Source: an uncultured Planctomycetota bacterium (GTDB taxonomy: Bacteria > Planctomycetota > Planctomycetia > Isosphaerales > Isosphaeraceae). From it: a stretch of DNA of 64,000 bases. Both the position numbers and the translations under genes were made by a program. The notes under the pieces are model-generated. The model worked only from the letters and a program-made list of their open reading frames with translations, did no database searches and was not told the DNA's origin. Below, one piece after another: positions 1 through 64,000 of the stretch (within the stretch, counting starts at the first letter, position 1; every line of letters starts with the position of its first letter). The DNA lies in NCBI GenBank assembly GCA_963823665.1, contig CAWGMQ010000004.1, positions 1,120,001-1,184,000 of the forward strand, written 5' to 3'.

Positions 1-230
1 CCGCGGTCGGAGCGGCCTCGGCGCGCCTTATCGCGGCCGGGGGCACTTCGATTGCACGGCCCCGCGCGCATCACGGAGTGGAAGCTCCTTTTTACACGAA
101 ACCGGCATTTCGGGCCAGAGAGAGTGGACTGGCCCAGGGATTCCGGAGTATTTTCCGCGTTCGTGAGACTGCGCGGCAATGCATTGCGCCTATCCAGGAG
201 GAAAAGAGCTTCATTACAGGTACTGCCGTC

Positions 231-3200
231 ATGCCCGTCGATCCTCGCCGCGTCAAAGTGCTATTCAACGCCGCCCTTGATCTGCCCCAAGCCATCGACC
301 GAGTCGCCTTCCTCGACCGGGAGTGTGCCGGGGACCGAGAATTGAGGCTGCGGCTGGACGTACTCATGGCCGCGCACGACTTGCCCGCAAGCGAGCTCGA
401 GCGCGCGCTGCCGGTGGCGGTGGAGGGTATTCCCTTTGCGGCCGCAGCTCGGACGGCCGCCGCCTCGGAGGCGCTCGCCGGCGATGGCGATCAAACGGCG
501 AGTCGTCGGGTGGCCGCTTCTGAGCCGGATTCGCTCATCGGCAGCGTGATCGCCGGACGTTACAAGCTGCGGCAGGAGATCGGTGAAGGGGGAATGGGGT
601 CGGTTTACCTCGCGGAGCAGACCCAGCCCGTGAAACGGCAGGTGGCTTTGAAGCTGATCAAGCCGGGAATGGATTCACGGACGGTCCTGGCCCGGTTCGA
701 GTCCGAGCGGCAGGCCCTGGCGCTCCTGGACCACCCGCACATTGCCAAGATTTTCGACGCCGGCACCACGGACGCGGGCCGGCCGTTCTTCGTGATGGAG
801 CTGGTCAAGGGCATCCCGATCACGGAATTCTGCGACGGGCACCGCCTGGCCGTGACGGAGCGCCTGGCCCTGTTCCGTCAGATCTGCTCGGCCGTACAGC
901 ACGCGCACCAGAAAGGGATCATTCACCGTGACTTGAAGCCGACCAACATCCTGGTGGAAAGTCACGATGGCCAGCCGGTGCCCAAGGTCATCGACTTCGG
1001 ATTGGCCAAGGCCACCAGCGGCTTGCAGCTCTCGGAGCACAGCGTGTTCACGGCATTCGGCACGGTCGCTGGGACACCGCTCTACATGGCGCCCGAGCAG
1101 GCTGCATTCAACGCGCTGGACATCGACACGCGGGCCGATATTTACGCGCTTGGGGTCGTTCTTTACGAGATCTTGACCGGCAGCACGCCGATCCGTCGCG
1201 AGACATTCCGGCAAGCGGCACTCGAGGAGATGCTGCGATTGATCCGCGAAGTCGAGCCCCCGACGCCCAGCAGCCGCATCAGCACGTCGGACACCCTGCC
1301 CTCCATTGCCGCGACGAGGCAGATCGAGCCGGCGAAGCTGAGCCGGTTCGTGCGCGGCGAACTGGACTGGATCGTGATGAAGGCGCTCGCCAAGGAGCGG
1401 AACAGGAGGTACGAGTCGGCGATCGCGCTGGCCCAGGATATCGAGCGATTCGGCAACCACGAGCCGGTGGCGGCAGGGCCGCCGAGTGCGGCTTACCGGT
1501 TCCGGAAATTCGCGCGCAGGCATCGTTTCGCGCTGGCAACGGGTGGAGCATTCGCTGCCTTGCTCGTCGCCGCGGCGGCCGGCGGAACGGGTCTTGCATT
1601 GTGGGCCGACCGCCAGCGGGTTCGCGCGGTTTCCGCCGAGCATCTGGCCGAGGAGGAGCAAGCCCGCGCCCAGGAGCGCGAACAGATGGCGATCGACGCG
1701 GTGCGGCGCTATGGCGACGTCGTGGGCGAAAACCTCGAGCTCAAGAGCAACCCCGGTCTGGCCAAGCTCCGCGCGACGCTGCTGAAGGAGCCCCAGGCAT
1801 TCTTCCAGCGGCTGCGGGACCGGCTGCAAGCCGATCGAGAGACGACTCAGAAGTCGCTAGCCCGATTGGCGGAGGCGAACTTCGACCTCGGTAAGCTCTC
1901 CGACGAGATCGGAAATAAAGAGGACGCTTTGAAAGCCTTTGAGGAATCACTGGCGATCTGGGAACCGCTGGCGAGTGAGAACGCATCAATCGCCGCGTTC
2001 CAGGACAAGCTTGCGACGATTCACAACGCCATCGGCGTGCTCCAGAAAGCAACGGGGCGGCTGTCGGATGCACTCAAGTCTTACGAGCGCACTGCGCGAT
2101 CCGGGAGCGACTGGTCCGCGAAGAACCGTCGTCAACTCCTTTCCAGGGCGCGCTGGCCGACTGCTACGACAACATCGGCGTATTACACGGGGGCACGCGT
2201 CAAGCGGGCGAGGCCGTCGCCTGGTTCGAGCGAGCACGCGCGATTCGTGAGCGCCTGGCGGAGAAAAACCCCTCGATGATGCAGTTGCAGATGGGTCTGG
2301 CGCGCAGCTATACGAACCTCGCCGTTCGCCAGTTTGAGTCCACGCGGTATGCAGAGGCACTGGAGTTGAGTGAACGCGCCCGGGCTCTGTGCGAGCGGAT
2401 CGTGCATGAGCACCCGTCGGTCATCGACTGCCGGACCCTGCTTGCGAACAATCTCCACAACATGGCTCTCGTCAAACGCTTGACGGCCCGGTTGGCCGAG
2501 GCCATCGCGCTTGAAGGACAAGCCATCGCGATCCGCGAGAAACTCGCGAGCGACAATCCGTCGGTCACGGGACTCCAGCGCGATCTGGCCGCGAGCCACA
2601 ACAACATTGGGGGCCTCAAACGCGAGGCAGGCAGGCCGACCGAGGCCATCGAGGCATACGAGCGGGCCCGCGTGATCAGCGAGAAGCTGGCGCGAGCACC
2701 CGACGGTCAGCGAGTTCCAGGTGGACCATGCGGGGAGCCTCAGCAGTATCGGCAACCAACTGCGCACGATGGGGCGCGGCGCAGGCGGCGGCGACCTTCG
2801 AGCAGGCGCGGGCAATCTGGGAGCGGCAGGCGCGTGATCATCCCGAGTCGCCCGATTTCGCGAGCGGACTGGGTGCGGTCTTGAACAATATCGCCATGAT
2901 CGAGACGGACGGGCACGAATTTGAAAAAGCCCGAGCCACGCTGGGGCAGGCGATCGAATGGCAGCGCAAGGCCCTGGAGGCGAATTCGAGTCACCCTGTG
3001 TACCGGAACTTCCTGTCGAACCATCTGCACAACATGGTCATTGCCGCGGAAGGTCTTGGCCGCAGCGATCTAGCCGAGCAGGCCCGCGCTGAGCTTGCCG
3101 GGCTGACCGCGGGCGACCCCGGGAAGGCGGGCGTCGATGCACGGCTCTTCGCGGTGCTCGCCGGGAAGGAATCGCCCAAAAGCGACGCCGAGCGAATCGG

Positions 3201-3645
3201 GCTTGCTGTTCGAGCGTATGAGAAATCGCTGCACGCGGCATCGGCCCGGCTCTACGCCGCGGCTCTTGCAGGTGATCCGAAGCTCACTGGCGATCGCAGG
3301 GCCCAGCATGCTTATAACGCCGCGTGCGCGGCCGCGCTCGCCGGCACAGGTCACGGCAAGGATGACCCGCCGCCGGACGAGACCGCCAAGGCCAAGCTGC
3401 GCGATCAGTGCCGCGAATGGCTCAAGGGCGAGCTCGGCGCCTGGGGGAAATTCCTCGATGGCGGACGGGCCGAGACCAGGTCTGTTGTGACGCAGGTGCT
3501 CAAGCACTGGAAATCCGACGGCGACCTGGCCGGCGTTCGCGACGACATCGAACTGGCCAAATTACCTGAAGGCGAGCGCGCCGCCTTCAGGCAGGTGTGG
3601 AACAACGTCAATCAGCTTCTCGTCCGAGCTGGCGGGGGCAAGTAG
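231..3645 (+). CDS. Ser/Thr protein kinase with TM segment and TPR repeats (split by ~3 frameshifts near 2093, 2695, 2778)
   Basis: ORF 78..2279 has GEGGMG, VALKLIK, HRDLKPTN, DFG and GTPLYMAPE, then a hydrophobic segment. TPR-like repeats continue in 2276..2884 and 2728..3645. Likely ATG at 231 (MPVDPRRVKVLFNAAL). Confidence 0.85.
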
Positions 3646-3714
3646 CCCATTGTCTCTTTTCTGAGACTCGCGAATGATCGCGTATCCGGCACGGTTCCGG
3701 TGGAAGCGTTGCAT

Positions 3715-4485
3715 CTAAGCCGACGTCGGGTTCTCTTGTGGTGGTGAGCCGTGTTCGACGAAGTATTGAAAATCCCTTGGGCAGACGTCCCATGCCGCCA
3801 TGTACGATTTTTCGAGCGGCACGTCGACGTAGAGATCGGGGTCCATCCAGGCGGGCATGTCACGTAGTTGAGAACCGAGGCGGAGCGGTTCGATGAACGC
3901 TTCCGGCGTGAATTCAACGAGGGGCGCGGCCGCGCGGTAGGAGACGAGAAGGAGCGGTTCGTCGGCGGGTAGCTCGAAAGGGATGTCTTCGTCGAACTCA
4001 TCCCAGATGAGCTTATGCAGGCTGTGCGGGTCTTGCGGGCCCGGTGGGAAAGGATCGACAACAAGAAGATTGATCCCGCGTCTCAGGAAGTCGCCCGCTT
4101 TGGCAACGAACCCCCGGGTGGCGAGTTTGCCGTTCTTATTCCCCGGGGAGACGACTTCGATCAACGAGACGACTTCCCCGAGCTGGTGGCGGATCGTGAT
4201 CCGGTTGGCTCGCTCGTGAAACCTGGCCTCGCGGGGTTGCACGACCATCCGCGTGCGTGGGGGCGCCAACGTCATCGTCTCTTTTTCTGAGCGAGAGGGT
4301 TTTGCGCTGGGAAGTTGCACTTTCAACCCGTCGGGATGAAGTTCGGACGAGTATTGCTCCACGAGTGCGGAATACCCTTCAGGCAGCATACCGGCATTGA
4401 GCGCGTCGCAGATCGCGATCGTCCAGTGCTGGTGAAAGTGGTGGTATATCGTGGCCGGAACACGTTTCCAGTTGTGCATAGGCAT
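3715..4485 (-). CDS. DUF4058 family protein (planctomycete-expanded)
   Basis: N-terminus MPMHNWKRVPATIYHHFHQHW and IEVVSPGNK...LLVVDPFPPG motifs typical of DUF4058. Confidence 0.75.
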   Translation of the reverse strand: MPMHNWKRVPATIYHHFHQHWTIAICDALNAGMLPEGYSALVEQYSSELHPDGLKVQLPSAKPSRSEKETMTLAPPRTRMVVQPREARFHERANRITIRHQLGEVVSLIEVVSPGNKNGKLATRGFVAKAGDFLRRGINLLVVDPFPPGPQDPHSLHKLIWDEFDEDIPFELPADEPLLLVSYRAAAPLVEFTPEAFIEPLRLGSQLRDMPAWMDPDLYVDVPLEKSYMAAWDVCPRDFQYFVEHGSPPQENPTSA

Positions 4486-4574
4486 GGCAGAGCCTCCATT
4501 TGAATCATACCAACGCGGAGGGCTTGATTCACGGGCTTCTCTGGCTTAGGAACAGGTCGGAAACAACTTCCGCC

Positions 4575-4725
4575 GATTCACGCCAAGCGCGCCGCGGAGC
4601 GGCACAAAGACCTTTCCGACGCGGCGCGTCGGAACGAGGGCTTTCGTTCGATTTACGTCAAGCGCGCCGCGGAGCGGCACAAAGACCGTTCCGACGCGGC
4701 GCGTCGGAACGAGGGCTTTCGTTCG
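4575..4725. repeat. Tandem 75-bp duplication containing a REP-like hairpin (TTCCGACGCG-G-CGCGTCGGAA)
   Basis: Units start at 4575 and 4650 and are near-identical; each has a perfect 10-bp inverted repeat; intergenic. Confidence 0.85.
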
Positions 4726-4903
4726 TGGCGGAGTGGATACCGAAATCGGGAAGTTAATTCCGGGCTGTTCCTTAGCGTCGCGATATTTCATTCGCGAAGT
4801 TTGAGCGGAAGGCTCCCCGAGCCGCTGGACGGCGCACTGCGACGCATGCCTTCGCATTGCGCCGTCCGATCGGCGGGGCGAGGGGTCGAGGGTTGGCCAG
4901 ACT

Positions 4904-7079
4904 CTATGGGAACGGGATGACCCCGGCGGCGACCAGCGACATGAAGTCGGCCAGCGTCCCCAGGCCGGCGGACCGCACGAGGACCGAATGGCCTTCCCGC
5001 TGGACTCGCATACTCTTCAAGAACGCCTGCGCCATCCGAAACGCTTTCTCTTCGCCGGCGCTACGGGGATTGGTTTTCGCGCTGGGCACCTCGAGATCTT
5101 TGCGCAGCACGTCGAGGATGTCTTCAATCGCTCGGGCTGTCGATTCACACGCGCCGCCGTCGGGGCAAGTGCCGATGCCCCGGAACACGATCTGGTCGTC
5201 GTCCTCAAGCCCGAGGGCCCAGAGGTCGGTGTGCTCGAGCGGAGACGTTACTGCGGATAATTGCGCATCCACAGGGCCATCGCCCTTGATGGGCTTCGCC
5301 AGGCGCCCCCCGCGATTGTCGAGGGCGATGAGGAAGAGGCCCCGGAGATACTGGTCCCAGTCCTTGCCCTGCGCGAATGCGGGTGCGGGGGGAGGAGTCG
5401 CACGGCGGAGCTGCTTGAGCAGCCGCCTCTCCGACTCGGCCGGGAGTGTTTCGCCGGTGAATACGAGAGTCCGGTCGTCAGGGCAGAAGAAGAGAACTTC
5501 CGGAACCAGCGGAGTATCCTTCCACCGGTAGTAGACCCGATCTCCGTCGTGCGCCTCGATGACGTCCATCTTGAACAGTCGAAGGAGCGCCACCCAGTCG
5601 ATCGGTTCGGTCGTCCGGATCGTCAACATTGTTGCGGCAAACCGCCCGTTCGGTTCCGGGCCCTTCGTACGGAAGACCCGCACACTGGCCGAGACCTGCT
5701 CGAAGAGGTCGACCGTCAACGGCTTCTGGCCCAGCTTAGTTGGGTCGAACTTCAGGGCGGTCGCGGCCTTCGCCCACTGCTGAGCGATCCACACATTGAT
5801 CATCGTTCGGTAGACGCCCATGCCCGAACGCCGGAACGCGGCCGCGGGCCGGAATGCCACGACGGCCTGCGAGTCGTCATCGGTGACGTACGACAGGTCA
5901 AGGGGCCTGGAAGACTCGCTCCCAGTACCCTCGACCGACAGGTTGGCGAGGACGTAATTCGTCCCCGAGACCGGAGGCGCGTTGGGGTCGTCCGCGAGGG
6001 CCGGCCCGTGGAGCAGCGACGCACCGGCTCCGACGGCCACAAGCAGTGACGCTGCCAGCGCCTGACACATGCGCGACCACGGCCGGTCCAGCGCCTTCGT
6101 TTCCTCGCGCAACATGGCGATCCTCCTGATCAAGGTCCCGCGCCGGCAGGAACGCCCTGGCCGGCCAGCATGGGAGACGTCCTTCCTGCCGCAGCGCCAG
6201 CCGCGACAGGCTTCGCAAGTATCGGGCCCTCCCGCCTGCAAACCGCGCCCCGAGCGCGTCGGCGGCCAGTTCTTGCTCCAGTCGGAGACGGGCTGCCAGC
6301 CAGTGCACCAGGGGGTGGTAGAAGTACAGGGCCATGGCGACCCGGGCCACTATTCCTGTGAGATAATCATCGCGGCGGATGTGCGCCAGCTCATGCGCAA
6401 GGACGGCCCGGCGCTCGTCGTCGTCCCACGACCGCCAGTCTTCGGGCAGCAGGATGACGTGGCTGCGCCACCCCGCAGTGGCCGGCGCGGTCAGGTCCGG
6501 TGACTCGCGAACGTCGACCCGGCGCCGGCAGACCATCGAGGCCAGAAGATCCGCCCACATGCGGCCAAGCTCGGGTTCCTTCACGGTCCGGCTCCGGCTC
6601 CGGAGGAGATGGACGGCCCAGAGGCCTGCGAGCAGCCGAAACAGTCCTCCAGCGGCCCCGATCAGGCAGGCAACCGCCAGGACCCTTCCCCAGGGCCGGC
6701 AGCATGCCGCCGGCTCGGCCGCCGTTCTTTCGAGGCGCTCCCAGACTTCCCGGAGCCTGGAGAGCGTCAGCCCTGGCCGGTCTTCCGCCGGCATATCCGC
6801 GGGCTGGGGCCCGGGTCCGCCCCCAGCCGAGGGGACCAGGACTGCGGGCGTGAGCGAGGCGCGCTGCACAGTGCGAGACTCGGCCGGGCTCGGTACCAAG
6901 CCCTGCAAGCCGAGCGACAGAAGGCCGACCACCACGGCAAGGCCGAGGCCAAACGACGAGACCCAGGCTCCAGAGGCGGGACTCCGCCGTGAAGCCAGAG
7001 CGTGGAGCGCCGCGGCCGCCAACAGGACGAGAGAGACCTGAATTGCGGACCAGATCAGCATCAGCCCCAGGTGGTTCAT
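4904..7079 (-). CDS. BlaR1/MecR1-like M56 family metallopeptidase (frameshift near 6137)
   Basis: 5898..7079 has TM helices, HELAH zinc motif, YFYHPLVHW and EQELAAD. The C-terminal part is in 4904..6241 (..GTLIRRIAMLR, TM, soluble domain). It lies directly downstream of a BlaI-like gene. Confidence 0.85.
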
Positions 7080-7459
7080 TGGCCTTGCTCCTTCATAATC
7101 TCCTCAAGCAGGTCGCGCTCCTCGGCCGTAAGCGCCCGCTGCTCTACGAGCCGCTTGAGGAGTTGAGCACGCGAGCCGCGGAACACGCGCCCGAGCAGGT
7201 CCCCGAGGAGCCGGCCGGAGACATCCTCAAACGACCGAACGACTCGGTAACGGAACGGCTTATCCTTGTTCACCTGCCGGAGGAATCCCTTCTCGGCCAG
7301 CCCTCGCACGAGGTTGGCGATCGTCGGGTACGTCCTGTCGAGCCCCGAGACCGCGAGGTGGGCGCGCGCCTCCGCCGCCGTCGCCTCGCCGTGCCGCCAG
7401 AAGGCGTGCATGACCTCGAGCTCCCGTTCCGTCAGGTCTTTCGCAGGCGGGCGTCCCAT
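7076..7459 (-). CDS. BlaI/MecI/CopY family transcriptional repressor
   Basis: MGRPPAKDLTERELEVMHAFW...TYPTIANLVRGLAEKG...LLGRVFRGS; 4-bp overlap with the M56 gene. Confidence 0.9.
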   Translation of the reverse strand: MGRPPAKDLTERELEVMHAFWRHGEATAAEARAHLAVSGLDRTYPTIANLVRGLAEKGFLRQVNKDKPFRYRVVRSFEDVSGRLLGDLLGRVFRGSRAQLLKRLVEQRALTAEERDLLEEIMKEQGQ

Positions 7460-7478
7460 CCCACCGACCCCCCAGCCG

Positions 7479-7533
7479 ATTTGGTTTTCCGAATTTGGTT
7501 TTCCGAATCTAGCGACTCTGGCGATTTCGTCAA
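7479..7533 (-). promoter_or_regulatory. Putative sigma70 promoter (TTGACG-16 nt-TAGATT) with a tandem 14-bp candidate operator
   Basis: -35 at 7533-7528 and -10 at 7511-7506. ATTTGGTTTTCCGA is repeated exactly at 7479-7492 and 7493-7506, just upstream of the blaI-like ATG. Confidence 0.55.
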
Positions 7534-7593
7534 TGCCGTGTTGCTCTGCGAGGCGCAAGATCCGAGAGGTCGCGCGAGACTTCCGGAATTCGT

Positions 7594-7989
7594 TCATGCC
7601 TGCTTAGCGACCGCCGCACTGCTCTCGGCGACGAGGCGGTTCATCGCTTCGTCAGCCGGCCGGATCTCGAATGGCCCCATCCTGACCCCCGGGTGTTTCG
7701 ACATGAGCTCGATCGCGTGGTTCAAGTCGCGGGCTTCCAGCAGCAGGATTCCGCCGAGTGATTCCTTGGTCTCCGCGAACGGGCCATCGGTCACTGCGAT
7801 CGCCCCATCCTTCATGCTCAACGTGACCGCGTTACGGACGGAATCGAGCGATTCGCCTCCGAGGAAATGCCCGCCACGGCGAAGTTCATCGTCGTAGGCG
7901 AAGCACTCTTCGATCATTCTCTGTGCTTCTTGCTGCGGAATCTGTGCAAACTTCGACTCATCGATGAAACCTAAGCAGACGAATCTCAT
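7594..7989 (-). CDS. YciI family protein (DGPF domain)
   Basis: [15 protein letters not shown] and FEIRP motifs. Confidence 0.9.
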
Positions 7990-8223
7990 GCGATTGCTCG
8001 TTTAATGGGTGCCCATTTGGAGTTGCTCGGCATTGACTGTTGCCAAGCTGTCTGCCACCAGTCGAATGGGGCAGGCCGCGATCGACAGCATAGCAGGAAT
8101 TCTCTCAAGGATTTTCAACTGCGTGCCCATTTACGGGCCATCGCGTGGCGCCTACGCCGAGTATCAATGTGGTCGCTGGGATTGAGTCCCGGCGACAGGC
8201 GAGTCGAGGGTGGTCGGCTGTCA

Positions 8224-11200
8224 CTACGGGTGCGGCTCGTGCGCCTTGCGAATCAGGGCATCGACCTCGGCCCAGAGGGCCAGCCAGTCCCGGCGCTCGG
8301 CCTCGGGGAGACGGGCGAGGCCCTCAGCATGGCGGACGCTGACCAGGTCGGTGTCCTTCCGCCATTGTCGCATCGCCCGGAGTACGAGATTGCGATCCTG
8401 CGGCGAGCCGGATGCCAGCGTATGGGACCAGATCTTCAGGTCGATCTTGAGCCACCGGAGAGCCTGGCGCCGTAAGTCGGCTGCGGATGCGATGTCGGGC
8501 GGCGCTTCGTGCTGCCCTTCGCCCGCTGCGGCCATCACGGCGGTGCAGGCCGCACTGAACCAACACTGGAAGCGGCGATCGTCGCCGAGCATCGGATCCG
8601 CTTCAAGCGCCCAGTCCCAGTACCGGGCCGACGCGACGAATCTCTTTTGGTCGGAGCAGATCAACGCCGAGTCCAGCGATTCCATGGGGTCGTTCGGCCG
8701 CGCCTCGCCGGTTGGCCTGGTTGGCAGCCGCGCAGTCCGCGCGGCCATTCGCTCGACGTGGGCGACCCAAGCCGCCGAATGCCAGCGATCGGGGACCAGG
8801 TTCGGACCCGTCTCCCGGACCTTCCGGATCATGGCCAGTGCTTCGGTGTATTCTCCCTTCTTCTGGAGGGCCATCGCGATTTGGAGGACGACGAAATGTT
8901 CATTTACCTGGGAGTCCTTCAGACGTATCGCCTCACGATACTCGCGGATGGCCCCGTCGAGATCCTCCCGATCTTTCAGGATGGTGCCGAGGCACTCGTG
9001 GAGCCGCCCATCGGCGGGATTGGCCGCGATCGCCGCCCGGCACTCGGCTTCGGCTTCTTCGAACCGCCCGGTCCAGCGCAGATTATTGGCCAGCACATGA
9101 CGTGCCGAAGCGTCATCGGGCTTGATCCGGACGACTTCGCGGGCTTCCGCCACCGCTTCCTCGAGTCTCCGCTGGGTCAGCAAGGCCCGACAAAGAGCGA
9201 GATGGGTGGAGACGCTCGAGGGCCGAATGGCGACCGCCGTCGCCAGATGTCGAACCGCTTCCTCCGGGTCTGGGAAAAGATCTTCACTAGAGAGGCTCTC
9301 TTCCAGCGGCGGCCCGAGGGCGCGGGCCAGCTCGACACGGACCCGGAAGTCGTCCGGGTAGCGGCGGGCAGCCCTCCGCAAGACCGACGCCGCCCGCTCG
9401 CCATCGCCGCAGCCGAACTTGAGCTGACGGGCCAGCAACAAAAGTCCCGGCGCGGCCTGATCCTCCAGCCCGGGGTGTCCGGCCATGCGGTGGAACTCGG
9501 CCACCGCCGCAGGGTCGTTGTTCCCGAGCTTCTCCCGCAGGACGTCGCGCCACGGGTCGGGGTCGCCCCCGCGCGCCGCGGCCACCAGGCGCCGCCAATC
9601 CGACTCTCGGCGGCCCGCCGCTCGACGCACGAAGGCCCAGTCGTCGAGGTATCCGGCGAGCTCAACTGGGTCAGTTCGAGACGCCAGCCACTTTCCGGCC
9701 TCATCGGGACTGGTCGCATCGAGATCCAGCCCGGCATTACGGAAGGCTCCGGCATAGTCGGCGTCCGTCAGCTTCAACGAACTGTTCTCGACCCGATTGC
9801 CCCGGACCGACTCGAGTTCCGCCAGCAAAACGCGGTCGATCTCGATCTGCCGCGCCTTCTCAGCGGCGGCCGAGCGGTCTTGCTCGACCTCGGATACCAG
9901 TGCGTCGACGCGCCTCTTCAGAACCTCATCCGACTCGCCGTGCGCGAGCAGGCCGTCCGCCCGCTTCGCCGCCGTGAGCGCCGCTGACCAGCGGCCCGCG
10001 TCGGTTGGCGGCGCTGATCGCGCCTCGCCGAGTAGCCGGGACGCGTCCGACAGAGCCTCGTCGACGGCCAGGGCCGTTTTCGACAGGCGGTCGGCCCGCT
10101 GCCGCTGGTTCCAGGCGAAGCCGCCGCCGCCGAGCACGCCGAGCAGGATCAGGCTCGTAGCGACGACCGTCGTCAGGCGGCGCCGCGCCCGCTCCTCGAC
10201 GCGCTCCAATTCGGCCCGCCGTAACCGGTCCTGAACGCCCGCCAGGTAGTCTGTCATGCGGTCAGACACTGCGCCCGCCGTGGGGGGCCGGTCCTGCGCC
10301 TCACGAGCCAGGCAGTCCTTGGCCAGGGAGATCAGGTCGGCGTCGGCCCCACAGGCGTCGAGCCGCGCCAGGGCGCCTGCGGTGTCACCGAGCGCGGCGG
10401 TGCGCTGGATCTCGCCCGAGTTGCGGCCGACGAATGCGGGCTCGGCAGTCAGGATTTCGCAGAGGATCGACCCGAGCGCGAAGACGTCGGCCCGCTCGTC
10501 GACGTGCTCGGATCTCTCCCCGGGCCTGCTCAGGGGCCATGTAGCTCGGGGTGCCCAGGACCGATCCGGCGCGACGAGAGGTCGCTGTCGGCCGAGCCGC
10601 TCCGGGCCGTGGCGATGACCGTCTCGTCACGCTGGACCTTGCCAGCCTCGGCGTCGTCGGCGACACCGCCGCGGGCCAAGACCTTGGCGAGGCCCCAATC
10701 CATCACCTGGACCTCGCCGAAGGCGCCAACCATGACGTTCGACGGCTTCAAGTCGCGGTGGATCACCCCGCGCGCGTGGGCGTAGGCGACGGTCTGCGCG
10801 ACCGCCTCGAAGATCGTCAGCAGTCGGTGCAGGCCGTCGCGGGGGTCCTTGCGGGCGGCCACGAGGCGGGCGAGCGTGTCGCCCTTGACCAGCTTCATGC
10901 TGAAGAACGGCCGGCGGTCGCCCAGTGTGCCCATCTCGTAGATTGGCACGACGCCGGGGTGCTGGAGCTGGCCGCCGATCTGCGCCTCTTCGACGAACCG
11001 GCGGACCATGTCGGCATTGTCGCGGAAGTCTTCGCGGAGCACCTTGAGCGCGACGTCGCGTCCGATATCTGGGTCGCGGCCTTTGAGCACGGCGCCCATG
11101 CCGCCGCGGGCAATCTCGCCGTCGATCCGGTAGCGTGTGCCCTGGCCGGCGTCGCCGCCGCCCGGACGGTGGACCGGCGGCTCGGGCCCGCCGTCGGTGT

Positions 11201-11552
11201 CGCGGAGCAGGACGTGCGGGACCGCGCCGACGGTCGCCGAGAGGGTTTCAAGAACTCCCCTTGCTGGAGGCCGGAATTCGGCCGTATCGCCCGCGCGAAT
11301 GGGCCGGGGCTGGAAACCCTCGTGTCGCCGCCGCCACTCGAGCTCGATGGCGATGAGCTCGGCCTTGAGGGCGGCCCGAAACGGCCCATCACCGAAGGGC
11401 AGGTGATCCTCGAACCGGGGTCGATCGCCCGATCGCCACGCCGCCTCGAAGCGGTCGCAGAGCCGGTCGATCTCCTCGGACTCGCGGACCGAGAGCGTCG
11501 CCGGCCCTTCTTCCCGCCCGTTGTTCGACCCGATGCGATGTTGTTCGTTCAT
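8224..11552 (-). CDS. Ser/Thr protein kinase with TM and TPR repeats, ECF-associated (frameshifts near 10575 and 10510)
   Basis: 10530..11552 has ARGGMG, VALK, HRDLKPSN and [16 protein letters not shown] is in the 10385..10666 frame; TM and TPR are in 8224..10269. ATGA overlap with the upstream sigma gene. Confidence 0.85.
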
Positions 11553-12136
11553 GAGCCCCCTTCGGCCAACCAGCGCTTGCGGATGAGGGCCAGCTTCCGC
11601 TCGACGGTCCGAAGCCCGCAGTTGAGTGCCGCGGCGATCTCTTCGTTGGCGTAGCCCTCCAGCCTGAGCCGGACGACCTGCCGGAGCGAGTCGTCGGAGA
11701 GGGCCTCGAACAGCCGGCGCGACTCATCCGCCACGAGCGCCGCGAACTCGGGCGAGGGGTCGGCGCCGGCGACCTCGGCCAGGACGCCCGGATCGTCGAA
11801 CTCGGCGAGTCCGCCGCGCTTGTGGCGGAGCTCGTCCCGCGAGGCGTTGCTAGCCTTGCGCGAGGCGATGGTGACGAGGAGCCGCCAGAGGTCGTCTCGG
11901 CTGTCCAGGCGATCGAACCGACCGGCGGCGGCGCCTCGGAAGAAGCTATCGAAGACACTCAGCGCGACGTCTTCGCCGTCGGCGGGTCCCCGCGAGGCAG
12001 CCCGCAGTCGCCCGTGGGCCAGCCGCGCGAGCTTGGCGAAATAGCGGTCCCAGAGGAGTTTCGAGGCGTCGTCGTGCCGTGAGGTCCCGAGGCCCCTGAT
12101 CCAGCCTGTGACAGAATCGGTGTTTTTGGTTCTCAA
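11549..12136 (-). CDS. ECF-type RNA polymerase sigma factor (kinase-associated planctomycete type)
   Basis: SVTGWI...LWDRYFAKLARLA...DGEDVALSVFDSFF...DLWRLL, and region 4 LEGYANEEIAAALNCGLRTVERKL. Confidence 0.9.
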   Translation of the reverse strand: MRTKNTDSVTGWIRGLGTSRHDDASKLLWDRYFAKLARLAHGRLRAASRGPADGEDVALSVFDSFFRGAAAGRFDRLDSRDDLWRLLVTIASRKASNASRDELRHKRGGLAEFDDPGVLAEVAGADPSPEFAALVADESRRLFEALSDDSLRQVVRLRLEGYANEEIAAALNCGLRTVERKLALIRKRWLAEGGS

Positions 12137-12437
12137 GAAAGCGGTCCTCGCTTATTCGGGCGGACGCTGACCTCGTGCTTCATTCTAGCGGCTCCTGTGG
12201 CGAACGCGAACCCAGACCCCTCCCCGAGACCGGATGGTCCGCAGCCAGACCCCCTCACTGTTTATCACCGTCTCCGAGACTGACCCGCCGCGCCGCACAA
12301 GGTTTTCCCGCCCCGGGAGTGCCCCGGGGAAGAAATCTTAACCGGCCATGGCGGGCCGGAGGCCGGGGCGGTGATCCTTGTCGTGAGGAGGCAGTACAAC
12401 CAGCCAATACAGCTCGACACGCCTTGAGGAATCATCC

Positions 12438-15400
12438 ATGTTCAGGAACGCGAAGGTAGGGACTGCCGTGCGCCATGGCAGGCTCCGCCGCGGCAGAAAG
12501 CCCGCACTCGAAACGCTCGAATCGCGGCGGCTACTTACGCTATTCACTCAAGAGGATTACCTCATTGCGACCGATTTCATTCAGGAATTCACGAACGGAG
12601 ATTTCCAGCAGCAGGTCGAGACGCCGGCTCCGTTTTCGACGTCGTTTCAGGACTCGTATAGTGACTCAGACGGCGCGGCTTCCGTTTCCGTTTCCCAAAC
12701 CGTGAGCACCTCTCCCGAGGCGCCGGACGGTGTCCAGAAGGGGACGATGAGCTTCAGCGACGCCGAGTCGGCCAGTTCAACCGGCCTTTCTGAAGACGAC
12801 GCCTACGGCTCTGAATATGCCACGCTCTGGTCGCTCGCATTCACGGCCCAGGCGAATGGTACGTTCACGCTCAATTACTCTGCGACGGCCCAGAACCTGA
12901 GCCCACTCGACGGCGACATCGAAATCATTGGTGCCTACAATACTGGAAATGGCAGCTATCAGATCCAGAAAGGCGCCGGCGCGGGCACCTACTCGCAGCC
13001 GGTCACGGCCGGTGTCCTGTACACGTTCGATTTCTCGGCCGGAAGCGAGCAGGGCTTCGGCAACCCAGACGTCGACCCAAGCCTCGAACCGGGAAGCGGG
13101 AGCGACTCTGCTTCCGGGCAGGTCCAGTGGGAACTCGACCTGGACCAGCCCCGCATCACCCCGTCTCTCAGCTTCGATGACGAGTCGGGCGGGGTGGACG
13201 TTGGCTACACGATCAGCCAGGCGGACCTGCCCGCGGCGACGACGGTCAACCTCTACTGGGCCTCCGGGACCACGCCCGACACCGAGATCGGCGGACCGCT
13301 CGCGAGCATCACGACGGACACAGCGCAGGGAAGCTATGACTCTCCGCAACCGGCTTCCATCCTCGACAACCCGCCCGACGGCGCGAAGTACCTGATCACC
13401 GTCGCCGACCCCGACAACGCGGTCACCCCGGCCGACCCGAGCAAGTACGTGTCCCTCCCGCTGCCGGCGATCCAGGCGAACTCCGTCGATTGGACACACG
13501 GCGGTGGGGCGGACCTCAGCTACTCGATCACCGGCTCCGACCTGCTGCAGGCCACGACCGTTGCGCTATACTGGGCTCCGACTGAGACGTTCGACCCCGC
13601 TGACGACACCCTCGCCTACAGCACGTCGACCCAGACGGCGCTGGGCACATACTCGCTGCACGTGACCCCCGATGATTTCTTGAGCGGTCCGAACTGGAAT
13701 GACAGCCAGGACCAGTACTTGCTGGAGGTGGTCAACCCCGACAATTCCGTTGTCGAGTCCGACACCTCCGACAATGTTGCGGGTGTCCTTTACCTGCCGG
13801 AGTGGACCGGCCAGGGCTCGGATGACCTCTGGAGCGACGGCGATAACTGGCTCGGGGGCTTCGATCCCCCGGCGGGGGCCGACCTCTTGTTCCCGAGCGA
13901 CGGAGAGCAGCAAACGAACGACAATGATCTCGGGTTTACCTTCGACTCGGTGACCTTCGCGGGCGGCAACTACGATGTCTCCGGTCAAACGCTGTCGACT
14001 TCCGGCATACTCGATTTCCAGGCGGGGTCGACCGAGCTCGACTGCTCGGCAACCACCGCGGGCCCGACCACGGTTGATGCAGGCGCGAGCCTGACGATCG
14101 GAGCCGATTCGACTCTGAACGTTCTGAGCACCGACCCATTCAACATCAACGGGAACGTTTCCCTGTTCGGTAATTGTGACATTGCGGGCGATGCTTCAGA
14201 GGGGAGCACGGGCAAGTTGAATGCGGGCGTCAGTGCCTACTGCTCACTGGAAGCCAACAGCACCTTGAACGTTGACGGCGAAGTGACGCTTGACGACGGG
14301 AGCGTTTTTTCGGCATACAGTAACACGACGCTGAACTTCGGTGCCACCGCGACGGCCAGCCTGAACGGCACCGCGACGTTCATGCCCTCGTCCCATGTGA
14401 ACCTGCTTCCCAAGACGACCTTGAATACGTCCGGGAGCCTGACGCTGCAAACGTCGAGCAACTGGAACGAGAGTTTCGGCGCGATGTGGACTGCGGAATC
14501 CGGTAGCAACGCCTACGTCCATGGCAACATGAGCAGCTCGGGTACCTGCCAAATCGACGCTGGTGCCAACATCTATCAGTATTCCGGGAGTCAAGCGTCC
14601 TTCAATGGCGTGCTCGACTGCAATGGCAATTACAACATGGTTGCCGGCGCCAGTTCTGGCAGTGGAGCGATGGTGACACTTGGTGCCTCGGGAAACGTGA
14701 AAAATGGCGGCAATTGGAACATCGGCCTCTACGACACGCTGATTGATGCTGGTTCCTTCCAGTCGGGCGTTGGTGCCACTTTCAACAACCAAGGCCACGT
14801 TTCGGTCCTTGCGACCGCGACATGGAACGTGGGCCCGGGCGCCACGGCAAAAGACGGAGACTCGATTACCGTGGCGGCCGGGGCCACGCTGGACATCGGC
14901 GGCACGCTGACGGAGGGTACCGGAGGCTTCTTGGACGATTTCGGAGCCGTGACGATTGAGCCGGCGGGAGTCGTCGTCGACGACAGTACCGTCACGGTTG
15001 AAGCCGGCGCTGGTTTCAACGTCCTGGGCACACTCACGATCGGTGCCGGCGGCTCCTTCAACGTCGCCCCGGGGGCACTTTACACGGTCGTCACCATCGA
15101 CGCGATCAACCCCGTCGCGCCCAACCCGCGGAACACGCCGGTCGCGGCGGTGGACGTCACCTTCAACGAGGCGGTCGACGCGTCGAGCTTCTCCTCGGCC
15201 GCGGTCGCGCTCGCCGACGACGGCCAGCCCGTCGCCGTCTCCGGCCTCAGGCTGTCGCCGGTCTCGGGCGATACCTACGCAATCCAGGGCCTGACCGCCT
15301 TCACCGGGGCCGACGGGAGCTACACCCTGACGCTGAACGCCGCCGACGTCCAAGATCAAAACGGTATCGCCGGCAGCGGCTCACAATCGACCTCGTGGGT

Positions 15401-16649
15401 GATGGACACGACGCCGCCGACGAGCAAGGTCAATCTGCTTCCACAGCGCGGCAGGAGCCTGACCTTCCCCGTCTCGGTCACCGGCTCCGACGGCGGTTCG
15501 CCCACCTCCGGCGTCGTCTCGTATGCGATCTACTCATCGACCAGCGGCGGCCCGTGGAGCCTATGGACCACGGTCCCCGCCTCGAACCCGACGGCCAGCT
15601 TCACCGGCCAGAGCAACACGACCTACGCCTTTTACAGCATCGCGCACGACCTGGCCGGTAACACTGAAGTCAAGACGCCCACGATCGAAGCGAGCACCTA
15701 CCTGGGAAACCTGACACCGCCTGTCACGGTGGTTGACGGCACCACCGGGATCAATCCCAGCACCGTAAATACGACCACCGGCACATTCACACTGAATCTG
15801 ACTGGAAGAGATCCCGGCGGCGGTGCCGTTACCTACTTCGAGGTCTTGGTGTCGATCGATTCCGGCGCATTCAACCTCGCGGCGGCACCAATACCCGCTG
15901 GACCGCCCGACGCCTCGGGAAATGTCCACACGACCATCCCCTATCAGGGCCTCACCGACGGCATCCAGCACACCTACGCGTTCTACAGCATCGGGCTTGA
16001 CACCGCCGGCAACATGCAGTCGGCACCAGGTGCTCCCAATCTGATTCTCAGCGAGACGTTCGCGAGTGCGGTGCCCTCGCAGCTCCAGACGACGAGCTTC
16101 GTCGTTGAGAACGGCGCCGTTGAGCGGTCCTACATTCGCTACCTGCAAGTTGGATTCAACGAGTCCGACACGCAGTCTGGCGGCGAGCTCACGCAGATCG
16201 TCAATTCCCTCGGGACCGCATCTCCCGAGATCCAGCTCTACAAATACGACCTGAACGACGACGCCGCGAGCAAGACGGCCGTGTCGCTCTCGAGCGCGAA
16301 CGTCAAGGTTCTTGAGCACGCGATCGAGCTCGACTTCGGTGCCGGCGGCCTGGGCGGCAGCCCCAACACGACAACCGCCGATGGTTATTACGAGCTCGAC
16401 GTCAAGCTTCCCAGCGGAGCGACCGCGGTGCACCACTTCTACCGCTTGCTCGGGGACGTCACCGGTGATGGCACGGTGGACAACAACGATTTGAATGAAA
16501 TCGCGGCCGAGATCAATCTGTCGAACCCGAGCGGGCTAGCTCCGCTCGGGGCCGACGTCAACGGCGACGGCACCCTATCTGCGCTCGACCTGACGCTGGC
16601 GACCCGGGCGAAGGGACACAAGCTGAATTATGGGCTTTCCCTGGGATGA
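12438..16649 (+). CDS. Large exported/surface protein: planctomycete N-terminal motif, tandem Ig/CARDB-like domains, beta-helix-like region, C-terminal dockerin-like domain
   Basis: 1403-aa ORF with RRGRKPALETLESRRLL, WTGQGSDDLWSDGDNW, G/T/N-rich repeats, DTTPPTS Ig-like domains and GDVTGDGTVDNND...ADVNGDGTLSALD. Confidence 0.85.
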   Translation: MFRNAKVGTAVRHGRLRRGRKPALETLESRRLLTLFTQEDYLIATDFIQEFTNGDFQQQVETPAPFSTSFQDSYSDSDGAASVSVSQTVSTSPEAPDGVQKGTMSFSDAESASSTGLSEDDAYGSEYATLWSLAFTAQANGTFTLNYSATAQNLSPLDGDIEIIGAYNTGNGSYQIQKGAGAGTYSQPVTAGVLYTFDFSAGSEQGFGNPDVDPSLEPGSGSDSASGQVQWELDLDQPRITPSLSFDDESGGVDVGYTISQADLPAATTVNLYWASGTTPDTEIGGPLASITTDTAQGSYDSPQPASILDNPPDGAKYLITVADPDNAVTPADPSKYVSLPLPAIQANSVDWTHGGGADLSYSITGSDLLQATTVALYWAPTETFDPADDTLAYSTSTQTALGTYSLHVTPDDFLSGPNWNDSQDQYLLEVVNPDNSVVESDTSDNVAGVLYLPEWTGQGSDDLWSDGDNWLGGFDPPAGADLLFPSDGEQQTNDNDLGFTFDSVTFAGGNYDVSGQTLSTSGILDFQAGSTELDCSATTAGPTTVDAGASLTIGADSTLNVLSTDPFNINGNVSLFGNCDIAGDASEGSTGKLNAGVSAYCSLEANSTLNVDGEVTLDDGSVFSAYSNTTLNFGATATASLNGTATFMPSSHVNLLPKTTLNTSGSLTLQTSSNWNESFGAMWTAESGSNAYVHGNMSSSGTCQIDAGANIYQYSGSQASFNGVLDCNGNYNMVAGASSGSGAMVTLGASGNVKNGGNWNIGLYDTLIDAGSFQSGVGATFNNQGHVSVLATATWNVGPGATAKDGDSITVAAGATLDIGGTLTEGTGGFLDDFGAVTIEPAGVVVDDSTVTVEAGAGFNVLGTLTIGAGGSFNVAPGALYTVVTIDAINPVAPNPRNTPVAAVDVTFNEAVDASSFSSAAVALADDGQPVAVSGLRLSPVSGDTYAIQGLTAFTGADGSYTLTLNAADVQDQNGIAGSGSQSTSWVMDTTPPTSKVNLLPQRGRSLTFPVSVTGSDGGSPTSGVVSYAIYSSTSGGPWSLWTTVPASNPTASFTGQSNTTYAFYSIAHDLAGNTEVKTPTIEASTYLGNLTPPVTVVDGTTGINPSTVNTTTGTFTLNLTGRDPGGGAVTYFEVLVSIDSGAFNLAAAPIPAGPPDASGNVHTTIPYQGLTDGIQHTYAFYSIGLDTAGNMQSAPGAPNLILSETFASAVPSQLQTTSFVVENGAVERSYIRYLQVGFNESDTQSGGELTQIVNSLGTASPEIQLYKYDLNDDAASKTAVSLSSANVKVLEHAIELDFGAGGLGGSPNTTTADGYYELDVKLPSGATAVHHFYRLLGDVTGDGTVDNNDLNEIAAEINLSNPSGLAPLGADVNGDGTLSALDLTLATRAKGHKLNYGLSLG

Positions 16650-16960
16650 TCGACATCCCGCCCGGAAGAGGCGGCCGCGAGCTTCCGGAGTCGTGCCAGC
16701 TCATGCTCGCCGGCACAAAGAGCCCAGAAAGGCTGCTCGGGCGTCCTCCGCGGTCGGACCGACCCCCGCCGCGCCCAGTTGGCGAGCTTCCCGACCATGA
16801 TCGGCATGGATTCTGCCAGTCTCGGCAGCCACCATTCGTGCGGACGGAGCTGCTTCGTATGCGCCTCCAATCGCGCCGGGTCAGCTCCGCCTGGATGCCG
16901 CCGACCGTCGCGCAAGCAAATGTCGGACTTGACGTGGCCGAGCGTTCATCGGGCTTTTAA
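16650..16960 (-). pseudogene. Probable remnant of the C-terminus of a large serine recombinase
   Basis: Fragments QVRHLLARR and HEWWLPRLA...KLANWARRG...WALCAGEHELARLRKL resemble recombinase-family C-termini as I recall them; no catalytic domain is present. Confidence 0.4.
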
Positions 16961-17235
16961 AGCGTGGCGTGCTCCCGCCAGCCAGGCGGTTGCTGACGGG
17001 CGGGTGACCGTTCGGTTTGGCGTGGGCGGACCGTCGTAAACGCACCGCGGGGGGTGGATGGGAGCCACGGGAAGCCGTGTGAAAGTGGTGGTGGGTTTCA
17101 GCCATCCTACCATGACGCTGGCGCCGGTGTACGAGGTTGTTCGTGCGGTTCGATGAATTGACCTGCCATGCAGCCAGATTCGCTCGACCAAGGTGAGGTT
17201 TTCATCACCGCGCCGGTGGTGGTCTTTGCGTAGTC

Positions 17236-17367
17236 GGCTGGCCGACAGGAGTGTCGGCCGTATGCGGTTGCGGTGGGCTACAGGTCCGGCAGTCGTACGG
17301 TTTCGGGCTGGACAATGCGTGTGGCGGTCCTGTCGTTTCTGGCTGGCCGACAGGAGTGTTGGCCGTA
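17236..17367. repeat. Two REP-like hairpins GGCCGACAGGAGTGTYGGCC, 105 bp apart
   Basis: ggctggccgacaggagtgtcggccgta at 17236 and ggctggccgacaggagtgttggccgta at 17341. Confidence 0.75.
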
Positions 17368-17670
17368 CGGGTTGGCATGGGCTTGACGGGGAGCTGCCGT
17401 TCGTTCTGCGCAACCGGCGCGCGCGGTTTGACCTGTTTCCCGGTTTCGTGCCGGGGTGTGCGGATTTTGGGGGTTACGCAAGGGCGAGATTCTGGGGGAA
17501 GTTTTTGAAAGCGGCGATTTGGACTTTATATTGCTGAGTGAATGGTGATGCGGCCTTGATAAGAGAGGCTGCCCCTCTAATTACACATAGTTTTCACGTT
17601 TCTGAGTACTCGGTCGATTGCGGGCGGAACTTCGGGAGGCTCGCGAGACAGATAGGGTCATGGTGATGCG

Positions 17671-19947
17671 ATGAGTGTGCAGCAGGGTGCGGCGTTTGTC
17701 GGAATGAACGATCAGCGGGCTTCGACCGGCAAGGGGTCGCGGTTCAACGCGGTTAAACATGGGCTCACGGCGAAGACGCCGGTTTTGCCGGGGGAGGATC
17801 CGGCGGAGCTTCAGGCGAAGATCGATGAGTACACAAGGAGTCATCAGGTTCGAAATCAAGCCGAGGCCGATCTGGCCAAGCTGGCGGCGATGGCTTGCTG
17901 GCGAGCCGAGCGTGCTAACCGTCTCGAAGTTAATCGCGTGACGGGCGACATCGTGCGGCGATCGCGGGCGCATGCGGCTCAGGAGACGCTGGCGGCAGAG
18001 GGGCTCGGCGACCGCTTGCTCTTTGACCGCAGGGGACCGTCGCAACTTTATCCGTCGCGGGACTACGAGCACAAGGAGCCGCGGACCTCCGATTCGGGGG
18101 TTGCCGATGACCCGGATAAGCCGCGCAGGCTGGTCATCCAGCTTGAAGCGACGCGCGCCGGCCGACGCTGGCTGCTGGACCGCTTGGACGAGGTGAGGAA
18201 GCCGATTGATTCGGGAGAGGGCTGGCTCTCCTGTCAGAAACTCAAGGCCATCCGGTTGCTGGGCAAGCAGCCGCTCGACGCGCTCTTTGATCGAGAGGCC
18301 GCCTTGGTGTTCCTTGCGAGCCATGCCATCAGGCCGGCCTTCAAGTCCGCCTTCCGCGAGCTACGGTGCGAGATCCACTATGATCGGGTCAAGTTTCATG
18401 AGGGACAGCTCTCGCGCCCGGAGCTACGCTCGCTCACGCCGGCGAATGCGGCGGCTGGACGGGCCGTGCTGCTGGCGATCATTGACCAGGCGATTGAGCG
18501 GCTGTGGAGGCTCGAAGCCGAGCACGGGGAAGGCGACGAGATTCTCGAGATGGTCGAAACTAACGCTGTGAGCGATGCTGAGGCCAAGAACGTCGGGCAG
18601 ATTCAGCGTCATCTTGAGAGCTCCAACCGGCTGGTGATTCGGAACCTCGAGACCATCAAGAGATGGCACCGCTGGGAGGACGACGGGTGGGGGAAGGCCC
18701 GGCGGGAGCGAGAGAAGCTGAGAGAGCAAGCACGACGCGGCCATATGCACGATCTGCGGTTTGTGCTCGACGAGCGTGGGACGGTTCGCGATGCCCAGGG
18801 CTATGATGGCGACCTCGAGGCGGGACTGGCTCGCTGGAAGGCGGAGCGTGGGCGGCAACCTTGTGAGGATCCGTATGACCGTGCGGCTGGCGCCGGCGGC
18901 GAGAGCTATACACGTGGCATCCCGAGTGATGTGAGCGCGAAGCCTGAACAGTGGCGGAGCCAGGGCCAGGCGGAAGCTAGCACCGATCGGCCGCGCGATT
19001 CGGCCGCGAGGGATGGCAACGATCAGGAGGGGCCCGGGGCGACGCAGGCGGTTGAGGCGACGGATGACGGAGCGTTGAATCAGGACGCCGTGGCCGCGGC
19101 GGAAAGCCGGGATGGGGCCACGGATTTGGGACAGGCTGGGCTGAACGATTTCGTTCCCTTAACCCTTACGGGACAAGAGCCCGCGACGAATATACAAAAC
19201 GAAATCGACGGGTTGGAAATGGATGGCGATGGGGGCGAGAAGGGGGCGGGTGATCGCGTGGGTGGTGCGGACGATCTGGGTGCATGTGAGTCGGCGGGAA
19301 CTGATCTCGGGGACGACGGGGGGCAAGAGGAGACCTGCGGTCGGGGGGACGGCGGGGTCGGAGACCCGCGCCGAACTGCTACGCACGCGGACGACGGGGG
19401 GCAAGAGGAGACCTGCGGTCGGGGGGACGGCGGGGTCGGAGACCCGCGCCGAACTGCTACGCACGCGGACGGCGGGGGGCAAGAGGAGACCTGCGGTCGG
19501 GGGGACGGCGGGGTCAGAGTCCCGCGACGAACGGTGAGCGAATTCGTTCCCTTAACCCTTATAGGACAAGAGCCCGCGACGAATATACAAAACGAAATCG
19601 TGGGCGAGCAACCAAGACACTTAGTGGGCGACCGGCCGATCGAGAATTTGGAGGCCGGGGAACAGGAAGGCGGCGAGACGGGCTGTCAGAAGGAGGTCGA
19701 GGGAGATGATCTACGGGCGCCTTTGCCTGAGGAGGGTTGTGTTGTGCCGCCTCGGGCGCCGAAGCCGGTTTCCAAGCGGGAGAGACGACGGCGCCGTCGT
19801 GAGATGGCGAGGAAGGAGCATGAGCGCCGGCGCGGGGTGATACAGAAAGGACCCGATGTTTCGGTGGACGAGATGCTCGACGGCGTCGAGCGGAAGTTGC
19901 CGAACTCGGTCGCGTTTCTTCGGAAGCACATGCCGCGGTCGCCGTGA
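17671..19947 (+). CDS. Conserved planctomycete hypothetical protein (SRFNAVKHGL family) with a repeat-containing disordered C-terminus
   Basis: 758-aa ORF; N-terminal SRFNAVKHGLTAKTPVLPGED motif; IQNEI motif twice. Confidence 0.7.
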   Translation: MSVQQGAAFVGMNDQRASTGKGSRFNAVKHGLTAKTPVLPGEDPAELQAKIDEYTRSHQVRNQAEADLAKLAAMACWRAERANRLEVNRVTGDIVRRSRAHAAQETLAAEGLGDRLLFDRRGPSQLYPSRDYEHKEPRTSDSGVADDPDKPRRLVIQLEATRAGRRWLLDRLDEVRKPIDSGEGWLSCQKLKAIRLLGKQPLDALFDREAALVFLASHAIRPAFKSAFRELRCEIHYDRVKFHEGQLSRPELRSLTPANAAAGRAVLLAIIDQAIERLWRLEAEHGEGDEILEMVETNAVSDAEAKNVGQIQRHLESSNRLVIRNLETIKRWHRWEDDGWGKARREREKLREQARRGHMHDLRFVLDERGTVRDAQGYDGDLEAGLARWKAERGRQPCEDPYDRAAGAGGESYTRGIPSDVSAKPEQWRSQGQAEASTDRPRDSAARDGNDQEGPGATQAVEATDDGALNQDAVAAAESRDGATDLGQAGLNDFVPLTLTGQEPATNIQNEIDGLEMDGDGGEKGAGDRVGGADDLGACESAGTDLGDDGGQEETCGRGDGGVGDPRRTATHADDGGQEETCGRGDGGVGDPRRTATHADGGGQEETCGRGDGGVRVPRRTVSEFVPLTLIGQEPATNIQNEIVGEQPRHLVGDRPIENLEAGEQEGGETGCQKEVEGDDLRAPLPEEGCVVPPRAPKPVSKRERRRRRREMARKEHERRRGVIQKGPDVSVDEMLDGVERKLPNSVAFLRKHMPRSP
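19150..19600 (+). repeat. 58-bp direct repeat (19150-19207 and 19543-19600) flanking the 78-bp array
   Basis: ttcgttcccttaacccttaNNggacaagagcccgcgacgaatatacaaaacgaaatcg; 2 mismatches; offset 393. Confidence 0.9.
19311..19532 (+). repeat. In-frame 78-bp tandem repeat (~2.8 copies)
   Basis: Units at 19311, 19389 and 19467, encoding DDGGQEETCGRGDGGVGDPRRTATHA. Confidence 0.9.
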
Positions 19948-20144
19948 TTCGTTCGCGCGTGCGAGGCCCATGCGGACTTGAGGCTTTAGCGGCGGGAGCT
20001 TCGGTCAGCAGGACGCACTTTCGAGGAGCGAAAGACCCCCGGATGTTGCGGGGGATTCTTAATCCCAGATTTGCGGTACTCCAGGCGACGATGGGCTGGC
20101 ACGAATTGTCGTGTGCTTCCGAGGATTCTCACCGGAAGTGGGCG

Positions 20145-20172
20145 GAATCGTCAGGCTGAAGCCTGACCTACT
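20145..20172 (-). repeat. GTAG-family REP-like element, copy 1
   Basis: gaatcgtcaggctgaagcctgacctact (reverse: GTAG-GTCAGGCT-TC-AGCCTGAC); also at 27526, 31041 and 31102. Confidence 0.8.
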
Positions 20173-20190
20173 TTTTTCGATGCGGAGCGT

Positions 20191-21027
20191 TCATGGCGGG
20201 GTCTGGCAGTGGGCGCAGAAGTATGTGGGACGGCCGATCAGGCCTGCGATCCGGGTCTTTGTGATGGGCTGCGAGCATCTGCGGCATGGCTGACTCTCGC
20301 GGCCGTAAACCGAATTCTGGGCGAGGAAACCCCCTTCAAGACCAAGCACCGTGCGATAACCTGCGTCGAAACTTGATCCCTCGAGCGCGATTGCGGTGGC
20401 CAGTATCTCACCGATGGCCTGGTGCAACCGGCCCAATTCGCGCGAGGTGAGGGTATGAGCGCCCCGCTCGGGATGAATCTTTGAGTGATGCAACACCTCG
20501 TCCGCATAAATGTTGCCGATGCCCGCGAGCACCTTCTGGTCCATGAGCGCGGGCTTGATGCCGCGGGCGGTGCGCGAGAGCCGCTGCGCGAGCTCATGGC
20601 GGGTGATCTCCAGGGCGTCCGGGCCGTGCGAGCGGGCGAATGCGACAGAGGCTTCGGCAGCATCCGGGTACCAGCCAATTCTGCCCAGGCGCCGCGTGTC
20701 GCAATACCAGACCATGGCACCTGGCTTCTCCACGTGGAATACCAGGCGGATATGGTCTGGTCGAAGAGGCTCGCGGAGCCAAAAGCCTCCCGTCATCCTT
20801 GGCTGGATGACGATAGTTCCCCGATGTCCGGCCAGGGTCACGACGACCCACTTCCCGCGCCGCACCACGTCGACCACCGTCGCACCCCGACCGAATCGCG
20901 CGAGCTCGTCTGCGGAGCAACCGTGAACGAGTGACGCGTCAAGGACCTCGAGCCGGCGCAGACGACGTCCCTCGAGCGCGGGCCGCAGCCCGCGGACCAT
21001 CGTCTCCACCTCTGGTAACTCAGGCAT
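20191..21027 (-). CDS. mutM: Formamidopyrimidine-DNA glycosylase / AP lyase
   Basis: MPELPEVET N-terminus, RRGK, LMDQKVLAGIGNIYADE and a C-terminal CxxC...CxxCQ zinc finger. Confidence 0.95.
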   Translation of the reverse strand: MPELPEVETMVRGLRPALEGRRLRRLEVLDASLVHGCSADELARFGRGATVVDVVRRGKWVVVTLAGHRGTIVIQPRMTGGFWLREPLRPDHIRLVFHVEKPGAMVWYCDTRRLGRIGWYPDAAEASVAFARSHGPDALEITRHELAQRLSRTARGIKPALMDQKVLAGIGNIYADEVLHHSKIHPERGAHTLTSRELGRLHQAIGEILATAIALEGSSFDAGYRTVLGLEGGFLAQNSVYGRESQPCRRCSQPITKTRIAGLIGRPTYFCAHCQTPP

Positions 21028-21084
21028 GGTGAGTCCCTCCCTCAGATTCACTCTGATCCTACCCAACGAATTGCACCACCCGCC

Positions 21085-21175
21085 ACAATCCGCACGAAAA
21101 CCACCAGATTCTTTCATAATCCATCATTATCGTTGAAGTTTCTTGACAGATTGAGATGGATAGTGGAGACTAATG
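21085..21175 (+). promoter_or_regulatory. Putative promoter/operator region of the BMC operon (divergent from mutM)
   Basis: Perfect TTGACA at 21143-21148; AT-rich ATAAT-N5-ATTAT inverted motif just upstream; the -10 element is ambiguous. Confidence 0.35.
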
Positions 21176-21210
21176 GTGGAATTCCGGAAGGTTTTCGCGC
21201 AAAGGGATGT

Positions 21211-22038
21211 ATGCTCGCTGAGACTCGCCGACGCCGATTGCTGGAAATGATCACACAGCAGGGGTATGCGACCCTGGAAGAGCTGGTGCGCGGGCTTGCC
21301 GTTTCGGAGAGCACGATTCGTCGTGATCTCGAGGCGCTGGACGTTGCGGGGTCGATCAAGCGCACGCATGGTGGGGCGATCTGCGCGGGTGAGGTGCGAT
21401 CGATGCCGGCCTTTGATGACCGCACGGGCACGGCGGCCGCGGAGAAGCGGGCGATCGGCCTGGCGGCGGCGGCTTTGATCGAAGACGGGGACACGGTGCT
21501 TTTGGACGGGGGCACCACGACGCTCGAGGTGGCTCGGGCCCTGGTCGGACGGCGGGTTCAGGTGGTGACGAACAGCTTGCCGATCGCGCAGCTTCTGGCG
21601 TCGAACCAGCAGACCGAGCTGATCTTGATCGGCGGATATGTTTATCCGCGCACGGGTGTGGCGCTGGGACCGCTGGCGATCGCCACGATGGCGACAATCC
21701 GGGTCCGGCTGGCCGTGCTGGGGGCAGGTGGAATCATGCCCGAGGGCATCTACAACTCGAATTCGCTGCTGGTCGAGACCGAGCGGCAGATGATGTCGTG
21801 CGGTCAGGAGATCATGATCGTCGCCGACCACACCAAGTTTGGCCGGCTGGCGCTGGCGCGGTTGTGCAACCTGGAAGAGGTCAATCAGTTCGTGGTGGAC
21901 TCGGGCGCGAGTGAAGAGAACCGCGCGCTGCTGGAACGGACCGGCGCGGCGGTTCACCTGGCACCGGTTGTGGAAAGCCGCAGCAATGGGGCCGTGCACG
22001 AGCCGGAGAGAGCCGAGGAGTCGAGGACGCTTGCATGA
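21211..22038 (+). CDS. DeoR/GlpR family transcriptional regulator of the PV-BMC locus
   Basis: VSESTIRRDL HTH, RTHGGA, LDGGTTT, VTNSL, ADHTKFG. Confidence 0.95.
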   Translation: MLAETRRRRLLEMITQQGYATLEELVRGLAVSESTIRRDLEALDVAGSIKRTHGGAICAGEVRSMPAFDDRTGTAAAEKRAIGLAAAALIEDGDTVLLDGGTTTLEVARALVGRRVQVVTNSLPIAQLLASNQQTELILIGGYVYPRTGVALGPLAIATMATIRVRLAVLGAGGIMPEGIYNSNSLLVETERQMMSCGQEIMIVADHTKFGRLALARLCNLEEVNQFVVDSGASEENRALLERTGAAVHLAPVVESRSNGAVHEPERAEESRTLA

Positions 22039-22727
22039 GCACCGCCGTAATGCCTAGTCGCGAGCAGGTTGAATCTGTCGTGCGGAACATCCTGCGTAAG
22101 CAGGCGATGTCGCATCCGGGCGCGAACGGCCGGGCAGGCGGCACCGGCCTAGCGCCCAAGCTGGTAGTGAACATCTCGGCACGGCATTGCCATTTGACTC
22201 AAGCAGACGTTGATGTCTTATTCGGACCCGGATACCAGTTGACGGTGATGCGACGGCTTTACCAGGACACGGACTTCGCGGCGAACGAGACGGTGGCGGT
22301 GGTCGGCCCGAGGCAGAGGATGATCCCGGGTGTGCGGATCCTTGGCCCGTGCCGGAAATTCAGCCAGGTTGAGCTGGCGTTCACGGATGCGATCAGCCTG
22401 GGAATCGACGTGCCGGTGCGTCTCTCCGGCGACACTCTCGGCACGCCGGGCGCACTCTTGATCGGCCCGAAGGGAAGCCTGGTGCTCTCGCAGGGGGTGA
22501 TCCGAGCGGAACGGCACGTTCACATGGGCGCGGCCGACTCGGAGTTTTACGGGGTCAAGCACCTGGACCGCATGAACATGCATGTCGAGGGGCCGTGTCC
22601 GACCACGCTCCAGGGCCTGCTGGTGCGCACCAATCCCGACTGGAAGCTGGAGGTTCATATCGACACGGATGAAGCCAATTGCTGTGACTTGCCGCATGCA
22701 AGCCGGGTGACACTCTCCAAGGCCTGA
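22035..22727 (+). CDS. pduL: Phosphate propanoyltransferase (PduL-type phosphotransacylase)
   Basis: ISARHCHL, RILGP, SQVE, RAERHVHM, EVHIDTDEAN; N-terminal amphipathic peptide. Confidence 0.93.
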   Translation: MSTAVMPSREQVESVVRNILRKQAMSHPGANGRAGGTGLAPKLVVNISARHCHLTQADVDVLFGPGYQLTVMRRLYQDTDFAANETVAVVGPRQRMIPGVRILGPCRKFSQVELAFTDAISLGIDVPVRLSGDTLGTPGALLIGPKGSLVLSQGVIRAERHVHMGAADSEFYGVKHLDRMNMHVEGPCPTTLQGLLVRTNPDWKLEVHIDTDEANCCDLPHASRVTLSKA

Positions 22728-22813
22728 AACAACCCCGGGCGGGCCGATTTTGCCATAGCGCGTTTCGTTTTGATCGAACCTGAGCCGACCCGATTGAAGA
22801 AGGAGGGGCTTTC

Positions 22814-23152
22814 ATGGCCTCATCAGCACACGAAGCACTGGGAATGATTGAAACCAAGGGGTTTGTTGCCCTGGTTGAAGCCAGCGACGCGATGGTCAAA
22901 GCGGCCAACGTGGAGCTGGTTGGCTGGGAGAAGATCGGCAGCGGGCTGGTGACAGCCTTCGTGGCCGGCGACGTGGCGGCCGTGAAGGCGGCCGTCGATG
23001 CGGGAGCCGCGGCCGCAAGCCGCATCGGCGAGGTTGTGAGCGTGCAGGTGATTCCTCGGCCGCATGAAGACCTGGGCGGCGTGCTCAATTTCGCCAAGGC
23101 GGCCGGGGCCGCGGCGACTTCTTCCAAGAACCCCAAGAGCGACGGAGCCTGA
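22814..23152 (+). CDS. BMC shell hexamer protein (BMC-H) 1
   Basis: ALGMIETKG...DAMVKAANV...KIGSG...GDVAAV...VIPRPH. Confidence 0.95.
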
Positions 23153-23156
23153 CACC

Positions 23157-23486
23157 ATGGCCACAGTTCAGCGAGCGGCGAGCGGGCGGGTTAGCGGCAA
23201 CGGCAGCACCGGCAACGGCGATGCCCTGGGATTGATCGAGACCAAGGGGTTGGTCGGCGTCATCGAGGCGACCGACGCGATGCTCAAGGCGGCCAACGTG
23301 CAGCTCGCGGGGCGAGTGCAGGTGGGCGGTGCCTTTGTCACCACACTGGTCAAGGGCGATGTCGGCAGCGTGCGGGCGGCCGTCGAGGCCGGCGCAGAGG
23401 CCGCCGGGAGAGTGGGCGAGCTGGTGAGCGCGCACGTGATTCCTCGTCCGGATGAATCGGTCACGCGCCTGTTCCTGGGATCTTGA
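23157..23486 (+). CDS. BMC shell hexamer protein (BMC-H) 2
   Basis: ALGLIETKG...DAMLKAANV...QVGGA...GDVGSV...HVIPRP. Confidence 0.95.
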   Translation: MATVQRAASGRVSGNGSTGNGDALGLIETKGLVGVIEATDAMLKAANVQLAGRVQVGGAFVTTLVKGDVGSVRAAVEAGAEAAGRVGELVSAHVIPRPDESVTRLFLGS

Positions 23487-23571
23487 AAAAGGCCGCGGGC
23501 GACGTGCTCGCCGGGTGAGAAGGGGCACACACAACAGAGCCCAGGGCAACACCCTGGGGGAGTGCACATTC

Positions 23572-23859
23572 ATGAACGGGAATGCGTTGGGCCTGGTGGA
23601 AACGCTCGGCCTGGTCGGGTTAATCAGCGCGGTGGACGCGATGCTCAAGGCTGCGAGCGTCGAGGTGGCGAGCACCGTCATCAAGCTTGACGGCGGAGTG
23701 GTGAGCGTGATGGTTCGGGGGGACGTGAGCAGCGTGCGAGCGGCCGTCGAGGCCGGCGCCGACGCGGCCGGCCGGATCGGCGAGCTGCGTGCAGCGCACG
23801 TCATTCCGCGGCCAGATCCGGCGGTCGTCCGTACCTTTGGCGGAGGAGAGTCGCGTTGA
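23572..23859 (+). CDS. BMC shell hexamer protein (BMC-H) 3
   Basis: ALGLVETLG...DAMLKAASV...KLDGG...GDVSSV...HVIPRP. Confidence 0.93.
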   Translation: MNGNALGLVETLGLVGLISAVDAMLKAASVEVASTVIKLDGGVVSVMVRGDVSSVRAAVEAGADAAGRIGELRAAHVIPRPDPAVVRTFGGGESR

Positions 23860-25058
23860 AGGTTCTGGTCGCCAATCTGGGGAGCACGAGCTTCAAGTAC
23901 CGGCTGTTCGACCTGAGCGATCCGGCCGAGCCGGTGCTGGCGCGTGGGGGGATCGAGCGCATCGGGTCGGCGAGCGCGAAGGTCGCGGTGCGGTCGGCCA
24001 GAGGCGAGCGCGAGCTAGTCTGCAAGATCGCCGACCACGGCGAGGCCGTGCAGCTCTGCCTCGACCAGTTGACCGATCCGGAGATCGGCGTGCTGCATGA
24101 TGCGGGCGAGGTCGCGGCGATCGGCTTCAAGGCGGTGCACGCGCGAGGGCTCACCGGAGTGCATCTGGTCGACGACACCGTGCTGGCCGCGATGGAGGCT
24201 TTCGCGCAGGTGGCACCGGCGCATAATCCGCCGTACATCAAAGCGATGCGCATGCTCGGCGAGCGGTTCCCGCATCTGCCACTGGTGGCCGCGTTTGAAA
24301 CCGGTTTTCATCGGACGATCCCTGAAGCGAGCCAACGTTATGCGATTCCGGAGGAATGGGCGACCAAGCTGGGAATTCGCCGCTGGGGATTCCACGGCGC
24401 GAGCCATCGCTATATCGCCGGGCGCATGGCCGAGCTCGTCGGCCGAAACGACATCAAACTGATCTCGTGCCATCTTGGCGGGAGCTCGTCGCTGTGTGCC
24501 ATACGCAACGGCGAGTCGATCGCGAGCAGTCTGGGCATGAGCCCGCAGTCGGGACTGCCACACAACAACCGGGTGGGGGATTTTGACGTCTTCGCCCTAC
24601 CGGTGATCCTGCAAGAGACGGGCAAGACGCTCGAACAAGTGCTCGAGATCCTGGCGAACAAATCGGGGCTCGAAGGGCTCTCGTGCGCGGGCTGCGATCT
24701 CCGCGATATCGAGGCCGCCGCCGCGGCGGGAGATGCGAGGGCGAAGCTTGCGATCGACGTCTTCATCGCGTCGATCCGGCATTACCTGGGTGCATTCCTG
24801 CTCGAGCTCGGCGGCGCCGATGCGATTGTCTTCACCGGCGGGATCGGCGAGAACTCGTCGGCGATTCGCGCGGGTGTCTGCCGTGAGCTGGGATGGTTCG
24901 GGATCGAGCTGGATCCGGCCGCGAACGCCGGCGGAGCCGCCGAGCGACAGGTTTCGGCGCCTGGCTCGCGAGTGCAGTTGTGGTGCGTGCCGACCAACGA
25001 GGAGATCGTGGTCGCGCGGCAGGCGAAGCAGTTGCTCGAGCAGTCAAACAAGAGATGA
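23856..25058 (+). CDS. ackA: Acetate/propionate kinase (BMC-associated)
   Basis: NLGSTSFK, APAHNP, FETGFH, RWGFHGASH, CHLGGSSS, VFTGGIGENS, PTNEE. Confidence 0.92.
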   Translation: MKVLVANLGSTSFKYRLFDLSDPAEPVLARGGIERIGSASAKVAVRSARGERELVCKIADHGEAVQLCLDQLTDPEIGVLHDAGEVAAIGFKAVHARGLTGVHLVDDTVLAAMEAFAQVAPAHNPPYIKAMRMLGERFPHLPLVAAFETGFHRTIPEASQRYAIPEEWATKLGIRRWGFHGASHRYIAGRMAELVGRNDIKLISCHLGGSSSLCAIRNGESIASSLGMSPQSGLPHNNRVGDFDVFALPVILQETGKTLEQVLEILANKSGLEGLSCAGCDLRDIEAAAAAGDARAKLAIDVFIASIRHYLGAFLLELGGADAIVFTGGIGENSSAIRAGVCRELGWFGIELDPAANAGGAAERQVSAPGSRVQLWCVPTNEEIVVARQAKQLLEQSNKR

Positions 25059-25065
25059 GGTCGCG

Positions 25066-25389
25066 ATGTTCCTGGCCCGAGTAACCGGCAGTGTGGTGGC
25101 GACTCAGAAGGTCGCCTCGATGACCGGGCAAAAGCTGCTCACCGTCGAACCCTATCGGGTTGACGAGAAGGGGCGCGATCGCCTGGTACCGACCGGGCGG
25201 ACGTTTGTGGCCGTCGACACGCTGGGCGCCGGTCTCGACGAAATGGTCTTGATCTGCCAGGGGTCGAGTGCCCGCTTGACCCCGGAAACCGAGAAGCTGC
25301 CCATCGACGCGGTCGTGATCGGACTCGTCGACACCGTCGACGTGGGCGGCCAGGTCGTCTTTGCGTCTCACGGAGGAACACGTCCGTGA
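25066..25389 (+). CDS. EutN/CcmL family BMC pentamer protein (BMC-P) 1
   Basis: MFLARVTGSVVATQK...VAVDTLGAG...GSSAR...PIDAVVIGLVD. Confidence 0.95.
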   Translation: MFLARVTGSVVATQKVASMTGQKLLTVEPYRVDEKGRDRLVPTGRTFVAVDTLGAGLDEMVLICQGSSARLTPETEKLPIDAVVIGLVDTVDVGGQVVFASHGGTRP

Positions 25390-25513
25390 GTGATGCGACT
25401 TTGATCTCTTCTATTCTTTTCGCTTTTCGAGAACGAGCCCGGTTATCAAGAGTCGTGCGCCATCGAGGATTTCAAACCGACCGGCCAACCTTAAAAGCAA
25501 GAGTGGTGCCGCC

Positions 25514-26939
25514 ATGCAAATGACTGAAGATCTGATCCGCAACGTGGTCCAGGAGGTCCTCTCCCAGATGGGAAGCGGGGCTGCCTTCACCAATGGCAAG
25601 GCCCCATCCGGTGTTTCCGGGAACCTGGGCGTCTTTTCAAGCGTGGACGACGCTGTGCGAGCGGCCGAGGCCGCCTTTCAAGCGTTCCAGGGCCGGCCGG
25701 TGGCCGATCGCGCCAAGGCTGTCGAGTGCATCAGGAGCATCTGCGTCAACCAGGCTGAAGAGCTGGGACGGCTGGAGCTGGAGGAAACCAAGATCGGCCG
25801 GCTGGACCACAAGATTGCCAAGCTGCGCAACGCGATCGCGGTGGTGCCGGGGGTCGAATACCTTCGCACGGACAATGATTCGGGAGACGACGGACTGACG
25901 CTCACGGATTACGTGCCGTTCGGCGTGATCGGTGCGATCACGCCGGTGACGCACAGTCTGCCCACGCTGGCGGGCAACGCGATCAACATGCTTGCCTCAG
26001 GCAATACCGTTGTCTTCAACGCCCATCCTTCCGGCGCGGATCGCGGCCGAAGGGCTGCGCCGATTCAACAAGGCGATCCGCGACGCGATCGGGATTGAAA
26101 ACTTGCTCACGATCATTGACCCGCCCACGATCGAGTCGGCCGCCGCGCTCTTCGACCACAAGGCGGTGCGGCTGCTGGTTGTCACGGGCGGGCCGGCGGT
26201 GGCGCGGGCGGCACTGGCGAGCAAGAAGCGGGCGATCGTGGCGGGGCCGGGCAATCCGCCCGTGGTCGTGGACGCGACCGCTTGCCTGGAAAATACGGCG
26301 CGGTCGATCGTCACCGGCGGCGCATTCGACAACAACTTGCTGTGCATCGGTGAGAAGCAGGTCTTCGCCGTGGCCCAGGTGTTTGACTCTCTGATGGAAG
26401 TGATGACGCGGCACGGCGGCGTGCGGCTGTCGGCTTCGCAGGTTGACGCGCTGACACAGGCGGCCGTTCAGAAGGGATCGGACGGAGCGCTCCACATCAA
26501 CAAGGACTTGATCGGTAAGGATCCGGCGGTGCTGGCGCAGCACGCCGGGCTGAAGGTGCCTGCTGGCACGCAGCTTCTTTACGCCGAAACGGGTGCCGAG
26601 CATCCGTTCGTGCACCTCGAGCAGATGATGCCGTTCGTGCCGTTCGTGCGGGTTTCCAACGTCGAGCGTGCGATCGCGCTTGCCAAGGAGAGTGAGCATG
26701 GTTTCGGGCATACGGCGGTGCTGCACTCGCGCGACACGTCGGTGATGTCGCGGATGGGCAAGACGATGGACTGCACGATTTTTGTGATTAACGGGCCATC
26801 CACGGCCGGGCTGGGATTGGGTGGTGAAGGTGTGCTCTCGTTTTCGATTGCCGGCCCGACCGGCGAGGGTGTGACGACGCCGCTGACGTTTTGCCGCCAG
26901 CGCCGGACGAGTGTGATCGGCGGCATGCGATTCGTTTGA
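25514..26939 (+). CDS. CoA-acylating aldehyde dehydrogenase (EutE/PduP-like), frameshift near 26036
   Basis: N-terminal part 25514..26098 (PFGVIGAITPVTH); C-terminal part 25992..26939 (TGGPAV, AGPGNPP, FDNNLLCIGEK, EQMMP, GPTGEG). Confidence 0.92.
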
Positions 26940-26974
26940 TTGGAAGCAAGAAACTTGACGAAGGACCAATGTTC

Positions 26975-27254
26975 ATGCAGCTCGGTCTGGTGATCGGAAC
27001 CGCGACGGCCACGGTGAAACATCCGACGTTTCAGGGGGAGCGGCTGCTGGTGGTGCAGCTCGAGACGCCCTCGGGGCGGCCCGACGGTGAGCCGATCCTG
27101 GCGTTTGACCGGCTGGGGGCGGGCCGGGGAGTCGCGGGTGCTGGTTACCAACGACGGCCGCGCCTTGCAGGAGTTGCTCGGCGCCACGACGCCCGGGCGC
27201 TGGAGCGTGATAGGTCTGCCTGATGAGGGTTCACAGATGGGGGCCGGGCGATGA
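26975..27254 (+). CDS. EutN/CcmL family BMC pentamer protein 2 (frameshift near 27128)
   Basis: MQLGLVIGTATATVKH...DRLGAG, then after the shift SRVLVTNDG...RWSVIGLPD; the stop overlaps the next ATG. Confidence 0.85.
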
Positions 27255-27547
27255 GGATCGCGGAGGTAATCGGACGAGTGACTCTCTCACGGGCGAATGC
27301 CCGGCTCAAGGGCGGGCGGCTGCTGCTTGCGTTGCCGATGCCGCTGCAGGCTCTGGTGGAATCGGCGCCGGACCGGGGTGAGGAACTGGTCGTCTACGAC
27401 ATTCTGGGGGCCGGTGCCGGCAGTTTGATTGGCGTAAGCGAGGGGCGTGAGGCTGCAAACCCGTTTGGAAAAATCAAGACGCCGGTTGATGCTTACTGTG
27501 CGTGTTTGATCGATCAATTGGACCTGAATCGTCAGGCTAAAGCCTGA
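27251..27547 (+). CDS. EutN/CcmL family BMC pentamer protein 3
   Basis: MRIAEVIGRVTLS...VYDILGAG...SEGREAANPF...PVDAYCACLID. Confidence 0.92.
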   Translation: MRIAEVIGRVTLSRANARLKGGRLLLALPMPLQALVESAPDRGEELVVYDILGAGAGSLIGVSEGREAANPFGKIKTPVDAYCACLIDQLDLNRQAKA

Positions 27548-27553
27548 CCTACT
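27526..27553 (-). repeat. GTAG-family REP-like element, copy 2 (overlaps the stop of BMC-P 3)
   Basis: gaatcgtcaggctaaagcctgacctact. Confidence 0.8.
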
Positions 27554-27564
27554 GAGAGGAACAC

Positions 27565-28557
27565 ATGGGCGGTAATGGATCTGTGATGAACGAGTGGAAG
27601 CTTCGCGAGCAGATGTGCGAAATCGGGCGCCGGATCTACGCCAAAGGATTTGCGGCGGCCAATGACGGCAACATCAGCTACCGGCTGAGCGACGACCGCG
27701 TGCTTTGCTCGCCCACGCGCGTGTCAAAAGGATACCTCAAGCCGGACGATCTGTGCATCGTTGACCTGGATGGCAACCAGGTATCCGGCAAGCGCAAGCG
27801 CTCGAGCGAGATCTTGCTGCACCTGACCGTCATGAAAGCGCGTGCCGACGTTCGCTCGGTTGTGCACTGTCATCCGCCGCATGCGACGGCATTTGCGGTT
27901 GCCCGCGAGCCGGTTCCGAAGTGCATCCTGCCGGAGATCGAGGTCTTCCTGGGCGAAATCGCGATTTCTCCTTATGAGACGCCGGGCGGACAGTCGTTTG
28001 CCGACACGGTGCTGCCGTTCGTCAAGGACACGGACACGATCCTGCTGGCCAACCACGGGACGCTCACTTATGGCAGCGACCTGGAGGATGCGTATTTCAA
28101 GACCGAGATCATCGACGCGTACTGCCGGATCTTGATCCTGGCGAAACAGATCGGCAGGGTGAACTACTACACGGACGAGAAGGCGGCGGAGCTGATCAAG
28201 TTAAAGCCGAAGCTTGGGATTCCCGACCCTCGGCTCGAGCGTGGACTGGAGAATTGCGACCTCTGCGGCAACAGCCTTTTCCGTGAAGGGTATGGGGAGC
28301 CGAGTCCCGAGCCTCGGGTCTTCATTCACCCCAAGATTGCCGGCAGCGTTCCCGACGTCTCGCCGATCGAGTCGGTGTTGACACCGCTGGCTTCCGACAT
28401 GCTCCGAGCGGCGAGTGCGGGTGGTTCCACACCTCACAGCTCGCTTCCGGGCAAGCCTTCTGCTAACGGCCATATCGCAACCGCCGCCGATCAGGAGGCC
28501 CTCGTGCAGACTATTACCGACCAGGTGATGCGGGCTTTGAACGGAACGGCCCGGTAA
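27565..28557 (+). CDS. Class II aldolase/adducin family protein (fuculose/rhamnulose-1-phosphate aldolase-like, PV-BMC signature enzyme)
   Basis: DGNIS, SSEILLH, VVHCHP, LLANHG; C-terminal extension with an amphipathic peptide. Confidence 0.92.
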   Translation: MGGNGSVMNEWKLREQMCEIGRRIYAKGFAAANDGNISYRLSDDRVLCSPTRVSKGYLKPDDLCIVDLDGNQVSGKRKRSSEILLHLTVMKARADVRSVVHCHPPHATAFAVAREPVPKCILPEIEVFLGEIAISPYETPGGQSFADTVLPFVKDTDTILLANHGTLTYGSDLEDAYFKTEIIDAYCRILILAKQIGRVNYYTDEKAAELIKLKPKLGIPDPRLERGLENCDLCGNSLFREGYGEPSPEPRVFIHPKIAGSVPDVSPIESVLTPLASDMLRAASAGGSTPHSSLPGKPSANGHIATAADQEALVQTITDQVMRALNGTAR

Positions 28558-28571
28558 GAGGAGATCACGCT

Positions 28572-29669
28572 ATGCAGGTCAGCATCATCGGTGGTGGCGG
28601 ACTGGTTGGCTCGTCGGCGGCCTTCGCGCTTCAATGCGGCGGGATCGTCAGCCACATCAATCTGATCGACTTGAATGCCGACGCGGCCCGTGGGCAGGCG
28701 CTCGATCTTTTGCACGGCGCGTCGCTCGTCGCCGACCAACGCATCCGCGCACGTGGTTACGAAGCCATACCCGAGAGCGACGTGGTGATCATCACGGCCG
28801 GACTGCGCCGCAAGCCGGACGAGCCGCGGCTGGCGCTGATCAACCGCAACGTCGAGCTGTTCGTCGAGATCCTGAGCCAGTGTTCTTCGGCGGGGTTCAA
28901 GAAGGATGCGATCGTGCTTGTCGTCTCGAATCCAGTGGATGTGCTCACGTACCTGGCTGTGAAGCGGCTCGATCTGCCGGCGGGCCAGGTGATCGGGCTG
29001 GGAACGCAGCTCGATACTGCAAGATTCCGCAGTCTGATTGCCGAGGCGATCGACGTGCCGCCGACGCAGGTGTCGGGCCTGATTCTGGGCGAGCACGGCG
29101 ACAGCATGGTGCCGATCTGGTCGGCGGCCCAGGCCGGCGGGCTGCCGCTGGAACGGTTTCCGCAGTGGAATGCCGGCCTTGCTGAATCGATCATCAAGCG
29201 GACGCGCGGCAGCGGGGCGGAAGTGATTTCGCTCAAGGGGGGGGCGGGGTTTGCGGTCGGCATCTCGATTCGCGAGGTGGTGCACTCGATTGCTCTCTCG
29301 CAGAGCCGCATTCTGCCGGTGTCGTCGCTCGTGAATGGACCATACGGCCTGCGCGACGTGTGCATTTCGGTGCCGACGGTCGTGGGACGCAAGGGTGTGG
29401 TTGATCAGCTCGAGATCGAGCTCTGGCCCAAGGAGATCTCGGCGCTCCAGCATTCCGCCGGAGTCCTCCGCGAGACAATTGACGCGGTGGCGAAGAGCAA
29501 CCCGAAGGTCACGCGCAGTGTGGCGGGCCCAGCGCCGCGGCGGGACGCGCCTGTGGCGAGCGGTTCGAAAACGAGCTCGCCGCGAGTGACGATGGGGTCT
29601 GCCGGTGGGAACGGCTTTGCAGGTCATTCGCGCGTCACCGTCTCGGGCCAGGCGAAAGGGAAACGATAG
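28572..29669 (+). CDS. Lactate/malate dehydrogenase family protein with a C-terminal extension
   Basis: IIGGGGLVG, TAGLRRKP, NPVD, LDTARF, GEHGD. Confidence 0.92.
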   Translation: MQVSIIGGGGLVGSSAAFALQCGGIVSHINLIDLNADAARGQALDLLHGASLVADQRIRARGYEAIPESDVVIITAGLRRKPDEPRLALINRNVELFVEILSQCSSAGFKKDAIVLVVSNPVDVLTYLAVKRLDLPAGQVIGLGTQLDTARFRSLIAEAIDVPPTQVSGLILGEHGDSMVPIWSAAQAGGLPLERFPQWNAGLAESIIKRTRGSGAEVISLKGGAGFAVGISIREVVHSIALSQSRILPVSSLVNGPYGLRDVCISVPTVVGRKGVVDQLEIELWPKEISALQHSAGVLRETIDAVAKSNPKVTRSVAGPAPRRDAPVASGSKTSSPRVTMGSAGGNGFAGHSRVTVSGQAKGKR

Positions 29670-29673
29670 CGCC

Positions 29674-30987
29674 ATGAAGAAGTCGCTCGACGCCAAGCTG
29701 GCCGCGATCCACAAGGACCCGGGCTGCCGCGAGTTCATCATCGCCGACGCCAAGGACGCCGACATGGCGCTTGGGATCGGTGCGCCGGGGCAATCTCCCG
29801 AGACGCACTCCGGCGAGCTTCGCTTCCGGACGCTCGAGGAATACCGCGAGCAGATGAGGCTGATCACCCGCTCGAAGTTAGTCGACATCATGCTCATGTC
29901 AGCGAGCACAAACTATGCATTAACGTTTGGTGAGCGCGTCTTCGACGATTCGCCGGTTACGCCGGCTGTTCGCGCCAATGATACGACCGACATCCATCTG
30001 GCCCGTGGGGCCACGTATCACGAGGAGCCCTCGCGGCCGTTCCGCACGGCCAGCATCGATCACATTCAGTGCGGGCACATGGATTGTGCACCGGAAGAAC
30101 GCGGGCGCGGTGCGAATCTGGGGCTTTATAGCGTCACATTCAATAACAACCTGGAGCGCGACCTGGAGACGCTTCAGCGGTTTCGCGACTTTCGCGAGGA
30201 GGCCGAACGGAAGGGCTTTCGGTATTTCCTGGAAGTGTTCGATTCGAACATGCCGGGAGCGGTGAAAGCCGAGGTGTTGCCGGGGTATACGAACGACATG
30301 ATCGCGCGCATGCTCGCGGGCGTTGCACCGGCGGGAAGACCGTTGTTTCTGAAGATGGTCTATCATGGACCGAAGGCGATGGAAGAGCTTGTTCGGTACG
30401 ACCCGCAACTGGTTGTTGGCATTCTGGGCGGATCGGCGGGCACGACCCGCGACGCTTTCCAGCTCCTGTACGACGCGCAGAAATACGGGGCGAAGGTCGC
30501 GCTATTCGGGCGCAAGATCAATAACGCAGAGAACCAGTTGGCGTTCGTGCATTTCCTGCGGCTGATCGTCGACGGCGGGCTTGGCCCGGAAGAGGCGGTG
30601 CGTGCCTACCATGCTGTGCTCGGCAAGCTCGGGCTGCGGCCGAATCGAGCGATTGATGACGACTTGCAACTGACCGACCAGGCGATGAGCTATGCGGGTG
30701 GGTCGCGCGTTGTGGTTCCGAAGAAAGCGGCTGGGGCGCCCGGTTCCGAGTGTGCGTGCAAGTCTCATGAGGTATCTCAGAAATCGGCTGCGGCGAACAA
30801 CGGGGCCGCGGGCGGATGCGAGTGCGAAGGCCCGAAGGTGACGGAGTCGAAGCCCGCGGCCGGCAGGGGGTACACAACGACGCAGGCGCGGGCATCCTTT
30901 TCTTCGAACGGCCACCCCGACTTCACGCGAATGAGCCCGGCTGAGCGACTGGCCTATCACCGGGAGCGGCTGGGCCTGGGGCGGTGA
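29674..30987 (+). CDS. Uncharacterised protein, probable class I aldolase-like TIM barrel
   Basis: 437 aa, starting 4 bp after the LDH stop. FLKMVY / GILGG / KYGA..LFGRKI are ordered like DhnA/LsrF-family motifs. Confidence 0.55.
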   Translation: MKKSLDAKLAAIHKDPGCREFIIADAKDADMALGIGAPGQSPETHSGELRFRTLEEYREQMRLITRSKLVDIMLMSASTNYALTFGERVFDDSPVTPAVRANDTTDIHLARGATYHEEPSRPFRTASIDHIQCGHMDCAPEERGRGANLGLYSVTFNNNLERDLETLQRFRDFREEAERKGFRYFLEVFDSNMPGAVKAEVLPGYTNDMIARMLAGVAPAGRPLFLKMVYHGPKAMEELVRYDPQLVVGILGGSAGTTRDAFQLLYDAQKYGAKVALFGRKINNAENQLAFVHFLRLIVDGGLGPEEAVRAYHAVLGKLGLRPNRAIDDDLQLTDQAMSYAGGSRVVVPKKAAGAPGSECACKSHEVSQKSAAANNGAAGGCECEGPKVTESKPAAGRGYTTTQARASFSSNGHPDFTRMSPAERLAYHRERLGLGR

Positions 30988-31020
30988 TTTTCGACAACTC
31001 TTCGTTTATGCTGGTCTTCG

Positions 31021-31130
31021 GCGCAAGGGCCGACTGAATTGAATCGTCAGGCTGAAGCCTGACCTACTTGATGGGCTTAGCGCCCGAGGGCCGCCCGAAG
31101 TGAATCGTCAGGCCGAAGCCTGACCTACTT
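31021..31130 (-). repeat. Two tandem GTAG-family REP-like elements (61-bp period) after the BMC operon
   Basis: gaatcgtcaggcYgaagcctgacctact at 31041-31068 and 31102-31129, with similar flanks. Confidence 0.85.
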
Positions 31131-31179
31131 GAAGGCTCGCCTCGAACAACAGGCTCCAGATCGATCAGGAAACACCTTC

Positions 31180-33072
31180 ATGATTCGCAGACTGAACACG
31201 TCATTGCCCTTGCTCATCGCTTTCGGCTGGGCGCTGGGATTTGGCGGGCCGGCTCATGTCTTCGGACAGGGCCTCGAGTATATCAAGGCGAATTATACGA
31301 AGTACGAGTATCGCATTCCGATGCGGGACGGCGTGCATCTCTTCACATCGGTGTATGTCCCGAAGGATGAATCGCAACGATATCCGATCATGCTCTCGCG
31401 CACGCCTTACGGCGTCGGCCCGTACGGCACTGACTCATTCAAGAGCAACCTCGGGCCCTCGTCTTTGTTTGGCAAGGAGGGCTACATCGTGGCCTACCAG
31501 GACGTGCGTGGGCGATACATGTCGGAGGGCGAGTTCGTGAACATGCGGCCGCATCGTCCGCAGAAGAGCAACCCGAAAGAGATCGATGAGAGCAGCGATA
31601 CGTTCGACACGATCGATTGGTTGATCAAGAATGTGCCTCATAACAATGAGCGGGTGGGACTTTGGGGCATCTCGTATCCCGGTTTCTACACGGCCGCCGG
31701 CATGATCGATGCGCATCCTGCGCTCAAGGCAGCATCGCCACAGGCGCCGGTGACGGACTGGTTTACTGGCGACGACTGGCATCACAATGGCGCGTTCCTG
31801 TTGCCGCACGCCTTCCATTTCATGGCTGGGTTCGGTCATCCGCGGCCAGAGCCGACCACGAGATCCCGAGATCGCTTCGATGCGGGCACGCCGGACGGCT
31901 ATGACTTCTTCTTGCGGATGGGACCGCTCTCGAACGTGAACGCCCGGTACTTCAAGGACGATGTGCCGTTCTGGAAGGAGCTCATGCAGCACGGAACTTA
32001 TGATGAATTCTGGAAGGCTCGCAACCTGCGCCCGCACCTGAAGAACATCAAGCCGGCGGTGATGACGGTTGGAGGCTGGTATGACGCCGAGAACCTCTTC
32101 GGGGCGCTCGAGACTTACAAGAACGTGGAGGCCCAGAGTCCGGGTGCCACCAACGTTCTGGTGATGGGCCCGTGGAGGCACGGCGGCTGGAGCGGTGGCG
32201 ACGGATCGAAGCTGGGCCCGCTTTCGTTCTTCAGCAAGACGTCCGAGTTCTACCGTGAGGAGATCGAGTTCCCGTTCTTCCAGTTCTATCTGAAGGGCAA
32301 GGGCACGCCCAACCTGCCGGAGGCATGGGTCTTCGAGACCGGAACCAATCTATGGAAGAAGTACGATCACTGGCCGCCGAGCAGCCTCAGGAGCCGATCG
32401 CTGTTTCTGCACGGGCAGGGGAGGCTCTCCTTCGAACCGCCGGCTGACTCTGGGGCGTCCGCCTTTGACGAGTATGAAAGCGACCCCGCCCACCCCGTGG
32501 AATACATCGATCAGATCGAGATACGAATGACGGGCGATTATATGACACAAGATCAGCGCGTGGCCTCGCGTCGGCCTGATGTGCTGGTTTATGAAGGGCC
32601 GGTGCTCAAGGAGGCGATGACGATTTCGGGTGCGATCGAGGCCCGGCTTTTCGTGTCGACGACGGGCACCGACTCGGACTGGGTTGTGAAACTCATCGAC
32701 GTTTATCCCGACGATTACCGCGGCGCGGAAGCCGGCTCGTCCACCGCCAAGCTGGGTGGCTTCCAGCAGCTCGTCCGCGGCGACGTGATGCGCGGCAAGT
32801 TCCGTAACGGTCTGGATAAACCCGAACCGTTCGTTCCGGGGAGTCCGACGGCGGTGAGCTTCCGGCTAGCCGACATCGAGCACACGTTTCGACCGGGCCA
32901 CAGGATGATGGTGCAAATCCAGAGCACCTGGTTCCCGCTGATCGACCGAAATCCGCAGACGTTCGTGGACATCTACAACGCGAAGGCATCGGACTTCCGG
33001 AAGGCGACGCAGCATGTGTACCGATCGAGCGAGATGCCGTCGCACCTGGAGGTGCAGCAGGTGGTTCGCTGA
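31180..33072 (+). CDS. CocE/NonD family hydrolase (peptidase S15 / alpha-amino acid ester hydrolase-like), with signal peptide
   Basis: IPMRDGVHL, RTPY, QDVRGR, nucleophile motif WGISYPG, GPWRHG, HTFRPGHR. Confidence 0.92.
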   Translation: MIRRLNTSLPLLIAFGWALGFGGPAHVFGQGLEYIKANYTKYEYRIPMRDGVHLFTSVYVPKDESQRYPIMLSRTPYGVGPYGTDSFKSNLGPSSLFGKEGYIVAYQDVRGRYMSEGEFVNMRPHRPQKSNPKEIDESSDTFDTIDWLIKNVPHNNERVGLWGISYPGFYTAAGMIDAHPALKAASPQAPVTDWFTGDDWHHNGAFLLPHAFHFMAGFGHPRPEPTTRSRDRFDAGTPDGYDFFLRMGPLSNVNARYFKDDVPFWKELMQHGTYDEFWKARNLRPHLKNIKPAVMTVGGWYDAENLFGALETYKNVEAQSPGATNVLVMGPWRHGGWSGGDGSKLGPLSFFSKTSEFYREEIEFPFFQFYLKGKGTPNLPEAWVFETGTNLWKKYDHWPPSSLRSRSLFLHGQGRLSFEPPADSGASAFDEYESDPAHPVEYIDQIEIRMTGDYMTQDQRVASRRPDVLVYEGPVLKEAMTISGAIEARLFVSTTGTDSDWVVKLIDVYPDDYRGAEAGSSTAKLGGFQQLVRGDVMRGKFRNGLDKPEPFVPGSPTAVSFRLADIEHTFRPGHRMMVQIQSTWFPLIDRNPQTFVDIYNAKASDFRKATQHVYRSSEMPSHLEVQQVVR

Positions 33073-33324
33073 CGATCATTCGAGGACGATCCGCACGAGT
33101 ATCAGCCGCAGATCTCCCGCCAGCAACAGCCGGTGTTTTCACCGCATCTCTAACATGAGCTTGGTCGTAATCGGATCTTTCGAGTGGTAGACTTAGCGGG
33201 TATTATTGATGTGCCTCTGACCGAGCCTATCCACGTTCAACATTCTCTTCAACAAACCTCGCAGTCGTGAGGACAGACGTTCTTCGAGGTTTCCACTTGC
33301 GCCCGCCGGTGGGAATTGAGTTTC

Positions 33325-36300
33325 ATGGGCCCACGAACCCCTTGCCCACATCCGACACGTCTCCGGCAATTCTTGCGTGACCGCGCCCAAATCCCCGCGA
33401 CCGATCGCGTGCGGGAGCATCTCGCGCAGTGTGAATCCTGTCGATTGGTGGTCGCCGGCCTTGAGTCCGAATCCGAAGAGGGGACTCAGCAGACACTCGT
33501 CGACCTTGGCCTGGCTCAATCGGGCCAGACGGTTTTCTTCCACGATCCCAGGAAAGACGCTCGGCGGCACGAAGACGGTCCGGCGGTCACGACGATCCAG
33601 ATCACGGTCGACTCGGCCAAAGAGCCAACCGATGTTGATTCAGGATTTGACGTATCGAGCGCGACCAAGCAAGCGAGCCTGCGAATCACATCCGATACCA
33701 TGTCGACCTGCGAGATCGCGCCCGGTGGCGAGTCGGACACCGGGTCGTTCGTGTTGCCGAATACTCCAACCCTGAGCGACTCAGGTCCGGCTGGCACAAT
33801 CGAGTCCGATTCGATCACGACGTGCGAAATCGTTCCGGGTGGCGGTGCGGACTCGGGGTCGTTCGAATTGCAGGGCACGCCCGAGGTACCCAGCGCCTTC
33901 TCGGAAACATGTGTGCTCGAGACCGGCACGCGTTCGAGCCAGACCGGCCGATCCGACCAACGGTTTGCGCCGACTTTGTTCGACTCCAAGTCAGATGCGG
34001 TTTCCAGCCCGGCCAAGCTCGATAACGTGAGTGTTCCCGGTTACGACCTTCTGGAGGAGCTCGGGCGGGGCGGCATGGGCGTGGTGTACAAGGCCCGCGA
34101 TCGGCGGCTGCAGCGGCTGGTTGCGCTCAAGATGGTGCTGGCCGGCGCGCACGTGGGCGCGGCGGGGCTGGCGCGGTTTCGTGCCGAGGCCGAAGCTGTT
34201 GCGAAGCTCTCCCATGCGAACATCGTGCAAATCTACGAGACCGGCGAGCACGAAGGCCGGCCGTATTTCTCACTCGAGCTGGTTGACGGAGGCAGCCTCG
34301 AGCAGCGGATTCTCGAGAGCCCGGCCACCCCGCTAGCAGCCGCGGCGTTCGTCGAGACGCTGGCGCGTACCATGGCGGTGGCGCATGAGCGCGGGATTGT
34401 CCATCGCGATCTCAAACCGGCGAATATCCTGCTGGCGAAGATGGGCAGCGGGTCGTCAATTGTGAAGAGCCGGGATTCTGACTCGCATACTCTACCCGCG
34501 GACCACTGGTCACGAAGCACGATTCCCAAGATCGCGGACTTTGGTCTGGCCAAGCAGGTGGACGACGATTCGAGCCAGACCAAGAGCGGGACGATCATGG
34601 GCACGCCCAGTTACATGGCGCCCGAGCAGGCGGCGGGAAAGAACCGGGAAATAGGGCCGGGAGCCGACATCTACTCACTCGGAGCGATCCTGTATGAAAT
34701 GCTGGTTGGCCGGCCGCCGTTCAAGGCAGGCAATCCGATCGACACGATTCGCCAGGTCATCGAGCAAGAGCCGGTGCCACCCCGCCAGCTCGAGCCGCGG
34801 GTGCCGCACGACCTGGAGACGATCTGCCTGAAATGTCTGGAGAAGGAGCCCGCGCGCCGATTCGCCACGGCGCTTGACCTGGCGGACGACTTGCGTCGCT
34901 TCGTTCTAGGCGACCCGATTCACGCCCGACCGACGCCGACATGGGAACGCGCCTGGAAATGGGGAAAACGCCGGCCGCTCGCCGTGGCACTTGTGGGGGT
35001 GATCGCTCTGGGGGCACTGAGCACCGTGCTGTTCATTGTCTGGCACAACGGCGTGTTGCAAACCAAGCTCGACGTTGCATTGACGGAAGAGCGGCAGGCG
35101 CGCAGCGTGAGCTCGACGCGCGCGAGGAGCAACGGCTGACGCTCGTGCAGCAAGGGGGGCAGAAGCTCTTCGACAGCGCCCGGGTCGCGGCGGCGGCCGG
35201 CGATTGGCCTCGCGCTCGAGTTGACCTCGAGAAGGCGCTCACCACGATCGGCGGCGATTCCCGGCTTGCATCACTCAAGGAGCCCGCTGTCGCCCTGCTC
35301 AAGCGTGCGGAGCAGGAACTGCGAATCGAAGCCGATCGACGGTCGTCCCGGGCCCGATTTCAATCGTTCGTCGGGTTGCGCGACGAGGCCCAGTTTCTGG
35401 GCACGCTCTACACCGGCATGGACTTGGCCGCCAACCTGCAAGCCGCGCGCACCTCCGTCCATAAGGCCCTGGCAGTCTACGGTGTCGTGGCCGGGGAGGA
35501 AGCTCGACCCAAGTTGGACGCCTACTTGAGCGAGGCGCAGCAGGCCGAGATCCTGGCGGATTGGTCACAACTTCTGTTGATTCTTGCCGAGACCGAAGCC
35601 CAGTCCACGTCCAAGGAGAAGCCGCTCGAAAAGGAACAGTACCTGCGTAAAGCTTTGAGCTACCTCGAGCAGGCGCGGCGGTTGGGAGCGCCCCTCCGGG
35701 CTTTGCACCTGCGGCGGGCACGCTACCTGAACCTGCTCGGCGACACCAAAGGGGCGGCCCGCGACCAACAGGCGGCCCAAGCTGCTGCTGTCGACGACGT
35801 GTTCGATCACTTCCTGATGGCGGACGAGCTCTATCGCCGGGAACAGTTCGCCGAGGCGATCAAGGAGTTTGATCGCGTACTCGAGCGCAAGCCCGGCCAT
35901 TTTTGGGCGCAGTACCTGAACGCGCTTTGTCTCTTGCGGCAACAGCGACCTGCCGAGGCGCGGGCGCTCTTGAGCGCGTGTCTTGCGCAGCGATCTGATT
36001 TTGTCTGGCTTTATCTGCTGCGCGGCTTTGCCCACCAAGAGCTCCAGGCATGGGCCGCTGCCGATTCCGACTTCGAGCGCGCCTCGAAACTCGCCCTCGA
36101 TGAAAACGCTCGCTATGTTCTCCTGGTCAATCGCGGAGTCTTACGCGTCCGAAGCGACCGAAGCGACGAGGCCATCACCGATCTCAAGGCCGCGATCGCA
36201 CTCAAGCCGGGCGCCTACCAGGCATACGTGAATCTGGCTCAAGCGTACCGCCGACAGAATAAGCTTGAACTGGCACTCGATCAATTGAATCGCGCCCTCA

Positions 36301-37157
36301 AGCTCGAGCCTGGTCTGGCCCACCTCTACCGTCTGCGAGCACGGCTTCATCTCGCACGCGATGAAGCCGATCTCGCCTTGACCAACCTCGACCGGGCGAT
36401 CGAGCTCGAACATGACGGCAGCCCCTACGAGGTTGACGACAATATCGAGCGTGGACGTCTGCTTTTGCGCAGCGGCAAGCACGCGCAGGCGCTCGCTTCA
36501 TTCGACGCTGCTCTGGCCTTGCGGGCGGATGATCCGGCCGGCCAGCGCCTTCGTGCGGAGGCCCTGTTTCGGTTGGGCCGATTCCACGACGTGGTCGAGG
36601 CGTTCGACGGCTATCTTGAAAATGGCAAGCCGCTCGAGTCGGTCTATCGCGGCCGCGGACTGGCGCGCTCAGAGCTGGGCCAGTACCCCGGCGCAATCGA
36701 TGATTTCACGAAAGCGCTCGAGCTGCACCCGACCTCGGCCGTGCAGGCGTATCGCGGCTGGACTTACCTGGTCACCGACGCGCCGAAGCTCGCCCTGCGC
36801 GACTTCGAGCTGGCCATCGAGCTCGATCCGAAGAATGCCGACGCCTACAACGGCCGTGGCTTCGCCCGCGCCAAGCTGGGCCGACACCGTGAGGCTGCGC
36901 AGGACGTCGCGCAAGCACTGAGCCTCGGTCCGCCGTCTGCTCGCTTGCTTTACAATGGCGCGCGGGCTCTCGCCCAGTGCCCTAACCCGCACCCACGCCG
37001 TGCGGTGGAGTTGATCAAACAGGCCCTGAGCTCGCTTCCCGCCGAAAAGCGCCGCGACTTCTGGACCGCACACATCGCCAAAGATGCGGCTTTCGCCGCG
37101 CTGCGCAATCAACCGTCGTTCACCAAGCTCGAATTCGAGCTGTCCGGAGCGAACTGA
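33325..37157 (+). CDS. Ser/Thr kinase-TM-TPR protein, copy A (1-nt deletion near 35102)
   Basis: [57 protein letters not shown] array in 34941..37157. The frameshift is resolved by alignment to copy B. Confidence 0.92.
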
Positions 37158-37160
37158 TTC

Positions 37161-40100
37161 ATGCCTCTTCGAGCAAGAGCCATGCGCCGAGTCAGCCCCT
37201 GGCATCGCCTGGCCGAGTTCCGGCTGCCCGACGGCGACTGGCTCGAGCATCGCACTCTGCTCGCGGCCAGTCCGTTGAGCTCAGCCGTGCCGCTGCACTT
37301 CGGCCTGTTCGACGACGCAACGGAGTCGCACTTCCTGTCCACTCCCGGCGAGTTCGACTTATACTCTCTTGCGCTTCAAAGCGGTGACACGGTTTACTCG
37401 AGCATCGACGCCCAGAATTCCGGCAGCACATTGACCAGCCTCCTGCGAGTCTTCGATTCTAGCGGAACTGCGCTGGCGCTTGACAACCAGGAGGGGGGCG
37501 ACCCGCAACTGACCTTCCAGGCAGCGACCGCCGGCACTTACTACATCGGCGTCAGCAGCGCGCCTGACGACGACTACAATCCGCTCTTCTCAAGCAGCGG
37601 CTCCCCAGGTGGCAGCACGGGCCGTTACACCCTCGACGTAAGGCGCACGAGCGGGCCGCTCATGCCGGATCTGACCGGGAGCTCGTTCCGGACGGGGCTC
37701 GACATGGCCGCCCCCGGCGAGAGTGTCCCTGTCAGCTTCACTGTCCAGAACCGAGGCGCCGCCGACCCCGGCAACTTTCGGGTTCAGGTGCTCATCGCCC
37801 CGAACAACCTCTTCGACAGTTCGGCCCAAGTGCTCGCGACGTTCACGCGCAGTCAGTTGGTCGCCGACGCGACGGGCCGGAGCTTCTCGTCGCCGGCGGG
37901 TTTTGCGGTCACGGTGCCCGCCGGCTGGGCAATAGGGCCTGCCGACCTCGGCCTGCGCATCGTGGCCGACCCGGCGGTGCCCGAAGCCGGCCTGTACGAC
38001 AAGAGCGGCGTCCATCGCGGTTCAGACTGGGAGTTCTTGACAGTCGTCACCGCCAACTCCGGCGGTGCAGCCGATTTGTCCGCGATCGACGCCGGGTTGT
38101 ACACGGAGACGCTGGGCACGCTCAGGAGCGCGAGCCCTGTTTCCGCCTACTCCTTCACGGTGAGCAGCGCCCTGGGCATCGGCGAGATCAAGGCGGAAGC
38201 CAGCGCCACGAGCGGCGCCCTGGAGCCGCGCCTCACGCTCTCGGGAGCGACAGGCCAGGTGTTGATCCAATCCGATAGCGGCCTGATCGTCCAGACGCTC
38301 GAGCCCGGAACGTACTTGCTGAGCGTCTCAGAGGAAGCGGGCAACGGGGGCTACCGGCTCACGACGGCCTACACCCAGATCGCCGCCGTGCCGTTTTCGC
38401 CACTTCCGTCGGGCGCGGGAACCGACTCGGTCGCGGTTGGGGACTTGACCGGCGATGGATTTCAGGATGTAGTCACCGCCAATCGGATAGGTGACACGGT
38501 CAGCGTGTTTCTCAGCAACGGCGACGGGACATTCCAGCCCCCCGAGACGTACGGCGTCGGCGACCGCGTGTGGCGCGTGACGATTGCCGACGCCACGGGC
38601 AACGGGAAGCTCGATATCCTCACCGCCAACAAGGGCTCGAACACGATCAGCATCCTTCTGAACAACGGTGACGGCACGTTCGAGCCCCAGTTCACGCTTC
38701 CCACCGGCACCCGCCCTGGTGACGTGACGGTGGCCGACTTGAACGGGGATGGCATCCCGGACCTGGTCGTGTCCAACTATGCCGATGACACGATCTGGAT
38801 CTATCTGGGCGAAGGGGATGACAAGTTCGAGCCCGCGGAAGTCTACGCCACCGACCAGGGTGGCTTCGCCGGCCCAGTCCAGGTCGCGGTTGCCGACTTG
38901 ACCGGGGACGGAGTACCCGACCTGATCTACGCTGACTACGTCACCGGCAACGTCGCCGTCCGGCTGGGCAATGGCGACGGCACGTTCGGGCCTGAGACGA
39001 CCTATCCCACCGCAGCGGGCAGCCACGATCTCGCGGCAGTGGACTTGACCGGCAACGGCAAGATCGACCTGGTTACCGTTAACGCGGTCGCCAATAGCGT
39101 GAGCGTGCTCCTGGGCAACGGCGACGGCACGTTTCTTCCCGAGACGGTTTATCCTGTCGGCACAAACCCGTATTCGCTCGCGATCGCCGAGCTGAATGGT
39201 GACGGCACACCCGACATCGTCGTCAACAACCGGGGCGGTAATACGGTGAGCGTGCTTCTGGGCAACGGCGACGGCACGTTCGAGCCCCAGGAAACCTATC
39301 CCACCGGCACGACGCCGCGCTCGGTCGCCGCGGGCCAGCTCGTCCCGGGCGGTCCGGTCGACATCGTCACCGCCAATCTGGGCGACGACACCGCGAGCAT
39401 CCTCCTGGGCAGGGGTGACGGCACGTTCTCCTTCGGCGCCGAGCAAACAGCCCCCGCCGCGCCACTGGCTCCGTTCCAGGTCGTCGTGGCTGACTTGAAC
39501 GGCGACGGCATCCCCGACATCGTCACGGCGAACAGGCCCGAGAGCAGCGTGAGCGTGCTTCTGGGCAACCGCGACGGATCATTTCAAACCAAGGAGACCT
39601 ACCCTACGGGCGAAGGCCCGTTCTCGGTTGCGGTGGCTGACCTGACCGGCGACGGCATTCCCGACATCCTCACGGCGAACTACGAAAGCGCGACCGTCAG
39701 CGTGCTGCTGGGCAACGGTGACGGCACGTTCCAGCCTTACTTCAACCTTCCCGCCGGCAGCGACCCTTATGACGTCAAGGTCGCCGATTTACGAGGCGAC
39801 GGCAAGGAAGACATCATCGTCACCAACAAGAACGATAACGACGTCGGCGTGATGCTGGGCAACGGGAATGGCACGTTCCAGCCGATGGTGACCTACCCGG
39901 TCGCGTCCGGCCCTTACGTAGTCGTGGTGGACGACCTCACCGGCAACGGAATTCCCGACCTGGTCGTCAGCCATTTCAGTGCCAATGTGGTTGACGTGCT
40001 CATGGGCAACGGTAATGGCACATTTCAACCCGCGCTCGAGTTTCCCGTCGGATCGCACCCGTATGGGCTCGCGGTGGCCGATCTTACCGGCGACGGCTTG

Positions 40101-43100
40101 TCCGACATCGTCACGTCCGACTATAAAGACAACGAAGTCAGCGTCCTGTTGAACGAGGGCGTCAGTCCCACAACTCACCGAATTGAATTCGGCCCACCGC
40201 AGGATTACACCGTGGGCAAGGGCCCCAACGAGGTGCAGGTCGCAGACTTGACCGGCGACGGCATCTCCGACATCGTCACGGCCAACTACGGCAGCGACAC
40301 AGTGAGCGTGCTCTTGGGCAACGGCAACGGCACGTTCCGGCCACAGCAGACCTTCCCCGCTGGCAGCGGCCCCGCCTCCCTGGCCATTGCCGACATGACC
40401 GGCAACGGCAAGCTCGACCTAGTCGTCGGCAACCGCAATGCCAGCACCGTCAGCGTGCTCTATGGCAATGGCAACGGCACATTCTCTTCGCCGCTAACCA
40501 TCGGCGCAGGCGAACGGAACTACTCGGTGGCCGTTGCCGACTTGACGGACGACGGTGATCTCGACGTGATCACCACCAGCGCGCTCAAGAACACGTTGAC
40601 CGTGCAGCTCGGCAACGGCGACGGCACGTTCGGGCCGGCCCGGACGATCCCGGTCGGACTCGGGCCCACATCGGTGGCCGTGGCCGATTTCAACGGCGAC
40701 GGCCGGCCCGACCTCGTGACGACCAACTCCGAGGGCGACTCGGTGAGCGTGCTCCTGGGCAACGGCGACGGCAGCTTCAGCGTGCAGCAGACCTACCCGG
40801 TCGGCGACAGCCCACGCGCCGTCGCGGTCGCCGACCTGACCGGCGACGGCATCGAAGACCTGGTTGTCGCCAACTACAACGACAATACCGTCAGCGTGCT
40901 GCTCGGCAGGGGGGACGGCACCTTCCTGCCGCAGGAGGTCTTCCCCGTCGGCGACAAACCATATTCGGTCGCGCTGGCCGATTTGACCGGCGACGGCCGC
41001 GACGACATCATCATCGCCAATTCCGCCAGCGACACCGTCAGCGTGCTGATGAATCTGGGCGGTACCAGCAACCACGTCAACTTCGCGCCCCAGATCACGC
41101 TGGCCACGGGCCGCGACCCGGTCTCCGTGGCGGTCGCCGACTTATACGGCGACGGCACGCCGGACATCATCACGGCAAATGCCTTCGACAACACGGTGAG
41201 CGTGATCGCCCAGAACGCCCAAAGAGCGTTCCAGCCGCAACAGACCTTCCAAGTCGGCTCGCGCCCCTACTCGGTGGCCGCGTCCGACTTGACCGGCGAC
41301 GGCGAGCTCGACATCATCACCGCGAACTACGGCGGTGACAACGTGAGCGTTCTCCTGAACAACGGCGATGATTCGTTTCTGAGCCAGCAGACTTTCGCCA
41401 CCGAGCTCGCGCCGTCCAGACGGTGGTGGCCGACGTCAACGGCGACGGCCGGCCCGACCTCGTCACCGCCAGCAACCACGACAGCGCGATCGGCGTCCTA
41501 CTGGGCAAGGGCAATGGTACCTTCGAGCCGGCACCCGCCGGCACCGGCGTCGGGCTATCCGACACGCCGTTCCTGGCTGATTTCAATGGCAGCGGGAACG
41601 ACGGCAGTGTCGTCCTGGATCGGTCGGGAGAAATCCTCTATCGCGCGGGGATCCCAGGCGACCCCGGCACATTCGCAACTCCGGTGGTCCTCAATCCCGG
41701 CCGCCCGGCGCGCGCGATCACGGTCTTGCAGATCGGTTCTCAATACGCCGTCGCGGCCGCCGATACCCACTTCGACCCGACGCTCTCAATCAATCAATTT
41801 ATCTTTACGGTTTCGATCTACACGGTCAGCGCCAGCGGGCAGGTGAGCCGGCGCACGGCGTTCGCAACCCCGGATTTGCCCACGAGCCTCGCCGTGGAAG
41901 ACCTCACTGGAAACGGACTCGACGACTTGGTCGCGGCCAACGCGCTCGACAACAGCGTCACGATCGCCCTCCAAACTGGAACGGGACTCTTCGCAGCACC
42001 CATGACTGTGCCCGCCGGTGTCGCGCCGTCTGACATCGCCTTTGGCGACTTCACCAGCAACGGGCTGCCGGACATCGTCGTCGCTGATCAATCCTCGGGC
42101 GATGTGACTGTTCTCTTGAATTCGCCCACGCACACGTTCACGCAGTCGCTGCGTTTCCGCGCCAGCACAGGGCTTTACGGACTCGAGACCACTTCGGACA
42201 ATCCCACCGTCAGCTCGTTCACTGAGACGGTCAGCGTTGTGGCTGGAGATTTCACGGGCGACGACGATCTCGTCGTCGTTAATCAAGACACGCATAGCTT
42301 CACCCTCTTGGTTGGCGACGGCAACGGCGGCTTTGCCAATCCTACCCTGGCGCTTTCGACCTCGACGAGTGATGGTTCAATCATCAACGAACGCCCCGGT
42401 GCGATCGTGGCGGGTGACTTCAGCCGCGACGGCAATCTGGATCTGGCCGTGCTGATGGAGGATACCGGCCTAGTCTGGATTTATTCCGGGAACGGCGACG
42501 GCACGTTCCGCCATACGTTCAGCATTCCCGTCGGCGATGAAGCGACCGGCTTATCCGTGGTTCCGGGCAACGGGCCGGGCCTCTTTGACCTGCTGGTCGG
42601 CAACGGCTATGGTGATGTGCTGATCCTGGAAGGCAAGGGGGATGGGACGTTTCAGATCCAGGGAAGTCGCGTATCACTCTCGGTCGTGCCCAATTTGCTC
42701 GGGCCGGGCCAGGCCGGAGTGTTGGTCGGCAATCAGCAGAACAACCGGGTCACGATCCAGGCGCCGTCGAGCAATGGCACGCAGTACACGCCGGTGCAGA
42801 CGCTCGGCGCCTCATCGTCGTCGGCCGAGGCGCTGGCGCCCGGCGACGTTCAGTGGGCATACCTCGACGAGGGAGCGCCGTTGCCCGATGCGATCGTGGT
42901 GAGCAGCGGGTCGAACGCCGTGGTAGTCTATCGCACGCTGTCGGTCACGAACGGCGTGCCGACGTTTGCGCCGTCGCCGGAAACCTACTTCGTCGGCACC
43001 GACCCGGTCAGCGTGACCGTGACCGATGTGAACGGAGACGGCATTCCCGACATGTTGATCGCCGACCAGGGCAGCAACGACGTCTCGGTGTTGTTCGGCT

Positions 43101-44560
43101 CATACGACGCCCGGGGCGATTGGGTGGGCGTCGCCGGCCCGCGCCTGAAATCCGGCGGCGATGGCCCGATCGCCGTGACCGTGGAGGACTTGAGCTACAA
43201 CGGTTTTCCAGATCTCGCCGTCTTCAACGGCAACAGTGGCACGGTCATCGAGCTGCCCGGTGTCGGCGAAGGGTTCTTCGACGACCAGAATCCGCGCACA
43301 TTGATCAACTTCGGCAGCGCGCTGGTGCAGCCGCCCACGTTCGTGGGCAACACCGGTTTGGGATACGGCGTGACGGCGGGCGGCGACCTTGTACGCTTCA
43401 ACCTTTCGTCAGCCGGCGCGGGAACGTCTGTCGCGTATTCGGGCCAGCAGGTCGTCGCCGCACAGGCCGTTGCCAGCGGTCAGGTGCTAGTGGCGCTCGC
43501 CGACGGCGGCGTCGATCTTCTGCAGCCGCAAGGCAACGCTCTGACGGTCGAGTCGGTCTTGCAGGCGCAGGGGGGCGTGCCGGCCTTGCCCAGCGCGATC
43601 GAAGTCGTGAACAAGCCCGGCGGGCAGCTCAATGTCCTGGTCAGCAGCGAGGGCTCGGACAACATCTTCGTGTTCTCCGAGGTGGCGGCCTCAGAGGAAG
43701 GCGGCGGGGCTCTCCCGGGCGGTTCGTCGCCACTAGTTTTGAACTCCATACAAAACCCGGTGCTCTCAAGCGCGACCGCGAGCGTGACATCCGCATTGAC
43801 GACGAGCGCGATCGCGACGAGCGCCTCCGCGACGACGGCGAGCACAAGCACGTCAACCTCGACGAGCTCGGCCACCGTGTCATCGACGGCCACGTCGTCC
43901 GTCGGGTTGTCTCTGGGTGGGTTCTCCTCACTCGGCAATCGTTCCGCGCTGGGAAGCGGCGAGACCGTGCTCGTTCCGGTCGAGGGCAACACCTATATCA
44001 GCGTACCCATTCTCGATCTCGGCTCTGGGAATGATGACGAAGACGGTGTCGGCGAGCGGCGCATGCCCTGGCTCTCCAGCAAGTACAATTTCAGCGACAC
44101 CTCTGCCTTGACGCGGTTTGTGATCGGTCTTGATCAGGCGCTGCGCGGATACCGTGGTGTTGATGAATCTCCCGTGTTCGGCGGCCCCGGCGCACTCAAT
44201 GATCCATGGAACGAGGATTTATTCCATCAGCATCTCCCTGTTTTGCCGCCGGTTCACGGCACTGGCGGCGACGACCCGCAGGCCATGCTGCCCGAGCTGC
44301 AGCCGCACACGCGCGGCGTTCGGGCCCGGCTCCGGGCCGAGGGGAGCGATCGCCCAGATGATCCGCCCGCAAGACCTGCGACCCCCACGGGCGCCGGATT
44401 CATGGCTCTGGCCAGCCTGATCGTTGCGATGCGGCGACCATCGGCCAGGGCCCGGCCGGCTTGGCGGAAACTCGAGCGCACCAATCTCCCGGTGGGGCCG
44501 AAGGAGATGTTCGCGCGGCGACCACAGCCCGTTCCGGCTTTTCGCGAGTTCAAGCGATGA
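37161..44560 (+). CDS. Giant FG-GAP/VCBS repeat exported protein, copy A (~2466 aa; 1-nt deletion near 41414)
   Basis: WLEHRTLLA motif, PPC/CARDB-like N-terminal domains, many ADLxGDGxxD...VSVLLGNGDGTF repeats; continues in 41423..44560. Confidence 0.9.
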
Positions 44561-45079
44561 GCAATGCCCGTGGCTCGGTGGCCCAGACGGCCGCGAGTGA
44601 ACCTTGGGTTAAGGTGACCGGCTCGCCGCGTTTGTGGAACTGGCTGGCTGAGCGGCGAGTGATTGCCGTCGGCGAGCCTTGATCGCTCTGAAGCCGGGTC
44701 GGCCTGCGTTCTGGACCTGATCACCGACTGAGCTAGCACTGGGTCGAGCCGATGAATTCGTCGATTTTCGCCTTACTGAATAGGGGATGCGCCTTGCGTG
44801 CTCCGGGAGCGCGGTTCGCGCTGTTCATTCCTGGCCGCTCAAAGGGCCAAGGAACGGCGGACGGGCGAGGGAGATTGCCCGAAAAGGCCGTTTGTTGCGA
44901 TTAATCAACATAAGACTCGTCGTAATCGGATCTTTCGTGTGGTCGATTTAAAGGGTATTATTGATGTGGCTTCGACCGAGCCTATCTACGTTCAAAGCAC
45001 GCGTCGACAAACCTCGCAGTCCTGAGGACAGACGTTCTTCGAGGCGTCCACTTGCGCCCGCCGGTGGGAATTGAGTTTC

Positions 45080-48000
45080 ATGGGCCCACGAACCCCTTGC
45101 CCACATCCGACACGGCTCCGGCAATTCTTGCGTGATCGGGCCCAATCCCCCGCGACCGATCGCGTACAGGAGCATCTCGCGCAGTGTGAATCTTGCCGTT
45201 TGGTGGTTGCCGGGCGTGAGAACCGAATCCGGAGAGGGGACTCAGCAGACACTCGTCTACCTTAGCCTGGCTCAATCGGAGCAGGCGGGTTTCTTCCACG
45301 ATCCCACGAAAGAAGTTCGACTGAGAACCGACGGTCCGGCGGTCACGACGATCCAGATCACGGTCGACTCGGCCAAAGAGCTAACCGATGTTGATTCAGG
45401 ATTTGACGTATCGAGCGCGACCAAGCAAGCGCGCCCGCGAATCACATCCGATTCCATGTCGACCTGCGAGATCGCGCCCGGTGGCGAGTCGGACACCGGG
45501 TCGTTCGTGTTGCCGCAAGCCCCCACTCTGAGCGACTCAGGTCCGCCTGGTACGATCGAGTCCGATTCGATGACGACATGCGAGATTCTGCCGGGCGGCG
45601 GCGCTGGCAGCGGGTCGTTCGTGATGGCTGGGACGCCGGATGAACCCAACGCTTTCTCGGAAACATGTGTGCTCGAGCCGGGCACGCGTTCGAGCCAGGC
45701 GGGCGGATCCGACTTTCGGTTTTCGCCCACGCTGTATGACTCCAAGTCAGACGCGGATTCGAGGCGGGGAAAGTTCGATCACGTCGGCGTTCCAGGTTAC
45801 GACATCCTGGAGGAGCTCGGGCGGGGCGGCATGGGCGTGGTGTACAAGGCCCGCGATCGGCGGCTGCAGCGGCTGGTTGCGCTCAAGATGGTGCTGGCCG
45901 GCGCGCACGTGGGCGCGGTTGGGCTGGCGAGGTTCCGTGCCGAGGCGGAAGCTGTTGCGAAGCTCTCGCATGCCAACATCGTCCAGATCTACGAGAACCG
46001 GCGAGCACGAAGGCCGGCCGTATTTCTCGCTCGAGCTGGTTGAGGGAGGGAGCCTCGAGCAGCGGATTCTGGAGAGCCCGGCCACCCCGCGAGCAGCCGC
46101 GGCGTTCGTCGAGACGCTGGCGCATACGATGGCGGTGGCGCATGAGCGCGGCATTGTCCATCGCGACCTCAAGCCGGCGAACATCCTGCTGGCGAAGATG
46201 GGCAGCGGGTCGTCGATCGTGAAGAACCGGGATTCTGATTCGCATACTCTACCGGCGGACCACTGGTCACGCAGTACGATTCCCAAGATCGCGGACTTTG
46301 GCCTGGCCAAGCAGGTGGACGACGATTCGAGCCAGACCAAGAGCGGCACGATCATGGGCACGCCCAGTTACATGGCGCCCGAACAGGCGGCGGGAAAGAT
46401 CCGGGAAATAGGGCCGGGAGCCGACATCTATTCACTCGGGGCGATCCTGTACGAGATGCTGGTTGGCCGGCCGCCGTTCAAGGCAGGCAATCCGATCGAC
46501 ACGATTCGCCAGGTCATCGAGCAAGAGCCGGTGTCGCCCCGGCAGCTCGAGCCGCGGGTGCCGCACGACCTGGAGACGATCTGCCTGAAATGTCTGGAGA
46601 AGGAGCCCGCGCGCCGATTCGCCACGGCGCTTGATCTGGCCGACGACTTGCGTCGCTTCGTTCTAGGCGACCCGATTCACGCCCGACCGACGCCAACATG
46701 GGAACGTGCCTGGAAATGGGGAAAGCGCCGGCCGATGGCTGTGGCGCTTCTGGGCGTGATCGCGCTGGGGGCACTGAGCACCGTGCTTTTCATTGTCTGG
46801 CACAACGGCGTGCTGCAGACCAAGCTCGACGTCGCATTGAAGGAAGAACGGCAGGCGAGGCAGCGTGAGCTCGACGCGCGCGAGGAGCAACGGCTGACGC
46901 TCGTGCAGCAAGGGGGGCAGAAGCTCTTCGACAGCGCCCGGGTCGCGGCGGCGACCGGCGATTGGCCTCGCGCTCGAGTTGACCTCGAGAAGACACTCAC
47001 GACGATCGGGGGCGAGCCACGGCTTCAATCACTCAAGGAGCACGCGGGGGCGCTGCTCAAACAGGTGGAGCAGGAATTGCGTGTGGAGTCTGATCGGCGG
47101 GAGTCCCGGGGCCGGTTGCAGTCGTTCGTCGGCCTGCGCGACGAGGCTCAGTTCCTGGGCACTCTGTACACCGGCATGGACCTGACTGCAAACCTGCAAG
47201 CCGCGCGTGCTTCGGCGCGGAAGGCGCTGGCCGTTTACGCGGTCGTACCCGGAGAGGAGGGTCGACCCAAGCTCGACGCCTACCTGAGTGCTTCCGAGCA
47301 GAAAGAAATCCAGGCGGATTGCTCGCAGCTTCTTTTGATCCTTGCGGAGACTGAAGCTCAGTCGGCTTCCACCGGGAAGCCGCTGGAAAAGGAACCGTAT
47401 CTTTGCAGAGCGCTCGGCTACCTGGAAGAGGCGCGGCGACATGGAGCGCCGGTACGTGCTTTTCACCTGCGGCGGGCGCGCTACCTTCACATGCTCGGCG
47501 ACAACCAGGAGGCAGCCCGCGACGAGCAGAAGGCCCAGACTGCTCCCCTGGCCGATGTCTTTGATCACTTCCTGATCGCGGACGAGCTTTATCGCCGGGA
47601 ACAGTTCGGTGAGGCGATCAAGGAGTTCGATCGGGTTCTTGAGAGCAAGCCGGGCCATTTCTGGGCACAATACTTGAATGCGCTGTGCCTGTTGCGCCAG
47701 CAGCGGCCTGCCGAGGCGCGGGCACTGCTCAGCGCCTGCCTGGCTGCTCGATCTGACTTCGTCTGGCTCTACTTGCTACGCGGCTTCGCTCACCAGGAGC
47801 TGCAGTTATGGGCGGCGGCCGATTCCGATTTCCAGCATGCCTCGCAAATGGCCCTCGACGAGAACGCTCGCTATGTGCTTCTGGTCAATCGCGGCGTTTT
47901 GCGCGTCCGGACCGAGCGAATCGACGATGCGATTGCCGATCTGAAGGCAGCGATCGCGCTCAAGCCGAGCGCGTACCAGGCGTACGTGAACCTGGCCCAA

Positions 48001-48915
48001 GCGTACCGCCGGCAGGGCAAGCTCGACCTTGCGCTCGAACAATTGCATCGTGCCGCGGTACTCGAGCCGGGTCTGGCTCATCTTTATCGGCTGCAATCGC
48101 GGCTCCATGTGGAGCGCGACGAACCGGATCTCGCCCTTAAGAATCTTGACGAGGCGATCAAGCGCGAGGCAGCGAATTCTCCCTACCAGGTCGACGACTA
48201 CATCGAGCGCGGACGTCTGCTCTTGCGCACCGAGAAGCACAGCCAGGCTCTTGCATCATTCGATGCAGCGCTGGCGTTGCGCAAAGATCATTCGCTGGGC
48301 CAACGGCTTCGTGCGGAGGCCTTGTTCCGGCTGGGGCGTTTTGCGGAAGTGATCGCTGGATTTGACCGCTACCTGGAGACGGGGAAACCGCTCGAGTCAG
48401 TCTATCGCGGCCGCGGGCTGGCACGGAGCGAGCTGGGCCAATACCCTGGCGCGATCGAAGATTTCACGAAGGCGCTCGAGCTGGACCCGACGTCGGACGT
48501 GCAAGCCTATCGAGGTTGGACTTATCTTGTGCTGGATGCGCCGAAGCTTGCGCTGCGTGACTTCGAGCTGGCCATCGAGCTTGATCCCAAAAACGCCGAC
48601 GCGTACAACGGCCGAGGATTCGCCCGGGCCAAGCTTGGCCGTTACGCGGAGACCGCTCAGGATGCCATGCAGGCGCTGCGCCGCGGGCCGACGACTCCGC
48701 GATTGCTATACAACGCCGCGCGTGTCTACGCTCAGTGCCCGGGACCCTACCGCGAGCGTGCCCTGGATTTGATCGAGAAAGCGCTCGGCTTGCTTCCCGA
48801 GGAGGAACGTCGCGCCTTCTGGTCGACGCACGTTCGGTCGGATCCGGCCCTGGCGAGCCTGCACCGGCATCCACTGTTCGCCAGACTCTACGACGAACTA
48901 CCCCGGGGGAAGTGA
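45080..48915 (+). CDS. Ser/Thr kinase-TM-TPR protein, copy B (1-nt insertions near 45221 and 45997)
   Basis: Pieces 45071..45265, 45132..46043 and 45640..48915 are colinear with copy A; both copies correct to 1277 aa. Confidence 0.92.
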
Positions 48916-48918
48916 TTC

Positions 48919-51900
48919 ATGGCTCAAAACGTGCGGGCCGTGGATTTGCGCCCTAGACCGAGCCGCAGGTGGTCGTTCCGGACACTGGAGGGAGATTGGC
49001 TCGAACGGCGCACCCTGCTGGCCGCCTCACCGCTCGAGACGGCTGTCCCACTCCACTTCGGCGTTTTCAATGATGCTCAAGTGTCGAATGTTCTCTCGAA
49101 TCCAGAGGAGTTCGACCTGTACTCGCTCTCGCTTCAAGAAGGTCAGACGCTCGACGCCAGCATTGACGCACAAGATGCCGGCAGCGGCTTGACGAGCCTG
49201 CTGCGCGTTTTCAGCTCAAGTGGTGCGCCGCTGGCGCTCGACAACCAGCTCGGGGGCGATCCGCACCTGACCTTTCAGGCTGCAACGACGGGCACGTACT
49301 ATATTGGTGTCAGCAGCGCCCCCAACAATAACTACGATCCGAGGGTGCTCTCCAGCAGCGGCACGGGTGAGACCACCGGGCCGTACCAACTGAACGTCGA
49401 CATCTCGAAGGCCGGTCCGCTCTTACCGGACGTGACAGGCAGTTCATTCCGCACCGGTGCCAGCATGGCGGCACCGGGCGACACGGTCCCGGTCAACTTC
49501 ACGGTCGAGAACGGAGGCGGCGCCGACCCCGGCAACTTCCAGGTGCAGGTGCTGCTGGCCGACAGCAATCTTTTTGGCAGTTCCTCGCTGGTCCTGGCGA
49601 CCTACTCCCGCGCCGACTTGTTGCCGTCCGCGACGGGCGCGAGTTTTCGGCGCGGGCCGGCTCGAGCGTAACGGTGCCGGCCGGGCTCGCTTCAGGGCAA
49701 GAGTACATCGGGTTGCGTATCCTAGCGGACCCTGCGGTGCCGGAGGCCGGCTTGTATGACAAGAGTGGAGTTCATCGCGGCGCGGACTGGGAACCGCTCG
49801 TGATCGTTTCCCGGGCTTCCGCCGGTGTCACCGACCTGTTGCAGGTCGATGCCGGCCTGCGGACGGAAGTCACCGGGACGGCCGGCCCGACTGAGGACGG
49901 CGCGTACACTTTCACGGTGAGCAGCGGCATGGGCACGGGAGAGCTGACCGCCCTGGTCAGTGGAGGTGGGGGCTTGGTCCCGCGCTTGACGTTGTCCAGC
50001 CAGACTGGTCAAACGCTGATCCAGTCTGATAGCGATCAGATTGTCCAGGAGTTGCAACCGGGGATGTACATTCTGAGCGTCTCGGCGGAGTCTGGCCAGG
50101 GTACGTTCGACCTCACCACTTCCTTCACCGCGACGGGCCCACTGCTGGCACCTCTGCCGAATCCGCTTTCAGGGGGATTCGGCCAGGTCAGGCTGGCCAT
50201 GGGCGACCTGACCAACAACGGAATTCTCGATCTAGTCGTTCCCGACCAGCTCGATGACGTCGTTGACATTTACATGGGCAATGGGGATGGCACGTTCCAA
50301 CCGCCGGAAGCGGTTAACGTCGGCGCCGAGCCTCGATTCGTGACCCTGGCGGACCTTAACGGTGACGGCAAACTCGACATCGTCACCTCCAACTGGCGGG
50401 CGGGCACGGTCAGCGTGCTCCTGGGCAATGGCGACGGCACGTTCCAAGCTGCGAAACAATACACGGTCGGACAGAACGATGGTGCAATCGCGGTGGCGGA
50501 TCTTACCGGCGATGGCTTTCCCGACATCGTTACCGCCAACTACCTCGACGACTCGGTGAGTGTCTTGCTGGGCAATGGCGACGGTACTTTTCAGCCACAA
50601 CGAGTGGATCCCGTGGGCCCGGGTCCGATTGGGCTGGTCGTGGCGGACCTCACTGGCGACGGCATCCCAGACATCGTGACCGCGAATACGTTCGGCGCCG
50701 ACATCAGCGTGCTCGTCGGCAACGGCGACGGCACGTTTCAATCCGGGCAAACCTTCCCGGCGGGAGACGGCCCCGGTTCGATCGCCGCGGTCGATCTCAA
50801 CGGGGACGGCAAGCCTGACCTGCTTGTGAGCAACACCTACTACGGCACCGCGAGCGTGCTGCTGGGCAACGGGGATGGCACGTTTCAACCGCCGCAATCT
50901 TACGCCACGGGGCCAGGGCCTGATTGGGTGGTGGCGGCGAACTTTAATGACAGCGGCACTTTCGACCTCGTTGCAGCAAATAGTGACGGCACGCTTAGCC
51001 TGCTGCCGGGCAATGGAAACGGCACTTTCGGGCCGAGGCAAGTTTTACCAGGCAGCTTCCCGGGGGAGCCGGTGGTCGGGGACCTTAACGGCGACGGCAA
51101 GCCCGACATCGCCGTCGCAGGCGGCGGCGCGGTCAGCGTGCTCCTGGGCAATGGAGACGGCACTTTCCAGACGCCGACGCCTGCCACCGCGCCCGCTGTC
51201 GGTCTTATACCGTACGCCGTGACGGTGGCAGACCTCACTGGCGATGGCCGGTCCGACATCATCACGGCCAACATTAACGACGACAGCGTGAGTGTGCTGC
51301 TCCAGAACAGCGACGGAACGTTCGAGACCAGGCAGACTTTCCCGACTGGATCCGGAACGGGCCCGGCGGCTGTGACCGTGGCCGACCTCACGGGTGACGG
51401 CATTTCGGACCTCATCGTCGCCGACTACCACAGCAACAGCGTGAGCGTATTGATGGGCAACGGCGATGGCACCTTCCGGGCACCGCAGATCTTCGCCGTC
51501 GGTGATTCGCCCAACGACGTGACCGTGGCAGACCTGCGTAACGACGGTAAAGAGGACATCATCTCCGCCAACAAGTCCAGCAACACGATCAGCGTGTTGC
51601 TGGGCAACGGCGACGGCATTTTTCAGACGCAAGCCGTTTATGCGGTCGGACCGAGCCCCAGCGCGGTCACGGTGGCGACGCTCACCGATAACGGCATTCC
51701 CGATATCATCACCGCCAACCACCATAACGGGACGGTCAGTGTGCTCTTGGGCAACGGCGACGGCACCTTCAAGCCCGCGAAAACGTACGTGGCGGGCGGG
51801 AGTACGGGAAAGGCCGGTGCAGTGGTGGTGGCGGACCTGACCGGCGACGGCATCTCCGACATCGTCGTGGCCAACAGCGGATCAAACAGCGTGAGCATCT

Positions 51901-54900
51901 TACGCGGTAACGGGGATGGCACCTTCGAGCCTGCGAACGCATACGCGGTTGGCGATGACCCACGCGGGTTGGCGGTGGCAGACTTGAACGTCGATGGCAA
52001 AGAAGACATCGTCACCGCCAATTACGGCGACTCGACGGTCAGCGTGTTGCTGGGCAGCGGGAACGGCTCCTTCGCGCCGCAGCAGACCTACGCGGTCGGA
52101 GCCGGCGCCTACGGAGTTACGGTAGCGGACCTGACCGGCGACGGCAAACCCGACATTGTCACCGCCAACGAAGGCGCCAGCAGCGTCAGCGTGCTCTTGG
52201 GCAATGGCGACGGCACGTTTCAGCCCCAAGAGGTCTTACAACTGGGCGCCAACAAATACTCCGCGACAATTGCGGATATTACCGGTGACGGCAATTCCGA
52301 CATTATCGAAACCAGCCGGCTCCAAGGGACCGTGAGCGTGCAACTGGGCAACGGCGACGGCACGTTCTCGCAGGGAGCGAGCATGGCGGTCGGTGCTGAG
52401 CCGACAGCATCGGCGGTAGCGGACTTGAACGGCGACGGCCGACTGGACATCGTGACGACCAACTCCGGTGACAACACGGTCAGCGTTCTCCTGGGCAACG
52501 GCGACGGCACGTTCCAGCCTGAGCACAAGTACGCCGTCGGGCGCAGCCCGCGCGGGTTGGCGGTGGCCGACCTAGGCGGCGACGGCATTCCCGACATCGT
52601 CGTGGCCAACTACGACGATAACACGGTAAGCGTGCTCGTGGGCAAAGGCGATGGCTCTTTCCAGCCGCAAGTCGTCTATGCCGTCGGAGCCAGGCCCTAC
52701 GCGGTCGCCGTGGCGACGCTCACGGGTGACGGCATTCCCGATATTATCGTCGCTAATTCAGGTGGAGACAGCGTCAGTGTGCTGCTGGGGAGGGGAAACA
52801 GCACCTTTGAGCCCGCGAAAACCTTCACCGTGGGTCGCCAGCCGTTTGCCCTGGCTGTAGCGGACGTGACCGGCGATGGCATCCTCGACATTGTCACCGC
52901 CAACTACGCCGACGACACTGTGAGCGTGCTCCTCGGCGAGGGTGACGGCTCCTTTTTGCCCCAGATGGTTTTCGACACCGGCAAGCACCCATCGTCGGTC
53001 GCTGTGGCGGACGTACTCGGCGACGGATTGCCCGACATCGTGACCGCCGACGCCGGCGATAACACCATCAGCGTGCTGCGGAACAACGGCCGCGGGGCGT
53101 TTCAAGCGCCGCTCTCGTTCGCGACTGACCAGCAACCGCTCCAGACCTTGGTGGCGGACGTCAACGACGACGGACTGCCCGACTTGCTCACCGTGAGCAA
53201 CCACGACAGTGCGATCGGCGTGCTGCTGAATTCGGGGGCCAACAGCTTCGTGTCGGCCTCCTCGGCCGTGGCTGTCGGGATGACCAATACGCCCTTCCTG
53301 GCTGATCTCACAGGTAACGGAATTCTCGACAGTGTCGTCCTGGATCGCTCCGGCAACATCCTGTTCCGCGCGGGACTGGCTGGGGGCAATTCGTTCGCTC
53401 CGCCCGTGATTCTCAACCCCGGCCGGCCGGCACGCGACATCGCGATCGTGAACATCGGATCCGGATTGGCCGTCGCCGCTGACGACGCCAACTTCGATCC
53501 TCTGCTTTCCACCAACCAGTTCGTCTTCACCGTGTCGATTTACAAGGTGAGCGAGCGCAGCAATGTCTCCGTTCTTCAAGATGGACCACGCGCACCGCTG
53601 GGCTCGACTTCCATAATGAGCGAAGACGTGAATGTCAGTCGCACGATCGCCTTCTCTTCGACAGCTCTGCCCACGCGTCTCACGGTCGCCGACCTGACCG
53701 GGAACGGCCTGGACGACCTGATCGCGGCCAACTCCCTGAACAACAGCGTCACCATCGCGTTGCAGACCGCACCGGGAAGATTCGCAGCGCCTATGACGGT
53801 CAGCGTCGGAAACACGCCGTCGGACATCACGATTACGGACTTGAACGGTGATTCCCTACCAGACATCGTGGTGAGCGATCAAGCCTCGGGCGAAGTGACC
53901 GTGCTGCTTGATGATCCAACACATTCCTTCAGCCAGCAGCTCAGGTTCAATGCTGGCACGGAGCCGAGCACGCTGGAGTCGAGTGCAGGCAGTCTGTACC
54001 GGAGCTCAGGCACCCTGCCGGTGAGTGTGGTCGCCGGGGATTTCTTCGGCAATGGCCAGACGGACCTCGTGGTGGTGGATCGCGGCTCGCACGACTTCAC
54101 GGTGCTGCCCGCCGATGGTCACGGCGGCGTCCTCGACCCGTCGCCCGCGCTGACGACCTCAACCAGCGACAGCCTCAACATCAACAACCAACCAGGCGCG
54201 ATGGTGGCCGGCGATTTCAATCGCGACGGCATGCTCGATCTCGCCGTTTTGATGGAAGACACGGGACAGGTCTGGATCTTCGGCGGGCTTGGAAATGGCA
54301 CGTTTCATCATACGTTCAGCATCGCCGTCGGCGACCAGGCCACCGGGCTCTCGGTCGTCCCCGGAAACGGTCCGGGACTACTGAATCTCCTGGTGGGCAA
54401 CAGCTTCGGCGACGTCTTGATCCTTGAGGGCAGGGGCGACGGTACTTTTCAAATACAGGGGAGTCGTGTTTCACTGTCGGTCGTGCCGAATTTGCTTGGC
54501 CAGGGCCAGGCTGGTGTTCTGGTCGGGGACCAGCAGAATGATCGGGTCACGGTCCAGGCGCCGTCGGCAAACGGCAATCAATATGCACCGGTGGCGACGC
54601 TGGCCGGCACGTCCGCCACATCCGAGGAGCTGGCGCCCGGCGACGTGCAGTGGGCTTTCCTCGATCAAGGGTCCCCTTATCCCGACGCGATCGTCGTGGG
54701 CACGGGCGGTAACAGCGTGGAGGTCTATCGCACGATTTCCATCACCGACGGCGTGCCCACGTTCGCCAGTTCGCCCGAGACCTACTTCGTCGGAACGGCG
54801 CCGGTCAGCGTCACCGTGGCCGACTCAAACGGCGATGGCATTCCCTACCTGCTGGTCGCCAACGAGGGGAGCAACGACGTCTCCGAGATCTTCGGCTCCT

Positions 54901-56348
54901 ACAACGCGGACGGTGACTGGGTCGGAATTCCAGGGCCGCGTTTGAATTCCGGCGGCGACGGCCCGATCGCGGTGATCGTGGCCGATTTGACCAGCAATTC
55001 CATTCCCGACCTCGCGGTCGTCAACGGCGGCAGCGGTACCGTGACCCTGTTGCCGGGCGTCGGCGGCAATTTCTTTGATGACCAGGATCCCAAAGCCCTG
55101 TTCAACCTCGGCAGCGCCGTGGTCCAGCCACCCGCACTCACGGGCACGAGTGGAGTGGGTTACGCAGTGACGGCCGGAGGAAACCTGGTGCGTTTCGACC
55201 TCGACAATCCCGCCGCCGGCGTCAGCGTGGTGTACGCGGCCGGGCAGGTGGTGGCCGCCCAGGCACTCGCGAACGGTCAAGTCGTGGTTGCACTGGCCGA
55301 CGGAGCCGTAGATCTCATGAACGCGCAAGGGAACAGCCTGAGTGTGGCGTCCGTGCTTCAGGCGCAGGGGGGCGTTCCTGCTTTACCGAGCGCGATCGAC
55401 GTCGTGAGCAAACCGAGCGGTCAGTTCAGTGTCCTGGTAAGCAGCGAGGGTTCCGACAATATCTTCGTGTTCGCCCAGGTGGCCGCGTCACCGGAAGGAG
55501 AAGGCGGCGGAGCTCTCCCGGTGAGTTCATCGCCTCCGGTACTGAATTCGATTTCGACGCCGAGCCTCTCGAGCGCGACCGCGAGTGCAACTTCCGGACT
55601 GACTACAAGCGCGATCACGACGAGCACCTCGACGACGGCGTCGAGTGCAAGCACGTCAACCTCGACCAGCTCAGCCTCGGTTTCATCGACCGCCACCTCG
55701 ACGATCGGCCTCTCGCTAGGCGGCTTCTCGTCGCTAGGCAATCGATCCACCGGAGCGAACGAGAGCACCGTTCTCGTTTCGGTTGAGGGCAACACCTATC
55801 TCAGCGTACCGATTCTCGGCCTCGGCTCCCCTGAAGATGACGAAGGCGGTGTCGGCGAGCGCCGCATCCCCGAGCTTTCCGGCAAGTTCAACTTCGGCGA
55901 CACCTCCCCCTTAACACGGTTCGTGATTGGCCTGGACGAGGCGCTGCAGGGATACCGCGGAACCGATGCGACGCCCGGAGTAGCCGGCCCTGGATCGTTA
56001 AACGATCCTTGGAATGAAGACCTGTTTCATCATCGCCTCCCTGCGTTGCCTCCACCTCCCGACGCGCAGCGCAACGGCCCGTCGGCCATCTTGATCGAAC
56101 CGCAACCAGAGGCGCGAGGCGTTTCGGCCAGGTCAGGCGACGAGCGCAAGGATTATCCGACCGGTTTGGCCTTCCGAGCCGAAGCTCCGAGCGGCGCCGG
56201 ATTTCTGGCGCTGGGGGGAATGATCATTGCGATGTGGCGACGGGCGGCCTGGCGAACACTCGACCGCGCCGACCTCGCACCTCGTCCGAGGCCGATATTC
56301 CGTCGTCGACGGCAGCCGACTGCGCCATCTCGCGAGTTCACGCAATGA
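48919..56348 (+). CDS. Giant FG-GAP/VCBS repeat exported protein, copy B (~2476 aa; frameshift near 49645)
   Basis: 48919..49671 (WLERRTLLA, PPC-like) plus 49674..56348, colinear with copy A. Confidence 0.9.
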
Positions 56349-56591
56349 GCAATGTCGCTGGCTCAGCACGCTTTATTAGCTCGGAGACTCGAGAACCTGC
56401 TTCTTGCTGGTGAGCGTCACGATGTGGCGGGTCAGCCCGAGGCATTACGGCCGATGGCGCTGGAATTCAAGTCGGACGAGATCGGACGTGTGATCGCAAC
56501 TGGAGAGCCGGGATCGCTCTGATGCAGGTCTGCACAGCGCTTTCGATCCGATCCATGGCTCAACTCACCGGAACCACGCCGAATCGCCCTC

Positions 56592-56621
56592 TTGACGGAC
56601 TTCGCTGCGACGCTTTCTAAT
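56592..56621 (+). promoter_or_regulatory. Putative sigma70 promoter of tRNA-Leu
   Basis: TTGACG (56592-56597) and TCTAAT (56616-56621), 8 nt before the tRNA. Confidence 0.5.
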
Positions 56622-56629
56622 GAGTCCAG

Positions 56630-56715
56630 GCCGAAGTGGCGGAATTGGCAGACGCGCTAGGTTCAGGTCCTAGTCCCTCTAACGGGGGGTGCAGGTTCAA
56701 CTCCTGTCTTCGGCA
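56630..56715 (+). tRNA. tRNA-Leu (anticodon CAG)
   Basis: GCCGAAG/CTTCGGC acceptor stem, TGGCGGAATTGGCAGACGC D arm, CTAGG-TTCAGGT-CCTAG anticodon arm, long variable arm, GGTTCAACTCC T arm; CCA not encoded. Confidence 0.95.
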
Positions 56716-56724
56716 CTAAAAACC

Positions 56725-57510
56725 GTGTTCGGCAAGTTCCACATCATCGACTTGAGCGTCCCGCTCGCACACAACGGTGTCAGCGAGCCGATTCCCGCAC
56801 AGATTCATTACGTACGGCACGATGGCGAAGGGGTGCAACAAATGCACCAGTTCTTCGGCGTCCGGCCGGAAGACTTGGTCTGGTCGAACGGAATGGGCTG
56901 GGCGCTCGAGGAGATCCGGGCTATCACCCATACGGGCACACATGTCGATGCTCCGTTTCACTACGGCCCGCTGTCCGAAGGCAAGCCGGCGCGCACGATC
57001 GATCAAATCCCTCTCGAGTGGTGCTTCGCGCCCGGCGTTGTGCTTGACTTTCGCCATAAGGCCGCCGGTGAGTTCATCCGGGTAGCTGATCTCGAGGCCG
57101 CACTCGAACGCATCGACTACAAGTTGCGCCCGCTTGATATCGTCCTGCTTCAAACTGGGGCCGATCGAAGAATGGGTTCGCCGGACTACTTCGCCCAGCC
57201 CGGTCTCGGGCGGGAAGGTGTGCTCTGGCTCGTCGAGCAAGGGATCAAGATCATCGGCATCGACGCCTACACACTCGACCGGCCGTTTGAAAACATGGCG
57301 GCGGACTTCAAGCGAACCGGCGACGGCCGCTTCATCTGGCCGGCCCATTTCGCTGGAATCACTCGGGAGTACTGCCAGATAGAGAAGCTGGCAAACCTTG
57401 ACTTGATCCCGCAACCACATGGCTTCTATGTCTCGTGCATGCCGGTGAAAATCGAGGCTGCAAGCGCCGGCTGGTGCCGGGCCGTGGCGATGGTTCCCGA
57501 GTCTGAATGA
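56725..57510 (+). CDS. Cyclase family metal-dependent hydrolase (kynurenine formamidase-like)
   Basis: IIDLS, HTGTHVDAPFH, IGIDA, IEKLANL; first in-frame start after the tRNA is GTG at 56725. Confidence 0.88.
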   Translation: MFGKFHIIDLSVPLAHNGVSEPIPAQIHYVRHDGEGVQQMHQFFGVRPEDLVWSNGMGWALEEIRAITHTGTHVDAPFHYGPLSEGKPARTIDQIPLEWCFAPGVVLDFRHKAAGEFIRVADLEAALERIDYKLRPLDIVLLQTGADRRMGSPDYFAQPGLGREGVLWLVEQGIKIIGIDAYTLDRPFENMAADFKRTGDGRFIWPAHFAGITREYCQIEKLANLDLIPQPHGFYVSCMPVKIEAASAGWCRAVAMVPESE

Positions 57511-57760
57511 GAGCGCGAGTCGAGACTCGCCGTCGAATGCGCGCGGAACCTCACCGATCGCTTTTTTTCTTGCAGAGCTAGCTAAGAAAGTGATCGCCAT
57601 CACCTTTCTGCAAGTGAGACGTACATCAGATTCGTTGAAAAGCACCACTCCACGGTCGATACTGCTAAGGTGGTTCATTCGACTCGAACGTGCGTAGCCG
57701 GCGGGGAGCGCATTCAGGCTGTCTGCATAATGCAACATCAACCAGCGAAAGGAGCGGACC

Positions 57761-58171
57761 ATGCGAGTAAACCCGTACTTGCATTTCAACGGCAATTGCG
57801 AGGAAGCGTTCAAATTCTATGAGAAGACCTTCGGCGCCAAAATTGGGGCGATGATCACGCACGCGGGAACACCTGCTGAGGGACACGTCCCGACTGAGTG
57901 GCTTGAAAAGATCATGCACGCCCGCCTCTTTGTGGGCGACGACGTCTTGATGGGCTCCGACGCGCCACCCGACCGCTATCAAAAACCCACCGGGTTCTCG
58001 GTGACCCTTCAAATCAAAGACCCTGCTGAAGGCAAACGGATCTTCGAGGTCCTCGCGACGGATGGCATGATCGTGATGCCCTTTGCGCAAACATTTTGGG
58101 CTGCGGGCTTCGGAATGTTGGTTGACCGTTTCGGTATCCCATGGATGGTGAACTGCGAGCAGCCCACCTGA
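57761..58171 (+). CDS. VOC/PhnB family protein
   Basis: NPYLHFNGNCEEAFKFY, IMHA, MGSD, MPFAQTFW, DRFGIPWMVN. Confidence 0.92.
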   Translation: MRVNPYLHFNGNCEEAFKFYEKTFGAKIGAMITHAGTPAEGHVPTEWLEKIMHARLFVGDDVLMGSDAPPDRYQKPTGFSVTLQIKDPAEGKRIFEVLATDGMIVMPFAQTFWAAGFGMLVDRFGIPWMVNCEQPT

Positions 58172-58299
58172 TTCAAGCCAACGCCCATCACAGCCGCGCA
58201 CTTTGGCGCGTCAGCGCTCGTTCACGCGTGCAAAGGGCGACCGAAAAGAGTTGTTTGAACCCGCGAGGCACGCAAGCGATAAGCTGCGAGCCTGCTGAC

Positions 58300-58385
58300 C
58301 CCGCGGCCTGCCTCTCGATGCTCTCGGCCCAGTCCCGGAATATCAGATGATAAAGCTCTGCCATCCGGTCATAGAAATCGTTCAT
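58300..58385 (-). pseudogene. N-terminal fragment of a probable class I SAM methyltransferase
   Basis: MNDFYDRMAELYHLIFRDWAESIERQAA resembles a methyltransferase N-terminus; no GxG motif follows. Confidence 0.4.
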
Positions 58386-58574
58386 CGGGAGGACTCATTG
58401 GCCGAGCGCACGGATCGCCGCTTTGGCTCGTTGCTAAACCGTCCGCCACATGCGTTCTGATATCGAAGACTTCCGCGACGCGCTCGAAACGTCGTTGTAT
58501 CATTCACCAATGGCCATTCAAAACCGTGAATTGTCAAAGAACTCAAAACGTGCAGCATTCAGGCACCGTGATCC

Positions 58575-59085
58575 TTAGCGGCTTCGCGCGAACGGCTCTT
58601 CCGGGAAAACCAGGTCCAGCTAGAGCAACGGGAACTCGGGCCGGTTTCGGAACGGGTCGAGGGAGACATCTCGCGCCATCGCTTTGGCGTCGCGGTACCC
58701 CGCGGCCGCGGCCCGGCGGAGCAGTTCCATCGCCTTGCCGGCCTCGGCCTCACTGTTGCCGCCAGAGATCCCCGAGTCCTTGCGGCCGGCTGCCGCAGCC
58801 AGCGCGGCGTGGCAGCAGGCCAGCTCGTACCAATGCTCGCCCGAACGGGACCGCAGCTTATCGGACAAGGCCGCCGCTCGCCGGGTCTCTGAAATCGCGC
58901 CGGCAGCGTCTCCGCTGCCCCATCGCAACAGCCCCAGTCGGCGCACGCTCTTGGCCAGGCCGTTGCGGTACAGCACGACGTTGGGGTCGCCGTTGACCAG
59001 CTCCTCGCGGACCGCGATCGCGCGTTCGTAGCGCTCCCGTGCCTCGGCGATCCGGCCCATCGCGCGAAGGAGCAGCTCCCAGCCA
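58575..59085 (-). pseudogene. Orphan C-terminal fragment of a kinase-TPR protein with a premature TAG
   Basis: ..RYERAIAVREEL...YELACCHAAL...AMELLRRAAAAGYRD...LDPFRNRPEFPLL*LDLVFPEEPFAR; colinear with the C-terminus of the adjacent kinase. Confidence 0.75.
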
Positions 59086-59358
59086 CCGCGGCGTCCCGAG
59101 CACGACCGACCACGACACGGCACCGAAGATCGCGCGAAGGGAGCGTCGCATCGGGTGTATTTTCGCATGAATTCGCTGTCCGTTCAAATTCACCCGTTTG
59201 CCCTCGCTTATATTCACAGATTCGCATATCCAATCGAAACGCAACGTCGATGGTCCCGCTCCCTCGTGCGCTCGCATCGCACATGAACTCCTCTTCACAT
59301 CTCGCCGCTGAGGACGCAATCGCCTCGCGGCCAACGGCACGGTCCGAGGCCATGAACA

Positions 59359-62300
59359 TCAGCGGCCTCGCACCAGTGGATCCTTGGGGAATGCCAGGTC
59401 GAGCAACAGAAGCCGGAAGTCCTCCCGGCCCCGAAGCGGGTCCAGTGCCGTTTCGGCGCGGTAGGCTCCGGCGTTGCGATAGCCCATCCCCGCCGCCTGA
59501 TGCAGCAGGGCCATCGCCTGCTCGGCATGCGTTTCCCGCTCGACGGCCGCCACGCCCGTCCCGACCACCCCGGCGACGGACGAGAGCAAAGCGTGGCAGC
59601 CAGCGTAGTAGTAGACGTATTCCCCATCCAGATTTGATACGGTCTTGAAAAGAGCCATCGCCCGTTTCCAGTCGGCCGACGCCCCGGCGATGTCCCCCGC
59701 CGCGTGGCGCGCCTGTCCAAACCGGAGGAGGCTTTCCGCCAGGTTCTTTCGATACTGCGGCACGTTCGCTTCGGCACGGACGAGCGCCTGCGCAGCGCCA
59801 CCGCATGCTCGCAGTGCGCCCGTGCCTCGGCCGGCCTTCCCAGCCGCAGCAGAACGGTCGCGCAGTTTGTGTCGCAGTTCGCCAGGCTGTCCCTGAAGCT
59901 GGGAACGCTCGGGTTGGCGCTGGCGAGCGCCTGCCGGATCGCCTCCTCACGCGAAAAATAATCGATGGCCTCGCCTGGCTTTCCAGCCTTGAGAAGTAGC
60001 CATCCCAGGTCGGTCAGGCTGTTCGCCACGTCAGCCCGGAATTCGATCACGCTCGGATTGGCCTCGGCGAGTCGCTGCCGGATCGCTAGCGCCCAGCCGT
60101 GCGCTTCACCTGCCCCTGGCATATCGCCTCTCGCGGATAGCAAGTTGCCGATCGTCTCATCTGTGTTTGCCAGGTCTTGCTGGAACTCGGTGACACTGGG
60201 GTTGGCATCCGCCAGCTTCTGCCGGATGACCAGTGCTTGGCCGTGGGCCTCGAGCGCGCCGGCGGGGTCGCCCGTCTCTTGCCGCAGGATACCGATGTTG
60301 TAATGACTTCTTGCCAGTTCGAGCTGGAAAGTCGTCACGCTGGGGTTGGCTTCCGCCAGCTTCTGTTGAATGGCCAGTGCCTTGCCGCAGGCCGCCTGCG
60401 CCCTGGCCAGGTCGCCGATTCGCGACAGCATCGCGCCGATATTGTTGTGGCTCATCGCCATCTCCCGTTGGAGCTCGGCGCCGCTGGGGCTGGCATCCGC
60501 CAACCTCTGCTGGATCTCGAGCGCCTGCACAAACGAGTCCCGCGCGGCAGCAAAGTCCCCCATCTGGGATAGCAGGGCACCAATGTTGTTGTGGCTCATC
60601 GCCACCTCCCGCTGGAACCCAACGACGGCACGGTTCGCCTCAGCCTGCTTCTTCGCGATCGCCAGCGCCTTGTCGTATGCCGCTCGCGCCCCGGCCAGGT
60701 CGCCCGTTGCAGCCTGCAAGTTGCCCAGGTAGTTGAGGCTCTTCGCCAGTTCTTGCCAGAAGTGAATGACATTGGGATTCGTGTCAGACAACTTCTCGCG
60801 GATCACGATCGCCTTGCCGTAGGCCGCCCGTGCCCCCGCCACATCACCCGTCCTCGACAGCAGGGAGCCGAGATTGTTGAAGCCGTTAGCCAGCTCGTCC
60901 TGGAACATGGTGACGGTCGGATTTCGGTCCGCCAGTCTTTGCCGGATGGCGAGCGACTTGTCATAAGCCGCCCGCGCGCTGACGGGGTCGCCGGTCTCGG
61001 CCAGCACGAGCCCAATGCTCATCTGGGTCCAGGACAGGTCAAGCTGGAACTCGGTGACTTCACGGTCGCCCTCGGCTAGCTTTTGCTGGATCGGTAGCGC
61101 TTTGCGGTACGCCGCAAGTGCCTCTGAAGGGTTGCCCGTCCTGGACTGCAGGAGCCCGATGCTATTCTGGGCTGTCGCCACGTTCCGCTGGAAGTTTTTG
61201 TCGCCAGAGTTGCCCTCGGCAAGCTTTTGCTGGATCGCCAGCGCCTTGTCGTAGGCGGCCCGCGCGCCGGCCGGATCGCCCGTCTCCGCCAGCAAGTTGC
61301 CGGTCAACGAGTACGCCTTTCCCATCACATCCCGAGCTTGCTCACCCACCTCTCCATCCGTCCCGATCTCCCCCGCCACCTTCCGCGCTTGCTCGAGCGA
61401 TGCGAGCGCTCCAGCCATGTCTCCTGTCGCTTGCTGCAGCCACCCTGAGGCGTTCAGGCCCCGCGCCAGTTCAAGCTTGGTCCCGATATCTGCCGCCGGC
61501 TCCGACGCCAGCTCCCGATGCACCTTGAGCGCCTTCCGGTGCACCGCCAGTGCCGCAGCTTGGTCGCCGATCTTGGCCGTCAATTCGGCCAGTTCGACAT
61601 ACGCCTCTCCCAGCGCTGTGCGCGACTCGCGATCGGTTTGGCCTTTCACCAGATCTTCCAGCTTGCTGTAGAAGTCGGCTGCGCCCTTCAGCAGCTTCTT
61701 CCTCAGGCCGTCGAACTGTTTCTCCTTCATGAGCACGTCGTCGCTCACCTCGCCGTGGAAGACTTTGATCGCCTCCATCGCCAGGTTGAACCGCTGCTTC
61801 TCGCGCACGTTGGCCAGTTTCAACTCGGCGTTGGCCTCCGTGACCCGCCCGTTCGCAATCTCCAGGGCACTGTTGGCCTTCTGAAGCCTGACGTTGGCCC
61901 TGGTCTGAACAGCGAGCACGGCACCGGTGCCAACGAGCGCGACCAGCACCGACGCAGCCAGCGCGGCCACCACCGTCCGGTTCTGCCGCGCCCACCGCCG
62001 TGCCCGCCGTGCGAACGGCTCGCGCCAGGCGGTCACGGACTCGTCAGCCATCCATCGTTCCAGGTCGTCGGTCAGGTCCTTGGGTGTGGGATATCGGTCC
62101 TCGGGTGCCGTTGCCATTGCCTTCAGGCAGACCGCCTCCAAAGCCCTGTCAAGCGCGGGATCACGCTGCGACGGCCGCTGGAATCGGCCTTCCTGCACTG
62201 CGCGGAGCACCGCGCCGACGTCGTCGCCCTCGAACGGCGACTTGCCGGTCAGCAGACAGTAAAGTGTCGCGCCCAGGCTGTAAACGTCGGATCGCACGCC

Positions 62301-63320
62301 CATTCGCCTGAGGTCGCCCCGCGCCTGCTCCGGGCTCATGTAACCGGGAGTGCCCAGCACGCTCCCCGGCAGCGTCTCCGACGAACCGCTCGATACAGGG
62401 GCAAGCGTCCGCTCTTCCATCGATTCATCAGCCCGGCCAACCGTCTTGGCCAGCCCCCAGTCCACGACCAGCGTCTCACCATGCTTGCCCACGATGATGT
62501 TCGCCGGCTTCAAGTCGCGGTGAATCACCCCGCGCAAATGCGCGTAGTCGACAGCGTTGCAGACGTCGACGAACCGGCGAAGCATCCGGCGAAGCTCCAG
62601 CTCTCGGACACCGTTCGCTTGATGGAATTGCGTGATCGCCTCCTTGAGCGACTCACCCTTGATTAACCGCATCGCGTAGTACGGGCGGCCGAGGGCGTCT
62701 GTGCCCAGGCCGTAGACAGGAACGACACCCGGGTGCTCCAGCCCGCCGGTGATCTCGGCCTCCGTGACGAACCGCTGACGGCTCACCAGATCATCGGCAT
62801 GCTCCTCCAGGATCTGCTTCAGTGCCACCTCACGGTGCAGCTCGCCGTCGAGCGCCACGAAAACGGCTCCGAGCCCGCCGCGGGCGTGGGGCCGCAGGAT
62901 CCGGAACCGCTGCCCGCCCGACGTGGCCGAGCCGACGGCATAGCTCCCGGTGCGTTCTGCGTCATCGTACTCGTGGGTTGAATCCCGGCCCGAGCCAACG
63001 TGACCCAGCGTCGACTCGACGTCCGAGCCGCCGGCTCGCACGAGCCGTTCGCAAATCGAACGCCCAATCAAAAGAACGGAAAGGCTTTTCTCGGCGTCGC
63101 CGCCTGACGCCTGAACATGCAGACCAGCAATGGCCTCGACGACATCGCGGCGCGGAGCATCGAGGTGCCCGAGCTCGACGAGGTGTTCCGTCAGCGGCCG
63201 GGTTCTGTCGCGAGTCCAGGCAGCGAAGGCCGCAAACAGCCCCCCCTGGTCAATCAGGCCGTTCTGAAGAGCCAGGAGGCCGCAAAGCAGGTCGCGTGAC
63301 GGGTCAATCGATCGGGACAT
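59359..63320 (-). CDS. Ser/Thr kinase-TM-TPR protein (frameshift near 59785)
   Basis: [54 protein letters not shown] and ~51-aa TPR-like repeats; true C-terminus in 59359..59763. Confidence 0.9.
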
Positions 63321-63351
63321 GGTGACAACTCGCATTTGTTTTCACAGCCGC

Positions 63352-64000
63352 TCAGCGTTTGGCAGCCGCTTGGTTCGCCTTGCGAACGGCCTCGACCAGG
63401 GCGTCCCAGTAGGACGGGAGCCGGTCATAAGGGTTCGGGCCGACGTCGTCGGTGATGAACACGTAGCCGATTTTCAAGTCCGCCGCGCGGCGGAGCGACT
63501 TCTTCATCTGTTCCTCCGTGCTGACGTTGTGCGCCTGGGCGCAGAACCTCGATCCCGCGAATCGCGACGTCCAGGCTGGGAGCTGGAGCTCGTCAAATCC
63601 CCGCTCGCGCTCGAACAGGCTGATCACGTCCGAGGCCGGTCTTGCAGCGTAGCCTCGGTCGCACGAAGTGCCGGGGTTGGTCAAAACAATCGCGCCCTCG
63701 ATGTGCTCGTGTACGTAGCGGTAGAGCTCGGCATAGTAGTCCACGCCGCGGGCGTCACTGCTCTGCTCGTCAAAATGGAAACCCTGAAGATCCGGGTAGA
63801 ACCTCAAAAACGTGTCGACCTCCTTCTTCACCTGCTCCAAGGGCTTGCGCGTGTATTGCGTGCCGATATAGCCGACAAGCGCGACACCAGCTTTCCGAGC
63901 GCGGGGAAGGACCGCTGCAAAGTTGGTGTCGACGTGGTCGCCAGGCCCGCTGGCCGGGTTTACGATTGCAACGATCGGCACGACCTTCGCCGATGCAATC
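63352..64000 (-). CDS. Spherulation-specific family 4 (spherulin-4 / GH135-like) protein, 5' end outside the window
   Basis: IVNPASGPG, GYIGT, GFHFDE, TNPGT, VFITDD...NPYDRLPSYW; the frame is open to the window edge. Confidence 0.85.
   Translation of the reverse strand, partial: IASAKVVPIVAIVNPASGPGDHVDTNFAAVLPRARKAGVALVGYIGTQYTRKPLEQVKKEVDTFLRFYPDLQGFHFDEQSSDARGVDYYAELYRYVHEHIEGAIVLTNPGTSCDRGYAARPASDVISLFERERGFDELQLPAWTSRFAGSRFCAQAHNVSTEEQMKKSLRRAADLKIGYVFITDDVGPNPYDRLPSYWDALVEAVRKANQAAAKR

Follow-up and report, generated by a model that had tools for sequence, protein, structure and literature searches.

The window, a stretch of 64,000 nt of DNA from an uncultured planctomycete of the family Isosphaeraceae, carries two homologous units on its forward strand, each comprising a gene for a membrane Ser/Thr kinase and, directly downstream, a gene for a giant, putatively exported protein (the partner). 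The units align over 33152-38335 and 44907-50089 at 80% nucleotide identity, and over 41877-44576 and 53668-56364 at 71%, confirming the tandem two-gene duplication claimed in a preliminary description of this DNA. The identical TGA-TTC-ATG junctions that it reported were recovered as well; TGATTCATG joins kinase and partner in both units, at 37155-37163 and 48913-48921. Given the gap of 3 nt, which is retained in four of the five orthologous loci listed, the two genes look translationally coupled. Five single-base indels fall across the four genes: a deletion near 35101 in kinase 1, a missing base at 41411 in partner 1, extra bases at 45221 and 45996 in kinase 2, and a deletion near 49644 in partner 2. 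Once these are allowed for, the kinase genes span 33325-37157 and 45080-48915 (1277 aa each) and the partner genes 37161-44560 (about 2466 aa) and 48919-56348 (about 2476 aa). The aldehyde dehydrogenase gene beside the units is likewise split.

The regions upstream of unit 1 (33152-33324) and unit 2 (44746-45079) share about 90% identity, and the latter also matches the sequence ahead of the single copy of the module that genome G035 carries at the corresponding place. Unit 1 is followed by a 41-codon remnant of a TIGR03032/DUF4915 gene (44557-44682), the start of which overlaps the partner 1 stop (ATGA). A tRNA-Leu(CAG) gene at 56630-56716 also trails the single copy in G035 and hence marks the end of the locus. 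Scans upstream of both units found neither a consensus sigma-70 promoter nor a terminator, and no promoter motif was evident in 12 aligned upstream regions from the clade of the window.

Domain architecture of the kinases and partners

Pfam domains recognized in the units are Pkinase, TPR, PPC, and FG-GAP. Both kinases consist of a zf-HC2-like finger, a Hanks kinase domain, one transmembrane (TM) helix, and a TPR ectodomain, all-helical in kinase 1. In kinase 1, the Hanks domain (34042-34866; PF00069, E 4.8e-49) has its catalytic motifs intact, the Gly loop, VAxK, HRD, DFG, and APE all being found. The HxxxCxxC finger scores 23.5 bits in kinase 2 and 20.8 bits in kinase 1, the latter just below the PF13490 cut-off of 22.2. 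The TM helices (about 34978-35046 and 46735-46806) lie between kinase and TPR array, with KWGKRRP on the kinase side followed by a stretch of Kyte-Doolittle value 2.6, an arrangement that would place kinase domain and zinc finger in the cytoplasm and the TPR superhelix in the periplasm. The ectodomain of kinase 2 was modelled as a TPR superhelix (pLDDT 91.6) resembling those of OGT and SPINDLY; TPR superhelices of this type bind peptides.

The partners share an Arg-rich leader with an LExRxLL motif, a PPC domain, FG-GAP repeats (PF13517 and PF01839; 16-18 DxxGDGxxD-like loops each), a Ser/Thr linker, a conserved tail, and a hydrophobic C-terminal stretch. The last propeller of partner 2 (about 54459-55475) was modelled with a confident fold. 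Matches to TcdB_toxin_midN in Pfam were rejected as cross-matches of FG-GAP repeats; no stretch passes alone. The tail comprises a hydrophobic peptide (motif 1) and a helix (motif 2); it occupies 43955-44188 in partner 1 and 55746-55988 in partner 2, where it was modelled as disordered except for the motif 2 helix. Beyond it lies a hydrophobic stretch, 17 residues in partner 1 (44381-44431; Kyte-Doolittle 1.5, a moderate value) and similar in partner 2 (56184-56234; 1.55), followed by a basic end.

A module with an exchangeable passenger and a constant tail

The tandem pair is one case of a family-wide module. The genome to which the window belongs encodes eight kinases of the zinc-finger/kinase/TM/TPR subfamily, all eight of which directly precede a putatively exported leader protein, and all eight partners share the unannotated C-terminal tail, with its two short motifs (motif 2 consensus WxRFVxGLDEAL), hydrophobic stretch, and basic end, even though two of them are only about 500 aa long. 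Searched with a profile of the tail, this genome yielded only these eight genes and one remnant of a kinase-partner deletion; its other FG-GAP giants do not carry the tail. Among relatives, a partner, as judged by leader, FG-GAP repeats, or tail, accompanies 55 of the 57 kinases, contrary to the usual unlinked state that the preliminary description had named as fatal to its proposal. A motif 2 profile trained on the window genome alone found 29/57 relatives and none of 39 control kinases, and at least three FG-GAP repeats lay downstream of 39/57 as opposed to 0/39; no control kinase was followed by either FG-GAP repeats or tail. Of the 25 tail genes in five further genomes, 24 lie behind a kinase of the family and the remaining one abuts a module. 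One clade shows a weak tail or none that was detected (20/57 loci below 25 bits), and two kinases each precede two partners, so that the pairing is not strictly one-to-one. Leader proteins also follow six of the 39 control kinases, four of which look real, and the placing of a kinase beside an exported protein is thus in part a general planctomycete habit.

The co-phylogeny check proposed earlier gave kinase and partner trees that broadly agree (Mantel rho 0.71; of 20 strong splits in the kinase tree, 13 are shared, among relatives that are not independent), a congruence explicable by linkage alone. A search of 300 genomes from other families of the phylum (E<=1e-60, three candidates scored per genome) gave no match. 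The source records of two near loci, however, assign these to Gemmataceae/Gemmatales. The literature searched, mostly outside the subscription journals, gave no description of the kinase-partner pairing.

The shortest partners have about 480 aa and the longest over 5000, the passenger being absent or formed of FG-GAP propellers, a beta-helix, or LamG, and the tail is kept throughout; the short partners P0046 and P0058 (about 500 aa) match no Pfam domain whatever. The earlier reading of an integrin-like protein coupled to a dedicated receptor kinase is therefore to be divided: the pairing is real and specific, but the propellers are replaceable and the constant part is the C-terminal tail. As in bacterial integrin-alpha-type proteins, the FG-GAP repeats carry DxxGDGxxD calcium loops and the last propeller is predicted to fold as a beta-propeller (PMC3192720). 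Unlike integrin alpha, with its single propeller ahead of thigh and calf domains and its beta-subunit mate, the partners have many tandem repeats followed by a disordered tail, the window holds neither a thigh or calf domain nor a gene for a beta subunit, the propellers are dispensable in the module family, and no integrin is among the fold matches listed. The RRLxxExLExRxLLA-like leader (putatively of the PF07595 type), identified by pattern and eye at 49/57 loci, with five leaders or proteins giving no Pfam or NCBIfam match, resembles that of often giant planctomycete surface proteins with an Arg-rich N-terminus and LExRxLL (PMC8567305); to these features, as given in the available part of that source, the partners add the conserved tail and the C-terminal hydrophobic stretch.

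The tail amounts to an unannotated domain: it forms 516 clusters at 50% identity, none of 31 tails matched Pfam, and the best hit among PDB sequences had an E value of 0.53. Structure prediction gave disorder plus one helix, motif 2. The hydrophobic stretch exceeds shuffled sequences in 30 of 43 tails (mean Kyte-Doolittle 1.58, a moderate value) and not in the other 13, and the residues after it average 5.1 R/K vs. 1.6 D/E; it is a probable membrane anchor or sorting signal. The signature motif that a PEP-CTERM-type sorting signal has immediately ahead of its TM helix was not seen: none of the 31 tails or whole partners matched one in Pfam, and look-alikes in the Atlas reached 0.80 only.

A candidate relay from surface protein to sigma factor

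The likely output of the module, overlooked in the earlier reading, is an ECF sigma factor, as judged from gene context. Genes of a close ECF subfamily lie beside 22 of the 57 modules, 20 outside the clade of the window and two on longer stretches, including four of the six other modules of the window genome. Within the window's clade, 0/19 loci have an ECF gene beside the module, TIGR03032 being found there instead. The zinc finger is present in 21 of the 22 ECF-flanked kinases, and an ECF gene lies beside only 1 of 22 finger-less kinases. Where a sigma gene is present, it lies downstream of the kinase-partner pair or in convergent or divergent orientation to it; other modules have none. The flanking sigmas pass the superfamily model TIGR02937 only, and all 10 that were aligned keep a DAED-like acidic motif, D-A-(D/E)-D. 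The window has an ECF sigma gene of its own (11549-12136); a search seeded with it found nothing, and the flanking sigmas emerged from Pfam.

An exchangeable outer part combined with a constant membrane-side tail points to an undescribed surface-to-sigma relay in this family of soil planctomycetes. The kinase would sit in the inner membrane, with the TPR superhelix in the periplasm and the kinase domain and zinc finger on the cytoplasmic side. The partner would be exported by means of its LExRxLL leader and retained by the C-terminal hydrophobic stretch, which would place the conserved disordered tail beside the TPR superhelix for binding. The state of the outer part, whether binding, tension, folding, or cleavage, could then switch the kinase, which in turn would control an ECF sigma factor, encoded alongside in many modules and acting in trans for the window copies. 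We give an even chance to this proposal, in which the tail contacts the TPR array in the periplasm and the sigma factor is under control of the kinase. Complex prediction with the unit 2 ectodomain and its own tail, which scored 0.00 in two runs in which controls were not folded, weighs neither for nor against it. The fuller picture, a two-chain adhesion receptor in which tethered surface proteins with exchangeable outer parts (0.5 to more than 5 thousand residues) connect by one conserved juxtamembrane tail to a dedicated TPR receptor kinase, and this kinase sets transcription by the ECF sigma, is put forward more tentatively. In trans-envelope signalling of the PpkA-TagR and SigI-RsgI types, a membrane kinase or a sigma factor is driven from outside the cytoplasm by an accessory or sensor region; the likeness of the kinase-partner module to these is one of analogy.

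Parallels are offered by ECF59 (s2) and ECF217 (s1), planctomycete groups in which an ECF sigma lacking an anti-sigma factor is encoded next to a Ser/Thr kinase with one TM helix (fused to TPRs in 20% of ECF59s2), with a Planc_extracel protein nearby in ECF217s1 (PMC7826278). In these groups, the kinase gene usually occupies position +1 relative to the sigma gene and the consulted portion of the source describes no dedicated partner or tail, whereas here the order of kinase then partner is fixed. In the ECF43 systems PknS-EcfK of Xanthomonas citri and PknT-EcfP of Vibrio parahaemolyticus, the kinase that phosphorylates the ECF sigma is of the Hanks type, with one TM helix and periplasmic TPRs; the TPR region, for which no ligand is known, modulates activity, and, in what was available of these reports, PknS has three TPRs and no co-encoded partner is described (PMC13147305, PMC8999054). 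ECF43 sigmas lack the DAED motif, having a Ser/Thr replacement in region 2.2 (PMC13147305, PMC8999054), whereas the sigmas flanking the modules keep it, and EcfP-type activation is consequently not directly transferable (PMC8999054).

Alternatively, the partner could itself be the output, with the kinase/ECF pair sensing something else and switching on the neighbouring surface protein, the tail of which would be an export or anchoring signal, possibly TPR-chaperoned. The kinase, Planc_extracel protein, and TPR recorded near ECF217s1 (PMC7826278), the leader proteins after some control kinases, a partner-ECF pair without its own kinase in G083, and, as a lead, the weak PEP-CTERM-like look-alikes of the tail are in keeping with this. 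A general sorting signal, however, would be expected on other exported proteins, and the tail is confined to kinase-adjacent genes; partners such as P0046 and P0058 would be odd as an adhesin output, and the apparent translational coupling also argues against this alternative, which we consider possible but unlikely. Less probable still is that a protease cuts the disordered linker and sheds the passenger, so that one of the two motifs is released and acts as an agonist peptide on the TPR kinase; long disordered Ser/Thr-rich linkers do surround the two short motifs and passenger-free forms exist, but 60 downstream and 60 upstream ORFs held no conserved protease neighbour and no cleavage motif was recognized.

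Ser/Thr kinases bearing periplasmic TPR arrays are very numerous in planctomycetes (PMC11032199), and giant surface genes are numerous as well (PMC5352709, PMC12673574); neither ligands for the former nor a signalling role for the latter is given in the available parts of these sources. The membrane kinases with TPR or WD40 arrays share architecture and predicted topology with those of the window, but a ligand or gene partner is not proposed in the text of PMC11032199, as far as available, where neither 'adjacent' nor 'FG-GAP' occurs. The module names a candidate ligand (about 100 residues), receptor, and sigma factor; if true, the two-chain receptor would give the TPR receptor kinases of planctomycetes a named class of ligand for the first time. 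The occurrence of compact modules (partner about 500 aa) in cultured Singulisphaera and Tundrisphaera makes the idea directly testable.

Divergence and read support of the tandem pair

Nucleotide identity between the units falls from 95% in the kinase domain to 76-78% over the TPR region and 60-69% across most of the partner, with dS values of 0.20 for the kinase and about 1.2 for the partner. The ratio dN/dS is 0.08-0.56 over all segments (0.15 in the tail). On these values, both copies are mosaic and under purifying selection; paralogues with different specificities are not supported, all ratios being below 1. The preliminary description missed how unevenly the divergence is distributed and overlooked the TIGR03032 remnant. 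In the best model, the two units stem from an old duplication and have since recombined, their kinase domains having been homogenised while the outer parts diverged, and they would probably serve two inputs and one output.

Short reads contradict two of the five frameshifts: the base missing at 41411 is present in, and the extra base at 45996 absent from, an otherwise identical short-read contig (one contig each, depth about 2). No read difference is listed over the other three. The 100%-identical pieces of each unit found in all four independent runs make the assembly merge of two strains, raised in the preliminary description, unlikely; no read or contig piece among those listed spans the junction of the units, and their tandem order is thus that of the 3.08-Mb contig alone. 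Five frameshifts, the single copy in G035, the unspanned junction, and the module deletion remnant at C7 would suit decaying pseudogenes or such a merge, but the contradicted frameshifts, the split aldehyde dehydrogenase gene, the dN/dS values, the pieces in all four runs, and the open partner genes of the orthologues L052 and L056 (2459 and 2491 aa) render this very improbable. Tandem duplication in itself is ordinary turnover.

Pairing of the kinases with an exported partner

The module formed by a family kinase (zinc finger, Hanks kinase, one TM and a TPR ectodomain) and the exported partner encoded after it is real, functional-looking and specific. Eight subfamily kinases, defined by their post-TM region, were identified in G000, the genome containing the window, and directly after each (8/8), in the same orientation, comes a gene whose product carries an Arg-rich LExRxLL leader; 6/8 of these partners are FG-GAP giants, and the other two are frames of 495 and 565 codons with little or no propeller. 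The preliminary description had proposed looking for kinase-TPR/FG-GAP linkage in other genomes. With a set of relatives picked by score (58 of 161 matches, one of which was left out at 196 bp downstream to give n = 57), a partner recognized by leader (49), FG-GAP (42) or tail (37) was found to adjoin 55 of the 57 family kinases. Controls were drawn from 150 listed kinases by taking the first 40 outside the family whose frames reached 900 aa, less one without a found frame (n = 39); the leader pattern occurred downstream of 6/39, of which four look real, and FG-GAP downstream of 0/39. The subfamily was present in at least 45/100 genomes of the family (E ≤ 1e-40, best 10 candidates per genome) and in 0/300 genomes of other families (E ≤ 1e-60, best three candidates per genome). 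Most relatives with names belong to Isosphaeraceae/Isosphaerales or are unplaced Planctomycetota, and two carry the label Gemmataceae/Gemmatales.

Kinase and partner trees, also suggested earlier as a check, agree broadly over 46 pairs, a set from which poorly covered pairs and those whose partner is short were dropped (Mantel rho 0.71, reached by 0/999 shuffles; 16/43 splits common overall and 13/20 strong ones), and this agreement is what linkage alone would give. One kinase is followed by two full partners at G083:C61:975458-992029, where an ECF gene is next, and at G048:C1:1332754-1346905. An FG-GAP giant with a 5207-aa frame and 2838-bp internal repeats (L034; G000:C10:2244001-2258241, minus strand) is divergent from an unrelated kinase and lacks the tail. 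The kinase/sigma repertoire of G000 is very large: of 542 Pkinase candidates, the 150 that were scored all pass E ≤ 1e-30, and the kinase-linked ECF profile has 51 matches.

The conserved tail and its predicted setting

The partner had initially been read as integrin-like; the module is not an integrin, and the constant part of the partner is its C-terminal tail. In all G000 partners, the tail runs from motif 1 (LVxLxxxSLxLxxTLL, with one variant in the window's clade) through a low-complexity linker to motif 2 (WxRFVxGLDEAL), a hydrophobic stretch and a basic end. A motif 2 profile trained on the eight G000 genes alone detected 29/57 relatives' loci and 0/39 controls at 10 bits; later counts with the tail profile A2 are partly circular, as A2 includes many of the 57 loci. 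A search of the whole G000 genome with A2 returned nine genes, the eight partners and one remnant on C7, and in five further genomes 24/25 tail genes come after a family kinase; two kinases have two partners in tandem, and one partner-ECF pair lies upstream of a module. Tails of one clade are weak and barely detected by A2. The tail had no match in Pfam or PDB, numbers 516 representatives at 50% identity, and is carried by, among others, Singulisphaera acidiphila, Singulisphaera sp. GP187 and Ch08, and Tundrisphaera lichenicola. The C7 remnant (L031:4376-9192, minus strand) is a deletion form that passes from the kinase N-lobe, ending at HRD, directly to FG-GAP repeats and the tail of a close paralogue, having lost TM, TPR and leader. 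P0026 (548 aa) joins a kinase end, TM, partial TPR and tail in a single chain, and the partner at L081 is internally shortened to ~300 codons; both are either deletions or assembly artefacts.

The TPR ectodomain was modelled confidently (pLDDT 91.6) as a helical stalk and TPR superhelix, with SPINDLY and OGT as closest folds. The last propeller of the partner folds well in the model, and within the tail only the motif 2 helix is ordered; the hydrophobic C-terminal stretch exceeds shuffles in 30/43 tails. With its conserved short motifs lying in a disordered region near the membrane, opposite the TPR groove, the tail would fit as a putative binding partner. Within the unit 2 ectodomain (window 46828-48912), C287 (conserved in ≥90%) and C304 (invariant) lie in neighbouring TPR helices; a disulfide between them is possible and would be consistent with a periplasmic ectodomain.

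Reality and history of the tandem pair

The window (G000:C4:1120001-1184000; genome 16.46 Mb, 12 contigs) holds two kinase-partner units, with kinases at 33325-37157 and 45080-48915 and partners at 37161-44560 and 48919-56348; sequence comparison, gene frames and Pfam reproduced the units, junctions and gene sizes first described. Each unit is matched by 100% identical pieces in all four independent short-read runs; none of the pieces listed spans the junction between units. Five single-base indels occur across the units and were read as assembly errors: the extra base at 45996 is absent from one short-read contig, the base missing at 41411 is present in another (each a single contig, depth ~2), and a nearby aldehyde dehydrogenase gene is likewise split.

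G035, of the same genus, has a single copy, bordered as in the window by a peptidase S15-family gene on one side and tRNA-Leu on the other. The first 2.4 kb of the units are 87–95% identical (kinase dS 0.20; kinase domain 97% aa identity), and most of the partner is 60–69% identical (dS 1.1–1.3). Over the partner, the G035 body is nearer unit 2 (78–86% vs 61–75% for unit 1); its last 600 columns are nearer unit 1 (80 vs 68%). Because of this uneven divergence and mixed affinity, the pair is an old duplicate, reshaped by recombination and with a homogenized kinase domain. Values of dN/dS between units were 0.08 (kinase C-lobe), 0.16 (TPR), 0.41 (kinase N-terminal part), 0.18–0.38 (passenger), 0.15 (tail motifs) and 0.56 (after motif 2). 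This range of 0.08–0.56 indicates purifying selection on both copies, with no sign of positive selection.

Sigma factors, known systems and other features of the window

A close ECF sigma subfamily, A5, flanks 20/57 modules, outside the window's clade, with two more on longer stretches, and is placed directly downstream, convergent or divergent. Since related sigmas also adjoin other G000 kinases, the module looks derived from a planctomycete kinase-ECF pair. An HxxxCxxC finger occurs in 44/66 kinases checked, and an ECF gene flanks 21/44 finger kinases vs 1/22 without it, though the clades are not independent. Kinases of the window's clade carry the finger, and an ECF gene flanks 0/19 of its loci; instead, TIGR03032 follows the partner in 12/17 window-clade loci with a mapped tail, and a remnant of it lies after unit 1. 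Genes upstream of the modules vary freely. We would give an even chance to the mechanism proposed for the module, in which a receptor kinase is paired with an accessory sensor from the adjacent gene and would feed an ECF sigma factor.

TPR receptor kinases are known in Planctomycetota (PMC11032199), ECF59/ECF217 groups are kinase-linked with Planc_extracel neighbours (PMC7826278), the TPR kinase PknS phosphorylates a sigma factor (PMC13147305), a planctomycete export leader is described (PMC8567305), and integrin-type propellers are known in bacteria (PMC3192720). The module is not ECF43, and no description of the kinase-partner pair or tail was found in the literature searched. Within window 8224-16649, minus-strand genes for an ECF sigma (11549-12136) and for kinase/TPR proteins lie divergent to that of a 1403-aa Big_5/dockerin protein, a locus resembling the ECF217s1 context described in PMC7826278.

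By Pfam, kinase-TPR genes outside the subfamily lie at 78-2884 (plus strand) and 59295-63335 (minus strand), and a bacterial microcompartment locus at 21133-30987 (plus strand). The latter encodes a DeoR regulator, phosphate propanoyltransferase, acetate kinase, EutN, aldehyde dehydrogenase (split near 26039), class II aldolase and lactate/malate dehydrogenase, and is similar to the microcompartment type already known from planctomycetes. Two sets of near-identical tandem repeats occur, one of 78 bp at 19142-19600, inside an ORF (17671-19947) without a Pfam match, and one of 75 bp at 4574-4725.
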